Source: Carcharhinus amblyrhynchos (Eukaryota). Taken from it: a stretch of DNA of 64,000 nucleotides. The translations under genes and the position numbers were made by a program. The stretch spans positions 1,302,001-1,366,000 of the forward strand of contig OZ336903.1 of NCBI GenBank assembly GCA_965287045.1. The letters are read 5' to 3'. The stretch's first letter is position 1, and each line of letters starts with the position of its first letter. The notes beneath the pieces were generated by a model, which was not told where the DNA came from, did not search any database, and saw nothing but the letters and a program-made list of their open reading frames with translations. Shown here in pieces: positions 1-64,000 of this stretch.

Positions 1-28
1 GTCAAATATTAACTTGGAGGGCGATTAC

Positions 29-61
29 CTGATGGATCAGCCTGGCTGTTTCCTGGTTTGC
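29..61 (-). CDS. Exon 2 (end of leader, (C)[10 protein letters not shown]) of a paralogous SRCR receptor gene that runs off the left edge
   Basis: 33-nt phase 1-1 exon, tttcatttcag acceptor and CAG|gtaatc donor; near-identical to 36621-36653. Confidence 0.8.
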
Positions 62-861
62 CTGAAATGAAATTTTAAAAATTAGTCTTTGCTGGAACAC
101 GAGATGAATGAAACTGTCAAATCCATACATCACAAAATCAACAGCAAGGATCTGTGTTATTTCTTCACTCTATGATTTGTAAGCACTTGCTTTTTTTAAA
201 AAAAGTTTTATTCAAATTACCACATCCGTGATATTATGACTGAATATCGCGGCCTCATTCCTTTTTTTTGAATATATGTTTTAACCACATGTTACCGTGT
301 TCCCAAACAGGGATATTTTGTGTCAGTTAAATCTCCAAATCCACGTTAGCCTCTAGTTTGCATAGTAGAATCAACAGGGCAGCGATTCCTGTCTCTGGTT
401 GGGTTGCTGAAAATTTATAACTTGATCCAGAGAGTAACCATGATAAAGTTACTCGAATATCTCTGCACCACCGTCCATAATACGGACAGTGTGTCAGTTA
501 TTTCCAATGCAGACATTTCGTAGCCATCTTTATTAAAAATTCACAAACAGTATCGCACAACATTCACTTATGTTGTAATCATTGCCAGAATTGTGGGATA
601 ACATTTCAATATTTACTCAAAATTTCACAATTTCAATGGTCCAACTGGAATTTCTGGACCCTCTTCACCCATTCCGTCTTTCTATTTTTTGCTCCACTTT
701 TCAGCGTTCAGTAATTCTCCCACTGAATCAGTGACCCATTTCAAAAACACAGAATAAAGAAAAGTACAGCGCAGAAACAGACCCTTCGGTCCATCAATCC
801 CCTGTCCATCATGATGCCCGACTATGAAAAAAAAATCATGCTGTCTTATTTCCATCTGTAT

Positions 862-1285
862 CGGGGGCTGGTGGCCGGGTTCCGCGCGCGTGGGGACGGC
901 CTCGGCTGGGGTCTTGGGTTCATGTCGCGCTGTCTGTGCCCCCCATGACTTGCCTGGGCTTGTGGGGTCTCGCTGGCTGTCCTGTCTGGGGACGGTGCAC
1001 GTCTCTTTGGCCTGTGCTTGGTGCTGTCTCCACTCACGTTGTCTGTGCCTTTGGGACTTGGGTAGCGGGTTGGCTGTGGGGGCTTGCATTCTGGTCGGTG
1101 TTCTGTGAACTGTGTGTGGCTTTGTGTCCCCTTCTCTGGCCGGGGCCTTCCGCGCGCCCGGCGGGGGAGCGGCGTTTCCGAGGGCTTGTGGGTTTGCTGT
1201 CGAGTGGACCTGTTGGACTTTGGCCTGGTCTTGTGAGACTTCTTACTGTGTTTACCCCAGTCCAACGCCAGCATCTCTACGTCAG
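862..1285 (+). mobile_element. Penelope-like element 3' fragment (GIY-YIG C-terminus and pLTR), A>G hypermutated
   Basis: 3' end matches the pLTR copies at 8248-8371 and 43960-44038; reverting G>A gives a KLIAKFRTHEDGLNRDLGFMSHY-like GIY-YIG tail (family consensus recalled, not searched); absent from the paralogous site near 37445. Confidence 0.75.
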
Positions 1286-2335
1286 ATGTGCAGGTTAGGT
1301 GGATTGGCCGCGCTAAATTGTGACTTAGTGTCCAAACACGTGTAGGTTAGATGGATTGGCCATGCTAAATTGCCCCTTAGTGTCCAAAGATGTGCAGGTT
1401 CGGTGGATTGGCTGTGCTAAATTGCCCCTTAATGTCCTGGGATGTGTCGGTTAGGTGGATTGGCCATGCTAAATTGCCCCTTAGTGTCCTGGGATGTGCA
1501 GGTTAGGTGGATTGGCCATGCTAAATTGTCCCTTAGTGTCCAAAGATGTGTAGGTTAGGTGGATTGGCCATGATAAATTGTCCTTTAGTGTCCTGGGATG
1601 TGTAGGTTAGGGTGGATTGGCCATGCTAAATTGTCCCTTAGTGTCCAAAGATGTGTAGGTTAGGTGGATTGGCCATGCTAAATTGCCCCTTAGTGTCCCA
1701 AAGATGTGTAGGTTAGGTGGATTGGCCATGCTAACTTGCCCCTTAGTGTCCAAAGATGTGTAGGTTAGGTGGATTGGCCATGCTAAATTGTCCCTTAGTG
1801 TCCGAAGATGTGTAGGTTAGGTGGATTGGCCATGCTAAATTGCCCCTTAGTGTCCCAAAGATGTGTAGGTTAGGTGGATTGGCCATGCTAAATTGTCCCT
1901 TAGTGTCCGAAGATGTGTAGGTTAGGGTGGATTGGCCATGCTAAATTGCCCCTTAGTGTCCAAAGATGTGTAGGTTAGGTGGATTGGCCATGCTAAATTG
2001 TCCCTCAGTGTCCAAAGATGTGCAGGCTAGGTGGATTGGCCATGCTAAATTGTCCCTTAGTGTCCAAAGATGTGCAGGTTCGGTGCATTGGCCATGCTAA
2101 ATTGTCCCTTAGTGTCCTGGGATGTGTAGGTTAGGTGGATTGGCCATGATAAATTGCCCCTTAGTGTCCTGGGGTGTGTAGGTTAGGTGGATTCGTCATG
2201 ATAAATTGTCCTTTCGTGCTAAGGGGATGAGCAGAGGTTAGAGGCGGGTTTAGGACCTGAGTGGGATTGTGGTTGGTGTAGACTTGATGGGCCAAATGGC
2301 CTCCTTCTGCACTGTAAGATTCTATGATTCTATCC
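1285..2335 (+). repeat. About 18 x 52-bp tandem array derived from the internal part of an HE1-type shark SINE, followed by the SINE 3' tail
   Basis: Unit gatgtgtaggttaggtggattggccatgctaaattgccccttagtgtccaaa over 1285-2215; tail ...ccttctgcactgtaagattctatgattctat; single-unit SINE at 53700-53960. Confidence 0.9.
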
Positions 2336-2529
2336 ATTTCCTCCTTATTCATGCACCCATCCAGATGCCACTTAAATGTTGCTAATGTGTCAAATTCCAT
2401 CACCTCCACTGGCAGCGCTTTCCAGGCATGCACTACATTCTGAGCTTCTTTCACACATCTTCCTTCAACTTTCCCCCTCTCACCTGAAGCCTGTGCCCCC
2501 TTTCCTCCTGCAACAGGTCACTAATGACA

Positions 2530-2945
2530 CGAACAAGCAATGGAATAGAAGGTGCTGGTCAGCAGCCTGATTTGCTGGAAATCCCAGCCATCACCTGAAT
2601 CATTTGTGTACCGTGTGGATGATACACAGCAACAAATGACCAAAACTCATTCGCAGTTCATACCAAACCCGCCATTCCTACCACCTAGAAGTACAAGGAC
2701 AGACCTACAGCAATGCCCTGAATTGCTCATTCACTTCTAAGTCGGTCAACATGCTGAGTTTGGATAATATCGGGGTTGCTTCATTCTCATGTGAACTCAA
2801 TCCCTAATCTCACTCTGCCTGCACCAGTGCATCATGTACTGCAGCCAGGCGGCAAAAAAGGCTCAGAGATCAATTCCTGATGACATCTGGGTGCAGACAA
2901 TAAATGCTGCCATTGCCAGGGACGTTGACTTCACAAGAATTTGCA
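2530..2945 (+). mobile_element. Degenerate LINE 3' fragment (paralogous copy about 37660-38060)
   Basis: Resembles a common elasmobranch LINE 3' end (...ccaaacccg...ctaccacctagaag...caataaatgctg). Confidence 0.5.
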
Positions 2946-5019
2946 TAATAATAACAAGAGTGTAAAGGCCTTGGCTGAATGTGGGGTATTAACATTTTTT
3001 TTGAAACAGATACAGAGACATGGAAATTTTGCTACTTTAAGATGTAGGTCCATTTAAAGACAACAACACTCCATTAGCATAAAACAGTAAGGCAGCAAAT
3101 GCATCACCCCGTGACCGACAATTCCATCGATCAATAATATTTTAACTTAAACTATGAGACCTAACACGTAATAAATAAATGTCGATGTAATGAGTGGAAT
3201 TAATTAGATAACATCGTATTCGGAGTTGGAAACCACCGTTAAACACTGGGACCGTGTAGCTCGCAGCAGGAAGGACAGATTATGAGTCGCTAGTGGAAGT
3301 ATAATTTTCAAATGTATGGTCACACCAAATTAACACTTGTAAGATATCACATTTAGAATGTAAGCGGACACTTATCCAATCTTTGCGAGACAGGGTGATA
3401 TTTTTCTGGGGTCTGGAGGCCGAAGCTAACGGTACAAAATGGCTCAAAACATTTTACAAGGAAACGGTGGAGTTTGTCAATCTAGAATGAGTGACGAGTT
3501 TTCATAGCTCAGTATAAAGAACAGAAAGTTGAGTGGATACTGAGAGTGTCTGGGAAGAGGGTGATAAGGATCCAGTGATTGATACACAAAGCTGATATTA
3601 GCGTATGGTTTAGAAAGCTTTGTTGTGATTTCTAAAGCTCATTGTTCCAAATAGCAATCAGAAAATCTAATGCTGCCAATTTGCGGAAGAAGACGGATTT
3701 TTAATTTCCCTATTATTTCGCCGCTGCAACTGATATGAAGTATATTGGTTAATATGCCAGTTAAAGCAATGTTTGTCCCACTTAGATTTTAACTTTTCGA
3801 TATTTACAGCCGTGAACACTACTCCAACTCAAAATTTTTTGTTTAACATATGGCAGTTCACTGTCCCACAGGACGACCACACAGCTCCTCCACTGAGAAA
3901 TATCTATCCCAAATCTGCGTACGGATTCTATTGATAGTAACTATAAATTTTACTGGGATTCTGCAAGCGGTTAATTCACGTAGATTGCATTCGGCAATCT
4001 CTGCTATTCAGACAGTGGCGGCGATCTACACCCAGACTGCGCCGTTCAGCTAGAATTTCAATTCATGTCTGTTCCATCTGTACAACAGACCAAGTGCACT
4101 ATTTAATTCTATCTGCTGCCGTATCTGAGTTAGATTACGTGGTAAATCTAAATTTCTTATTCATTTGCTGCTTTGTGGAGACGAATGAACTAAAAATGCA
4201 AATTTGCTCAAAGCATATTCCAATGAGTTTCTACAAGTTAAGCCAACGATTCCAACTCTCACTTCATAACTGCGAGCTAACGGGCGATTCAGTAGCAACA
4301 AAACGTCAAATTTTAATGAGATGGGTTTATTGGGCCTAGGATTTATTACATTGCAACATTACATTTGTTTCTTTTAGAAGACATGTTCCTTCAAGCAAGT
4401 GCAAAGTCCAAAAAGTTTTTTTTTTCAGATTTTATTTCGCGGACTCTCGGTCCTTTCCTGTGTGAAGTGTTTGATAACAGGAATGGGGCAACTTTCTATC
4501 AGTTAACCAACATTTTCAGTGAAATTCGGACTAATGAATATAACCAAAGAGGCACGTTGGGAACCGAGAGAAAATGAACCAACTGAACAACTTAAACAAC
4601 AACCAAGTCAACAACTTAAATCGGAACAAAACTACTTGGCCTGTGGAAGGAGATGAAAGAACATGTCTCGAACTGCCACAGAAAACGGCATGAGAAACAG
4701 AGAACATGAAACCCTGGCATACCTCTTGAGAAATAAAAATAATTAAAACCTGAAACAAATAACTGCATAGAAATATTAATTTAACACATTCTGGTAATAT
4801 TCCGGGAGGAGACATGAGGCAGTTGGGCAACACAGGTCAGCAGGCAAATCATGCATATTTAGCAAATTATATTATCAACATAACAAGATCTGTATTTTCT
4901 TCATATTAATGAAATTAATTAATGCCACAGACCTAGCCCAACACTCTGAAGCTGAGGCACCGATTTTAAACAATTTGTTTGTTTTATCTCTGCACGGGGT
5001 TCAGACGGAAAATGTAATG

Positions 5020-5360
5020 AGAAATAGAACACAGAACAGAGAACATTACAGTACAGGCCCTTCGGCCTTCGATGTTGTGCCGATCAGTGGAACCAATCTA
5101 ATGACCCTCTAACCTCAACTATTCCAATGTTATCCATATGCCTATCCACTGACCATTTGAACGCCCTTAAAGTTGGCGAGTCCACAACTGCTGCAGGCAG
5201 GGCATTCCACGTCCCTACTACCCTCTGAGCACAGAACCTACCTCTGACAACCGTCCGATAATTACCAACCCTCAATTTAATGCTATGTCCCCTCGTGTTA
5301 GTCATCACCATCCGAGGAAAAAGGCTCTCACTGTCCACCTTATCCCATCCTCTGATTAAG
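5020..5360 (-). mobile_element. CR1 LINE 3' end, specific to copy 1
   Basis: ORF 5084-5338 has TRGHSIKL...RVVGTWNALP...AFKWSVDRHM (CR1 ORF2 C-terminus); absent near 40150 in the paralog. Confidence 0.85.
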
Positions 5361-6351
5361 GTCAGATTACAATATCAAGAGAAGCATGGATGAATGGTCA
5401 TCGCCAAAATTCCTGCATTTTTAAACATAGTGAGTTGGCTTCCACTCAAACTCATTTTCAGCAGATTCTAACAGCCACTGCTCTCACTTGTACCAACACA
5501 AATCAAGTAGTCCAAATAGAGGTTTTACAGTAAAATGTTGCCATGCGCGCGTAAAGCATTTCCATTCAATTTTGTGTTTAAATCTCAGCTTGCCTTAAGT
5601 CTCGGCCGAGAAATTAATACATGCATTAATCAGGTGTTCTAAAGTCTAAATACATTTGAAAGGAAATAAGTTATAAAAAGAATCAGGGAATCTAAATTAT
5701 TCACCAACTGAAACTTCCTTTCCTTAAAATCCTAATTCCAATACACACTCATAACAACGAAGGATGTATTTGAATATGCAAGAGCCTTTTCCCTAACTGG
5801 AGCGGAGAATCCAAAACATTGCTGGAAAAAAAAATATAAGCTTCCAGATTTTGATTTGATCGTCCATTTTGATTTTCAACTCCAATTTATTGATTCTGCA
5901 CACCAATGTCAGGTAGACGGCGATCAAAAACAATTTTCATTGGACCTTTGTGGCCTCAGAGCAATATTCGGCAGAAGTGTTAGGCCCCTGGTCCAAACTG
6001 ACTGTGCCGGGTGGAATAAAACCAGTTCAGTCTAACCCCACTAGCCTGTTCTTGGCTCCTTTGTGCGTTACAATACTTCAGACGCAGAAGCAAGTATGTT
6101 TTCAATGTGCTGAGCACTTCTTCATCCTCCAGCTTTTCAGACACTGAACTCGCCTCCTCTCATTGTAAATTGATGTACATTAATATCCTATTACCTCCAG
6201 ATGACACTTATTATTCAAATTATCAACTTTCCCTTACATCAGTCACCAACATTTTTATTATGAAAGCTCAATATATCTGCAAATATGTTAACATTTTATG
6301 TCAATGAATTATCAATAGACATCGGGATACTTTCAATCAATAATAACTCAC

Positions 6352-6397
6352 AGTTGAGAAGCTGCAATGCAATTAGAGTCAGGAAGGAGCGCAGCAT
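6352..6397 (-). CDS. Exon 1 (signal peptide [15 protein letters not shown]) of the paralogous SRCR receptor gene
   Basis: ATG at 6397, 46 nt, T|gtgagt donor; identical to 41157-41202; joins in frame to 29-61. Confidence 0.8.
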
Positions 6398-6650
6398 CGT
6401 CCCGACTGTCGGTTACTGCGATCAGAATTGACTATTCACCGAGTTTTGTACACCGGTACCGGGCTGTCCTTCCAACACTTGCTGGAACACCAAACGCTCC
6501 AGGAATGAATTCTTTGTTCAGGAAATAATGTTTCCTCCCCTCTGACCAATTGATCCTCCCATGTGTGAAATGGTATTTGCGGTTGATAAAAGATACCAAT
6601 GACAGTTCTATCCACCTCCTTGCCCTGTGCGGCTAATGAGGCCTACATTT

Positions 6651-6670
6651 TTGATAAGGAAATGAGTCAC
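6651..6670. promoter_or_regulatory. Candidate GATA/ETS/AP-1 composite site about 260 bp upstream of SRCR exon 1
   Basis: tgataa-ggaa-atgagtca; conserved at 41458-41476. Confidence 0.35.
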
Positions 6671-7929
6671 TAACCCAGCATCGGATTATCGAATCATCAT
6701 ATCTTACAGCACAGACACAGACGAGTGTAGGAAATGCAATTGGTAAATGTTTGTAAATCATATTAAGCCTGGCTTGGACTGGATTATTTAGAATTATTTT
6801 TGTTCTGTTTTACCACTTACGGGCAATTTCCGAGGAAGAGTTGAAGGCCGTGGAGAGAATTAGGGTTAAAATTCCCAGGTTAAACCTGGGACTGCTGTGA
6901 TGTGGAGAAATTGCATAAATTGCATGTCAGATCCTGTCACTTTCCTCAAGAAATCTGTGAGTGAGGGTTCTCACCGACAAGTCCAATCCAATCGGCTGTT
7001 TAAGGCTCCTACAGAGCCCGAATACAGCCTGTATTCACAACCTGATTTTCACATCTTCACAAAGGAAAAGTGAAGGGATTTCACTCCAACAGTAACTCAA
7101 GCAAGAAGTTCAAATCTGTAACATCTAGAATTTTTTTTTCCCCGAGTGAAAACAGACCTTTTGCTCCTTGCTCTGAGAACAACCTCCAAAGTTTTTACTG
7201 TCTTCTATTCAGAGAACAATATTCTCGAAATACAGAAAGCCTAATTCATGTATAATTTTAATATGTAGCACCTCTATACGGAAATCTTAGATACAATGCT
7301 TCTGTTAAAAGACTGTTATTCTCTATTGGGACATAATTACTTTTTAAACATACTTTAGAAGCACCATTACATATCTGAGCGATTTTGCTGCCTCCGCCCA
7401 GTTTAGAGTGACAGAGTTCGGCGGGACTGTGCCGTTCAGAAATATTTCTTATCTGTTGGACAAATGTAATTTTATTTTCATGATCAAATTGACAGTTATT
7501 TGAGTGAATGTCTTTACAGGGCCGCGTTTAGAGAAGGGAGGCCCACGGACATATTTGTTCCATACAGGAAGAAATGATTCCTGAGAAGCTGAGCAATTGG
7601 TGTTGAGTTATACTCTGTCACCCCGAAGCAGCTCACTGTCTGTTCAGAATCAGGACATTCGCTGCGCGTTTTCCTGTGTTGCTGAACAGACAGGAAACAC
7701 CTGGCCTTGTGGTCAGGTCTCTGCTCGCATGTTAGTCGCTGCTAGACTTTAACATTGACAGATTGCAATTGGGCATTCGAACATGGGACATGTAAAACTT
7801 TAAGTACATTCATGAATTCACCAGCAGCATATGACAGAATGGCATCAACAAATACTCCTGATTATCCGGGGCCTCCAGGAATTGAATGTCGCTGAACATT
7901 TTGACATTTCAGTTGTGTTCAAATGCCTG

Positions 7930-9375
7930 ACTGGCTCAATCTGCCTATTAACATTCAGTGCCACAGGCCTGGCCACTTTCACTGTGTCCTTTGAGATTCA
8001 GTGTCTCAGGCTTGGCTGAGGTCACTCTGTTCTTTCAGATTCAGTGTCACATTTCTGGCTGCATTTGAACTGTTGTTTGAAATTCAAGATCTCTGTCCTT
8101 TGAGACTGAGTGTCACAGTCCTGCGCTGTTCACTCTTCCTTTCAGTTTTAGTGTCACAGGTCTGGCTGGGTTTACTGTGTCCTTTGAGATTCATTGTCAC
8201 AGGCCTGGCTGGGTTCATTCTGTCATTTGAAATTCAATGTCACTGGCCTGACGAAGGGGTGAACCCCAAAAACTTGTGGGTTTACTATCAAATAACTGGT
8301 TGGACTTTAACCTGGTGTTGTGAGACTTCTTACTGTGTTCACCCCAGTTCAACACTGGCATTTCCACATCACAGATTCACTCTGTCCATTGAGATTCAGT
8401 GTCACGGGCCTGGCTGGATACACTGAGTTCTTTGAGATTCCTTGTCACAGCCCTGCCGGGGTTCACTCTGTCATTTGAGATTCAGAGACCTGGCTGGGTT
8501 GGAACTGTTATTTGAGATTCAACGCCTGAGGTCTGACTGGGGTCACTCTGTCCTTTCAGATTCAGTGTCACAATCTTGGTATCCTTTCAGTCTGAGTGTC
8601 ACAGGCCTGGCTGGATTCACTCTGTCCTTTGAAATTCAGTTTCACAGACCTGGCTGTGTCTAATCTGTCCTTTGAGATTCAATGTCACAGACAAAATTGG
8701 GTTCAATGCATACTTACATATTCGGTGTCACAGACCTGGCTGCATACACTGTGTCCTTTGAAATTGAGTGTCACAGGCCTGGCTGGGTTCATCTGTTATT
8801 TGAGATTCAGTGTCACAGGCCTGACTAATTCACACTGTCTTTCACAAACAGTGTCACAGGCCTGTCTGGATTTGTTCTGTGCTTTGGGATTCAGTGTCAG
8901 AGGCGTGTCTGAGTTTACTTTGCCCTTTCAGATTCAATGTCAGAGGCCTGGCTTTGTTGGAACTGTTATTCAAGATTCAAGCTCTGAGGCCTGGCAGAGT
9001 TCACATCTACCCTATGAGATCCTACCTCACAGGCCTGGCTGTGTTCACTCTGTCCTTTCAGATTTGGTGTCTCAGGCGTGGCTGGGTTGGAACTGTTTTT
9101 TAAGTTTCATTGTCTAAGGCCTCACTATGTTCACTCTGTCCCTTTGAGATTCTGTGTCACAGGCCTGGTTGGAGTCACACTGTCCTTTAAGATTCAGTGT
9201 CAAAGACGTTGCTAGGTTCACTCTGTACTTTGAGATATAGAATCACATTCCTGGCAGGGCTCACTGTGCTCTGTGAAATTCAGTGTCACAGGCCTGGCTG
9301 CATTCTCGCTGTTCTTTCAGACACAGTGTCATAGGCCTGGCTGGGTTCAATTGTTGTTGAGTTTCAGTGTCCTAA
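7930..9375. repeat. 43-bp minisatellite (roughly 30 degenerate units)
   Basis: Unit gagattcagtgtcacaggcctggctgggttcactctgtccttt; interrupted by a Penelope pLTR at 8248-8371. Confidence 0.9.
8248..8371 (+). mobile_element. Penelope-like pLTR fragment with a degenerate hammerhead-like core
   Basis: ctgacga-aggggtgaacccc-aaaa ... gttggactttaacctggtgttgtgagacttcttactgtg. Confidence 0.65.
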
Positions 9376-9379
9376 CATT

Positions 9380-10560
9380 GGCTGGAGATGGAGGGAGTGA
9401 GGTGGCTAATTGAGTGCAGTGAGGCAGCATCAACTGTAGATGGAGACAGTCAGGGACTAGTTCAGTTCAGTGAGATAGCATCACCAGCAGATGGGCAGAG
9501 TGAGGGGAAACTGAGTGCATTGCAGCAGCACCACCAGCAGATTGGGACAGTGAGTATTCTCACTGGGTGCAATAAGTCAAAGATACCAGGAGATGGAGAC
9601 AGAGAGGAGGTAACTGAGAGGACATGGACAGATTGCTGGAAAGAATGATTGTTGATTTGTTGATCGCAGTGAGGATAATAACAGTGTTTGGGGGACACAG
9701 AGAGATGAATGAAAAGTAGAAGACTGAGGAGAACAGCAGGATGTTACAGGACACAGGTGGATTGGTGAGACATAGTTAGCAGTATGGATAAAAGCAGGGC
9801 TTGGGATGCCAGACAGATTGCTGAAATGTAGTAAATAATGATGATTATCATCAAATTTGGGAGGACACAGAGAGATGGGAGAAAGGCAATAGCAGTGAGA
9901 GTGAGAACAGGAATTGGCAGGACACAGGTAGAATGGTAAAATGTTGTAATGAGTGGGGATAAAGCTAGGAATCTGGAAGGCAGTCAGTTTCCTTTAACGC
10001 AACAAAGAATCAGGATAACAAGAACATTTGTTTGGACAGGTAGACTGGGAAGTGCAATAATCATGGACAATATAGGCAGGATTTGGGAGCAGACAGCCAA
10101 TTGTAATTATCACTAAATAATTTTGTTAGCACGCCGACGGAATGGTGAAGGATTGCAAATGTTGGGGATATATCCAGGATTTCTGTGGACACTGACTGAT
10201 TGCTGTAAAGCAGTTAGAAGTGAGAACATCAGCAGGCTTCTGGAGAACACGGATTAGTGTCGAAATGTTGTAAACAGTGTGGGCAACAGTAGGTTTCAGG
10301 GGGATACAGACAGAATGGTGAAATGTAGTAAACAGTGTGGGTAACAGCAATGTTTTGGAGAACACACACGGATGGGTGAAGTATTGCAAAGAGTGATGGT
10401 AGAGGCAAGATTTAGTAAGCAATGGCAGATTGGTGTAATATAATAAAGAGTGAGGAAAACAACAGGGTTTGGAAGGATGCAGCAAATGGATGAAGTGTGT
10501 TAATCTGTCCGGATAGCAGAGGATTTGTGTCTCTGGGGTAGTGCTGGAATGAAGCATGGT
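9380..10560. repeat. Degenerate purine-rich minisatellites (about 45-55-bp units)
   Basis: Repeated tgagtgcagtgagacagcatcaccagcagatggagac and gaggataacagcaggatttgggaggacacagacagattggtgaaatg motifs; paralog at 45620-46990. Confidence 0.65.
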
Positions 10561-10659
10561 GCTGAATTGAGTAGTTGGGGAAATACGGTTGTGAATGTGA
10601 CGATCCAGAGCATAAAAAAGGAACAGAAATGTATCAAACCGTGTATCTAACTGTCATAA

Positions 10660-11061
10660 TCTTTATTTAATAGTATAAGAATGGAAGCTGCTACAAAATG
10701 GAATTCGAATAGATGTGACAATAATAAGCACCCAATTTTGAATTGTAGTCCCGGCTCTGCTCCATAATGTGATGTGATATAAGAGCTTTAATATGGACAG
10801 TGAAATACCGGATATACATTCTGTTCTGTTTCTCATCGAACAGGATGCAGACTCACTCAAACTGAGAAGAATTTGCAAATTCATAAAAAAAAGAAGGAAT
10901 GAGCGACTGATTCAGAAACTACAATACCGATACCTGGAGTTGAAGGACATTCCACACAGTGATATTTGTGGAAAAGTTAAGGGATCTCCCCTTTGATGTA
11001 ATGCAGAGTCATATATCTGAAGACACCACATCCTGGATTTGGATTTGTTGATGACTATTGC
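10660..11061 (-). pseudogene. Orphan SRCR-gene terminal exon ((G)NSHQQIQIQDVVSSDI*) with 3'UTR and polyA signal
   Basis: Homologous to 20763-21166 including the tttcag acceptor, TGA and AATAAA (+ strand tttatt near 10662); no upstream exons found before the gap. Confidence 0.6.
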
Positions 11062-12635
11062 CTGAAACTATAAAATAAATAGAGTGAGAATTACAACAAA
11101 TCCCACATCCAGCTAAACGCATCACATGTGCTGTATTTTATTTTACAATATTCCAGTCCAACCAGCTGTTTATTTCTCTCTAAAACACACTGCACCTTCT
11201 CTCTGATCCTTTCATTGTAATTCACCACTGGAAATACTGCAGGGTTTGGATCTTGCTGGATGGTAAGGAGATGATAAGGTGAGTTTTGGACAGCTACATT
11301 TCTAGCGGCAGCGATTGGGAAATGTTAGGATGGTGTGGAAATTCCTGGGACGTGAGAGATGACGAGACTGTGCCCATTTCCTCTTAATCTTCAAGAGGCA
11401 AAATTCCAAGTTCCGGGAGTTAAAATCCCGCTCATTGAGATCGCGCTTTGACCATATTGTAGATCAGAATTTAAGCAAAGATATATGTTTTATTTTAAGC
11501 CCTCTTCAATAGAGCATTTGGTGAACAGTTAGAAATGTAGCAGGTTTGGAGAAAGGGGTGGCTGGGACAAGGACGAAGGGAAGGTCTGTGGTAGACATGA
11601 GAGTTTGAATGAGAGAAAAGTGAATCCCCCCCAGAGCCAAAGGGAATGGAGATGGAGAAAAAAAAACAAATGAACAGAAACTGGGCCTGGAGCAGGGGCG
11701 GTGCTGAAACAAAATGGACTCACAGTTTACTTTCTCAAACTGTTTGACTGGATATTAAGTCCAGAAAGCTGTCAGGTGTGGAGGGTTTGGGTAAGTGGGA
11801 GGATTTCCCCTGGACCTGCTCCAGGCCCTGGTTTAAACTGTCATCTGTAGATCCAGGATGGGTGTGGCTGGCGGGGGAGGCAGGGTTCCCTCTGGCTGAT
11901 CTGCAGTGGTCTTGTCAGTGCCCAGTTCGATCTGATCTGTGCAGCCCAACACACTGGAAAATGCGTGAAAGGAAATGAAGATTAGAAATCTAACTAATGT
12001 GTCAACTCCTTCAGAGGGTCACACACTGTATTCTGACAAAGTGAACTGGATTACACTGAATGGGAAGTCATGTAATGTAACCCTCACAGGCTTCATGAAT
12101 GAAGTACATTTTTTTCGGGGGGTGGGGGGGTGGGGGGGATTAGCTTCAGACTCCAGCCTGGTTGTTTCAATAAACAGGAGCTGATGTCTATCTGTGTGTA
12201 TGTGTGTCTGTTTCCCTGGGTACGGTTCCCTGAGAGTTTAAAATTCTGCATCTCTCTCTCCCTCTCTCTCTGTGGAGCTGCTGGTTAAAGACACATTGAC
12301 AATATTTATCTGACAGAAACTCCCCTCCCCCATTCAGTGCTTCTGATTTCAAAAACGTTTAGACGTTTTTTTGCAGCTCTGATCTGTGGTGACTCAATAA
12401 ACATTAAGCAGAGAGCACACACATTCACACAAATAGACAGGAAACAACAGAGATTGGCTTGGAAATAAGAAGTGTAAATATAAATGCAGCAACAAAGAAC
12501 TTTGCAAGAAAGTATTTGAGTTCAGGCAACTTAAGCAAAACGTGAACTTTGCAAGAATCAGCAAAACCTGAAGCCGCTGGAATGCTGGATGAGCAAGTTA
12601 TACAATCCACAGTCAGACCTGATCTCTCTCTGGAC

Positions 12636-12845
12636 AGTAAGAAATCTCACAACACCAGGTTAAATTCCAACAGGTTATTTGGTGGGAAAAGCCACTAGCT
12701 TTCGGACCACTGCTTCTTGGTCAGGTGAATGGATTTCAGTTCCCAAACACGGCATATAAAGGCACAAACTCAATTTATAAACTGATGTTGTGAAACGTCT
12801 CACTGTGTTTACCCCAGTCTAACGCCGACACCTCCACATCACCAC
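12636..12845. mobile_element. Penelope-like pLTR in inverted arrangement, specific to copy 1
   Basis: Reverse-complement pLTR at 12636-12780 followed by a forward pLTR end (...ccccagtctaacgccgacacctccacatca); absent near 48960. Confidence 0.65.
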
Positions 12846-12908
12846 ATCATCTCTGTCTGGGCAGGGCTGCTGGTTACTTTCAATCCATTTTCCCCTCATC
12901 CCCGAGTG

Positions 12909-12909
12909 A

Positions 12910-12978
<69 letters not shown>

Positions 12979-12999
12979 GACAGAGAGAGGTAGAGAGAG
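12909..12999. repeat. (GA)n/(GACA)n microsatellite
   Basis: Read directly from the sequence. Confidence 0.95.
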
Positions 13000-13244
13000 A
13001 GCCTTGGGATAAACAATTTGCCTGGTGCTCAGCAACGCACATAGACACAGCACCCCCACCCCCAACCCCTCAGAGACAGGTTGGTGTTGGACTGGGCTTT
13101 ACCTGAAGTAGGTGGGCTCAGGTGAGATGCAGGAGATGTGGTTGGATGGGGGTTGATTGGGGAGTTGTGGGCAGTTAGTGTGATTCAGTGAGGGTATAAA
13201 AAGTCTGGGGATCAATTGTTCTGTTTCTGTGCACATGAGTTGAT

Positions 13245-13385
13245 NNNNNNNNNNNNNNNNNNNNNNNNNNNNNNNNNNNNNNNNNNNNNNNNNNNNNNNN
13301 NNNNNNNNNNNNNNNNNNNNNNNNNNNNNNNNNNNNNNNNNNNNNNNNNNNNNNNNNNNNNNNNNNNNNNNNNNNNNNNNNNNNN
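13245..13385. other. Assembly gap
   Basis: N run. Confidence 1.
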
Positions 13386-14991
13386 CTTTTTACCCACCAC
13401 ATAGCCCCTAGCCCTGGAACTCTCTCCCCCACAAGCAGGACTCTGGGACTGAGAACAAGCCTTACCCCAGGCTCAGGAATTTGAATTTCAGCTCCCTCTC
13501 CCTCCCGGTGCTTTACAGTGAGATGGAGAAAGAGAGACTGGGAATGCCACAGTCAGGTTCCACAGGGAATCCAACACTGCAAGAGGACACACCCGACACT
13601 CAGGGCCTCTGTCTCTTTCCCCCATCATCTCCCCGAGCCCCTGACGTTCCCCAACCGTTCTCTGTTCAAACTGTCAAATGTGATTGATCTATAATGGAAC
13701 CAATACATCCATCGAGGATTCCACGAGATATTTTGAACCATCAGTGATTCTTTTAGGCACAATTTGCAACCCAATTGCTCTGATATTGCTCATTGTGCAA
13801 TTAACTTTGCGACAATGCATCAATGATTCAATGAAGAGAGTGTCAACGCCTGTTGTGAGCGGAAGCAGATATGTCTAATTTGAAATAATAACCTATTGAA
13901 GGCCCAACAAGGAGAATACAACAGGTGCAGAACCGTGAAGGAAGTCTAAAATAATCAACGCAAATCATTGCCAATGATACCAGATTCGATCTATGTTTTG
14001 CAGTGCAGACTCACCTCAAAATGAGTAAGGGTTGGCAATTCAACAATTATTTGGGGGAGGAGGCTCCACACTGGTGTGACAGGCCCGCATGTGAATATAA
14101 TGGAGGAGGCTAAATCATCGCAGATAATCTACAGGCAGAAATGTTGGTTTGATGTTTCACATTTGTTTCATGGGTTCAGCATGCCAGACTTCAGCCATTT
14201 TACACCCGTCCACGTGATATCAAGGAGCGACTGAAGGTGCTGGAAAATGATCAGTCATTAATGCAGATTATCCAAAGCCAATAGTGTGGAGTTTGTGTCG
14301 TTTTCACACAGACAGCTGATCCCACAGATCACAGATAAGAGGGCTCATTTCTGGCAGTTAGCTAAAGTTCAACAGGCAGGGAAGCGGCAGGGCACCAGGC
14401 ACCAGAGGCAAATATTCAACACATTACCAACTGCTGCATTCAGAATTATTGAAACATCTGGATTGAAAGAGAATTTTGCATGATGAGGACAGAGAGAGTT
14501 GATATCAGAGTAAGGTAGTGACTTGGGTGAGGGAAGAAGGAAACACATATGATGGAACGCAGGAAAATAGGGAGATAGAAAAATAACAAAAAAAAACTGA
14601 ACGTAGGCAGGGTAGTCAAGAATGGGGAAATGGAACAATTAGAGATATGTAAGGGCACAAATGATAAAAACTGACGACTTTAATTTATATAACGCCTTTT
14701 ACACACTCAGAATATCCCACAGAGAATCATTGCCAATGCTAAAACTGCCATCAATGAAATAAGATACAAAGTGTTGCAGTGAATACAGCACAAACAAGAA
14801 TGGCACGTATTACAAACTATCCGGGTATTTAATCTTTTCCAGTGAGTTTGTCAGTGAATAGCGATGTCTTAGCATAACGATTCCTCACAGCAGACACACA
14901 ATATGTTGGAGAGCGGAAGATTAAACAACCACTACAACAATGACAGAAATAAGAGGCAGAGTAACCAGTGGACAAGTTAACCTTACAAATT

Positions 14992-15208
14992 ATTTGCATT
15001 TTATTATGAATCTCCGGTTGAATCATTTACCCGATTTTTTTTTTAAGTTTGTGATCAGTAACCTGCAGAAGAGAACACATTTAACACATTTAATCTCTGA
15101 TCACAGGAACTGTTTGTCTGTGCGCTGTTCTTCAGTAAGAAGCAACTTGGAGCGAAACCCCACATTATGTGAGTGAACAGCTTAATATTTAACACGTCTC
15201 AATATAAA
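14992..15208 (+). promoter_or_regulatory. Defensin-like gene A promoter: octamer ATTTGCAT (14992) and TATAAA (15203)
   Basis: Both motifs are conserved upstream of all three copies (56088/56289; 58643/58845); TATA lies 48 nt before the ATG. Confidence 0.55.
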
Positions 15209-15250
15209 GAACTCCCACACTCAAGTCGTCTCATTGCAACTTATTGGAAA

Positions 15251-16281
15251 ATGGGGAAAGTGCTGTGCATAATATTTGGTGTCTTGCTGCTGGTGCAGGA
15301 AAGTGCTGTCCAAGAAGCCCGCGTCTACGCTCTTGAAGAAGACGGTCAGTATATCTCATGGTTGCCAAAATACGGATGTTCCTACTCTGCATTGTAACGC
15401 GCTTTTTTTAATACAACTTTCTATCACTCGTATCTATCACTGGTTTGGATCTCAGATCTGGCAAATGTCACCGCTTTATTCCTGCCAAAATCTGAATGAT
15501 TTAAGTTTAAATTCAAACAATGTTCTTCAGCTTTATTTTTGTCGTCCGTCCTATTCCCATACACATCCCCCCCACCCACCCGCCCCTCCTCCCCCCTTCC
15601 CCCCCACCCACCCGCCTCTCCTCGCGCCCCCCCCCCCCCTCCCCCACCCTCCTCCACAATCTTCACATCTTTATCTCCTAAAAGGTTACCAGGCACAAAA
15701 TTTTCACAGAACTCTGCTCTCCAAAAATAATCAGCCGAATCTCATCACTTCCTCCAAGGCGAACTTACTTTCTCCAGTTCCCTCACTGCTCCTCACTGAT
15801 ACTTGATTTCAAATCTTATCACATAATTATTCCAAAGTGCATTATTATAAGAAAGTCACTAATAAATCTAATCAGGTGTACAAACGAAAAATAAATAAAT
15901 ATAAAGTGAACGGAATTTTTAACTCACTGACACCAGCAATGATTTTTTTTTTGAACAATGAATGTAAACGTTAGAGGAAGCTCGTTTAGCACTTGAAGGA
16001 GAAAGATAATTTTGTAAGATTGTATTTTTACAACCGCCCTCAACTGCATGTAACAAAACCGCCTCGGATTGCTGATGTTCTCATGTCTACCGTCTATTTC
16101 ATCACCCATAAATGCAGACCAAATATTCCTCTTTTGTTTTGTTTCAGAGGCGAGGTTCAGATGCAGAATACTTGGAGGGGTCTGCCGATATGGAAGCTGC
16201 GCACCGGACCGGGTTCTTCCGGTTTCTAATCTGTGTTGGTATGGCCAACACTGCTGCGCGGATCCAGCACTTTTGCAATGA
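15251..16281 (+). CDS. Beta-defensin-like gene A, join(15251..15344,16148..16281), 75 aa
   Basis: MGKVLCIIFGVLLLVQESAVQEARVYALEED|EARFRCRILGGVCRYGSCAPDRVLPVSNLCWYGQHCCADPALLQ*; G|gtcagt donor, ttttgtttcag acceptor, phase-1 intron, C-x6-C-x4-C-x11-C-x5-CC, AATAAA at 16385. Confidence 0.85.
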
Positions 16282-16489
16282 AATATTTGAATTGTAATCG
16301 TTTCCTTAGCAGCCAGCTTCAAATCGGCCGTCCTTTCATTGTGGCTGCAACAGATCTCTGCATTTCAGAATTATAAAATATATCAATAAAACTCACTGGA
16401 CTGATCACCGATTATTGTGCAGATCTGGTTTCTCATCCGGTTTCTATATTCCTGCATTAACACAAAGGGAAAATATATCAGAAAATGTC

Positions 16490-18300
16490 ACACTGGGGAC
16501 ATAGATTCATTCAGTGAAGAAACGGCCTTCAGGCGACCACTTCTGCTCCATAAATATCGATCACTAATGGCAAAGTAAACATATTTCTCTGTACTTATCC
16601 CATATTATTGAATAGTAAAACAATTCAAGCCCATTCAAATCCGTTTTAAGCTTGGAAATGTTATGACCTTGCCGACCTTCCCAGGCAGTTTATTCTAATT
16701 TCACATTACATTTTGAGTGAAGAAGTTGCCTTTTCTCAAATCTCATCTGAGTCTCGTGGCCCTCATCCTAAAAGTATGCGCCTTCATTATTCACCCCTCA
16801 ACCAAGGGAACCGGTGTTTTTTCATTCATCCTCTCTATACCCCTATAATCCTATCACCTAAACCATGCCTCCCTGAAAGTTATTTGCTCTAAACAAAGGA
16901 ATATAGAAAACAGAAGCAAGAATTATCAATTTGGTATTTTGAACCTATCCTCCCAATCATCTTGATCACGGCTGTTCATCAAGTTCAATATCCTGACCCC
17001 CACCCTCCCTACTATATCCATTGAGCCCGTGAGATCAAGAGGTACACCAAATTTATTATTCAAAACACACAACTGTTGGGCCCGACTACTTTTGTAGTAG
17101 TAAATTTCATCGGCTCGTCACTGGCTCTGGTCGATTATTTTCAGCTCACCTCAGTTCTAAAAGTTTTATCCTTTCTCTGAAAATTACGTAACCATTTTTC
17201 GACATCCAACCAATTGGAACATTCTTTGTGATTCTGCCCTGTCCAATCCCGTTGGAATTTTATGCGTTTCTACAAATCTCCCCTCACTCTGCTAACCACC
17301 AGTAAAAACAATCCTCACCGAGGAGTATCTTCTCATATGACAGACCTGCCATCCCAGGAACCAGCCTGGTAAACCTTCGCCGTACTCCCTCTATATCAAG
17401 GGCATCGTTCCTCAGGTAAGGATACCGAATTCAGGATATGGCCTCAAAAATGCCCTGCACAATGTTAATGAAATATCCCCATTGTTATACTCAAATCCTC
17501 TTGCTATTAAGTCCAACATACCATTTTCCTCTGTTACTGTCTGCTGTAGCTGCGAGCTTCCGTTCAGATAAATAATTTAAAGACAATGAAATTCAATCCT
17601 TTTAAAAAAAAAACAAGCAATGCCAACTCACTTGTTCAAATGCTCCATCCCAGGCAGCATTCTGGTAAATGTCCTCTCTACAGCCTCCAGTGTTACCACA
17701 TATTTCCGGGAGTGAGGTGACCAGAATTGCACACAGTATTCCAGCTCTCATTCGCCATTCCCTCATTTTGTTTCTCCTCCAACAGTGATCTTGTCACACT
17801 GATCAGAGAGAAATCAATCTGTCACTGCTCTGCCATTCTAACCATCCAATCATTATCAGCTTTTAATCAATAAACACTCTCCAAAGCATAGTGTCATCTG
17901 CAAACGTGTTAATTGTTCTCCCGTACCACATTACTATCCATGTTGCTATGAATATAATAAACTAGAAACGTTCCAGTGCTGATCATTATAACTTTGGATA
18001 CCGGAATGCCGTCCATCGAACAGCCTCACACCATAATACTTTGAGTCCCAATAGTAAGCCAGTTTCTAATCCAGCTCGCCAAGTTTCCCCAAATTACACT
18101 GGCTTTAGCCTTTTCAATCAATCTCCCAAGTCGGAACTTGACAAATATTTTGCAAAGATCCACAAAACTATAAGAACTGAACTTCCCTTGACCACACACA
18201 AAAAAAAATCGACCAAAATTGTTCGGCATGACATCCATCTGACAAAACCATACTGGATATTTATTATTAACTGATGTACTTCCAACTGAATATTCATCTT
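16490..18300 (-). mobile_element. Nested degenerate CR1 LINE fragments (paralog about 60090-61830)
   Basis: RT-like text in ORF 18026-18238 (VDLCKIFVKFRLGRLIEK...LASWIRNWL) and typical CR1 3' sequences. Confidence 0.7.
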
Positions 18301-18479
18301 TTAAACAAAGCGCATTTTGGAAGTTCGAAATGACAGAACTCTTAGAAACATTAACAGATTAAACCGGGACTGCAAGCCAACAGTTTCCTGAAAGTGGCAG
18401 CAGGAGAGGGGCACTTGGCCAAGAAAATGCGTGTCATGCCAGCCTTTATCTGTCGGTGTCTGGAGTATAAGAATTTTGC

Positions 18480-19010
18480 AGCTAGTTTGAACTTTAATCA
18501 GATAGGGAACACAGAGTACAGTTCTGTTTGGCACACGATAGGATGTGATGGATCTGGATAGGGTACAGAAAACATTTAACAGTTATCTGCTTTGGATGGT
18601 GTTAGCTGCGAGGAGAGTTTGGGCAGAGATTGTTCGATTTCACTTGAACTTTGGAGAATTGGGTATCTGATCGAACTTTGCAAAATGAAGAGAGTCGTGG
18701 ATAAAATGGACAGTCGAACTCGTTTTCCAGGGGGAAAGAAAAAACGCCAATTATTAGGGTACCAAAGTTGAAGGCGAAATGGTGAATGCTTGAAGGAAAT
18801 GTAACAGGTAATTTCATTACACGGGGGAGGGGGAGAGGGTAGGTTCTTGAATGTATGGTCAGTGGAGGTTGTAGGAACAGATTCAATAACAACGTTTAAC
18901 AGGAGTATTGACGGTTACATGAATAGAACAAAGAACAAAAACAGCCCGGGAAAGAGGCTCTTCGGCCCAACGATCCCTTGGCGCCATTTTAACATGGCCA
19001 GTCCCCCCTT
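18480..19010 (+). mobile_element. Degenerate CR1 LINE 3' fragment (paralog about 62000-62540)
   Basis: gagtacagttctg...gggtacagaaaacatttaac...ctcgttttccaggg CR1 signature. Confidence 0.65.
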
Positions 19011-19199
19011 CATCCATGACCCATGATCGGGTGTTCCGGTTTCCTCCCATATTAAGACGTGCGGTTTCGATGCATTGACCTGGACAGGCGCCCCACTGTG
19101 GCGATGAGAGGGATTTCACAGTAACTTCATCAATCAATAAACTGAACTAATGTGTTAAAGATGTTTATTTTTCGAGGTGCGAGAATTATTGGCAAATTG

Positions 19200-20110
19200 A
19201 ACCTTTATTATGGATCAATAATTACCCTTGGAAAGATGGTGATCAGTTTCCTTCACTGCGTACAGTCCAGTGTAGGCTGCTAACACATTCATCGTGTTGT
19301 TAGAAAGTGATTGGATTGATTTGGGTCCATCAACACTGACAGAATGGTGATATGGATGAGTTTCAATGCTCTGGTTTTGACAGATCAGCAGAGGCTCAGA
19401 ATGAATCAGACATTCTTAAAGCTCTGTTACTAGAAATGTTGAAAAATGTGAGTCATTCTGGAAGATCTGTGAAATGTGAGTAAATATTATTGCATTTGGA
19501 AATATATATGTCGTTCAGCAATATTTTTATGAGATTTTGTTTGCCTGTGATGGTGTTGTTGTATCGGCTGCCATACACTGCCTATCGCTAACTGCCATTG
19601 AGAATATGTTACGAACTGCTTTCTTGAACTGCTGCAGTCCACATAGTGCAGGTCCTGCTCGGGGTCCGGTTCCGTGATTTTCCCCAGAGCAGCAGTGAAA
19701 GAAATGCATTTTTTTCCACGTCAGGGTTGTGGGTAACTGGGAGAGATAAAGGATTTGTGATGATGTTCTGATATCTCTACCAATTTGTCCATCTAGCTGG
19801 TAGATTTCTCGGTTTGGACTGTGCTGTGGAAGTGACCATGTTGCTTTGCTGCAGTGCATCTTTTAAACGCTGCACACTGCAGGCAATGGGACGGGATGAG
19901 TGGAGAATCGATTTCATCGACGGCTCGTCACTCAAGCTTGCCAATTTTTTCATGGATGATGCCAAGCTTTCTGAGTGCTGTGCAAATTGGGATAGATTAG
20001 GTAGAAGGCTGTGCATGTTTGGTTGTCGGCGAGTTTTCTTTTTGACGTTTGCTTGTTTAGATCAGAATAATATCAGGAAGAATAGGGTTTCTGAATGGAT
20101 TGCTTGCTGT
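19200..20110 (-). mobile_element. Degenerate LINE fragments
   Basis: Contains reverse-complement matches to the LINE 3' sequence seen at 2530-2945. Confidence 0.45.
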
Positions 20111-20762
20111 TAGTTGTTGGCAGGCATGATCCAGGAGGAGAGAGTTCCTGATAACACGCAGTTAGTGTGTCGTTACCAACAGCTAAAGGCCGTCACTGGA
20201 CAAACGAATCCACAAATCACTTTTCAACTATTTTATTGAAAATAAGTTGTGGACCTCACATGCAGGAATATAGCACGTTAACAGGCAGAAAACAGCGCGA
20301 GTGAGGTGGGTCCACATTTAACCATCCCTTTCTTAATCTCCCCTTGGAAAATTGTGTTTAAATTGTTCAGTTTTACCAACACTTCTTGTGTTTATGTACT
20401 GATAAAATGACGGTCTGAGCTCATGAATATTTCTGTTTTAATGACTGTAACAGCCGAATGATGGTTAGAATTGTCGGGTGATAGTGTTGGGGCCTATCTG
20501 GAGTAAATGAAAACTAATGGATTACTGGATATAAAGTTTGAGGAATTAAAATAAAGAAGGAAAGTTGGAAATCTGACTGCCATCTTCACATGTCACGGCG
20601 CCGTCAGTGGTCCCGAATGCTCGCGGTAGTGCTGGGATACAACATCCTGTTGTATTTAGTTGCTGGGGAAATGCTGTGGACCCTCCCCCTCACTCCAGTG
20701 ACAATTTAAATTACAATAAATGAAGATAACGGAACCAAAACATTGATTAACCTGTTCTAATT

Positions 20763-20768
20763 TTTATT
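20763..20768 (-). terminator. Polyadenylation signal of the SRCR gene
   Basis: AATAAA about 350 nt after the stop; conserved in the orphan paralog UTRs. Confidence 0.6.
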
Positions 20769-21119
20769 TAATGGTATAAGAAGGAAAGTTTTTACAAAGT
20801 AATTTTCAAATGCACTTGGCAAATATTTCATCAAATTTTGAATCATAATAATGGCTCCGTTCCACAATGCAATGCGATGTAACAGCTTTAATATGGACAG
20901 TGCAATGCTAGAAATTCATTCTACGTTGTTTTTCATTGTTCATTGAACGGAACGTTTCTTTTTTCATGCAAAGCAAAGAGAGAAATCATAATTCATTAAG
21001 CATAACATGAAGTAATGTCCAATTAATTTTACACAACAGCAACATTTATATCTGGAGTTACAGCATATTCAACATGGCGATATTTGTGGAAAAGTGAAGG
21101 GGCGTCCCCTTTAAATAAG

Positions 21120-21166
21120 TCATATGCCTGTGGACGTCACATCCTGCTTGTGTTGATGGCGATGAT
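21120..21166 (-). CDS. SRCR gene terminal exon ((D)[14 protein letters not shown])
   Basis: ttttaccgtttcag acceptor, in-frame TGA; homologous exons at about 11.0 and 47.4 kb. Confidence 0.7.
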
Positions 21167-24100
21167 CTGAAACGGTAAAAGAAAAGTGAGTGAGAATTAC
21201 AAACATTTCCACAATCAGGTCAACATTTCACAAGTATTTGTGTTATATTCCAGTTCAGCTGGCAGTTTCTTTCTATCAAATACACACTGCACATTGCTTC
21301 CGATACTGTCAATGAAATGTACCACAGAAAATACTGCAGGAAATCACAAAGCAGAAACCATGTGGGACAGGTCACATCCCTACACTGCGGCACTCCCATT
21401 GGAAAGAATCTCATAAAATACAGTTTAACACTATAATGTATGCTTCGGTGATGAATGGTCACTGCCCAATGGCGGTTAAGAGTCCGTGCTGATGCCACAG
21501 ACAGCATTATTTTACTTATCTGTCGTGAAAGGAACGCACAAGACGGGATCAATGCGGATCGACTGAGAACTGAGGGGGTAAAGAAACTTTTCGTGAAATT
21601 TGGGCTAAACATATCTGCTTTGTTTTATACAATTCGCGGCAGGAACAAAAACCAAATGTCAAATTATTATTTGATTGACTGGGATTCACTTCAAACCAGA
21701 GCGATTATATTCCACACAAGAGGGCGGGAGTCTCCAGTCATATTCGGAAGTGATAATCAACTCAGAATGTTCTCTCAGCATTGGGATTCCATGAAGGACA
21801 TCAGAAAGTGACCTGGATTTCCTCGTAATACCCATGAAATTCTAACTTTCAACCTGAAGTCAAGTGTGTTCCTTAAATTAGTGATCAATTAAACATTGCA
21901 CTTTTGATTGGGTGAATTTTAATGGTAGGTTGAAAACAAGTTTTCACAGCCCCTCAGCTGGAGCTAGTTCATTAGAAAGCAGGATTAATGTAGCTTCAGA
22001 AGCAATTGGTCAAAAACAGAAAACTCCTTCACTGTGACCTTGTCTGGAGCTTCCTGAAACATGGAGTCACAAGGACTGTGCTTGGTGGAATGATGTAATT
22101 TAATTTAAAGGTTAATTTCAATCCAAATGTCTAATGTAAAGGTGAATTTAAATCTAAATGATGATAACAGGCATGCGGGGATGATTTTAGGAGGAAAGTC
22201 TAAATAGTTTGGCGCTACGTGCATTTGGTATTCAGAAGAATGAGAGGTGATCTCATTGAAACATAGGATTGTAATGGGAATTGACAGGGTAAACGCTGAG
22301 AGGATGCCGTCCCCATTAAAGATTCTAGCGCCAGACTGAGGAGTCTCAGTATTAAGGGGCACCAACATAAGACTGAAATTTGCAGAATTTTCTCCTCTGA
22401 GTGGGTGGTGGATCATGGCACAGAGAGCTGTGGAGACAGAGTCCCTGTGCACAGTTAAGTCTGAGATAGGCAGATTGTTGATGAATAAATGAATCAAGGG
22501 TGACGGGGAAGGGGGAAGAGAGTCAATGTGATGAATGTCTGATCAGTCATGATCCGGTGAAGGGTGAACCAGGCTCGAGGGGCTGAACGGCCTTCCCCTG
22601 TCGCAGTTTCTTGTCAAATTATTTTGTACTGATCCCAATCGAATTTCTACAAAACGGAACATTTAATGATTTATCTCACCCAGAGTGTCGAGGTCACCGC
22701 TGGAACTTGTCAAAGTGAAGATACCGTCAGGGCTCCGATTCAGCAGCAAGTGCCCACTCTGGGAGTCAATGGTTCCAGTCTCAGCGTCGTCATAGTCTGT
22801 CAAAGCAGGAGCTGAGAAGTAATCGCGTTTGATTATAGCAATATATAGCTGAGAGATAATAGCAATTAATTAGTAATAAAGGACAGTTAGAATCATACCC
22901 TTAAATGTCTATTATCTCAACAATTATGGGTCAGAAAGAACTGTATCTCTCATGGCGTGGAAATCACTGAGTTTGGGCGCATTGAGTTATTAGGCTAAAT
23001 ATTGTCGTAGTATATTCAAAATTTCGTTCAATATAATCACCTTGCTAATGAATCACCAATCCCTTAAACCCACACTCATTTCACAGCCCAAAATACTTCT
23101 GGGAAATGCATGGAAGTTTAAAAAGAAAAACGTTAAAATGTTTTTTTTCGAAAGGAAGCAAACGTCATTTAAATTTCTGGGAACTACCATAAGACATTGT
23201 TTCAGGCTTTGAGGTTCTGTAACTGAATTATGCTGAAATATCTGAGCTACTTGGCACTGTCATTTCATGGTGTGCACGTCATTGTGTACACATTTGGAGA
23301 TTTCAGAAGCTTTTTAGGTATTACAGAGTGAGAAGACTCGGAAGGAAATGGTAGGATATGAACTTCGACTTACCCTGAATAGAGGAGGAATCCTCTTCAG
23401 AACATTCTGATCCAGGATCTGTGTCTCCCAAACTGTGACTGGTGTAATATTCAATCTGATTGAAGGAGTCAATGCTTGAAGAAACTGGTAAGCACAAAAT
23501 GATTGGCTATTAGACAAATTGTCTGCGGTTGTTTCATTACGTTTTTATGATGATCAAGAACGATTCAGAAAGTCGACGTCGACATCACAACAATTTCAAC
23601 GCCACTGTGACAATGTCCTGACATTTGATCGTGGCACCAGTTTGGGAGAACAGTGAGCAGACTGACTGCAGTGGTTTAAGGGGAAGAGCCAGCGTCACAT
23701 TACTGGGGCAACTATGGATGGATTAATGATGTCACTCTGGTTCTGAACAGTCCAATGTGTGAGATATCAGTGAACAGAAAATAATGTGAAGAACAAATCT
23801 GTTCCGGCTGGGTCAGTGGACAGGGTTTTCTGATACAGAATCCCTTCCCACTTCCATATTGTTTCACTGTCTTTTATCTCCAGAGATGAAAATCCATGAG
23901 TAGTGAAAATGGAGGTCGCAGGCAAGACACAAAAAAAGGCTTGAATAGTCTAAATTGGAGCATTATTTTCATTCTGTTCAGTCATTCTGGATAAATCTCA
24001 GTCCTCAATACTGCTAAAATTCTTGTGAATTATTTTCGAACCTCTCCTGACTCCTGTAGCCTTTGAATAACATCATGCTCAGAGACATGCAATCCACTCC

Positions 24101-27100
24101 ACTATCTGGTTGATGTTTAACTTCATTTTACCCGACATATTGAGTTTAAATTCACGCCACATACTTTTTGGATGCTGGCAACAGGACAGAAAATACACAG
24201 AAAGTATTAGACAAAGTCAGCAGGAGTGGCAATGAAGAAAGGTCATTGACACGCACTGTTGGACTTGTTTATCTCTCCAGCACTTCTGAGATATCCAACA
24301 TTTCTCTCTCTTTTGGTTACTCTAGAAATGAATTATTGTGTTTGTTTTCACTTCACTCAACATTTTTTTTTTAACATTCTGCATCAAATCATTTTTGGAC
24401 CATTGCCTTTTAGTACATTTTCTGAGCTACTTCGTTTATTTTGCACTCCACTGTAATACGTAGAATTTCATTTCTTTCTCAACGTGTTTGAATTTGTCTG
24501 ATGCTTTTGTTGAGTTTCATTTATCAATCGTATGACTTTCACAGGAAGTGTGTTTACTTTCACTAGTAAATTGCTTCAGCACTTGTCTGACCACCAAAAT
24601 TTACTACCACTGTTAAAATGTGATGGTAAACCTTAAGTTATTGCAATAAATCATAAACATGTGATCTCAGTACCCATTTGTGTAGAACACCAGTTATAAT
24701 CTTCTTCCGCCTATAGAAACATTTACCCCATAAATTCGTAGATTACTACAGCAAACTGGTTCTAATTTTAAGTTTGCTCCATGATTCTGTACACACCTAG
24801 AAAACACTTATATATAGTGCAATTTACTGCTTATCTGATTAATTCTCCTTTGCGATGTATGTTTTAAGTGCATTCACTATCACAAAGTGTAAAAGCAGAA
24901 GACATTTTGGGTGCTGCACTATTTCACTGTAAATGACAACAAAGTAATAGAAACAAAACACATGGAAATTTTCTCAAGGGGTGAAATAGTGCTCAGGTCG
25001 ACCCTCAATAGAATATTGGCCATGGATGACAGTTCCTATGAAATGTCATATCACCGATAGTACAACACCTTCTCAGCACTGCAAATCGTGTCAGACTTGA
25101 TTCAGTGGACCGAGCTCTGGAATGGAACTTGGACCTGGAAACATCTGAGTCAGAGGCATGATTACCATGGACTAAAATGGAGCTGACCGGTATATTCTGT
25201 TCCCATTCATTTGTGTATGAGTTTGTTGTTTCACAAACGAATTTTGGACAACTGGAATGCATTTATGGTGTTAATCATAATTGTCCAGTTGCCATTTGTA
25301 CGATTTTCACGCTTTTATGATGTGAGAGATCCAGTAATGAAAGGTGTACTGATTGTTCTTTATAATTTATAATTTTTGACATGCAGATATTTTTTCCCTC
25401 ACTCTGTCGGAATTGGATTAATGTCCCTGCTAATAAATTTCAGCAGATTGATGTATACTTTCCAAAACACTCTCCTTTTCCCTTTCTGATCACGGTGTCA
25501 ATATTTGTTCTCCATCAGTAGTGTGGAATTACACTCCTTACTAATGATTCAGTGAAAAATTGGAATGGTCCCTCTGCTAGAATTTTCTTTGAAAATGCAT
25601 GGATGAAAAAAAAAATGATCTTAATGTGTTTGGTGCAAATGGCTCTTTTTTTTGTAAATCTACCATCACTATTTAAATCCTCTGCCGTCACATGTTTAAG
25701 TGTTATCATGATACAATCTGCAGAAAAAAAGTTTAATATTTCTGCCATTTCAACATTTTTGATTGCTATTAAAACAGTCCTTGTCGAAAGCACGTGAAGT
25801 ATCTCTGAATTGCCAAAATTATTTCTGCTTTCATTGTATACTGTATTATTTTATTTAACAACCTATGAATCACTGTTTTAATCGTCTTTGCCAACTTACC
25901 TAATTGTGTTCTCTCCCCTTCCCTGTTCGTCACCTCCCTTACCCTGGATTGCTGCCCACAAAATACAACACTTCCCCCCGCCACCTCCCCCAAACCCCAC
26001 CCTCTCCAAACGCGCTATCCTTTTTTCTTCCTGCTTTGCACGTGTTTGCATTGGTTTCTTTTTTTCTTGTTGTTCTATGAAAATATATGTTGTCCTTGCT
26101 TCGGCTGAAAGTCATTTTAAGACTTTCAATATAAGGGGAAAAAAAAACCTTATTGTACTCCAGGCATTTCTTCAGATAACACTGTTTCTGTAATTCAATA
26201 TCAGCAGTAATGTTATCAATTGATTTATGTTCAATCAAACAGTGTATCCATGATGATTTAAAACTGAACCTTGATGGTCGAAAGGAGTAGCCTATTTGGA
26301 ATTTGGAAACAACTAATCTGCTCGCTATTTTTACACAGGTGACAAAAAACCCTCTTCAACAGTAACGGAGAATGGAAATCTATTCAAACCTCTTAATCCT
26401 CTAAAACCTACTGATGCTTTGTGACAATTCTCCTTTCCATTTCAAGGATGAGGAAATCGTGTTATCAACCAATCAGTGCACTGACGGTTACGGGAGGGAA
26501 ACCTGAAGTTTTCAGTGTCCATTGAGTTTGAAATGAAATAAAAATACGAACCTGAGACACGGGAATGAGTGGAAACATTGCCAGGCGGAATGTCATCTAT
26601 TTCTTCATAAATGGCTTGGTTCAAACCAGAAGGTGGATCCCTGACGCCAGTCGAAGGTCCTGATGCAGGGGGATTGAGACTGTTAGTATATTGCTACATT
26701 TACAATGAGAAATATAGTTCCTCGATGGCACTGATTTCACATCTCACTATTTGCTGAGGCAAAAAAATGATGGTCTGGAGAGGTTCTCCTTGTTACTCTG
26801 GATCATGAATAAAGTGATGATATCACTGCCTCATCACAACGGGAACTGAATCATTTTCAGCCAATATAGTCACAAATAACATATCGGTCAAGAATACTCG
26901 GTGCGTGTTCAGATAGAGGCTGTAATTTTGTTTATCTCCTGAAAACTAGTGGTACACAAGGCAATATTTCACCAAATTCCTTAAACACGTTTTAATATCG
27001 AACAGATCGCCATCTTGCCAGCAGAACAAATATGAATCTATCCTTCCCCCACTGCCTGACATTATTGCCTTGGAAGTACTTTGCAGGAAGCCTGAAGTCT

Positions 27101-30100
27101 CAGGACCCAAAACTGAAGCTTCTGCCTCAGAAAGAGTGAAGCTACTCACTGTGCATCCAGTATTGAACCTGCAATTCTCCAGTTTTGGCTGTGCTGAGGT
27201 GCAGAATTTGCACCGATGGTTGGGGAAATTCATTTCAAATAGTGTCACATCGCATCTCAAAATGGATCGAATTCGGTTCAAGAGGTTAACACTGGACATA
27301 AATCGGGAAGCACAGGTTTGCAACAGATAGTAAATTGAACTGAAATATAAGTTGCCAAATATTTACTAGTCTCAAAGTGCAAAGTGTTTGAATTCTATTT
27401 TTTGGATTATTTTTAGAACAATGAAACGCATTTCGAGGCTCAAGAATGAGTGGATAAACCAGGAATAGAAATGTGGATAAATCCCTCACTTAAATTTTAT
27501 ATTTCTCTCTTTCTCAAGCAGCTTGGAAGAAAGCATTAGCTGGATAATTTGTTTCTTCTATGGACAGGAGACATTCCGCGGGAACCAACGTAGCCCTCGG
27601 GGCTTTGAAACAGTTATTGATGTTTCAGTGTAAGTTCAGGGATATGATTCGAGCCTTACCTTTCATTGTTGATCTCCTCCTCATTACTGCCAAAAGGGCG
27701 ATTAATTCACAGACCAACAAGACACCGAGTGATATGCAGATCACCAGAGGGATGGAAGTGTTTTCATCATCATGATCTAACGAAATATTCAAGAAAGTAT
27801 TTTCAGGTCAAGTTCCACATTGTTTCTTAATGCTTACATGATTATCAATTGACAAAACGAAGCCAATGTTAACATGTCCCAGTTATGCATCTTAACATAA
27901 AATTAACATGAGTAGTTAATACCATTTATTAATAAGAAATACTTGAAGGTGTTAGTGATAAATCCGGACCTGATGAAAATACGGGAAACAAGACACAATT
28001 ATTTGGAGTGATGGTTAGAAAGACATCTGAAAACATGATTCAAATTCAGGAAACAAGGACGGACCACCGTCACACAGTCCCAAACCACACCGCTCAGTGG
28101 GACACTTACCAGAACAAATCACACTGGCATCTTCCTTGTGATCACAGTCAGACTGAGCTAATGATGAAAAAGGACAGTCAAACAGAAAGGATTCACTTCC
28201 GGTGCATTTCACCTCATCCAGCCAGATAGTACCGTTACCCTGGACAAAGGCGGCCCCTCCTGTGGCCTCGAGAGCAGAGTCACAGCCCAGCTGTCTGCAG
28301 ACAACACTGGCATCGTTCATATCCCAGGAATCATCACACACCGTGCCCCAGGCTCCATTACACCATATCTCCACTCTCCCGGAGCAATTCGTGATACCCC
28401 CAGCCAAACGCACATTTTGTCCTAAATTGGTCAAAAAAAAATATCAGTCATGGCATAGCACAAATGACGAATCAAATGCATTTTGTAAATTAAGAATGTG
28501 AAATCACCTGATTCTGGTTTGCAGCCGTTGAGATTTTCCTGCTCTTGTTTCGGTTTATGTCCCCCTGTTGATAGGACAAACATGTTGACTCCATGAGCTA
28601 CACCAATATTTCAAATCACACCTGTAAGCAGAATGATTGATTGTGTCACCTGAACAAACGACACCTGCATCTTCCCAATGATCACAGTTGTGTTGACCCA
28701 CGGGTCTGCCTGGCACTGCCAAAGGGTCGACTCGTGTGAAAGGCATTCCATCTCATCCAACCAAATCGGTCCTGATCCTACTCCGAATGAACCAGCATAA
28801 TAGTCTATGGAAACGAGTGTGCCGCAATCTAACTGTTTACAGATCACTGCTGCATCATGCCGATCCAGTTTCTCCGAGCAAACTGTTCCCCATGTCCCAT
28901 TATAGAGCACCTCCACTCTCCCCTCACAGCGATGTGTTCCCTTCACCAAACGCAGCTCTTTGTGCTCTGTCAATGAGATATGAAATATCCAGTTGATTCA
29001 ATGATCAATTCTGTATTCAGAGTGCAATGTATCACATATGTTGTGTCAGTTAAATTCATTGTTTACCGGTATTAATTTACAACGGTCACAGAAAAAAAAT
29101 ACACAACTGAAATCAAACGATATAACCACGAGTAAGCAACATTGAATTTCAATCGAAATATTTGTGTGATGGGGAAAAAGAGGAGTTTTTATGCTAATTA
29201 GGGAGAGTTTGGTAAGTAGATCTCTGGATACATGTGACATAAAGGGTTAAAAATGCACTGACATAGGAAATGAATGACAAAGAGAAAGAAGGGGACACAT
29301 CAAGACAGAGTGGACCACTCATTTGTCAATATTTCAGTCCAGAACAAATAACACAAACAGGGTTTGGCCGAATGACCTTCGTAACCGCTGTTCACCTGCT
29401 ATTCAGGAATATATCTGACTTATGAAGTTTCATTAATAACTGCAGAAAATGGGATCATTACCAGAGCACATGATGTTCACATCTTCTTTATGATTACAGT
29501 CGTGTTTACCCCACAGTGCATGGGGACATTCCCAGAGAAATGATTCATTCCCAGTACATTGCAGCTCATCCAACCAAATTGGGTCTGTGTCTGGTCCAGT
29601 CGAAGTGGGAAGAGGAAGCTGCAATGCATTTCCACAACCCAACTGTTTGCAAACCACATCCGCGTCTTTCAGATCCCAGGAATCATCACAAACTGAGCCC
29701 CAGATCCCATTGTGATAGATCTCCAATCTCCCAGCACATCGGCTTCCACCACCAGAGAGCCTTAACTGCCTATGTCCTAATAGAAAATATACAGTGTCAT
29801 GTTATACTTTCAATGCATTAACCTCACTGCTAAATTGAAACTACTGGATAATATAGATCTAAATGTAAACCTATATGTTAGGTGGTGTTGACAGTTAAAT
29901 GAATCTATGCAGTAGGACACCTGTTCCATCTTACACAAAATAAGAAAGGTCGTGTATAAATATATATTTCAGGTATTCCTAACAACCTCTCTAACGTTTT
30001 ACGGATTGTATCTAACCCATTCTCAGTGGTATACTTTCCTTTCACACTTAAGAGTGTAATTCTGTTAATTAGCTGTTCCACAAACAATGTTTTAAGCAGC

Positions 30101-33100
30101 TATTTACACTTGTTTTTCAGTATTTTTTTTGCCATGCATTTTTCAACAGGTTTTTGTAGCTCACACTTATGTATTGGACTAATCAGAAAATGCTGCAAAT
30201 ATCAAATAGCTTAGCAGCATCAGAGGGCCACGAAATAGACGTAACCTTTCACATAGCGACCTGTGCTGGAAATTGCTGCTAAAATCTCCAGAAGCCCCCT
30301 TGTTTACTCAATGAATTCAACTTCAAAAGCATCTAAAAACGTGAATGCAATCAAAACATTTCTAAATAATCGTGCACCTTCTAGTTCAGCAGCAGGGACC
30401 CACCACTCGTACAGACCTGAACTCACTCCCACCCGCTCCCCTCCTACACCACCACCAGCCCTGACTCTTTGATCTTCATCGGATTCTCTTCAGTCAATAA
30501 ACAAAGCGTCAAAATATCATGGCCATTTTCAAAGACATCATTTCTCTCCACCACTGATCCTGCCCCAACAGATCAAGCCCACCAGCCCAAGCGTCCATGA
30601 TAACCAGCGCCAATGAATCCACTTAAGGGTTTCGATTTCCGTCACATCTGATACTTTTTTTTTGCAGCAAACCTTTCTACATCCTTGTTTAATGGTCATG
30701 ATATTAACGAAAGGGATACAGTATTGGAATTCCAGCTTCAAACCTCCACCTCCTCTCTGCTTTCTCCTTGTCTGTTGAAACCCACTCCTCTGATCAATAC
30801 ATTAGTCCCTCTTGCCGATTTAAACTTTATTTTTGTTGGTCTCAATTTACCGCCGGAAATTACCCAGAAATGAGCAAAATTGTTTAATGTGTCAAAATAG
30901 TTCAAACGAACTATGAGTTCACCCCCCCCACGCCCCCCCCCCCACCCCCCGATGACGTCCTGTTTTGCATAGCCGCGTCATTGTCGAACATCTCATCTAC
31001 GTTCTCCCCAGGGAAAAAAATGAATTATATTCCCCGTTGACCAAGATTATATTTTTCCCTTTTTCAGTTCTGGAAAAGTGACCTGTTTATTCACCTGAGC
31101 ACAGAACCCCTACGCCGATGCTGTCACTGCGATGCGGGTTCAATGTGAATGTGCTGCACTTCCGGAGATGCGATTCGTTTCCTTCACACCGGACATCATT
31201 CACCCACACAGGCCCTTCACCCTCTCCGTACTTTGAATTGGTATAGGCGGTTACCGCTTCGCCGCAGCCCAGCTGTCTACAGGTCACATTAGCGTCATTC
31301 AGATCCCAGAGGCTGTCCTGCACTCTGCCCCAGCTGTGGTTGGAGTAAATCTCCACTCGCCCATCACACCGACTTCCCCCATTCATCAATCTCAGTGACC
31401 AGTTTTCATCTAGGGATATAAAGACATGGAGAACGGTGGTTACAGTGCAGCAAATTATATCAAATTGATATTGCCTCCCACCAGAGCAGCTCCCTCGGTG
31501 CAGAGGTGAAGGATGTGGTGAGAGGCTGCTGAGCACAGTCAGACAGGAGGCTGAACACCCAGCGTGGCTGCTCTGAATCTGAAGCAAATATATTGATAGA
31601 CAGATGGATAGATAATGAATGCGTATGGACTTCGAGGATGGGCCAACATTTGGGCGGTCAAATATAGAAATATCCTCTTTAATCCCAGCACAACTTGTTT
31701 TCATTCCCTTGATTTAGGGACTCACCCGAGCAGATGACACTGGCGTCATTTCCATGTGAGCAGTTAAACTCTTCCACGGATGAAACCGGACACTCCCACA
31801 ACCAGGACTCGTTCCCGCGGCAGTTGTAGTTCTCCTTCCATATTGTCCCATTTCCCTTCCCAAAGGCTGCTCCTCTCGGGATTTTCTCTACCACTCCACA
31901 CTGAAGATGCTCACAGACCACACTGGCGTCTTCTGACTCAAAGTAAACATCACAGAGCGTCCCCCAGTGCTCTCCATGCCGCACTTCCACCCGGCCGGAG
32001 CACCTGTCCTTTCCACCAACCAATCTCGGCCCAGGGTTTTCTGTTTCAGGAATAAGCAAAGACCCAAATAATTTATACATCGAAATTTGCAGAACACACG
32101 CCAGTTTATTTTTGTTAACGGGAATACACACTTCATACTGGCATTCATAATCATTGCCCAATAACCATAAAAGATCACATCGAACTAATTAATACAATTT
32201 GTGATGCTTTTAGGAAGGCGCTTCAACCCAAACAGAGCAGTCCATGCTGAAGAGAAAAGCTAATGTGTCATTGGCAGTATATACTGTTTTTCGGCCAGAT
32301 CCAGTATCTATTTTAAATAAAATGCACTGTGTTTAAGCATTGCATTATGATGCGATTATTAAAAAATCTATATCTTCTGGAGCAATAAGCTGACCATAAA
32401 ATGGTAAGTGCACCTCTAAAATTAGTCAGAATCTCGGACCGGCTAATTCAGAAAATAAACGTCTTTCTAAAAATTACTGTGTTATTCTGGAGGGTCTGCC
32501 CGCCATTGACACGTTATCCATGCTTTGAAACCTCCTCTAGACATTAGTACATTGTTTTTTCCACCTGAACAGCTGCATGTAAATCGTACCCGTGCAATGC
32601 CTTTACTGAGCTCATTCAAGTCTATACTCACCGGAACAGATCACACTGACGTCGTTCCTGTGGGTGCACTCGGACCGATTTACACGAACAAGGGGACAGT
32701 CTCTCAGGCTTGTCTCGCTGCCATCACATTCAAATCTATCGTTCCATATAAGTCCAACGCCCTCCCCAAAATAAGCCCCTCTTCGAATAGAAACGACCAC
32801 ACCACACTGCAGCTCGGCACAGATCACTGTGGCGGTATTCCAATCCAAGTCACGGTCACACACTGTACCAGATTCTCTATCGTTATGGATCTCCAATCTG
32901 CCGGAGCATGGGACAGCTCCGGATACTAGTTTTGGAAATCTGTGGGCTGAACAACACGAAAACATTAAAAAAAATATTATTATCAAAATATATTTACACG
33001 CCGGTAATTAGATTATATCATGATTGGCTCTGAATGTTGTTCCCCTTAGTTACCCCCTTATCTAAAAGTGGAATTGTCGAGTCAAAAACGTGGGATACGA

Positions 33101-36100
33101 CCTGGATTAAATCCTCTGTCGGTGATACTCAACGGGCTGAATGCCCTTCTTCTGCAATAAGAAGTTCTATAACTAAAGATTTTTCATCAAGTTCAATAGG
33201 TGTCAACTGTTACTCTCTCCAGAAGCCGAATTCATTCTTACAGCGAGTCCCCTGGAACACTCTTCCCCCAACTCCCGATAAATTCAACCAACTGCTGGTT
33301 TATCTGAATAAATTCTGAGTACAACTGCCCCCTACCGCCTGTTGATGGGAAATATCACAAAGCGCAACAAGCGGACCTGAATCAATACATGGGATTATTT
33401 ACCCAGGGACGTTCTAACTGATCAGCATCAAACAAAATTCTATATTTGTTTTTCGGCGCTGAAACGTGTTGGGAATGAACGGTCTGAAAGGACTTCAACA
33501 AGAAATGAAACAGTGGATCCCGGAATGTCGAAATGGTGATTAGCAATCTATACTCGAGCTTTATTCAGCGTCTATGAGCACAGGTCACAAAATGTGAAGC
33601 CAGATGCAAAGCATAATCAAAAATCCTCCTGGAGTAATAGCATTTCTATTTTGAGGCTGGAACATGAAGGGGGAGAGTTTCTGCTTCAAGTTTCAGTAAC
33701 TTTGCTCGGTCTATAGCTGGAATGCGACAAACAATTTAGGGAACGGCAACCCTGTAAGGATCTCCTGTTCTGGAAACCAGTCCAGTGAGAGTCTCCCAGG
33801 CTACTGGTTACTGAGTCTAGACAACATCTCCTTCTATCAGTTTACACTGTGTGAAATCTGCCTGAAACTGCAGTAGCTTTAAATATTAAAACAACTAATC
33901 TCCATTCGTTTTATTCTGGAGAAAGTATCGACTGCCGCACATTTGTTTAAAATACAACCTCCTGAACAAATTGATCCAGCACAATTTATTCAAATACAAC
34001 AGAACACTCCACCAATAACATTTCTGATCTCTCTCCCTGACAGACTCCAAAGGTAAACTCCGTCCGAAAAAAAACAAGAGGGGAAATCATATAGGAACAT
34101 TTGGTATTCATCAGATTTAGGGAGTGAGAGGGAGATAAGTTTCCAAATAGTATCAAACATTTTGAGAAGAGGATTTACATGGCAGCTATTAAAACGACAC
34201 GCCTGGAAAGACAGGGGATACCCAGCCAGTCCCCTCTCACACAAAATCAGAACATGTTGGAGCAATTCAGCAGCTGTGGCGGAATTAGTGGCGAGGGAAG
34301 AATAGAGGGAAGTTTCCAGTCCGCATGACTCTCCTCCAGACCCTTCCCATCCTCACTCCGCCCTTGGAACACCTTCAATCTGTCCACTGATTGCTGCTCT
34401 GAAAGTAGCCGCAGTGACTGGATAAGCGCTCTATGGCCTCCGCAATCAATAGTCAGTAAATGTCAAACACATGGACCGAGACACCCGGATTTAATTCAGA
34501 GACAGCCCCAATTCTGACGGAGTGCCGAATGATCCGGACTCCGCTTAAATGTACCTCTGTACATAGCCAGCCGATCAAAACATGTCTGACCTTTTGAGTC
34601 TGCACAGGCAAGACCGGGACAGATTAGTCCGCCCGGGACTCTTTCTCGCTCTCCTCCCAGGTCTTTCCGTCCGCCATCTCCCCCTCCCCCCCGCCCCTCC
34701 CCGCCCCCGTGGTTGCTGACAGGTCCTTCTATGTCTCCAGGCGTGTGGTTGAGTCCGTTGAGACATTGGGGGAGGGGAAGTGCTGGAGAGCGCGAAGGGT
34801 TGGGAGATCGGGATGACTCTGACCGTATCTCTGGGGGTCGAAACACATTTTCATCTGAGGGGACAATTTCTGGACTCCGATGCAAGACATAGCACAAAAA
34901 AGGGCGACTTGGATTTAAGCTGAAATAAAGCTAACGGTGCGGACAGATGAAGATAAACGGTTGCTGGGCAGAAACCTAATTGTTGTCCAGGATTTGCTCT
35001 ATGTGGCCCTGGAATGATTCATTATTTGTTGAATGGTGATTGGAACTGAACAGTGAGGAACCAGGAGCGAACAACTCCTCTCCTGAACACAGCTAACAGC
35101 AAGAGCTCAGCTCAAGGACACAGCGGGCCTGTGCACGGTTGTGGTAATTGTTAATCACTCTCACTGCTGTTACTTTATTATAAACTTAAATCCGGGTGTT
35201 AATGTATCAACACTTCTATTTACAGAATATTGAAATTATTCACCATTCTCCTTGCGACTGTGGGCAGTCTCAGCATAATTGATCCGCCCTTTCCCAGACA
35301 GCAGGGTATAGATGATTGACAGATTTGTTTCTTTTACCTGAGCAAATCACGCCGGCATCATAGGAGTGCGAAACGCGACGATGACGCCATGTCACTGAGC
35401 GACATTCCCGCAGGGCGGTCTCGGTCCCTTCACACTCAACATCATACGTCACAATGGGTCGGGCTCCTCCCCCAAAGTGAGCCCCGCCTGGTGCAGAGAC
35501 CGCGGTTCCGCAGCCCAGCTCCCCACACACAACATCGGCTTCCCGCTGGTCCCAGTCCCTACCATACACAGTGCCCCACTGTCCCCTGTAGTGAATCTCC
35601 ACTCTCCCAGCGCACCGACTCTGCCCATTCGCCAGCCTCAGCTTCACCGACTCTGTAAAATACAGAAATAAACCAACAGTTATTGGCCAGCTGATGCAGC
35701 AGGTCAGAGAGGAATCAAGCCAAATAGGAAGTGTGTCTAAGATCTCAATAAACACGGGGATAACATGAAATAAAGAACGACGAACAAAGACACTGACAGC
35801 ACAGGAACAGGCCCTTCCGCCCTCCTTGCCTGTACCGACCTGACTAACCGACTGAACTAAAAAACCCTACCGCTCTGGGGACCATATTCCTCTATTCCCA
35901 CCCTATTTATTCACTTATCAAGACGCCCCTTAAACGTCAGTACGGTATCCGCTTCCACTCCCTCCCCCTGAGACATTACAAGTGGAAGCGGGAATATGGA
36001 TTGACAGTGGGAAACATCCGCAAATCAGTTAGAAGTTGGAAACATCATTCGGCTGCGTCAGGCAGGAGTGTGGATGGGTGCTTACTTGATTCAATCCGCA

Positions 36101-39100
36101 CAACTCAGGACTGTTATGGCCTGCGGTCCACCATACTGCCTGGACTAATATATTGGAATCCCAATCCGAGCATGGATTCGATATCTGCCACCAGTGTCAA
36201 ACCAGGTGTTTCACCCTGCTGCAACCGGCTGAATTGGACAGTCAGGGAGTCTCCAGACCTTCCCGGGGCTGAGATGCGGCGAGTTTTCGGCGGGACCCGA
36301 ATATACCGCTGGTCAAACGGCTCGACATTGCACTGCATTTCAGAGCTGGCTGGTAACTAGAGAAGTAAAAATTTATTTCCAAACGGCAGTGGGGAATCTT
36401 TGCCTCTCACCCTGCTCCTCGGGGATCTAATTTCTAAATTAGGGAGCAGAATTAAACATTTACGTGAAAACATTGCAAGAACATTTTCCTTCACAGCTGA
36501 CAGGCAGACATTGAACCGAATCATTGAATACAAAGATACTGAAATTTTCCCAGGGATTTATCATTCAGTTGGATGGATTAGTGCAGTGAAATATCAGATA
36601 TGAACTTGGAGGGCGATTACCTGATGGATCAGCCTGGCTGTTCCCTGGTCTGCCTGAAATGAAATTTTGAAAATTAGTCTTTGCTGGAACACGAGATGAA
36701 TGAAACTGCAAAAACCATACATCACAAAGTCAACACCGAGGATTTGTGTTATTCCTTCACTATACGATTTCCAAGCATTTGCTGTTGAAAAGATTTTTTT
36801 TCAAATTACCACACCCGTGATACTGTGGCCTATGAATATCCTGGTCTCATTCCATTTTTTGAATACGTTTTTAACCACGTGTAACCGTGTTCCCAAAGAG
36901 GGATATTTTGTGTCAGTCAAATCTCCAAATCCACTTTAGCCTCTAGTTTGCATAATAAAATCAACAGGGCAGCGATTCTTGTCTCCCGTTGGATTGCTGA
37001 AATTTATAACTTGATCCATAGAGTAACAATGATAAAGTTACTCGAATATCTCTGCACCACCGTCCACAATACGGACAGTGCGTCATTTATTTCCAATGCA
37101 GACAATCCTCAGCTACCCTTATTAACTCTTCACAAACAATATCGCACGACTTCCACTTATGTTGTTCTCATTGCCAGAATTGTGGGATAACATTTCAATA
37201 TTTACTCAAAATGTTGACAATTTCTATGGTCCAGCTGGAATCTCTGACCCTCTTCACCCATTCCGTCTGCCTATCTCTGGCTCCACTTTTCAGCGTTCAG
37301 TAATTCTCCCACTGAATCAGTGACCCATTTCAAAAATACAGAACAAGGAAAAGTACATCACGGAAGTAGACCCTTCGGTCCTTCAATCCCCTGTCCATCA
37401 TGGTGTCCATTTAAGCAAAAAAAAGTTGCGCTATTTCCGTCCCTATCCTTCTATTTCCTCCTTATTCTTGTTTCCATCCAGATGCCTCTTAAAATGTTTC
37501 TCATGTGCCTGCTTCCATCACCTCCTCTGGCAGCGCCTTGCAGGCACGCACTACTTTCTGCACTTTTCCCACACATCTTACTTTAAATTTCCCCTCTCAC
37601 CTTAAACCTGTGGCCCCTTTTCTTCCTGCAAAAGATCACTAATAACACTAACAAGCAATGAAATAGAAGGCGCTGGTCAGCAGCCTCATTTGCGATAAAA
37701 AAAAAACCGCCCTCACCTGAATCATTAGTGTACCGTGTAGATGATACACAACAACAAATGGCCAAGACTCATTCGGCAGTTCTTTCCAAACCCGCGATTT
37801 CTACCATCAAGAAATACGAGGACAGACCCACGACAACACCCTGAATTGTACATTCCCTTCTAAGCCGGACAACATGCTGAGTTCGGACGATATCGGGGTT
37901 GCTTCATCCTCGTGAGCGCTCAATCCCTACTGTCACTACGCTTGCACCAGTACATCATGTACTGCAGCCCGGCAGCAAAAAAGGCTCAGAGATCAATTTC
38001 TGAAGACATCTGGGTACAGATAATAAATGCTGCCACTGCCAGGGACACTGACTTCACAGAGGTAGCATAATAATAAAAAAAATACAAGGCCGTGGCTGAA
38101 TGTGGAATATTAACTTTATTTGAAAGAGATATAGAGACATGGGAAGTTTGGTACTGTAAAATGTAGGCCCATTTAAAGATCACAAAACGCCATTAGCACA
38201 AAGCAGTAAGGCGGCAAATATGTCTCCCCATGACTGAGTATTCGATCTGTTAATCATGTTTTATCTTAAACTAAGAGACACAACAAGTAACAAAGAAATG
38301 TCAGTATTACGAGTGGAATTAATTACAAAACATCGTATTTGTAGTTGAAAACCACCGTTAAACACTGGAACCGTTTAGTTGACAGCAGGAAGGACAGATT
38401 GCGACTCGCTCGTGGAACCATAACTTTGAAATGTATGGCCGTACCAAACGAACACTTGCCTGATATAAAATATTAGATTTAGAATATAAGCGGACACTTA
38501 GCAACTCTTTTCTAGACAGTGCTTATTTTTTTTCCACTGTGGTCTGAAAAATGGTTCAAAACATTTTACAAGTAACTGTTGGCTACGCCAATCTGGAATG
38601 GGTAACTTGTTTTCATAGCTCATTATTAACAATAGAAAGCACAATGGATATTGAGAGTGTCTGGGAAGAGGCTGACAAGTATCCAGTCATTGAAATAATA
38701 AACTGATGTTAATGTCTGGTCAGAAAGTTTTGTTTTGATTTCAAACGCTCATTTTTCCAAATGACAACCAGAAATACTCATGCTGCAAATTCGCAGAAGA
38801 AGTCGGATTTTTCACTTCCCTATTATTTCGCTGGTGCGAATGATATTAAATATATTGATTAATATGTCAGTTAAAGCAATGTTGGTCCCACTTCGATTTA
38901 ATATTTAACTTTTCAGTGTTTATAAACATGTCAATTTCTCCAACTCAAAATAATTTGTTTAACATATGACAGCTCACTGTACCACAGGACGAGCATACAG
39001 CTCCTCCACTGAGAAATATCTATCCCAAATCTGTGTACGCATTCTATTGAAAGGAACTAGAACTTTTACTGGGATTCTGCAAGCGGTTAATTCACGTAGC

Positions 39101-41202
39101 TTCCAGTCGGCAATGTATGCTATTCTAACAGTGGCGGCGATCTATACCCAGACTGCACTGTTCAGCTAGAATTTCAATTCATGTCTGTTCCCTCTGTACA
39201 ACAGACCCAGTGGAGTATTTAATTCTACCTGCCGACGTATCTGAGTTGGATTCAGTGGTCAATCTAATTTTCTTATTCACTTGCTGTGGTTTTAGGAGAC
39301 TAATGAACTGGAAATGCAACTTTGCTCAAAGTATATTGTGATAATTTTCGGCAAGTTCAGTCAACGATTTCAGTATTTACTTCATAACTGCGAGCTTACT
39401 GGCGATTCCATACAAAAAAAATGAGATTAGTTTATTGATCAGAGGATTTATTGCATCACAACATAACATTTGTTCTGCTTTCTTTTATAAGACCTGTTCT
39501 TTCAAGCAACTGCAAAGTCCAAACAGTATGTTTAAGATTTTATTTCGCGGACTCTCTGTCCTTTACTGTGTGAAGTGTTTGATAACAGGAATGGGACGCT
39601 TCTCTATCAGTTAACCAGCATTTTCAGTGACATTCGGATTAATAAATACAACCAAAGAGGCACCTTGAGAACCGAGCGAAAATAAACCAAGTCAATGAGT
39701 TTTATCGGAGCAAAACTACTTGACCTGTGGAAGGAGATGAAAGAACAGGTCTCGATCTGCCACAGAAAACGGCATGAGACACAGAGAACATGAAAGCGTG
39801 GCATACTTTTGAGAAATAAAAGTTATTAGAAACTAAAAAAAAAACTGCATGGAAATATTAATTGAACACATTCTGGTAATATTCCGGTCGGAGATATGAG
39901 GCAATTGAGCAAAAAACGTCACAAAGCAAATCACACATATTTAGGAAATTACATTATCAACATAACAAGATCAGTATTTTCTTCATATTAATGAAATTAA
40001 GTAATGACATTATTAATTGCAATTCATACAAATGCGTTAAAATGCATTATTCACAGACCTAGCCCAACACTATGAGGCTGAGACACCTAATTTAAATGAT
40101 TTGTCGGTTTTCTCTCTACACGGGGTTCAGACGGAAAATATACCGAGAAATAACAAGAGAAATATATGTGGACGGTCCTCGCTAAACAGCCTGCATTTTT
40201 AAACACAGTGAGTTGGCTTCCACTCAAACTCCTTTTCAGCAGATTCTAACAGCCACTGCTCCCATTTGTACCAACACAAATCAAGTAATCTGAATAGAGG
40301 TTTTACAGTAATATGTTGTCTATGCACAAGTGCGGCCTTTCCATTCAATTTTATATTTAAATTTCAGGTTGCCGTCAGTCTCGGCCGAGAAATTAAAACA
40401 TGCATGAATCAGATGTTCTATATTCTAAATATATTTGAAAGGAAATAAGTTAAAAAAGAAACAGGGAATCTAAATTATTCACCAACTGAAACTTGTGCGA
40501 CTTAAATTCCCAATTCCAATGCACACTTCATAACAATGAAGGACACATTTGAATATATTAAAACATGTTTCCCTAAGTGGGGCGGGAAAATCGAAAACAT
40601 TGCTGGAGAATATCTACAATGTTACAGATGTATGCTTGACAGCCTATCTTGATTTTCAACTCCAATTTATTTATTCTGCACACGAATGTCAGGTAGACGG
40701 CAATTAAAGACAATTTCCGTTGGGCACTCGTGGCCTCAGAGCAATATTCGGCCACTGTGTTAGGCCCCTACGTCCAAAGTGACTGTGCCGAGTGGAAAAA
40801 AAAACAATTCAGTCTAACGCCACTCGCCTGCTCTTGGCTCCTTTGTGCGTTACAATATTCCAAACACATAAGCAAGTGTATTTTCAATGCGCTGAACACT
40901 TCTTCATCCTCCGGCTTTTTAGACACTGAACTCGCATCCTCTCATTGTAAAATGATGTACATTAATATCCCATTACACCCAGATGGCACTTATTCTTCAA
41001 ATCATCAACGTTCCCTTACATCTGTCACCAACATTTTTATTGTGAAATCTCTCTCTCTATACATATATAACATATATTCACATACACACATGCTAACGTT
41101 TTATGTCAGTGAATTACCACCAGAGATCAGGATACTTTCAATCAATAATAACTCACAGTTGAGAAGCTGCAATGCAATTAGAGTCAGGAAGGAGCGCAGC
41201 AT
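21120..41202 (-). CDS. CD163/WC1(SCART)-like group-B SRCR type-I membrane receptor with 7 SRCR domains; about 941 aa if the exon-8 frameshift is corrected
   Basis: 15 exons, all introns phase 1 with GT-AG: 41157-41202, 36621-36653, 35338-35652, 32632-32946, 31726-32040, 31095-31409, 29462-29776, 28650-28966, 28110-28421, (27943-27969), 27660-27776, 26552-26659, 23374-23484, 22680-22811, 21120-21166. Confidence 0.88.
22180..22600 (+). mobile_element. Degenerate CR1 LINE 3' fragment (intronic)
   Basis: agaagaatgagaggtgatctcattgaaacata...gagatagg cagatt CR1 signature. Confidence 0.7.
22680..22811 (-). CDS. SRCR gene cytoplasmic exon ([44 protein letters not shown])
   Basis: 132 nt, phase 1-1, cttctcag / G|gtgaga; YDDA motif as in WC1-type tails. 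Confidence 0.8.
23374..23484 (-). CDS. SRCR gene cytoplasmic exon ([37 protein letters not shown])
   Basis: 111 nt, phase 1-1, ttaccag / G|gtaagt. Confidence 0.8.
26552..26659 (-). CDS. SRCR gene first cytoplasmic exon ([36 protein letters not shown])
   Basis: 108 nt, phase 1-1; contains the YEEI motif. Confidence 0.85.
27660..27776 (-). CDS. SRCR gene transmembrane exon ([38 protein letters not shown])
   Basis: 117 nt, phase 1-1, G|gtaagg donor; hydrophobic span followed by an RRR stop-transfer signal. Confidence 0.88.
27943..27969 (-). CDS. Possible 27-nt stalk mini-exon (GPDLSLTPS)
   Basis: ttttcatcag acceptor, weak gtattt donor, phase 1-1, Pro/Ser/Thr-rich. Confidence 0.4.
28110..28421 (-). 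CDS. SRCR domain 7 exon
   Basis: [16 protein letters not shown]...GTVCDDSWD...[13 protein letters not shown]; 312 nt. Confidence 0.95.
28650..28966 (-). CDS. SRCR domain 6 exon with a 1-nt deletion at about 28697-28699
   Basis: 317 nt (not 3n); ...QADPW in one frame, [16 protein letters not shown] in another. Confidence 0.9.
29462..29776 (-). CDS. SRCR domain 5 exon
   Basis: [20 protein letters not shown]...[10 protein letters not shown]; 315 nt. Confidence 0.95.
31095..31409 (-). CDS. SRCR domain 4 exon (lacks Cys2 and Cys7)
   Basis: [21 protein letters not shown]...[10 protein letters not shown]...GVGVLCS; 315 nt. Confidence 0.95.
31726..32040 (-). CDS. SRCR domain 3 exon
   Basis: [19 protein letters not shown]...[12 protein letters not shown]; 315 nt. 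Confidence 0.95.
32632..32946 (-). CDS. SRCR domain 2 exon
   Basis: [19 protein letters not shown]...[12 protein letters not shown]; 315 nt. Confidence 0.95.
35338..35652 (-). CDS. SRCR domain 1 exon (lacks Cys2 and Cys7)
   Basis: [29 protein letters not shown]...[14 protein letters not shown]; 315 nt. Confidence 0.95.
36621..36653 (-). CDS. SRCR gene exon 2 ((C)[10 protein letters not shown])
   Basis: 33 nt, phase 1-1; required because joining exon 1 directly to SRCR1 would create TAG. Confidence 0.85.
41157..41202 (-). CDS. SRCR gene exon 1 (signal peptide [15 protein letters not shown])
   Basis: ATG in gacgATGC context, T|gtgagt donor; identical in both duplicates while the flanking intron diverges. 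Confidence 0.85.
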
Positions 41203-42189
41203 CGTCCCGACTGTCGGTTACTGCGATCAGACTTGACTATTCACCGAGTTTTGTACACCGGTACCGCGCTGTCCTTCCAACACTTTCTAAAACACCAAAC
41301 GCTCCAGGAATGAATTCTTTGTTCAGAAAATAATATTTCCTCCCATCTGGTTAACTGATGCTCCCATGTGTGAAATGTAAATTGCTATTTGATAAAAGAT
41401 ACCAATGACAGTTCTATCCACCTCCTTCCCCTGTGCGGCTAACGAGGCCTACATTTTTGATAAGGAAGTGAGTCACTAACCCAGCACCGGATCATCGATT
41501 CATCATATCTTACAGCACAGACACAGGCGACTGAATCAAATGTATATGGAAAATGTTTGCAAATCATATTCAGCTTGGACTGCATTATGTATATTTTTGC
41601 ACTGTTTTCTCACTTTTTTCAAAAAACAATTTCCCAGGAACAGTTGAAGGCCGGGGAGAGGATAAGAGTTAAAATTTCCCTGTTAAATCCAGGGGAAATG
41701 GACTGCTGTGATGTGGAGAAAATGCATAAATTGCATGTCAGATCCAATCACTTTCCTCAAGAAATCTGTGAGTGAGTGTTCTCACCGACAAGTCCAATCC
41801 AATCGGCTGTTTAAGACTCCTATGGACTCCGAATACAGCCTGTATTCACAACCTGATTTTCACATCTTCACAAGGGAAAAGTGAAGACATTTCACTCCAG
41901 CAGCAACTCAAGCAAGAAGTTCAAATCGGTAACATATAGAATTGAAAAAAAATATTTTTGTTCGATTGGAAACACAACTTTTGCTCCTTGCTCTTAGAAC
42001 AACCTCCAAAGTTTTTACAGTCTTCTATTTGGAGAACAATATTCTCGACAGACAGAAAGCCCAATTTATGCATGTTTTTAATATGTAACATTTCTATCCG
42101 GAAATCTTAGATTAAATGCTTCTGTTAAAAGTCTGTTATTCTCTATTTGAACTTAATTACTTTTTGAACATACTTTTGAAGCACCATTA

Positions 42190-42590
42190 CATATCTGAGC
42201 GATTTTGCTGCCTCCGCCCAGTTTAGAGTGACAGAGTTCGGCGGGACTGTGCCGCTCAGAAATACTTCTTATCTGCTGGACAAATGTAATGTTATTTTCA
42301 TGATCAACTTGAGCGTCATTTGAGTGAATATCTTTACAGAGCCGCGTTTAGAGAAGGGAAGCCCACAAACATATTTGTTCCATACAGGAAGAAATGATTC
42401 CTGAGAAGCTGAACAATTGGTATTGAGTTATACTCTGTCATCCCGAAGCAGCTCACTGTCTGCGCAGACTCAAAACACTCGCTGCGCAGTTGCTGAACCG
42501 ACAGGAAGCACCTGGCCTTGTGGTCAGGTCTCTGCTCGCATGTTAGTCGCTGCTACACTTTAATATTGACAGATTGCAATTGCACATTGG
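42190..42590. promoter_or_regulatory. Candidate upstream enhancer (GC box; ETS/E-box/RUNX cluster at 42501-42525)
   Basis: acaggaagcacctggccttgtggtc; near-identical to 7370-7770 (cluster at 7690-7714). Confidence 0.35.
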
Positions 42591-43559
42591 AACTTGTGTC
42601 GGGCAGTGCACTGGGACATGTAAAACTTCAAGTACCTTCATGAATTCGCCAGCAGCATGTGACAGAATGGCATCTACAAATAGTTATCGGGAACTACAGG
42701 AATAGTGTATCGCTAAACCTTATTAAATTTCACTTGTGTTCAACAAATTTGAAATCAATGGTGTGAGATTAAACCGATTGCCTGGGCTGCATAAATCAAT
42801 ATACTACACATAGACCTTTGCCACGCTTAGACGCGGAGGTTCCACCATTCAGCTCCATATCTATTATCCCTCAGTGCTTCCCCCGTGAACACAGCAGACC
42901 GGGAGCACAAGTTCACTTATCGTGCAGAGATGAGAGCAGATAAGAAATTGGGATAATGGGTACAGCTCCTCCTTTATTTCCATAATATCTTGACAGTTTT
43001 TGGTCAGTTTCAATGTATTTCAGTTCCCAAAAATGTATCCAATCTATGAAAGGATAAACTGCAAACACGGAGTGATTTCCATGTGAGTCATTTTGTGACG
43101 TTGGCATCCCTGACTTCCTTTATTACTGAGAGGGCGGCTTAAGCACTGTAGTCACTTTGTGATGCGACAAAGTCTTAAGCAGGTACTGGATGCCATGGAA
43201 ATTACAGTTTCAGATATTGATATGTGATCCAGGATGGAGACTTATTACGGATTGGTTATTTAGGAAATACTGCGGGTATCGAGTCACTTTACGGAGGTTG
43301 AATGAACAAGCATTGGTTGGTCTTTGATATCATTAGCATTCATCTTTCCATTTGGCAGCACCTGTCTGCAAAACACACTTTTCCAGCTAAAATTTCTTAG
43401 GCCTCACATCTCCAAGCAAAAATATATTGGTTATTTACTGTTTGTTTAATCAGTGTCCAAATACCTTGGTGAAGAATCTTATGTATCTGAGTATTAACTG
43501 AAATCCCAACATATCTGCATTAATTCCAATCCCAGAACTCCCAGGTTAACACTCAGTGA

Positions 43560-43760
43560 TTGAACCATAGGATCCCTATTTTGCAGCAGAAGGTCATTCA
43601 ACGCATTGAGTCTGAACTAACTCTCCAACAGAGCATCTTCCTCGTGCTTTATCCCCGTGACTCCACATTTTTTATGCTGCTAAATCCCTAATTTATACAT
43701 CTTGCGACATTAAGGGGCAATGAGTAACTGACCAAACCTGCCCACCTTTACACTGTTTTT
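43560..43760 (-). mobile_element. Degenerate HE1-type SINE fragment
   Basis: Reverse complement of the SINE tail and of the cattaaggggcaa unit. Confidence 0.55.
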
Positions 43761-43837
43761 TTTTTGTAGGAATGGTTCAATTCCTTTATACAAAGGAACG
43801 TTCAATGTATCTCTCTGTCATCTACACCCTGACCACT

Positions 43838-44038
43838 ATGTGGAGATGTCAGTGATGGACTGGGATGGGTTCTGTAAGAAGCCTCACAGCACCAGATAAA
43901 AGTCCAACATGTTTATTTTGTATCACCAGCATTCGGAGCGCTGCCCTTTCATCACCCATCTGATGAAGGAGCAGCGCTCTGAAAACTCCTGATACCAAAT
44001 AAAACTGTTGGACTTTAACCTGGTTTTGTGAGACTTAT
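43838..44038. mobile_element. Inverted pair of Penelope-like pLTRs, each arm with a hammerhead-like core
   Basis: 43875-43954 is the approximate reverse complement of 43960-44038; CTGATGA-aggagcagcgctct-GAAA at 43960-43984. Confidence 0.7.
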
Positions 44039-44384
44039 TGCAATATCCTGCCCATTATCAACCAGACATTTTTTTGCTATTTTGAATACTGCCAAATACT
44101 TAAAGATATCCTACTTGTCTTTTTTTCTGTATATATATCTATTTATATCATGAACAACATCGTGGGCCGAAGGGCCTGTTCTGCGCTGTAATGTTCTGTG
44201 TTCTATGTTCTATAATAAGTTAACTTGTACTGATCCTTGTGGTAGCCCTCTGAAAACCAACCTCCATTTCACCAAAACACCCTCTACCTCCAATTTCTGT
44301 GTGTTAACACTGGGTCAGTTATGGACACAACTTGTCATTTTACCCTGGATCCAATGCACTTTTAACTGATCGATCAGTGTCTTT

Positions 44385-45610
44385 TGTCTTTTGTCATTCA
44401 GTGTCTGACGCCTGGCTGGACTCACTCTGTCCTTTCAGGTTCAGTGTCACAGACCTGGCTGGGTTCGATCTGTTATTCGAGATTCAGTGTCACAGGCCTG
44501 TCTGGGTTCGATCTGTTATTTGAGATGCGAATCTCATGCCCGGCAGGTTTGAGGCTGTTCTTTGAGATTCTCTGTCATCGGCCTTCGTTGGTTCACTCTT
44601 TCCTTAAATTCAGTGTCACAGATCTGGCTGGATCCACTGTGTCCTCTCAGATTCAGTGTTGCAGGCCTGGTTCTGTTCAATCTGTCATCTCAGATTCAGT
44701 GTCACAGGCCTGGTTGTATTCACACTGTCCTTTGAGATTCAGTGTCACGGGCCTGGCTGGGTTCACTCTGCCTTTTTAATACAGTGTCACTGAACTGGCT
44801 GGGATCACTGTGTCCTTTCCAGTTTGAGTGTCACAGGTCTGGCTGTATACATTGTATCCTTTGACATTCAGTGTCACAGGCCTGGCTGTGCTCGAAATGT
44901 TATTTGAGATTCAAGCTCTCAGACCTGACAGTGTTCACTCTGTCCATTGAGATTCAGTGTCAGACGCCTGGTTGGGATCAATGTGCTCCTTGAGATTCAA
45001 TGTTACAGGCCTGGCTGGTTTCACTGCGCCCTTTCAGATTCAGTGTCACAGGCCTGGCTGGTTTCACTGCGCCCTTTCAGATTCAGTGTCACAGGCCTGG
45101 CTGGTTTCACTGCGCCCTTTCAGATTCAGTGTCACAGGCCTGGCTGGGATCCGTTCATCTGTTGAGATTCAGTTTCCCAGGCCTGGCTGTCTTCAAACTG
45201 TTACTTGTGATTCAGTGTCACAGACCTGGTGTATACACTGTGTCCTTTGAGATTCAGTCTCACAGGCCTGGCAGGATTCACTCTGCCATTTGAGATTCAG
45301 TGTTACAGGTCTGGCAGGAATCACTGTGTATTTTGAGATTCAGTGTCACAGGCCTGGCTGCGTTTGAAATGTTATTTGAGATTTAGCGTCACAGACTGGG
45401 CTGGGTTCTCTCTGTTCTTTGAGATTCAGTGTCATAGATTTGGCTGTGTTCACTCTGCCCTTTCAGTTTCAGTGTCACGGGCCTGTTTGTGTTCACTGGA
45501 TCTTTTATATTTGAGCATCAGAGGCCTGGCTGGGTTCACTCCGTCCTTTGAGATTTAGTGCCACATGCCTGGCTCGGTTCACTGTGTTATTTGAGGTTCA
45601 GTGTCACAGG
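44385..45610. repeat. 43-bp minisatellite (roughly 28 units), paralog of 7930-9375
   Basis: Same unit; includes three identical consecutive units at about 45006-45140. Confidence 0.9.
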
Positions 45611-45619
45611 CTGGACTGG

Positions 45620-46990
45620 AGATGGAGAGAGTGTGGTGGCTTACTGAGTGCATTGAGACAGCATCACTACCTGATGGAGAGTCAGGTGGCTGAGTGCACT
45701 GAGACAGCATCACCAGCAGATATAGTGTGAGGTGGATCACTGAGTGCAGTGAGATAACATCAACAGCGGATGGAGAGAGTGGGGGGTAACTGAGTGCAGT
45801 GAGACAGCATTAACAGCAAATGGAGAGATGGGTCAATGAGTGCATTGAGTCAGCATCACCAGTAGATGGAGACGGTGAGTATTTTATACTGAATGTGGTA
45901 AGACAGGGACACCAGCAGATGGAGACAGTGAGGGGTAACTGAGAGGACATGGACTGATTGTTGTAATGTGATAAACAAGAAGGATGTTTGTGGGATGTGG
46001 CAGGTCACAGGTTGGGAGTTGAAACTGGGTAAACAGAAGGATAGCAGCAGGATGTGTGAGGTCACAGACTGGTGAAGTGTAGCAGTAAATGAGGGTGTAG
46101 GGTAGATTTTGGAGGACACAGACAATGTGGTGAAATGTGGAGATGACTCAGGATAGCAGAAGTCCTTCTTAGTACAAAGAAATATTGTTGATTTGTAGAT
46201 AGCAGTGAGGATAATAACAGTGTTTGAGGCACACAGAGAGATGTGTGAGAAGAAGAAACAGTGAGGATAACAGTTGGATATGAGAGGACACAGGTAGATT
46301 GGTGAGACATAGTTAGCAGTATGGATAATAGCAGGGTTTGGGATGCCAGACAGATTGCTGAAATTGAGTAAATAATGATGATTATCATCCAATTTGGGAG
46401 GACACAGAGAAATGGGAGAAAGGCAATAGCAGTGAGAGTGACAACAGGAATTGGCAGGACACAGACAGAATGGTGAAATGTTGTAATGAGTGAGGATAGA
46501 GCTAGGATTCTGGAAGACAGGCAGTTTCCTTTAACCTATCAAAGAATAAGGACAACAGGAGGATTTGTCAGGATTTCAAATGTTGGGGATGTATCCAGGC
46601 TTTCAGTGGACACTGACTGATTGGATATCAGTAAGCTTCACTGATTGGATATCAGTAAGCAGTGAGGATATCAATTAGCTTTTGGAGGATCGGGATCCGT
46701 GTTGAAAAGTAGTAAACAACGTGGACAACAGGAGGTTTCAGGGGTGTCAGGCAGAATGGTGAAATGTAATAAACATTGTGGATAAAAACAGTGTTTCGGA
46801 GAACATGCACGGCTTGGTGAAATGTTGGAAAGAGTGACGGTAGAGGCACAACTTAGGAAGCTAATGAGAGATTGTGAGGATAACAACAGGATTTCGAAGA
46901 GGCAGGAAATGGGTGAAATGCACTAAACTGTGCGGATACTGGAGGATTTGAATGTTAAGGGTAGTGCTGGAATGAAACATGGTTCTGCAT
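45620..46990. repeat. Degenerate purine-rich minisatellites
   Basis: Paralog of 9380-10560. Confidence 0.65.
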
Positions 46991-47082
46991 TGAGTTGTCG
47001 GGGAAGTACAGTTCTCTATGTGGCGATCTAAAGCACAAAACTGAAGAGAAAGGAGTCAAACAGTGTATCAAACTGTTAAAAC

Positions 47083-47466
47083 GTTTATTTAGTGGTCTAA
47101 AAATGGACGCTGCTACCAAATGGACATACAGCAATAAGAAACACCAAATTTTGAATGATAATCCCGGCTCTGCTCCACAATGTAATGTGAAATAAGAGCT
47201 TTAATACAGACAGTGCAATACCGGATATACATTCTATTCTGCCACTCATTGAACAGAATGCAGACTCACGCAAACTGAGAAGAAAAATGCAAGTTCATTA
47301 AAAAGAAAAACAGTGCGATGAGTGACTGAATCAGAAACAGCAATACCGATATCTGGAGTTGAAGCGTATTCCACACTTTGTGGAAAAGTTAAGGGGTCTC
47401 CCTTTGATGTAATGCAGAGTCATATATCTGAGGACACCACATCCTGGATTTGTTGATGACTATTAC
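47083..47466 (-). pseudogene. Orphan SRCR-gene terminal exon ((G)NSHQQIQDVVSSDI*) with 3'UTR
   Basis: Homologous to 20763-21166 and 10660-11061; acceptor, stop and AATAAA retained. Confidence 0.6.
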
Positions 47467-49679
47467 CTGAAATTGTAAAATAAATAATGAAAAATGCAAC
47501 AAATTCCACAATTCACTAAAAACATCACATGCTGTTTTTTTTACAATATTCCAGTCCAACAGGCTGTTAATTTCTCTCTAAAACACACTGTACCTTCTCT
47601 CTGATCCTTTCATTATAACTCACCACTGGAAATACTGCAGGTTCTAGATCTTGCTGGATGGTAAGGAGTTGATAAGGAGAGTTTTAGACAACTACATTAC
47701 CAGGGGTAGCAATTGGGAAATGTTAGAATGGTGTGGAACTTCCTGGGACATGAGAGATGATGACACTGCACCCATTTCCTCTTCGTCCTCAAGGGACAAA
47801 TCTCCAAGTTCAGGGAAGTTAACATCCCTATCATTGAGATCATGCTTTGACCACATTGTAGGTCAGAATTTAAGAAAATATAATGGTTGTCTTTTTTTTA
47901 TTCCTCTTGATTAGAGCATTTAGTGAACAGTTAGAAATGTAACAGGTTTGGAGAAAAGGGTGGCTGGGACAAGGACTCAGGGAAGGTCTGCGATGGGCAG
48001 GAGAGAGAATGAGAGAAAAGTGAATCCCCCCGAGCCAAAGGAAATGGAGATGGAGAGGGAAAAGAAACAAAGGAAAAGAAGGTGTGCCTGGTTAAAACAA
48101 TCATCTGTAGATCCAGGATGAATAGGGCTGGAGGGGGAGGCAGGGTTCACTCTGGCTGATCTGCTGTGATCTTGTCCGTGCCCGGCTCGAACTGATCTGT
48201 GCAGCCCAACACACTGGAGAATGTTTGATAGGAAATGAAGATTAGAAATCTAACTAATGTGTCAACTCCTTTAGAGGGTCACACACTGTATTCTAACAAA
48301 CTGAACTGGATTACACTGAATGGGGAGTCATGTAATGTAACCCTCAGAGACTTCATAAATGAGGTGCATTTTTTAAGACGGATTGCAGGGGGTGGGGGGA
48401 GGACTCGGGGGGCGGGAGGGCAGCGGAATTAGATGCAGACTGTAGCCTGGTTGTTCCTATAAACAGGAGCCGATATGTATCTGTGTGTATGTGTGTCTGT
48501 GTCTCTGGGCACAGCTCCCAGAGAGTTTAAAATACTGCATCTCTCTCTCTCTCTCTCCCTCTCTCTCTCTCTGCAGAGCTGCTGCTTAAAGACACATTGA
48601 CAACATTTATCTGACGGAAACATCTCTCTCATTCGCTTCCTCTCCTCCCCCAATGAGTGCTTCTACTCTCAAAAAAGTCTAAACTGTTTTATTTTTTTCA
48701 GCTCTGATCTTTGGTGACTCATTCACCATTAAACACAGGACACACACATTCAAACACCGATACAGACAGAAACAGAGGGGTATTTTTTTGGAAATCAGGA
48801 CGTGAATTGTAAATGCAACAACAAATAACTTGCAAGAAATTGTTTGAGTTCAGGCAGCTTCAGCAAAAAATGAACTTTGCGAGAATCAGCAAAAGATGCA
48901 AACCTGTAACCGATGGAGTTTTGGATGAACAAATTGTACAATCGGCATTCAGGCCTGGTCTCTCCCTGCCTGGGCAAGGGTGCGAGTTACTTTAAACCCA
49001 TTTTCCCTCAGCTCCCAGTATTGGTGATGTGAAGGAAGAGCCTTGGGGTAAACTGTTTGCCTGGTGGTCAGTAAACTACCCACCAACCCCCCTCTCTCTC
49101 TCTCTGTCTTTCCCTCCCTGAAATTAAATTGTCACAATTCACATTGGTGTTTTCCTTCACATTTCATTGAAAGATGAAATATAGAGAGGAATGTCTAGGG
49201 AGAGAGAGAGGGTTGGGATGCCAGGATTGGTAAGAACATTGGAGAAACAGAGACAGGGAAATTCTAAACCCCCCCTCCAAATATATATTCCCGGGGAAAG
49301 AGAGAGAGCAACAAATAGAGTCACACAGCACAGAAACGGGCCACTGAGCCCACCAGGTCTCTGCTGGCCATCAAATCCCAATCTATCCTGCTCCCATTCC
49401 CCAGCACTTGCTGCAGGACCGACGATGCCTCAGCGATTAAAGTGCTTGAATTTACCCGACCCCGTTTCAACCATTTTGTTCCACCTTCGAACCAGATTGT
49501 GGCCCCTAAGCAATATTTTGTTTTTTTTTATGTGTTTTCACTGTTGCAGTGCGGAAAATGCCACAGGCCCAGTGTGTACACAGAAAGATGCCACATCAGC
49601 AGCAGTAATGTGAACCGAGATCAGATGGGACACAGTTCCTCCCATCACACCCTCACACTCTCATCTGCTGTGAGCCCCT

Positions 49680-50352
49680 NNNNNNNNNNNNNNNNNNNNN
49701 NNNNNNNNNNNNNNNNNNNNNNNNNNNNNNNNNNNNNNNNNNNNNNNNNNNNNNNNNNNNNNNNNNNNNNNNNNNNNNNNNNNNNNNNNNNNNNNNNNNN
49801 NNNNNNNNNNNNNNNNNNNNNNNNNNNNNNNNNNNNNNNNNNNNNNNNNNNNNNNNNNNNNNNNNNNNNNNNNNNNNNNNNNNNNNNNNNNNNNNNNNNN
49901 NNNNNNNNNNNNNNNNNNNNNNNNNNNNNNNNNNNNNNNNNNNNNNNNNNNNNNNNNNNNNNNNNNNNNNNNNNNNNNNNNNNNNNNNNNNNNNNNNNNN
50001 NNNNNNNNNNNNNNNNNNNNNNNNNNNNNNNNNNNNNNNNNNNNNNNNNNNNNNNNNNNNNNNNNNNNNNNNNNNNNNNNNNNNNNNNNNNNNNNNNNNN
50101 NNNNNNNNNNNNNNNNNNNNNNNNNNNNNNNNNNNNNNNNNNNNNNNNNNNNNNNNNNNNNNNNNNNNNNNNNNNNNNNNNNNNNNNNNNNNNNNNNNNN
50201 NNNNNNNNNNNNNNNNNNNNNNNNNNNNNNNNNNNNNNNNNNNNNNNNNNNNNNNNNNNNNNNNNNNNNNNNNNNNNNNNNNNNNNNNNNNNNNNNNNNN
50301 NNNNNNNNNNNNNNNNNNNNNNNNNNNNNNNNNNNNNNNNNNNNNNNNNNNN
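49680..50352. other. Assembly gap
   Basis: N run. Confidence 1.
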
Positions 50353-50699
50353 CAGAAAGTGTTGAATTTCCTCTTAAAACGAAAACAAACCATTTTAAAC
50401 AAAATCCCTGCGGTGCACAGCAAGATCCCAGAATTACCTGTCAGTTGTTTCAAACCTTTTTTTTCTAATTTGGTAAAACTTTATACAGAGAGAGAGTGAG
50501 GCAGAGAGGGGCTGAGACAGTGAAATTCACCCCCTCCCCCCCGACACCCTCAGAATTGAATCATAACATGTAGGGCAGCTCGGTGACACAGTGGATTAGC
50601 GCTGCTGCTTCACTGCTCCAGGGGCCCGGTTTCCATTCCTGGCTTGGGGCACTGAGATCCTGTGTCTCTTCCCAACCCCTCCCTGCAACCCACAAACCT

Positions 50700-51000
50700 C
50701 ACCTCATGCTATCTTTTCCTGTTGTCTCCCCTCTCTCCCTCCCTGTCTGTTTCTCTCTTTCTCCCCCTCCCTGTCTGCCTTTCTCTCCCCCCTTCCCTAC
50801 CTGTCTTTCTCTCACTCTCTCTCTTTCCGTGTTTGTCTTTCTCTGACCCTCTTCCTCCCTCCCTTTCTTTTTTTTCCTCTCCACCTCCCTCCATCTCTCT
50901 CTGCTTTCTCTCTCTTCCACTCCCTCCACCTTCCTCGATCTCTCTCTCTCCCTTTGTCTCTCTCTCTCTCTCTCTCTTTCGCGCCCCCCTCCCTCGTCGC
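50700..51000. repeat. CT-rich low-complexity tract
   Basis: Polypyrimidine/(CT)n sequence. Confidence 0.9.
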
Positions 51001-51949
51001 AGTCCTTCCCAAAGCAACCCCCCCCACTCCCGCCTGTTGTGAGTCCCCTCCCCGACTCTTTACCCCGTGTGAGTCAGTCTGTGTATATGTGTCATCCCAA
51101 ATTTCCAAGAAGTGTTGAACCCCCTCTTACAACTAATCCAAACGCTTTTTTAAAACAAAATTCCTGTGATGCACAGCAAGCTCTCACAAGGTGCAGTCAG
51201 CTGGGCTGAGATAGAAGGTTCCGGTCTCCCCATGTAGAACATAAGCACTAGCCCACCCCTATATCCAACTGTCCCTGCCTATGGAACCCTGGATTGATGG
51301 TGTCCGGCCTCCCCAACCTGGGTCTGTAGATCCATGTGGAATAGTGAAGGGAGACCCCTAGTTAACGGCGAGGTAAGAGGCCACCTCGTGAGGCACACAA
51401 CCTGGGAGTGGACGGCCCAACACACAGCTGTAGGAACTGACTTAAAGCGCACCCTCGCCACAACGCCAGCCTTACTAGTCCCCGACACAGATATACCAAA
51501 CACCTTATAGATTGCAGCCCCCAGTCACACACTTTCAGCAGTATTATTACAAGAAAGACATGGTAGACCAGGTCAGTGGCCTACACCTTATGGGTATTTG
51601 ACACAGTCGAACGGGGCTTCCCCAGGTGCGAACGACATCTGCTGGCAGTGTTTTAGGCTCTGCAACATTTCGCTGTATCACCGAACTGAATCCAAAAACT
51701 GTTCACACTGAACACACCCCAAACCAGCTTCTGCTGGACGGCCGCAGAACACTCCGGTCATTGTCGTTTATAATGTTAAGAAGATAACGGGGATGGAAGA
51801 TTTGTAAGCAGGAATGGATGCAAGGCAGCGAAAGGGAATGTTTGGACATACTGATTATAAACTTCAAAGAATCATTGTCCGAGAAAAATAGCTGCATGCG
51901 ATCTTGAACTGTTCCTGCTTCAGCTGGAGCTTGGGTTTCTCCATCAGGC

Positions 51950-52740
51950 TCCATGTTTCAACTCTTCCATTTTTGTTGGAGAATTGTCTTCTGGGTGAAT
52001 GCTCAGTTCCTGTTGGAGGGCAGAGTCGTGCAATGCACAACACACTAAACTAATCCTTCTCACTATCTCTGCTCCATCCTGTTCCATTCCCCCTGACCTG
52101 TCCAGCCATGGGAAAGGTGACGTCACTCCACCCATTGTCCTCTCCACCAACTGACGCGCTGATATAGGAACATGGTTGTCACGTGTTTTGTGCTCCATTG
52201 TTGGTCTCGCGATATGATATTATCAACCATATTCTCCCGTATCATCCAGTAACTACCCTATCAGGACAGGTCATGGGCATGGTCCGGTATTGGAGTGAAC
52301 TCTCAGAAACGAATGAGTCACGGTCCTGTCGACGTTTGTTTGCCTTTACACTAAGTTTGTTCATTTGTGCATCACATTCTATCATGCCATGTAAAGATTG
52401 GAATCCCTTCCTGGTCATAAATGAAGCAAGGTTATCTATTGGTGCCTTCATTGGAATATAATCTATCAACAGCTTCAACTACCTTTGGAGAACTAGCGAT
52501 GCTGCGGAGTATGACAACATTACCTGAAATTACAGGGTGGATATTGAGTGAACGGGGAACCACTGAGAACATAAACTGTAGGAGGAAAGTGTCCTGTTTT
52601 TTCTACAAAACTGCCTTCCGGAACTCGGATATCATTAGGCGTTCACAGTCTCAGCGCCTCATGGTTAACAATCTCTTGCAGTGCACTGGGGGTTTCTCGG
52701 ATAGCTGAGCTTAACTTCCAAGACTGCTTCACAGATCCAG
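51950..52740 (-). mobile_element. Fossil PIF/Harbinger (HARBI1-like DDE) transposase
   Basis: Frameshifted fragments IASSPKVVEAVD, FMTRKGFQSLHGMIECD...DSFV and VERTMG...WLDRSGG...RRISLVCCALHD match Harbinger motifs (GAID, NRKGFHSLNVQ, ERTIG..RFRCLDRSGG..CCALHN). Confidence 0.75.
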
Positions 52741-52899
52741 AGCTTTGGTGGAGCTTCTCAGGTGTGTATGGAACTCTTCCATTTCTGTCTGCACCTCTTC
52801 CCACCTTTAGTTTTTATCTTTGTTTGCAGCGTCCTCTCAATCCCTGCCGGTGTTTACCTTGTCATCGCTCAAATTTCAATCACTCAATCTTTATTTCTG

Positions 52900-53120
52900 A
52901 ATCTTGTCTCCCTCTCTTTTTATTCCTCTCAGTTCTTTCCCTGTCTTTCCCGTTCAGTTTATCTTTCTCTCCATTTTTGTTTTCTCTGTGTCTATTCCGT
53001 TCAGTCTCTCTCTCCCTGTCGTTTTCTTTTTCTCTTTCGGTCTCTGTTCTTTCTCTGTCACTCTCTGTACTATTTCTTTCTCTTTGTCCTTTTTTTTCTC
53101 TCTCTGTCCTTTCCCTCTCT
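52900..53120. repeat. CT-rich low-complexity tract
   Basis: Read directly from the sequence. Confidence 0.85.
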
Positions 53121-53699
53121 GACGTGGAGAGACAGGGATTGGAAAGATGTGGAAAACAGTTCTGAGGATGGGGGAGTTGTACAGATAGATTTCAGGGAGA
53201 GGGATTGAAATCTGTGGGAATACGTTGGAGCAGGAATCACTCGGAATACCCCCTTCCCCTGACACTCAGACCAGTACACCTCTGTGCTAAAACCCCACAA
53301 GTCTGTGTATGGAAATGTAAGGTTAAAGAAAGGTGAAATTTTATTATATTTTATGTCTCAGGTTATAGCTCCTACCCGAGGATTCCTCACGGCAAGAATA
53401 TTCACTCTTTCCATTGTCAATGCTTCCAAAAGAAATTCTCCTTGGAAGAGAGAAAGAGATAAAAAAAAAGTGAAATTTGATTAAATCAAAACAAAAGCTG
53501 ATTGAAAACGATAAAAGACAGAACAACATCCGAAGACTTGCTGAAATTAACAGTCTCACCGGGAGTGGGGGGAAACACTCATTTTCACATCCTCATTATT
53601 AAACCCTGACAAAACGGGAATACATTTCAAATACAATGAACTTCAAAAGCCTCCTGACTGTCCCAGTATTGAATTTATTAAACACATCAAAACATTAAA

Positions 53700-53962
53700 A
53701 TGCGGCGTTTGCACATTCTTCTCGTGCCTGCGTGGGTTTCTTCTGGATTCTCCTATTTCCTCCCACAGTCCAAAGATGTGCGGGTTAGGTTGATTGGCCA
53801 TGCTAAGAAATTGCCCCTTAGTGTCCAGGGACGCATAGATAGAGGGAGTAGTGGGTATAATGTGTCGGGATGTGGAGGTGGGCCTGGGTGGGATTGTGTT
53901 CGGAGCAGACTCGATGGGCCGAAGGGCCCCTTCCTGCACTGTAGGGTTCGATGATTCTCTGA
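53700..53962 (+). mobile_element. HE1-type elasmobranch SINE (5'-truncated)
   Basis: tttgcacattct...tgcgtgggtttc...cccacagtccaaagatgtgcgggttagg...gatgggccgaagggcc...gcactgtaggg. Confidence 0.8.
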
Positions 53963-56336
53963 TTCTGGGGGCTTAACTCCAGAGACAGGCCAGTGAATAA
54001 ACACAGGAGGCCCCAATGACGTTCGTACTTCTATCAGTCACCTCCCCCGCCCCCCTCTGTTTCTCCCTCTCCGTCTCTTCCACACTTCCCCAGATCGTTA
54101 TCTGTCCAATATTCCATCTCTGCTCCTGGCTCTCGATAACCTGTCCGGATATCTGCTCTGGTTTTCTATCTCAAGGTGAATCTGGATTGAAATTCTCTCT
54201 CTCTAAGTTTCTGTCAGATCTTTCAAAATAATAATCACAATCAAAAAAGAGAGGGGGCGAGGGCAAGAAAATCCACAATCCCATCCTGAAGAGGCTGCTG
54301 CACATTTTGTTGAACCATTGAATTCAGTCACTTCAACCCTGTTGGGGAATTAAGCGAATGTAAAAGTGTTCCTGAGATTAAGACAGTGAAGTGCGGCCTA
54401 ATTACAGAGGCTGCATTATTCCACAGGTAGAAAGAACAGATCCCCCTCCCTCCCCCCCAGTTAAACAGAACAATATTTTTTTCTTCCACATCCACAAACG
54501 CCAGCGCCCTGCCTAAAAACACAAGGAGGATTCTGGGACTGAGAACAATCCTTTCCCGCAGGCTCAGGAATTTGAATTTCAGCTCCCTCTCCCGCCCGAG
54601 TGCTTTATAGTGAGAGGGAGAAAGAGAGACTGGGAATGCTGCAATCAGGATCCACAGGGATTTGAACACTCCAGGAGGAAACAATTCACCCCCAGAGCCT
54701 CCGTCTCTTTCCCGCACCATCTCCACTGAGCCCCTGACATTTCCCAATCCTACTCTGTTCAACCTGTCAAGTGTGATTGATCCATAATGGAACCAATACA
54801 TCCATCGACGATTCCGCGAGATATTTTGAACCATCAGTGATACATTTTAGGCAGAATTTGCAACCCAATCTGCTCTGATATCGCTCATTGTGCAATTAAC
54901 TATGCGACAATGCATCAATGATTCAATGAAGAGAGTGTCAACGCCTGTTGTGAGCAGAAGCAGATGTATCTAATTTGAAATAATAACCTATTGATGGCCC
55001 AACAAGGAGAATACAACAGGTGCAGGACTGTGAAGGAAGTCAAAAATAATCAACGCAAATCATTGCCAATGACACCAGAGTCGATCTATATTTTGCAGTC
55101 CCGACTCACCCAAACATGAGTACGGGTTGGCAATTCAACAACCATCTGGGGGAGGAGGCTCCACAATGGTGTGACAGGCCCGCATGCGAATATAATGGAG
55201 GAGGCTAAATCATCGCAGATAATCTACAGGCAGAAATGTTAGTTTGATGTTTCACCTTAGTTTCATGTGTTCAGCATACCAGCCTTCAGCCATTTTACCC
55301 CCGTCCACGTGATATCAAGGAACGACTGAAGGTGCTGGAAAATGACCAGTCATTAATGCAGATTATCCAAAGCCAATAGTGTGGAGTTTGTGTTGTTTTC
55401 ACACAGACAGGTGATCCCACTGATCACAAATAAGAGGACTCATTTCTGGCAGTTAGCTAAAGTTCAACAGGCAGGGTAACGGCAGGGCACCAGGCACCAG
55501 AGGCAAATATTCAACACATTACCCACTGCTGCATTCAGAATTATTGAAACATCTGAATTGAAAGAGAATTTTGCATGATGAGGACAGAGAGAGTTGATAT
55601 CAGAGTAAGGTAGTGACAGGAGTGAGGGAAGAAAGAAACACATATTATGGAACACAGGAAAATAGGGAGGGAGAAAAATAACAAAAAAAATCCTGAACGC
55701 AGGTAGGGTAGTCAAGAATGGGGAAATAGTGCAATTAGAGATATGTAAGGGCACTAATGATAAAAACTGACGACTTTAATTTACATAACGCATTTTACAC
55801 ACTCAGAATATCCCCTAGAGAATCATTGCCAATGCTAAAACTGCCATCAATGAAATAACATCCAAAGTGTTGCAGGGAATTGAGCACAAACAAACATGGC
55901 ACGTATTACAAACTATCCGTTTATTTAATCTTTTCCAGTGGGTTTGTCAGTGAATAGCGATGTCTTAGCATAACGATTCCTCACAACAGACACACAATAT
56001 GTTGGAGAGTGGAAGATTAACCAACCACTACAACAATGACGAAAATAAGTGACAAAGTAACCAGTGGGCAAGTTAACCTTGCAAATTATTTGCATTTTAT
56101 TGAGTCTCCGGTTCAATCATTTACCCGATTTTCTTTTTTAAGTTTGTGATCAGTAACCTGTATCGGAGAACACATTTAATCTCTGATCACAGGAACTGTT
56201 TGTCTGTGAGCGGTTCTTCAGTGAGAAGCAACTTGGAACCAATCCCCACATTATGTGAGTGAACAGCTTAATATTTGACACGTCTCAATATAAAGAACTC
56301 CCATACTCAAGTCATCTCATTGCAACTCATTGGAAA

Positions 56337-57332
56337 ATGGGGAAAGCGCTGTGCATAGTATTTGGTGTCTTGCTGCTGGTGCAGGAAATTGCTGTCCACG
56401 ACGTACAATTCTACCCTACTGAAGAAGAAGGTCAGTGTATCTTATGGTTGCCAAAATACGGTTGTTCTTACTCTGCATTGTAACGCTTTTTTTTATATAC
56501 AACGTTCTATCACAAGTATATATCACTGGTTTGGTTCTCAGATCTGGCAAATGTCACCGCTTTATTCCTGCCAAAAATTGAATGATTTAATTTTACATTC
56601 AACAATGTTATTTAGCTTTCCTTTTGTCCTCCGTCCTATCCCCGCACCACCGCCGCACCGCCCCCCTCCCCCCGCAACCCACTCCACGATTTTCAGATCT
56701 TTATCTCCTAAATGGTTACCAGACCGAAAATTTTCAGAGAACTCTGCTCTCCAAAAATAGTCAGCCGAATCTCATCACTTCATCCAAGGTGAATTTACCT
56801 TCTCCTTCTTGGGCTCAAATTCTGGAGTTCCCTCACTGCCCCTCACTGACACTTGATTTCAAATCTTATCACATAATTAACTCCATAGTGCTTTACTGTA
56901 AGAAAGTCACGAATAAATCCAATCAGGTGTACAAACGAATAAATATTAAATATAAAGTGAAGGGAATTTATAACTCACTGTCACCAGCAATGATTTTTTT
57001 TGAATAATGAAGATCAATGTTGGATGAAGCTCATTGAGCACATTAAGGCGAATGGCAATTTTGTAAGATTGTATTTTTACAACCGCCCTCATCTGCATGT
57101 TACAAAACCGCCTCGGATTGCTGATGTTCTCACGTCGACCGTCTATTTCATCACCCATAAATGCAGACCAATAAATTCCTCTTTTGTTTTTGTTTCAGTG
57201 GCGAGGTTCGGATGCGTAATACTTGGTGGGATGTGCCAATATGAACCCTGCGCAACGGATCGGGTTCAACTGGCTTCTAAACTGTGTTGGTATGGCCGAC
57301 ACTGCTGCGCGGATCCAGCACTTTTTAAATGA
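56337..57332 (+). CDS. Beta-defensin-like gene B, join(56337..56430,57199..57332), 75 aa
   Basis: MGKALCIVFGVLLLVQEIAVHDVQFYPTEEE|VARFGCVILGGMCQYEPCATDRVQLASKLCWYGRHCCADPALFK*; splice sites intact, TATA at 56289, AATAAA at 57436. Confidence 0.85.
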
Positions 57333-58892
57333 AATATCTGAATTGTAATAGTTTCCTTAGCAACCAGCTTCAAATCGGCCGTCCTTTCATTGTGGCTGCA
57401 ACAGATCTCTGCATTTCAGAATTACAAACTATTTCAATAAAACTCACCGGACTGGTCACCGATAATTGTGCAGATCTGGTTTATTACTCTGGTTTCTCTA
57501 TTCCTGCATTAACACAAAGGGAAAATATATAAGAAAATGTCACACTGGGGACATAGATTCATTCAGTGAAGAAACGGCCTTCAGGCGACCACTTCTGCTC
57601 CATAAATATCGATCACTAATGGCAAAGTAAACATATTTCCGTGTACTTATCCCAGATTATTGAACATTAAAATCATTCAAGACCAATTCAACAACTATCT
57701 GGGGGAGGAGGCTCCACAGTGGTGTGACAGGCCCGCATGTGAATATAATGGAGGAGGTTCAATCATCGCAGATAATCTACAGGCAGAAATGTTGGTTTGA
57801 TGTTTCACATTAGTTTCATGTGTTCAGCATGCCAGTCTTCAGCTATTTTACACCCGTCCACGTGATATCAAGGAACGACTGAAGGTGCTGGAAAATGACC
57901 AGTCATTAATGCAGATTATCCAAAGCCAATAGTGTGGAGTTTGTGTTGTTTTCACACAAACAGCTGATCCCACAGATCACAAATAAGAGGGCTCATTTCT
58001 GGCAGTTAGCTGAAGTTCAACAGGCAGGGTAGCGGCAGGGCACCAGGCACCAGAGGCAAATATTCAACACATTACCCACTGCTGCATCCAGAATTATTGA
58101 TACATCTGGATTGAAAGAGAATTTTGTATGATGAGGACAGAGGGAGTTGATATCAGAGTAAGGTAGCGACATGGGTGAGGGAAGAAGGAAACATATATTA
58201 TGGAACACAGGAAAATAGGGAGATAGGAAAATAATAAAAAAAGAAATCTGAACGTAGGCAGGGCAGTCAAGAATGGGGAAATGGAACAATTAGAGATATG
58301 TAAAAGCACTACTGGTAAAAACTGACGACTTTAATTTGTATAACGCCTTTTACACACTCTGTATATCCCACAGAGAATCATTGCCAATGCGACAATTGCC
58401 ATCAATGAAATAAGATACAAAGTGTTGCAGGGAATACAGCAAAAACAAAAATGGCACATATTACAAACTATCGGGGTATTTAATCGTTTCCAGTGTGTTT
58501 GTCAATAAATAGCGATGTCTGAGCATAACGAATCCTCACAACAGATACACAATATGTTGGAGAGCGGAAGAATAAACAACCACTACAACAATGTCGAAAA
58601 TAAGTGACAAAGTTACCAGTGGACAAGTTAACCTCACAAATTATTTGCATTTTATGATGAGTCTCCGGTTGAATCATTTACCCGATTTTCTTTTTAAGTT
58701 TGTGATCAGTAACCTGCATAAGAGAACACATTTAATCTCTGATCGCAGGAACTGTTTGTCTGTGAGCTGTTCTTCAGTAAGAAGCAACTTGGAGCCAATC
58801 CCCACATTATGTGAGTGAACAGCTTAATATTTAACACGTCTCAATATAAAGAACTCCCATACTCAAGTCATCTCATTACAACTCATTGGAAA

Positions 58893-59876
58893 ATGAGGAA
58901 AGCGCTGTGTATAGTATTTGGTGTATTGCTGCTGTTGCAGGAAATTGCTGTCTCCGTCTACACTCCTGAAGAAGAAGGTCAGTTTATCTTATGGTTGCTA
59001 AAATACGGTTGTTCTTACTCTGCATTGTAACGCTTTTTTTAATACAATTTCCTACCACAAGTATCCATCACTTGTTTGGTTCTCAGATCTGGCAAATGTC
59101 GCCACTTTATTCCTGCCAAAATTTGAATGATTTAATTTTAAATTCAACAATGTTCTTTCGCTTTCTTTTTGTCCTTCGTCCTCCTTCCCCCTCGCCCCTC
59201 ACCCACCCCCCGCCGCCCGCCGACCCCCCTCCACGATCTTCACATTTTTATCTCCGAAAGGGTTACCAGACCCAATTTTTTCAGACAACTCTGCTCTCCA
59301 AAAATAACCAGCCGAGTCTCATCACTTCACCCAAGGGGAATTTACCTTCTCCTTCTTGGGCTCAAGTTCTGGAGTTCCCTCACTGCTCCTCACTGATACT
59401 TGATTTCAAATCTTATCACATAATTAACTCCATAGTGCATTATTATAAGAAAATCACTAATAAATCCAATCAGGTGTACAAACGAAGAAATATTAAATAT
59501 AAAGTGAAGGGAATTTATAACTCACTGTCACCAGCAATGATTTTTTTGAATAATGAAGGTAAATTTTAGAGGAAGCTCGTTGAGCACATTAAGGCGAAAG
59601 GCAATTTTGTAAGATTGTATTTTTACAACCGCCCTCATCTGCATGTAACAAAACCGCCTCGGATTGCTGATGTTCTCATGTCTACCGTCTATTTCATAAC
59701 CCACAAATGCAGACAAAAAAATCCTCTTTTGTTTTGTTTCAGTGGAAAGGTTCGGATGCGAATTATTTGGTGGGGTCTGCCAATATGATCCCTGCGCACC
59801 GGACCGGGTTCGACTGTTTTTTAATCTGTGTCGGAGTGGCCAACGCTGCTGCCTGGATCCAGCACTTTTCAAATGA
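58893..59876 (+). CDS. Beta-defensin-like gene C, join(58893..58977,59743..59876), 72 aa
   Basis: MRKALCIVFGVLLLLQEIAVSVYTPEEE|VERFGCELFGGVCQYDPCAPDRVRLFFNLCRSGQRCCLDPALFK*; splice sites intact, TATA at 58845, AATAAA at 59980. Confidence 0.85.
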
Positions 59877-62599
59877 AATATTTGAATTGTAATAGTTTCC
59901 TTAGCAACCAGCTTCAAATCGGCCGTCCTTTCATTGTGGCTGCAACAGATCTCTGCATTTCAGAATTATAAAATATATCAATAAAACTCACTGGACTGAT
60001 CACCGATTATTGTGCAGATGTGGTTTCTCATCCGGTTTCTCTATTCCTGCATTAACACAAAGGGAAAATATATACGGAAATGTCACACTGGGGACATAGA
60101 TTCATTCAGTGAAGAAACGGCCTTCAGTCGACCACTTCTGCTCCAGAAATATCGATCACTAAAGTAAACATATTTCTCTGTACTTACCCCATATTATTGA
60201 ATATTACAATAATTCAAGCCCATTCAAATCCGTTTTAAGCTTGGAAATTTTTTGACCTTGCCTACCTTCCCAGGCTGTTTATTCTAATTTCACATTACGT
60301 TTTGAGTGAAGAAGTTGCGTTTTCTCAAATCCCACCTGAATCTCGTGTCCCTCATACTAAAAGCATGCGCCTTCATTATTGACCGCTCAACTAAGGGAAC
60401 AGGTGTTTTTTATTCATCCTCTCTACACCCCTATAATCCTATCACCTAATTCATGCCTCCCTTAAAGTTATTTGCTCTAAACAGAGAAATATAGAAAACA
60501 GAAGCAAGATTTGCCCATTTGCTGTTTTGGACCTATCCTCGCAATCATCTTGATCACGGCTGTTCATCAAGAGGTACACCAAATTTATTACTCAAAACAC
60601 ACAACTGTTGGGCCCGACTACTTTTCTCGTTGTGAATTTCATACGCTCGTCATAGGCTCTGGGTGATTATTTTCAGCTCACCTCAGTTCTAAAAGTTTTA
60701 TCCTTTCTCTGAAAATTACGTAACCGTTTTCCACATCCAACCAATTGGAACATTCTTTGTGATTCTGCCCTGTCCAATCCCGTTGGAGTTTTATGCGTTT
60801 CTACAAATCTCCTCTCACTCTCCTAACCACCAATAAAAACAGTCCTCACCGAGGAGTATCTGCTCATATGACAGACCTGCCACCCCAGGAATCAGCCTGG
60901 TAAACCTTCGCCGTACTCCCTCTATATCAAGGGCATCCTTCCTCAGGTAAGGATACAGAATTCAGGACATGGCCTCAAAAACGCCCTGCACAATGTTAAT
61001 GAAACATCTCCATTGTTAGACTCAAATCCTCTTGCTATTAAGTCCAACATACCATTTCCCTCTGTTACTGTCTGCTGTAGCTGCGAGCTTCCTTTCAGAT
61101 AAATAATTTAAAGAAAATTAAATTCAATCCTTTAAAAAAAAAGAAGCAATGCCAACTCACTTGTTCCACTGCTCCATCCCAGGCAGCATTCTGGTAAATG
61201 TCCTCTGTACAGCCTCCAGTGTTACCACATATTTCCGGTGGTGAGGTGACCAGAATTGCACACAGTATTCCAGCTCTCATTCGCCATTCCCTCATTTTGT
61301 TTCTCCTCCAGCAGTGATCTTGTCTCACTTATCAGAGAGAAATCAATCTGTCACTGCTCTGCCATTCTAACCATCCAATCATTATCAGCCTTTAAACAAT
61401 AAACACTATCCAAAGCATAGTGTCATCTGCAAACGTGTTAATTGTTCTCCCGTACCACATTACTATCCCTGTTGTTTATGAATATAATAAACTAGAAACG
61501 TTCCAGTGCTGATCATTATAACTTTGGATACCGGCATGCCGTCCATCGAACAGCCTCATAACATAATACTTTGAGTCCCATTACTAAGCCAGTTTCTAAT
61601 CCAGCTCACCAAGTTTCTCCAAATTACACCTGGTTTAGCCTTTTCAATCAATCTCCCAAGTCGGAGCTTGCCAAATATTTTGCAAAGTTCCACAAAACTA
61701 TAAGAACTGAACTTTCCTTGTCCACACAAAAAAAAACGACCAAAATTCTTCGGCATGACATCCATCTGACAAAACCATACTGGATATTCATAATTAACTG
61801 ATGTCTTTCTAAGTGAATATTCATCTTTTAAACAAAGTACATTTTGGAAGTTCGAAATGGCAGAACTCTGAGAAACATTAAAAGATGAATCCAGGACTGC
61901 AAGCCAACAGTTTCCTGAAAGTGGCAGCAGGAGAGGAACACTTGGCCAAGAAAATACGTGTCATGCCAGCCTTTATCTGTCGGTGTCTGGAGTATAAGAA
62001 TGTTGCAGCTAGTTTGAACTTTAATCAGATATGGAACACAGAGTACAGTTCTGTTTGGCACACGGAAGGATGTGATGGATTTGGATAGGGTACAGAAAAC
62101 ATTTTACCAGTTATCTGCTTTGGATGGTATTAGCTGGGAGGAGAGTTTGGACAGAGATTGTTCGATTTCAGTTGAACTTTGGAGGATTAGTTATCTGATA
62201 GAACTTTGCAAAATTAAGAGAGTCGTGGATAAAATGGAGAGTCGAAGTCGTTTTCCAGGGGGAAAGAAAAACATCAATCATTAGGGTACCGAAGTTGAAG
62301 GCAAAATGGTGAATGCTTGAAGGAAATGTATCAGGTAATTTCTTTACACGGGGGAGGGGGAGAGGGTAAGTTCTTGAATGTGTGGTCAGTGGAGGTTGGA
62401 GGAACAGATTCAATAACTACGTTAATGAGGAGTCTTGACAGTTACAGGAATAGAACAAAGAAGAAAGAATAAAGAACAAGAAACAGCCCGGGAAACAGGC
62501 CCTTCGGCCCAACGAGCCCGCGCCGCCATTTTAACATTACCAGTTCCCCGTCCACCCATGGCCCTTATCTATTGTTTACGGCATTACTTTAGGGAAACT

Positions 62600-62785
62600 A
62601 TTTTAGGGACAATTTATTACCTCCAATCAGCCTAATAGCACATCTTTGGGGTGTGGGAAGAAACTGGACCACTCGGAGAAAACCCACGCAAGCACGGGGA
62701 GAATGTGCAAACTCCCACAGACACTGGCCCAAATCCATGTGTCTGCACAGCAAACAGTGGTAGTCACTGAGCTGTCGTGTTGCCC
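62600..62785 (-). mobile_element. SINE fragment (HE1-like head)
   Basis: gaaaacccacgca...gggagaatgtgcaaactcccacagaca is the reverse complement of the SINE head. Confidence 0.7.
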
Positions 62786-63019
62786 AGAATCTGGTCCACT
62801 TTAAGCACCCACGAACGACATGAAGCACGAGGCCACTCTCGAACATTCAAAAGCAGGCCTTGTCCGACCCATCGCGTGTATGCCCCTCGTTGGACAACAA
62901 GGAGGACCGACTTAAAACCTGTGAATGAAAAAGAGAGAGAAAAAAAAACATTATTGTTCTACCATATCCATTTACCTTACCAGGGACGCCCCAATGCTAA
63001 TGACCATTATTTAAAACAA

Positions 63020-64000
63020 TCTCCTATATCCAACCATCTCCAACCCAGTCATGTGCCTGTCTAAGTTACTCTTAAATGACTCTAGCGTGTTTGCCTCCAC
63101 CACCTTGCTTGGCAGAGCATTCCATACCCCCACTTCACTCAAGAGAACGGGGATAATAGTGCGGAATTCAGGCAGAGATACTCTGATGTTCTTCTGCAAA
63201 TTGACATAAGGACGCCAAGGAATTGGAGGTGTCCACAACAGTTAATAGAGGATACATCTCCAGTCGGGTAGTTAACAGTGAGGCTGAGTGTCGTGTACTA
63301 CACCATGATATCGATGGAATTGTCAAATCAGCAGATACATGGTAGGTTGAAGTTACATCTGAAAAGTGAGAGGCTGCTATGGGAATTAGGGGGACTGTTG
63401 TGGGGACTCTGATCCAGATTTTCAATTCCTCTATGACCAGTAGGATATGCCAGACGACTGAAGAACAGTTAAATTGGTTCCATTATTTAAGAAGAGCTGA
63501 AAAATAAACAAACAAACTCAGACCAGTGAATTCCACATGAGCGGTAGGGAAACAATAAGAGAAAGTGCTGAAGCAGAGCATCCATCTCTCCTCAGAAAGG
63601 CATCCCTTGATCAGGGATTGGCTGCATGGGCGCGCCAGAATAAGGTCACTCCCAACAAATGGATTTTCTTTTTGAAGAGGTGAGCAGGAATATAGATGGC
63701 GGTCGTGCAGTCAATGTAGTCTATCTGGATTTCAGTAAAGCCTTTGACATGGTCCAACGTGGGAGACTTGCATAAAAGGTTAAATGCTCAAGTTATACTG
63801 TGAAATTTGATAATTGGCACAGTTGTAACAGATAGAGGGTGATGACAGATGGCTGCTTTAGTGAGTGGAAGCCAGTGTCCACTGGCACACCGCAAAGGTC
63901 TTTCCTGGGTCCTCATGACTTGTCATTTATACAAACGACATAGATAACGATGCGGGAGAAGGAATAGTAATTTTGAGGATGACGCAAATCTTGGCCATGT
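63020..64000. mobile_element. CR1 LINE fragments (minus-strand 3' end about 63020-63140; plus-strand RT fragments to the window end)
   Basis: VWNALPSKVVEANTLESFK on the minus strand; VNVVYLDFSKAFD at about 63710-63750 on the plus strand. Confidence 0.8.

Follow-up and report, generated by a model that had tools for sequence, protein, structure and literature searches.

SRCR receptor genes and beta-defensin-like genes in a mixed immune-gene cluster of a shark: probable passive co-duplication

Do the receptor and peptide genes found side by side in this locus multiply as a pair, or are they carried along in larger blocks? The window, by which we mean the whole stretch of 64,000 nucleotides of Carcharhinus amblyrhynchos that was analysed, belongs to a cluster of about 2 Mb at one end of a small chromosome. 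A first-pass annotation had read it as one tandem cassette, in which a WC1/CD163-like SRCR receptor and a defensin-like effector are duplicated together. The window consists of two adjacent units of about 44 kb of a mixed immune-gene cluster, and we think it likely that its SRCR and defensin genes were co-amplified passively, through segmental duplications that recurred in both direct and inverted orientation.

The two recurring blocks reported by the annotation are indeed present. When the window is compared with itself, block A matches positions 1..13030 to 36593..49070 (80.7% identity across 10.7 kb aligned), and block B matches 13430..19022 to 54520..62564 (90.0% identity across 5.2 kb aligned); the offsets between copies are 35-37 kb for block A and 41-44 kb for block B. 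Copy 1 of block A is the 5' region of an SRCR gene that has its body outside the window, to the left, and copy 2 contains a 43-bp minisatellite at 44385..45619, with a counterpart in copy 1 at about 7950-9371. Copy 1 of block B is a defensin locus; in copy 2, which has an internal duplication of 2.55 kb, the defensin part occurs twice. With the left flank included, the direct repeat opposes C34:1276649-1321022 to 1321670-1364564 (43-45 kb, 86.8% identity), and each copy of about 44 kb contains a TM exon, a leader exon and a defensin.

The flanks bear on two predictions. The SRCR gene body expected left of position 1 is there, with 8 domains, on the minus strand at C34 1285-1301 kb. On the right, where another SRCR gene had been thought probable, there is one on the plus strand, together with a GPCR ORF and two minus-strand defensins: this is an inverted unit, however, and a third direct unit is absent. 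The tail-to-tail spacing of about 4.4 kb holds in the window, with 4.38 kb from the polyA signal at 16385 (+) to the one at 20768 (-), but not as a repeating unit: the breakpoint at 19022..19027, which joins a defensin 3' flank to an SRCR 3' flank, is spanned by only one of 21 matches, the window's own copy.

The annotation had named mis-assembly as one of two outcomes that would undo its reading, but the repeat is genuine. It is extremely improbable that it results from a false duplication of haplotypes: a frameshift in a G run could be a sequencing indel, and the unit junction was seen with no bridging read or contig, but the window copies differ by 10-19%, all 129 duplicated chains described below are 82-94% identical, the fetched flanks contain no N gaps, and a matching expansion exists in Mustelus asterias (16 records at 90% clustering). 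Moreover, the two units of the window are non-sister copies, each closer to relatives elsewhere in the cluster.

The identities proposed for the genes are borne out, by seven PF00530 domains in tandem (group B SRCR, all above the cut-off) for the receptor and by beta-defensin cysteine spacing for the peptides. The receptor gene, of WC1/CD163c-like membrane type, occupies 20768..41202 on the minus strand, with its polyA signal at 20768. Its leader exons (41202-41157 and 36653-36621) lie in copy 2 of block A; they are followed by seven SRCR exons from 35652 to about 28110, an interdomain exon (27969-27943), a TM exon (27776-27660), three cytoplasmic exons (26659-26552, with the motif YEEI; 23484-23374; and 22811-22680, with YDDA) and a last exon from 21166. 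Copy 1 of block A has, on the same strand, leader exon 1 at 6352..6397, with the ATG and signal peptide, and the 33-nt leader exon 2 at 29..61, which has AG/GT sites and matches the N-terminus of P0103. Two orphan SRCR last coding exons, also on the minus strand, are found at 11009..11061 (polyA signal at 10667), for which no upstream tail exons were found, and at 47420..47466 (polyA signal at 47089). The window's SRCR copy lacks an open frame: a one-base frameshift at 28690..28700 (-), in a G run, interrupts domain 6, reflecting either a pseudogene allele or an assembly indel. Frame breaks in an SRCR exon affect 3 of 22 SRCR genes of the cluster. Run X22, from a related organism and presumed to be RNA, gave a spliced contig for this gene; it showed no depth over defensin gene A, which counts neither for nor against expression of that gene. 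The receptor would be a type I membrane protein serving in pattern recognition or as a co-receptor, its N-terminal domain being variable and YEEI its tyrosine motif.

The domains were compared with those of known receptors in a tree of 64 rows and 97 columns, with domain labels taken from part of PMC2906472. The N-terminal domain has WC1 domain a as its best WC1 match, with clade support 95/83; support is 98/98 for placing domains 2-3 with WC1 b/c, 98/96 for grouping domain 6 with e, and 93/89 for grouping domain 7 with d'. Domain 5, whose best BLAST match is d/d', is unplaced in the tree, and domain 4, with six cysteines, has the position expected of domain n of CD163c-alpha, a receptor for which the tree holds no reference. 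The gene has a TM exon, and YEEI fits the cytoplasmic motif Y-(Q/E)-(D/C/E)-(I/L) that a portion of PMC2906472 gives for the WC1/CD163c-alpha type. The gene resembles bovine WC1, CD163c-alpha/SCART and chicken hybrid CD163 genes in having a separate exon for each of its group B SRCR domains, a TM and YEEI, and it resembles the WC1/CD163c-alpha family in forming a multigene array whose first domain is the most variable. WC1, however, has 11 domains, against 7 in this gene and 6-9 across the cluster, and has no counterpart to the six-cysteine domain 4. Here, in a shark, the family is interspersed with defensin genes, whereas in cattle WC1 and beta-defensin duplication blocks lie apart, as far as the relevant part of PMC2796684 goes. 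Among the closest known proteins are those of Mustelus asterias (XP_078056836.1 and its cluster), with 7 domains, the same leader, TM and tail, and 70-89% identity per domain; they carry the automatic name DMBT1-like, although they are membrane-bound with a WC1-type tail. These comparisons suggest a hybrid WC1/CD163c architecture, whose domain order, together with YEEI, would date this receptor type before the split between cartilaginous and bony vertebrates.

The window has three beta-defensin-like genes on the plus strand, each with two exons, a GT-AG intron, a TATA box and a polyA signal: gene A (75 aa) at 15251..16281 (exons 15251-15344 and 16148-16281, TATA at 15202), gene B (75 aa) at 56337..57332 (exons 56337-56430 and 57199-57332) and gene C (72 aa) at 58893..59876 (exons 58893-58977 and 59743-59876). 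All three, and 17 of the 18 copies in the cluster, have six cysteines in beta-defensin spacing, C-x6-C-x4-C-x11-C-x5-CC in the shark peptides. Read from the coding sequence, the product is a predicted prepro-peptide, with its signal, a hydrophobic N-terminus, in exon 1 and the mature peptide in exon 2, separated by a phase-1 GT-AG intron; secretion is its probable fate. The modelled fold (pLDDT 69) is a short helix plus a beta-sheet. Its top seven structural matches are six beta-defensins and one big-defensin domain, at Z scores of only 3.2-4.0, the best being avian AvBD3 (Z 4.0) and human beta-defensin 2 (Z 3.9); the weak sequence matches in the PDB, 12 out of 12, are human beta-defensin 1. 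These peptides share with vertebrate beta-defensins (PF00711) the cysteine spacing, the signal peptide and the predicted fold, but differ by an acidic proregion, by their charge and by their Pfam scores: the cut-off for Defensin_beta is 21 bits, whereas exon 2 of the three window genes gave 17.1 bits, no match and 10 bits. They have two coding exons, as in mammals, where teleosts have three according to part of PMC8231796.

The charge raises a question about function. Among the 18 exon-2 peptides of the cluster, 7 are positive and 11 negative (-2 to -5), which, with the low Pfam scores and a fold common to non-antimicrobial peptides, could mean that most of them are not antimicrobial, the anionic majority being chemotactic, reproductive or receptor ligands, so that "effector" would be the wrong label. 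We find this very unlikely: the peptides of the window itself have net charges of +3, +2 and +1, and PMC8231796 reports flounder beta-defensins that are anionic and possess a proregion. It concerns function, and is compatible with passive co-duplication.

Across the shark genome we count 44 beta-defensin-like loci in three lineages (18 + 23 + 3), some of them on unplaced contigs that may be haplotype duplicates. The protein collections searched gave no homologues of the C34 peptides, a blank that does not amount to absence: one search had no candidates, and another had three, none scoring. P0135, the sole match among 1.84 billion proteins, was rejected as a spurious tandem repeat. A 2019 review reports no shark defensins, and in a search mostly at title or abstract level and thin on subscription journals, we found no publication that deals with defensin genes or WC1-like genes of sharks, or with SRCR and defensin genes interleaved. 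The 44 loci are a resource for comparative immunology.

The cluster, mapped in one genome, has 23 WC1/CD163-like SRCR genes, 18 beta-defensin-like genes, at least 37 intronless GPCR loci and 7 Ig C1-set exons. Its first 22 SRCR genes and the 18 defensin exon 2s fall in a stretch of 1.62 Mb; the 23rd SRCR gene, at 2.04 Mb, has a GPCR upstream and no defensin upstream. The 37 GPCR loci, 32 of them in one piece, are interleaved with the rest. SRCR genes and defensins are also found apart, which speaks for passive co-duplication: at C34 8.56-8.62 Mb, the 60 kb of a second SRCR array contain no defensin, and there are no SRCR exons in 110 kb around the C49/C200 defensins. Four other defensin loci of 10 kb have no SRCR exons either.

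Where the two families meet, the recurrent arrangement is head-to-head. For 15 of 18 defensins the nearest 5'-side SRCR leader is divergent, within 19 kb for 11 of those; 3 of 18 lack an SRCR gene of their own. Seen from the receptors, a divergent defensin lies at most 19 kb upstream in 6 of 22 cases and at 28-52 kb, with GPCRs between, in 3 more; the other 13 SRCR genes lack a complete defensin of their own, one keeping only an exon-1 remnant. In the window, the spacers from ATG to ATG measure 8.9 kb and 15.1 kb. Some pairs did co-descend: defensins 1387k and 1514k are sisters, and their SRCR leaders are in a common clade. Over nine pairs, distances between leaders and between adjacent defensins are uncorrelated (rho -0.01, p 0.52), in a Mantel test whose within-gene control, leader against own TM region, itself reached only rho 0.22 (p 0.053).

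Gene-bearing duplicated segments of at least 18 kb form 129 chains, which are pairwise and non-independent. Of these, 95 contain SRCR parts only, 15 a defensin and SRCR parts, and 19 a GPCR and SRCR parts (2 counted in both); 2 chains have a defensin and a GPCR. Orientation is direct in 66 and inverted in 63. Co-duplication survives in part, since the SRCR 5' region was copied with defensins in several places, although most chains have no defensin. With 63 inverted chains, 95 limited to SRCR and only six receptors with a close defensin, neither a single tandem cassette nor an obligate sensor-effector unit with both genes in every copy can be maintained.

An alternative is a co-regulated pair: enhancers in the 6-16 kb that separate an SRCR gene from its divergent defensin may serve both genes, so that a cell making the receptor would secrete the peptide as well, and selection would retain and multiply the pair. 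The strongly kept orientation, the 15 chains with both genes, the intact TATA boxes of the defensin models (14 of 14 checked), and elevated dN/dS in both products (1.28, interval 0.86-1.88, for SRCR domain 1; 1.43, interval 0.84-2.75, for defensin exon 2) are in its favour; the orientation, the co-descent of some pairs, the weakness of the Mantel test, the fast evolution of both parts and the mapping in a single genome also count against passive co-duplication. However, 13 of 22 receptors lack a complete defensin, GPCRs accompany SRCR parts as often as defensins do (19 chains against 15), and the spacer, which contains an orphan exon and a minisatellite, varies in length by deletion. We hold shared enhancers to be unlikely. 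It is quite unlikely that sharks have an ancient WC1/CD163c-type co-receptor array with a subset of receptors wired in this way, in which receptor choice arms the matching peptide and the partners co-diversify under pathogen pressure.

Passive co-duplication would have started with one old rearrangement that put a defensin 6-16 kb upstream of an SRCR gene, facing away from it. Blocks of tens of kb, along with the GPCR genes and Ig exons in them, would then have been multiplied by unequal recombination, and the copies afterwards shuffled and partly deleted, while the SRCR and defensin families each diversified independently. The three families are intermingled, probably because large blocks were copied repeatedly with any content, and not as a fixed sensor-plus-weapon unit. 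Even if the hitch-hiking is passive, the locus is useful to comparative immunologists: it offers a built-in co-regulation comparison, between the 6 receptor genes that have a divergent defensin nearby and the 13 that have none.

A region of chicken chromosome 16 (PMC4988538), as described in part of that review, resembles the cluster in combining WC1/CD163-like genes and intronless GPCRs on a small chromosome; the review has no mention of defensins. The chicken region is MHC-linked and its GPCRs are olfactory receptors, whereas those of the shark are known only as intronless GPCR loci. An MHC link like that of the chicken was rejected for the shark cluster, all 82 of 82 MHC class I matches being on C9. 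The seven Ig C1-set exons in the cluster region are 96-100% alike, and the cluster's GPCR family has 3453 first-look candidates genome-wide.

The window lies on C34, a 22.3 Mb contig of this 2.9 Gb genome, close to one of the contig's ends, and the recurrence that the first-pass annotation described is confirmed. Block A (1-13030 and 36593-49070), which carries SRCR leader exons, aligns over 10.7 kb at 80.7% identity, and block B (13430-19022 and 54520-62564), which carries defensin-like genes, over 5.2 kb at 90.0%; with the left flank included, the direct repeat is 43-45 kb long at 86.8% identity. The short N stretches in both A-B spacers are uninformative. The tail-to-tail spacing, put earlier at about 4.4 kb, also holds: 4.38 kb separate the two polyA signals. 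A 52-bp tandem repeat (1284-2218; 18 copies, 90% matches) is found only in the first copy of block A; a related stretch is at 53775-53958.

The SRCR gene (20768-41202, minus strand) has two leader exons, both within block A, followed by seven SRCR exons, an interdomain exon, a transmembrane exon and four tail exons, all with canonical splice sites. A 1034-nt contig from X22, a presumed RNA sequencing run of a related organism, spans domain 7, the exon 22811-22680 and the last exon, with junctions at the sites predicted for the gene. Domain 6 of the window copy contains a one-base frameshift; since contigs of all four runs carry one base more at that site, it marks either a pseudogene allele or an indel in the assembly. 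In a domain tree that includes bovine WC1 (64 rows, only 97 columns), domain 1 clusters with WC1 domain a (support 95/83), domains 2 and 3 cluster with b/c (98/98), and domains 6 and 7 with e (98/96) and d' (93/89), respectively. The tail contains YEEI, which fits a motif common to WC1 and CD163c-alpha in the accessible text of PMC2906472, and domain order and tail resemble the chicken hybrid genes described there. The highest identity among the 120 matches listed, 78% over domain 2, belongs to a Mustelus asterias relative. Judging from homology, the receptor likely works as WC1 does: a variable first domain would bind microbes, and YEEI would serve in signalling.

Each of the three plus-strand defensin-like genes of the window has a TATA box and a polyA signal, and consists of a hydrophobic leader exon and a second exon with six cysteines, separated by a phase-1 GT-AG intron. 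Their peptides do not reach the Pfam beta-defensin cut-off. Weak sequence matches in PDB are all to human beta-defensin 1 (12 of 12), Atlas leads are beta-defensin clusters (0.81, 0.76), and the predicted structure (pLDDT 69) is closest to AvBD3 (Z 4.0) and human beta-defensin 2 (Z 3.9), with rmsd 1.6. These lines of evidence, individually weak, agree in suggesting a beta-defensin-like identity.

The analysis covered C34:142001-1766000 without gaps, along with 72001-142000, 1766001-1786000 and 1990001-2100000 of the same contig and control stretches; genome-wide searches, which alone cover 1786001-1990000, found no defensin and no close SRCR domain 3 there. Within the 1.62 Mb region lie 22 SRCR genes, each with 6-9 domains and a transmembrane exon, as well as 18 defensin second exons and one exon-1 remnant; a 23rd SRCR gene is located farther along, at 2.04 Mb. 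Of the 18 defensins, 16 combine six cysteines with a GT donor; in the other two, the donor is GC in one case and a cysteine has been lost in the other. A net negative charge is seen in 11 of the 18 peptides.

The annotation had proposed that receptor and defensin are duplicated as one tandem cassette. Among the 142 pairwise duplicated segments of at least 18 kb, 13 share no gene marks; of the remaining 129, 95 share SRCR only, 19 GPCR and SRCR, 15 defensin and SRCR (2 being counted in both), and 2 defensin and GPCR. With 66 segments direct and 63 inverted, a single tandem unit is not what the cluster contains. Nor does the tail-to-tail pairing recur as a unit: the junction at 19022/19027 is spanned by one of 21 matches, the window itself, and many of the longest segments are tail-to-tail SRCR pairs without a defensin. 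The recurring link is head-to-head: the nearest SRCR leader on the 5' side is divergent for 15 of the 18 defensins, and within 19 kb for 11. Counted by receptor, a defensin lies within 19 kb for six of the 22 and, beyond intervening GPCRs, at 28-52 kb for three more; the remaining 13 lack one, and three defensins lack a receptor.

The leaders of the two window SRCR copies belong to separate clades, both with support 1.0, and the closest relative of every window defensin is located elsewhere. The two units are thus not fresh sister copies, and false haplotype duplication is for the same reasons an unlikely source of the repeat. We consider it probable that one rearrangement brought an SRCR gene and a defensin into head-to-head order, and that recurrent segmental duplication would then have multiplied the pair together with other neighbours while also eroding it. 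The orphan last SRCR exons at 11009-11061 and 47420-47466, which have polyA signals, lie some 5-6 kb upstream of the start codon of the SRCR gene; we take such exons, present upstream of the leader in 11 block A copies of the cluster, as a scar left by an old rearrangement. A putative co-regulated module of the two genes is the rival explanation; it keeps some standing because the head-to-head orientation is so well kept, and we rate it as rather unlikely. Leader and defensin trees match in one pair of units. Distances between leaders and adjacent defensins are uncorrelated (rho -0.01, p 0.52), and since the within-gene control is likewise weak (rho 0.22, p 0.053), shuffling is general in the cluster and this test tells little. 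SRCR domain 1 has a pooled dN/dS of 1.28 and defensin exon 2 one of 1.43, both with intervals that include 1 and from non-independent pairs, compared with 0.33-0.66 for the other SRCR domains.

Each family also occurs apart from the other. A second SRCR array, at 8.52-8.80 Mb of C34, is a direct tandem with six or seven units spaced at about 45 kb, and its identity to window domain 3 is about 60%; no defensin was found in 60 kb sampled from it, a length that exceeds one repeat unit. A second beta-defensin-like lineage has 23 copies (for example at 4952-5071 of genome stretch L137), with about 40% identity to the C34 peptides, on contigs C49, C56, C36, C82, C86, C200, C400, C491, C651 and C9; among its small-contig copies, some that score equally may represent duplicated haplotypes. 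A third type has three copies (C49:722193, C56:1149345 and C31:25900039), two passing the Pfam cut-off and one borderline. The 110 kb examined around the C49 and C200 copies yielded no SRCR exon, nor did four further 10 kb loci.

Segmentally duplicated WC1 or beta-defensin clusters are known already: the accessible part of PMC2796684 describes both in cattle, in separate blocks, whereas in the shark the two families share one cluster. In chicken, the accessible part of PMC4988538 places SRCR genes with olfactory receptor genes, and the accessible text of a 2019 review (PMC6795676) names no shark defensin. Searching an open-access library, we found no account of SRCR-defensin interleaving, nor of these shark genes.

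The cluster holds other families as well. At least 37 intronless class A GPCR (7tm_1) loci lie between 144 kb and 2.07 Mb (for example at 2631-3533 of stretch L121), presumably genes of the kind labelled 'GPR139-like'; this very large family, for which a first look gives 3453 candidates genome-wide, also occurs on numerous contigs besides C34, the Ig-rich C39 among them. Duplication extends to SRCR domain 1 itself (32 copies for 22 genes) and to the 33-nt leader exon 2 (31 copies). No MHC class I was found on C34, its matches being on C9. Seven Ig C1-set exons in or beside the cluster (667493, 705843, 1523401, 1763250, 1821298, 2003908 and 2074803) are 96-100% identical to one another and up to 97% to many C39 copies, with near-copies at the ends of many chromosomes. 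Simple-repeat-rich stretches at about 665-794 kb and 1523-1721 kb, mutual duplicates at up to 97%, interrupt the cluster, and just past its last SRCR gene lies an NLR-like locus with NACHT and NLRC4_HD2 frames in pieces (3651-5012 of stretch L173, at 2.094 Mb).

Follow-up and report, generated by a model that had tools for sequence, protein, structure and literature searches.

The window analyzed here (the whole stretch of 64,000 nucleotides from Carcharhinus amblyrhynchos, contig OZ336903.1) contains near its start a Penelope-like piece so poor in A that it raises the question of whether an RNA edited by ADAR was reverse transcribed into heritable DNA. Only 14 A are found between 901 and 1200, preceded by C (6), G (6), T (1), and A (1), exactly as counted in the original prediction; one of the survivors preceded by G, at 1108, had A as its ancestral 5′ neighbor. 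The only other 300-nt stretches of the window with at most 20 A belong to a simple repeat near 50.7 kb that is rich in pyrimidines. The comparison copies first used, pLTR copies of the window, align only to 1185–1284 or less, and one parent string quoted with them is absent letter for letter from the window. The claim that A>G dominates the change holds against the true relatives. In columns where the unedited locus L015 and the family majority agree, 74 of the 93 ancestral A in 862–1225 have become G, and the other changes amount to 3 in 342 columns (C>T, A>C, and T>C, one each). Of 41 genome-search matches, 30 were compared, and most of these differ from the window by 61–81 A>G and by little else. 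As T>C is found at 1 of 100 sites and G>A at 0 of 62, the change affects one strand only, and G>A on the sense strand, by which APOBEC DNA-edited retroelements are recognized, is lacking in the insert. Background A>G in unedited arms is 249/7333 (3.4%), the highest single arm reaching 8.7%. The last edited A is at 1223, and none of the 10 A in 1226–1284 is changed (Fisher P = 8e-7 versus 862–1225), in agreement with the abrupt stop predicted near 1225.

Such a stretch might stem from a base-calling or assembly artifact or from a high-copy G-rich subfamily, the more so as many G sites are common to the edited copies, which retrieve each other in searches. The G's are present in short-read contigs of three samples, which cover parts of 756–1056: runs X1 (756–937 and 909–1031) and X2 (829–937 and 908–1031) have 0 differences to the window, and run X5, from a different study, has 1 (915–1056); no contig piece was listed for 1057–1225. 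The assembly itself could derive from the sample of X1 or of X2, but these runs still stand for two samples. Contigs also match the edited inverted arm of another locus, L115: the matches of 368 and 373 nt are identical to it, and that of 226 nt has 1 difference. When the A columns are masked in a tree of 80 arms, each of six edited arms groups at a different place among unedited relatives, and the window's 10 other changes are shared with unedited L004 (8) and unedited L015 (7) but not with edited L002 (0). The G's can be shared between edited copies without common descent because site-specific editing levels agree between arms: sites surviving as A in the window are less edited in seven other arms too (0.34 versus 0.63, P = 0.0007). 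Artifact and subfamily are refuted by the contigs, the masked tree, and the sharing with L004 and L015, and their residual probability is negligible. The A>G insert is real, heritable, and recurrent. It had been described as fixed in the germline; heritable it is, "fixed" meaning here presence in three samples.

Extent and composition of the insertion

The insert had been placed at 862–1225, with Penelope as the retrotransposed unit. It actually extends to 2333, and the unit is a SINE ending in a CR1-like tail at that position, with Penelope as cargo (Table 1). The whole of 862–2333 is colinear with the direct arm, then the array, then the SINE end of L015; the SINE end (2219–2333) differs from it by A>G at 1 of 33 sites. 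Absence from the paralog, also claimed in the original prediction, is borne out.

Table 1. Features of the insertion and of its empty site, in window coordinates
Feature	Position	Strand	Evidence
Whole insertion: 5′-truncated retrocopy of composite SINE with a Penelope-like hairpin	862..2333	+	Empty in paralog; colinear with L015
Hyper-edited part of Penelope-like 3′ arm; pairs with inverted arm in source	862..1225	+	74/93 A>G; L015 predicted fold
Recoded 3′ end of RT/GIY-YIG ORF (~25 codons), without its stop codon	862..939	+	Intact ORF end in L098, L056
Hammerhead-like pLTR core (our assignment): A6, A9, A14, A15.1 read G; U4C common to unedited L015	1158..1183	+	Column counts
Former AATAAA, three A's changed; putative polyA signal	1203..1208	+	Site table
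Base of predicted stem, 3 A's unedited (0/3)	1226..1246	+	Fold and counts
Penelope "tail," outside stem, 0/7 A edited	1247..1284	+	Counts
52-bp tandem array of SINE internal segment, 17.9 copies, without A>G excess	1285..2218	+	
SINE 3′ end, with a terminal motif like that of CR1 and a short repeat as tail; reverse transcription likely began here	2219..2333	+	
4-nt sequence repeated at 2331–2334: short target-site duplication or microhomology	859..862	+	Seen directly
Empty site in tandem-duplicated paralog	37424..37452	+	Without arm and SINE together

The Penelope-like family is, to judge from its translations and by the criteria in the available text of PMC8557442, an EN+ element of Neptune type. 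Locus L098 (271–2043) contains an uninterrupted ORF of 591 codons, the product of which matches RVT_1 above the cut-off (E = 7e-9) and GIY-YIG below it (E = 0.001), with the motif visible. The CX2-5CxxC linker between RT and EN is seen in family translations, and the family shows inverted 5′-truncated copies and a tail of 30–40 nt; Pfam gave no match for three partial ORFs. The stretch at 1158–1183 is what we take to be a hammerhead core, the motif and the position numbering being our own assignment. This core-like motif is the family majority, and Rfam gives no hammerhead at the gathering score in 13 sources nor in E-value scans of two pLTR stretches. A tail of 30–40 bp is described for Penelope-like elements in the accessible parts of two reports (PMC8557442; PMC11167929), the second of which also describes the Penelope tail and hammerhead.

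Editing was predicted to have destroyed the polyA signal, the hammerhead core, and the GIY-YIG tail. The A's in all three are indeed changed, but no working function is shown to be lost, because the fragment is already 5′-truncated and noncoding and because U4 is already C in unedited L015. Across the 363 nt with A>G changes the count of CpG rises from 6 to 26. Between 682 and 1346 there are three overlapping stop-free frames of 156–186 codons, their stops removed by editing, with no sign of use.

The SINE, presumably V-SINE HE1, has a putative tRNA-like head in which motifs resembling the A and B boxes can be recognized by eye, on the A/B box consensus, at L015 1233–1300. Its 3′ end aligns with five 3′ ends that we take to be of CR1 type.

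Source locus, predicted hairpin, and sister copies

At L015 an unedited, full-length SINE carries a Penelope-like element inserted head to head inside its tandem array, and both the inverted arm (1501–2306) and the direct arm (2306–2849) are unedited. The predicted fold of the whole RNA has 510 arm-to-arm pairs, in a stem that ends at the window equivalent of 1246. Predicted pairing takes in 355 of the 363 bases equivalent to 862–1225 and 20 of the 21 equivalent to 1226–1246. Outside the stem, 6 of the 38 tail bases pair and none of the 522 farther on. Editing in the window ends ~20 nt short of the predicted stem base.

The arm-to-array junction and the array variants are common to four unrelated sites (the window, L015, L060, and L062). 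L062 begins at the window equivalent of ~1203, with 4 of its 8 A's changed, and L060 begins at 1226; hence the three copies (window, L062, and L060) all break off within or at the predicted stem. A junction deletion of 8 nt is common to the window and L060 and is found neither in L015 nor in L062, which leaves direct parentage by L015 unproven; the true master may be another locus, to which L015 is a sister. Junction searches for a second full-length composite returned only L015 among the 40 candidates scored per search. Ten more array-to-Penelope junction matches (L180–L189) probably represent separate insertion events in the array of the same SINE.

These data suggest the following route. 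An RNA read across the L015 insertion would fold into a stem of ~510 pairs, and ADAR would deaminate most of the A's of this stem and none outside it. Reverse transcription would then start at the CR1-like tail of the SINE, read inosine as G, and stop inside the stem at 862. The resulting copy lies at a new site, and its two sister copies end at the stem base or just inside. That an ADAR-edited hairpin RNA was retrocopied in this way via the SINE tail is, in our judgment, probable, and if a variant with two rounds of editing (see following) is included, it becomes highly probable.

The composite at L015 starts, in the region 484–1233, at a 5′ splice-site-like junction after an exon of ~250 codons on the same strand, for which there is no match in Pfam or among the solved structures of the PDB. 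The RNA of L015 could be a Pol II intron or a Pol III transcript (it has one U4 run).

Edited loci elsewhere in the genome

Five targeted searches give at least 17 edited loci, including the window, L062, and the weak L008, plus one complex multi-arm locus; weak T>C flags at L165, L169, L170, and L177 are left out of this count. The unedited 19-mer of the Penelope family has 43,705 exact copies in the genome, and the event of editing and copying is therefore rare. Among the 29 matches of a 19-mer probe with AA>GG, only the window, L062, L115, L126, and the complex locus L133/L134 are clearly edited. The latter (L204:3908–5739) is a nested Penelope palindrome of seven arms, some of which are partly A>G and some partly T>C.

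The junction search provides a second pair of source and copy, the unedited hairpin L215 and the edited copy L002, which are 635 kb apart. Here A>G affects 153 of 258 sites inside the stem and 2 of 92 outside, and the homology ends at a CR1-type tail. In four other loci both arms are edited on one DNA strand, i.e., the direct arm as A>G and the inverted arm as T>C in the Penelope sense: L115 (53/126 and 56/109, respectively), L149 (110/180 and 77/135), L151 (25/81 and 24/55), and L152 (83/258 and 89/133). Unpaired parts are spared from change in L115 and L152. The highest edited arms outside the window reach ~60%, versus 80% in the window.

Four loci do not fit a simple retrocopy of a hairpin. 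In L158 (L199:2467–5819) and L173 (L200:4481–5992) only the 5′ inverted arm is edited (T>C in the Penelope sense at 28/59 and 69/184 sites), the adjoining direct arm being unchanged. A captured 2-kb piece in L158 is flanked by two unedited arms truncated at one and the same point, which suggests template switching. In L027 (L036:5591–6270) both arms are A>G in the Penelope sense and have 9 edited sites in common, of 15 and 11, so that it looks like a Penelope double insertion from one edited template. L148 (L198:4488–5155) has an edited direct arm within a CR1-type copy, and the inverted arm present there does not overlap it, leaving no pairing partner in view. For these four loci a different route is required, e.g., template switching or copying by Penelope.

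A piece of LINE or SINE on the same strand lies within 600 nt downstream of 9 of 16 edited loci (0 on the opposite strand) versus 22 of 92 controls (19 on the opposite strand; P = 0.015). This comparison leaves out L062 (the same composite as the window), the multi-arm L133/L134, and the short and ambiguous L117, L124, L128, and L129, and uses a carrier library partly taken from the flanks of edited loci, with self-hits excluded. No carrier match is found at 7 of the 16. The sequence after L149 resembles CR1 by eye, which we take as a provisional label. CR1-type machinery is the probable carrier. It seems likely that Penelope copies inserted head to head in SINEs and CR1 LINEs make their own ADAR substrates, and that their edited RNA has been written into the germline time and again by CR1 machinery, leaving a datable fossil record of single molecules from germline ADAR activity in which source and product are found in one genome.

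Editing enzyme, alternatives, and known systems

The insert shows clustered A>G on one strand, confinement to a predicted long double-stranded RNA, and a preference for 5′ U or A with disfavor of G, as is typical of ADAR. By ancestral 5′ neighbor, the edited fraction is 21/22 after T, 23/27 after A, 18/24 after C, and 11/18 after G (T+A versus C+G, P = 0.018). The pooled preferences are alike in 10 sense arms (T 0.81, A 0.73, C 0.46, G 0.40) and in six antisense arms (T 0.78, A 0.64, C 0.44, G 0.47), the chi-square P values of 8e-27 and 3e-9 being overstated, as the arms share homologous sites. Exons for the A_deamin domain, which also covers ADAT and ADAD, lie on six contigs of the genome. 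Hence ADAR is the probable editing enzyme, and the central claim of the original prediction, ADAR-type A-to-I editing of a retroelement RNA followed by reverse transcription into heritable DNA, is supported by the contigs, the spectrum of changes, and the tree. In vitro, ADAR reaches a plateau at ~50–60% of the A's; the 80% at 862–1225 is high and counts against the ADAR-edited hairpin. For comparison, a frog hairpin with 65 of its 77 A's edited is described in the available text of PMC5625713. Depletion of 5′ G is given as the signature of ADAR in the sections available of PMC4365171 and PMC5625713, the latter also stating that the preference for 3′ G differs between lineages. As for the 3′ neighbor here, the window has 15/16 edited before G, and the pooled arms show no 3′-G preference (G 0.58 versus A 0.69).

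The high level of editing in the window might be explained by two rounds: a full-length retrocopy that was already edited, and could still pair by way of G-U, would have given rise to a transcript that was edited and copied once more. The junction deletion common to the window and L060 likewise points to a master other than L015. No such master appears, however, when the 40 candidates of each junction search are scored, and other edited arms already reach ~60%, so that a second round is doubtful. A different possibility is that the reverse transcriptase of Penelope itself copied edited Penelope RNA and that the product landed beside a SINE. L027, with both arms A>G in the Penelope sense, indicates that such a route may exist. 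Sense-strand A>G alone is no proof of self-copying, because a head-to-head pair ends with a sense arm either way. At the window locus this reading is contradicted by the shared composite junction, i.e., the same arm-to-array junction and array variants at four unrelated sites, as well as by an empty site that lacks arm and SINE together; we consider it very unlikely. Equally improbable is a process at the level of DNA or of reverse transcription, be it ADAR acting on the DNA of a hybrid, TA-specific hypermutation, GC-biased conversion, or errors from dNTP imbalance. DNA editing by ADAR is possible in model hybrids, according to the part of PMC12925331 available, and L158 and L173 have a single arm changed. 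But deamination of cDNA predicts T>C in the RNA sense, which is seen at 1 of 100 sites, all four 5′ contexts are affected, on one strand only, and neither T>C nor A>C is in excess. Moreover, the changes track the stem, and no editing is seen at the source loci. An ADAR-edited hairpin RNA copied via the SINE tail accordingly stays the preferred reading.

The closest parallel in genomes is given by the APOBEC "DNA-edited" retroelements, which share with the present loci a clustered one-strand deaminase footprint, heritability via retrotransposition, and the pairing of source and copy (PMC4866542, in the text available). These are G>A changes in LTR elements, made via the cDNA, whereas here the changes are A>G, at the RNA level, in non-LTR elements, and confined to a stem. 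Such G>A fossils are described in the accessible parts of PMC4866542 and PMC2873906; the screen of the former took in LTR elements and found other types of cluster negligible. In the A-to-G hypermutation of avian RAV/ALV an edited RNA is also reverse transcribed, with ~50% of A's changed and in one case an inverted repeat (PMC12925331, in part). That system is retroviral, whereas here germline nonviral composites are affected at ~17 loci, two of them with source loci in the same genome. An endogenous mouse virus has an excess of A>G in a context that does not fit ADAR (PMC12548423). Hyper-editing of inverted-repeat RNA resembles the present case in its long duplexes, its 5′-G depletion, and Penelope as a major target, and has been described in Penelope RNA of a lizard, Harbinger of a frog, and elephant shark brain; in the available text of these reports it is known in RNA only (PMC4365171; PMC5625713), and here it is written into DNA. 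The family shares with the Neptune-type EN+ elements the RT, the CX2-5CxxC linker, the C-terminal GIY-YIG, the pLTR, the inverted 5′-truncated copy, and the tail (PMC8557442, in part), with the difference that here the arm is moved as cargo by the 3′ end of another element. V-SINE HE1 of sharks and rays, with its partner LINE HER1, has the same LINE-like 3′ end and tRNA-like head boxes that the box-like motifs at L015 may match (PMC3747384, in part). The SINE of the window, which we presume to bear that name, differs in that its array is expanded and that it carries a Penelope hairpin of 1.35 kb.

A literature search, which included few subscription papers and no supplements, yielded nothing on non-LTR copies edited by ADAR and fixed in a germline; A>G clusters may be tabulated in the supplements of PMC4866542. 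According to the part available of a 2016 review, the role of ADAR in retroelement evolution "has not yet been determined" (PMC4982230), and restriction of L1 by ADAR is reported as independent of deamination in the accessible text of PMC8535693. The pairs of source and copy with stem-limited A>G indicate that changes of the A-to-I type reach heritable DNA and that a heavily edited hairpin RNA remains retrotransposable. Each copy would be the record of one RNA molecule, so that neighbor preference, extent, and truncation points could be compared across species. Such copies would also distort repeat dating and subfamily calls. If the proposed route is true, RNA editing is a way to new heritable DNA that is rich in CpG and poor in stops.

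The window itself contains a tandem duplication of ~36.6 kb (2–19022 versus 36594–62564) and, at 28105–35866 on the minus strand, a cluster of exons that we take to be SRCR-like. Relative to a paralogous exon, the insertion is antisense and ~2 kb upstream.

Follow-up and report, generated by a model that had tools for sequence, protein, structure and literature searches.

Beta-defensins have been placed "from teleost fish to mammals" in a review (PMC7203481), which also describes a phase-1 intron immediately before the Cys region as a hallmark common to beta- and big defensins. In teleosts, the genes are described as having three exons and numbering about 2-7 per species, one group in the olive flounder combines a pro-region of 5-15 aa with an anionic mature peptide, and the ancestral vertebrate gene has been proposed to be two-exon (PMC8231796). 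The Cys motif range given for lizard beta-defensins is C-x(6-7)-C-x(3-5)-C-x(8-14)-C-x(5-7)-CC (PMC12278569). As antimicrobials of chondrichthyans, only transferrin, squalamine and kenojeinin are given in PMC6795676, and a search of the open literature found no paper on chondrichthyan defensins.

The locus described here shares with the vertebrate beta-defensins (PF00711; hBD-1/2/3, AvBD3) the six-Cys motif, the Gly-Gly before Cys2, the succession of leader exon, phase-1 intron and mature exon, and the organization as a tandem cluster with pseudogenes; it differs in scoring below the Pfam cut-off, in its x11/x5 spacing, in a conserved Asp-Pro tail of the mature peptides and in being interleaved with SRCR genes. 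With the teleost beta-defensins it has in common the six Cys of fish host-defence peptides, but its genes have two exons and the genome contains at least 41 six-Cys exons (37 distinct).

Three plus-strand two-exon defensin-like genes had been proposed in a preliminary description of the window (i.e., the whole 64,000-nt stretch of DNA analysed), and all exon positions proved exact on recheck (Table 1). The TATA box and AATAAA ascribed to each gene are present (TATAAA 48 nt 5' of each ATG, AATAAA about 105 nt 3' of each stop), and the predicted C-x6-C-x4-C-x11-C-x5-CC is found in all three spliced precursors, which are open (75, 75 and 72 aa in genes 1, 2 and 3). The intron of gene 2 is a phase-1 GT..AG intron of 768 nt. 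A loose beta-defensin Cys pattern occurs three times in the six frames, whereas 100 Markov simulations gave it 0.03 times on average and never more than once. The leader, a putative signal peptide, has a basic N-terminus, an evident hydrophobic core (Kyte-Doolittle values of up to 3.5 over 9-mers) and an ambiguous cleavage site, and about 10-13 acidic residues lie between it and the Cys module. Upstream of gene 1, putative sites recognized by sequence only are present, which we take to be octamer-like and ETS-like; NF-kB-like sites were found in none of 17 upstream regions.

Table 1. Features of the defensin-like genes and their SRCR neighbour in the window.
Feature	Position	Strand	Remarks
Gene 1 upstream region	14992..15208	+	putative octamer-like 8-mer at 14992, putative ETS-like site at 15104, TATAAA at 15203
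Gene 1 exon 1	15251..15344	+	hydrophobic leader and acidic pro-piece
Gene 1 intron	15345..16147	+	phase-1 GT-AG, 803 nt; skipped in relative's contig
Gene 1 exon 2	16148..16281	+	six-Cys peptide, net +3; AATAAA at 16385
Gene 2 exon 1	56337..56430	+	TATAAA at 56289
Gene 2 exon 2	57199..57332	+	net +2; AATAAA at 57436
Gene 3 exon 1	58893..58977	+	three codons shorter; TATAAA at 58845
Gene 3 intron	58978..59742	+	phase-1, 765 nt; exactly skipped by relative's probable-RNA contig
Gene 3 exon 2	59743..59876	+	net +1; AATAAA at 59980
CD163/WC1/DMBT1-like SRCR gene	26541..35659	-	head-to-head with genes 2 and 3
Its 7 SRCR exons	~35.3-35.7, 32.6-32.9, 31.7-32.0, 31.1-31.4, 29.5-29.8, 28.7-29.0, 28.1-28.4 kb	-	
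Its transmembrane exon	27658-27777	-	
Its tyrosine-motif tail exon	26541-26633	-	
Duplicated block	2..19022		spacer and defensin 1; similarity of 80-92% with 36594-62564 (spacer and defensins 2, 3)

The expected junction of gene 3 (58977 to 59743) was recovered as an exon 1-exon 2 join in contigs of a related species, assembled from what is probably an RNA run; in the contig of run X1, 58977 is joined to 59744, a single base differs and the shorter side has 58 letters. Runs X1 and X2 belong to one study of another species, and their RNA status is a guess; none of the runs listed with matches is recorded as RNA. Several paralogues are spliced in a relative, and the junction is absent from X4 and X6, whose contigs cover the intron. 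Contigs of X1 are also found as far as about 200 nt 5' of the TATA box and 3' of the AATAAA and thus do not define where the transcript starts and stops. X9, a further run of this study, gave no cover on the gene, which is not evidence of tissue specificity.

The suggestion that the window genes represent a distinct subfamily was borne out: they belong to a subfamily of 18 copies (group A) distributed along 1.5 Mb close to an end of a 22-Mb contig, and two sister subfamilies (groups B and C) are located elsewhere. Gene models are open in all 17 modelled copies of group A, with the six Cys invariant in 16; the 6,4,11,5 spacing is found in all three window genes and in 17 of the 18 cluster copies. 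Broken copies include L016, which lacks Cys4, and one that consists of exon 1 only, and in group B 4 of 24 matches lack the full Cys motif. We rejected an assembly artefact for group A (17 of 17 exon-2 DNA sequences are distinct and the flanks have diverged); group B includes five copies in two identical sets on small contigs, where such an artefact is possible. The mature peptides had been thought weakly cationic (about +2 to +3); for genes 1, 2 and 3 the exon-2 charge is +3, +2 and +1, but a weakly cationic charge does not typify the family, since among the 17 modelled copies the exon-2 charge is -2 to -6 in 11, and +1 to +3 in five (including all three window genes). With the acidic pro-piece retained, genes 1, 2 and 3 have net charges of -1.2, -2.1 and -2.3. 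The family is mostly anionic, compared with 13 negative or neutral peptides among 65 in a lizard. The beta-defensin cluster of Podarcis lilfordi (63 genes) shows a comparable expansion by recent tandem duplication but is mostly cationic and confined to one chromosome, whereas here three subfamilies are spread over several contigs, next to SRCR or GPCR genes.

In agreement with the initial assignment as beta-defensin-like, searches by Pfam, PDB profile, language model and fold all matched beta-defensins best, every match being weak. Pfam beta-defensin (PF00711) is the sole family match for genes 1 and 3 (17.1 and 10 bits, below the cut-off of 21, which is a library criterion and not a biological definition), and the Pfam search of gene 2 gave no match; PF00711 is matched by 15 of 32 members of the gene family, and two group C relatives score above the cut-off (22.2 and 21.9 bits). 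Because the window genes score below it, we file them as beta-defensin-like. A family profile compared with the PDB retrieved beta-defensins only (14 of 14 rows, E 0.016-0.14), beta-defensin clusters ranked first by ESM features (0.81, 0.76), and 17 of 20 Foldseek rows were titled alpha- or beta-defensins, with hBD-2 and hBD-1 on top (E 2.2-3.7). The AF2 models are of low confidence (pLDDT 57.7 and 64.6) and show two strands, not the three of beta-defensins; the fold search took the model of pLDDT 64.6, leaving out the first, and all its matches had E above 2, with VIA-align Z of at most 2.6. In the window genes the leader occupies a separate exon, the phase-1 intron lies just 5' of the Cys-rich module, and the Cys spacing falls within the lizard range. 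Two other classes were rejected: big defensins share the phase-1 intron before the Cys module and a weak fold match (oyster C-terminal domain, Z 2.1) but have a hydrophobic globular N-terminal domain, in place of which these precursors of 72-75 aa carry only the short acidic linker, and alpha-defensins have one residue between Cys1 and Cys2, where six are found here.

No annotated homologue was found in the protein database searches, in line with the proposal that annotation easily misses such small genes. Among proteins of 41-132 aa, exon 2 gave no candidate in a word-seeded search, and none of 2603 candidates scored when the 32-sequence alignment was compared with proteins of 84-2000 aa. A HMMER profile search of 1.84 billion representatives yielded four matches, all multi-repeat Cys-rich proteins with scores from summed stretches, three of which were examined and rejected on that ground, among them the most promising one, a shrimp repeat protein. 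An exact look-up of exon peptides was blank, which is uninformative because partial exons were used.

Roughly two dozen SRCR genes resembling CD163/WC1 are interspersed with the defensin-like genes. Of 13 groups, 10 have a defensin-like gene standing head-to-head with an SRCR gene, the repeated module being SRCR-spacer-defensin. As in the CD163/CD163L1/WC1 group-B SRCR clusters, these neighbours combine several SRCR exons with a transmembrane exon and a tail that carries tyrosine. In the SRCR gene of the window the domain at 28.7-29.0 kb is frameshifted. Among 120 named proteins compared, the best match is chondrichthyan for 4 of 6 SRCR exons in the window (two batoid, two shark), which supports the proposed shark origin of the DNA to the level of cartilaginous fish. 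The pairing is specific to group A, because no SRCR exon was found in the 40-kb surroundings of five group B/C genes. Linkage to cathepsin B is typical, not defining, of amniote beta-defensin clusters; here such synteny was not found, the only cathepsin-B-propeptide match (PF08127, sub-threshold) lying on another contig (C12), with none on C34. To our knowledge, an SRCR cluster with interspersed defensin genes has not been described, and no literature on CD163/WC1/SRCR clusters in shark was found. The linkage may be functional or merely historical.

The substitutions in the mature exon suggest diversifying selection. In exon 2, pN (0.145) exceeds pS (0.090) and intron divergence (0.089), while the signal peptide has a pN of 0.056 and the leaders are under purifying selection (pN/pS 0.56); omega of exon 2 under M0 is 1.92, and M2a compared with M1a gave 2dlnL of 19.6 and 13.3 (two trees). 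The codon bootstrap interval of exon-2 pN-pS (-0.004 to 0.111) includes zero, and a model without a transition bias term was not significant (2dlnL 1.3). Because the exon-2 and flank trees disagree (by 20 lnL units), the selection test is perhaps inflated by gene conversion.

The window genes are intact members of a tandemly amplified six-Cys family in a cartilaginous fish and probably encode secreted host-defence peptides of the beta-defensin fold. Since the peptides of the family are mostly acidic, they would likely work by binding to particular targets, microbial or immune, and not by lysing membranes through their charge. The family would have been enlarged when a block of 20-40 kb underwent birth-and-death duplication, each block comprising an SRCR receptor-like gene together with a defensin gene or two, which face away from each other. 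Such peptides would be expected to be secreted, to lose the acidic pro-piece, to have C1-C5/C2-C4/C3-C6 bonds and to serve in immunity, the anionic charge being equally consistent with non-immune roles.

Mammalian epididymal beta-defensins and ovodefensins are models for a role in the reproductive tract (epididymis, Leydig gland, oviducal gland), in which beta-defensin-fold peptides would coat sperm or egg cases under sexual or egg-protective selection. We consider this rather unlikely: the cluster is large, fast-evolving and partly anionic, as such a role would have it, but the SRCR neighbours are immune-receptor-like and the upstream motifs, a weak argument, presumably of leukocyte type. Ovodefensins are, according to PMC12278569, oviduct-expressed relatives, which favours the reproductive role. 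That the peptides are classical cationic membrane-lytic antimicrobials, like most teleost and mammalian beta-defensins, is unlikely; the five positively charged copies would suit it, and the acidic pro-piece could mask charge until cleaved, but the majority of copies are negative even without the pro-piece, and most human beta-defensins are impaired by salt (PMC6805989). Group A also lacks the dibasic cleavage site present in group B leaders. Very unlikely are defensin-fold enzyme inhibitors or venom or skin deterrents (venom defensins occur in snakes and platypus). The first two VIA-align rows, tied with defensins, point that way, namely helianthamide (Z 2.6, rmsd 3.4 over 39 aligned) and the tick carboxypeptidase inhibitor (Z 2.4, rmsd 3.0 over 38 aligned), as does accelerated mature-exon evolution, also typical of toxins; the Z values are within noise, however, the sequence profile matches beta-defensins only, and no finding marks the host as a venomous batoid. 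It is highly improbable that the genes are passengers, amplified merely by their position in a duplicating SRCR block with most copies drifting neutrally. Copy number does track a shared block whose spacers are homologous, overall omega exceeds 1 by little, and there are broken copies; but the Cys are retained in 17 of 18 copies, leaders are constrained, several paralogues are spliced in a relative, and the genes of groups B and C expanded or persisted with no SRCR gene beside them.

Host defence by target binding is the reading we prefer, and it may be extended, doubtful as we hold the extension to be, to a hidden chondrichthyan beta-defensin repertoire (at least 40 genes here) of the ancestral two-exon form, one branch of which, acidic and positively selected, would be co-amplified and co-regulated head-to-head with CD163/WC1-like SRCR receptors as a paired peptide-receptor recognition module not described in other vertebrates. 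The defensin-SRCR block would be an unreported genomic arrangement, and the peptides a variant of a known family that fills a phylogenetic gap. The locus would take the beta-defensin family back to the last common ancestor of jawed vertebrates, would support the proposed two-exon ancestral gene and would show expansion on a reptile scale. It would provide 37 distinct natural peptides, many of them anionic, that need to work in high salt and urea, and the action of anionic defensins would become testable within one closely related series, from +3 to -6.

The three defensin-like genes of the window were found in its sequence where the preliminary description had placed them, and their proposed architecture held as well. 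Once the GT-AG, phase-1 intron is removed, the precursors of genes 1, 2 and 3 are open over 75, 75 and 72 aa; each runs from a hydrophobic leader and a short acidic stretch, across the intron, to a 43-codon exon with the described spacing C-x6-C-x4-C-x11-C-x5-CC, and the TATA box and AATAAA are likewise present (in every gene a TATAAA 48 nt ahead of the start codon and an AATAAA some 105 nt past the stop). The loose cysteine motif was observed 3 times in the window versus 0.03 expected, and no fourth copy was detected in its readable part (814 bases are N).

The HMM and structure checks point weakly towards defensins. PF00711 is the sole Pfam family matched by genes 1 and 3, with scores beneath the cut-off, and is hit by 15 of 32 family members; the Foldseek and VIA matches of the better AF2 model (pLDDT 64.6), a mix of defensins and further small disulfide-rich peptides, did not reach significance in any case. 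The family profile matched only beta-defensins in the PDB, and beta-defensin clusters ranked top by ESM features with scores at lead level. As these lines are concordant but each weak, the genes are filed as beta-defensin-like. Neither a profile search of 1.84 billion representatives nor word-seeded searches of a protein collection that includes chondrichthyan proteomes yielded a true homologue. No chondrichthyan defensin is described in the openly accessible literature searched on sharks, rays and cartilaginous fish, and an earlier description in subscription journals is possible. The genes are real, and a variant of an already known peptide family. The shrimp protein P0004, annotated 'PCSK5-like', is made up of six-Cys defensin-like units repeated in tandem and linked by acidic segments.

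Nine sequencing runs were listed, none recorded as RNA; X1 and X2, nearly identical runs of one study in a related species, are RNA by guess only, and their coverage takes in the two exons as well as the 3' UTR. Three X1 contigs bear on gene 3: the first goes from 58977 to 59744 (1 differing base between, shorter side 58 letters), the next from 58974 to 59744 (side 25), and the third has a loose end resembling exon 1 of another paralogue; runs X4 and X6, which cover all 30 bins including the intron, lack an exon-exon joint on this gene. Gene 1 showed a similar joint, with 27 divergent exon-1 letters between the joined parts. These joints indicate that homologous genes are spliced as predicted in the relative, and since the contigs continue past the stop into the UTR, a third coding exon is ruled out; splicing of the window's own copies is not thereby proved.

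The window lies on a 22.3 Mb contig, C34, of the 2.92 Gb genome. Group A, the subfamily containing genes 1-3, comprises 18 strong exon-2 matches at 0.25-1.75 Mb of C34, on both strands, and 19 exon-1 matches, the nineteenth being a remnant without exon 2. The six cysteines are kept in 17 of the 18 copies. Modelling covered 17 copies, L008 being left out because its splice donor is GC. The sister group B (24 matches over 10 contigs, full motif in 20) is His-rich, with C-x6-C-x4-C-x10-C-x5-CC and a distinct leader carrying a dibasic site; group C (4 matches) is the nearest of the groups to Pfam's beta-defensin model, and two of its copies are no more than 0.2 Mb (C31) and 0.8 Mb (C23) from their contig ends. 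The genome holds at least 41 six-Cys exons and at least 37 distinct peptides; uncollapsed haplotypes may account for some of the group B copies on small contigs.

Defensin-like loci and neighbouring features (positions without contig refer to the window, C34:1302001-1366000)
Feature	Location	Strand	Remarks
Gene 1	15251-16281	+	
Gene 2	56337-57332	+	
Gene 3	58893-59876	+	
CD163/WC1/DMBT1-like membrane SRCR gene	26541-35659	-	one domain frameshifted, 28.7-29.0 kb
52-bp tandem array	1284-2211		17.8 copies
Degenerate 43-bp satellite arrays	7900-9370; 44385-45620		
Paralogue of gene 2 (L008)	C34 ~570.8 kb		GC splice donor, otherwise intact
Decayed group A-like exon-2 copies (L020, L025)	C66:39373; C179:188682		with stops, outside C34
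Group B loci (L050-L072, L076)	C49, C82, C200, C36, C651, C86, C491, C400, C9, C56		
Group C, short subfamily (L077-L080)	C49, C56, C31:25.90 Mb, C23:47.56 Mb		
Rhodopsin-family GPCR ORFs, single-exon, near-identical	L084:8462-9547; L086:404-1324	+; -	9-12 kb from group B defensins, both C49 regions checked
Further SRCR array	C34 8.52-8.79 Mb		very regular, ~45 kb period, near-identical scores

The minus-strand gene that separates genes 1 and 2 carries seven SRCR exons, followed by one for a transmembrane segment and a tail with a tyrosine motif; its frameshift marks a pseudogene or an assembly indel. Its exons support a cartilaginous-fish host, 4 of 6 having a chondrichthyan best match among 120 named proteins (only 4 of them chondrichthyan); these best matches divide between skate (2) and zebra shark (2), and the host may be a shark, as in the preliminary description, or a batoid. 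SRCR genes of this kind crowd C34 at 0.16-2.05 Mb, where the 5'-most domain gave at least 36 matches in at least 24 groups (150 of 428 candidates were scored). Of the 13 defensin groups, 10 have their closest upstream SRCR gene on the other strand, at a distance of 12-61 kb; two more lack any SRCR exon within the 40 kb checked, and the remaining one has a single exon on the same strand. Window 2-19 kb is duplicated at 36.6-62.6 kb, and stretches of spacer DNA are also present upstream of further copies, so that the duplication unit comprises the SRCR 5' end, spacer and defensin. The pairs descend from a single ancestral arrangement rather than from independent events, and do not demonstrate co-function. 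The tandem array, which we take to be SINE-like, and the satellite arrays belong to the duplicated spacer and are found on C49 too. No SRCR neighbours of groups B and C were detected in five 40 kb regions checked; GPCR ORFs near two group B genes possibly form a second co-duplicated module.

Across the 17 group A copies, exon 2 has pN 0.145 vs pS 0.090, the leader pN 0.056 and pS 0.101, and intron divergence is 0.089 (poly-C block excluded). With our own codon-model code, M0 omega for exon 2 was 1.92 (2dlnL vs omega = 1, 6.1 and 5.6), M2a vs M1a gave 2dlnL 19.6 (flank tree) and 13.3 (exon tree), and sites 6, 20, 23, 25, 27, 33 and 43 were flagged on both trees. Several points count against selection: the codon-bootstrap interval takes in zero, the MG model without kappa gave no significance, branch lengths were only rescaled, and gene conversion is likely.

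Exon 2 has a negative net charge (-2 to -6) in 11 of the 17 modelled copies and a positive one in 5, and is neutral in 1; the claimed +2 to +3 fits genes 1 and 2 (+3, +2) but not gene 3 (+1), and with the acidic piece kept on all 17 are anionic. Charge-driven lysis is plausible for the few cationic copies only, genes 1-3 among them. Upstream of group A copies, an octamer-like 8-mer (17/17) and an ETS-like site (15/17), presumably leukocyte-type motifs, hint at leukocyte expression, their conservation being little informative because the copies are recent. The most likely reading, with moderate confidence, is one of secreted peptides that would serve in host defence, would adopt the beta-defensin fold, and may recognise varied targets through a putatively positively selected Cys3-Cys4 loop.
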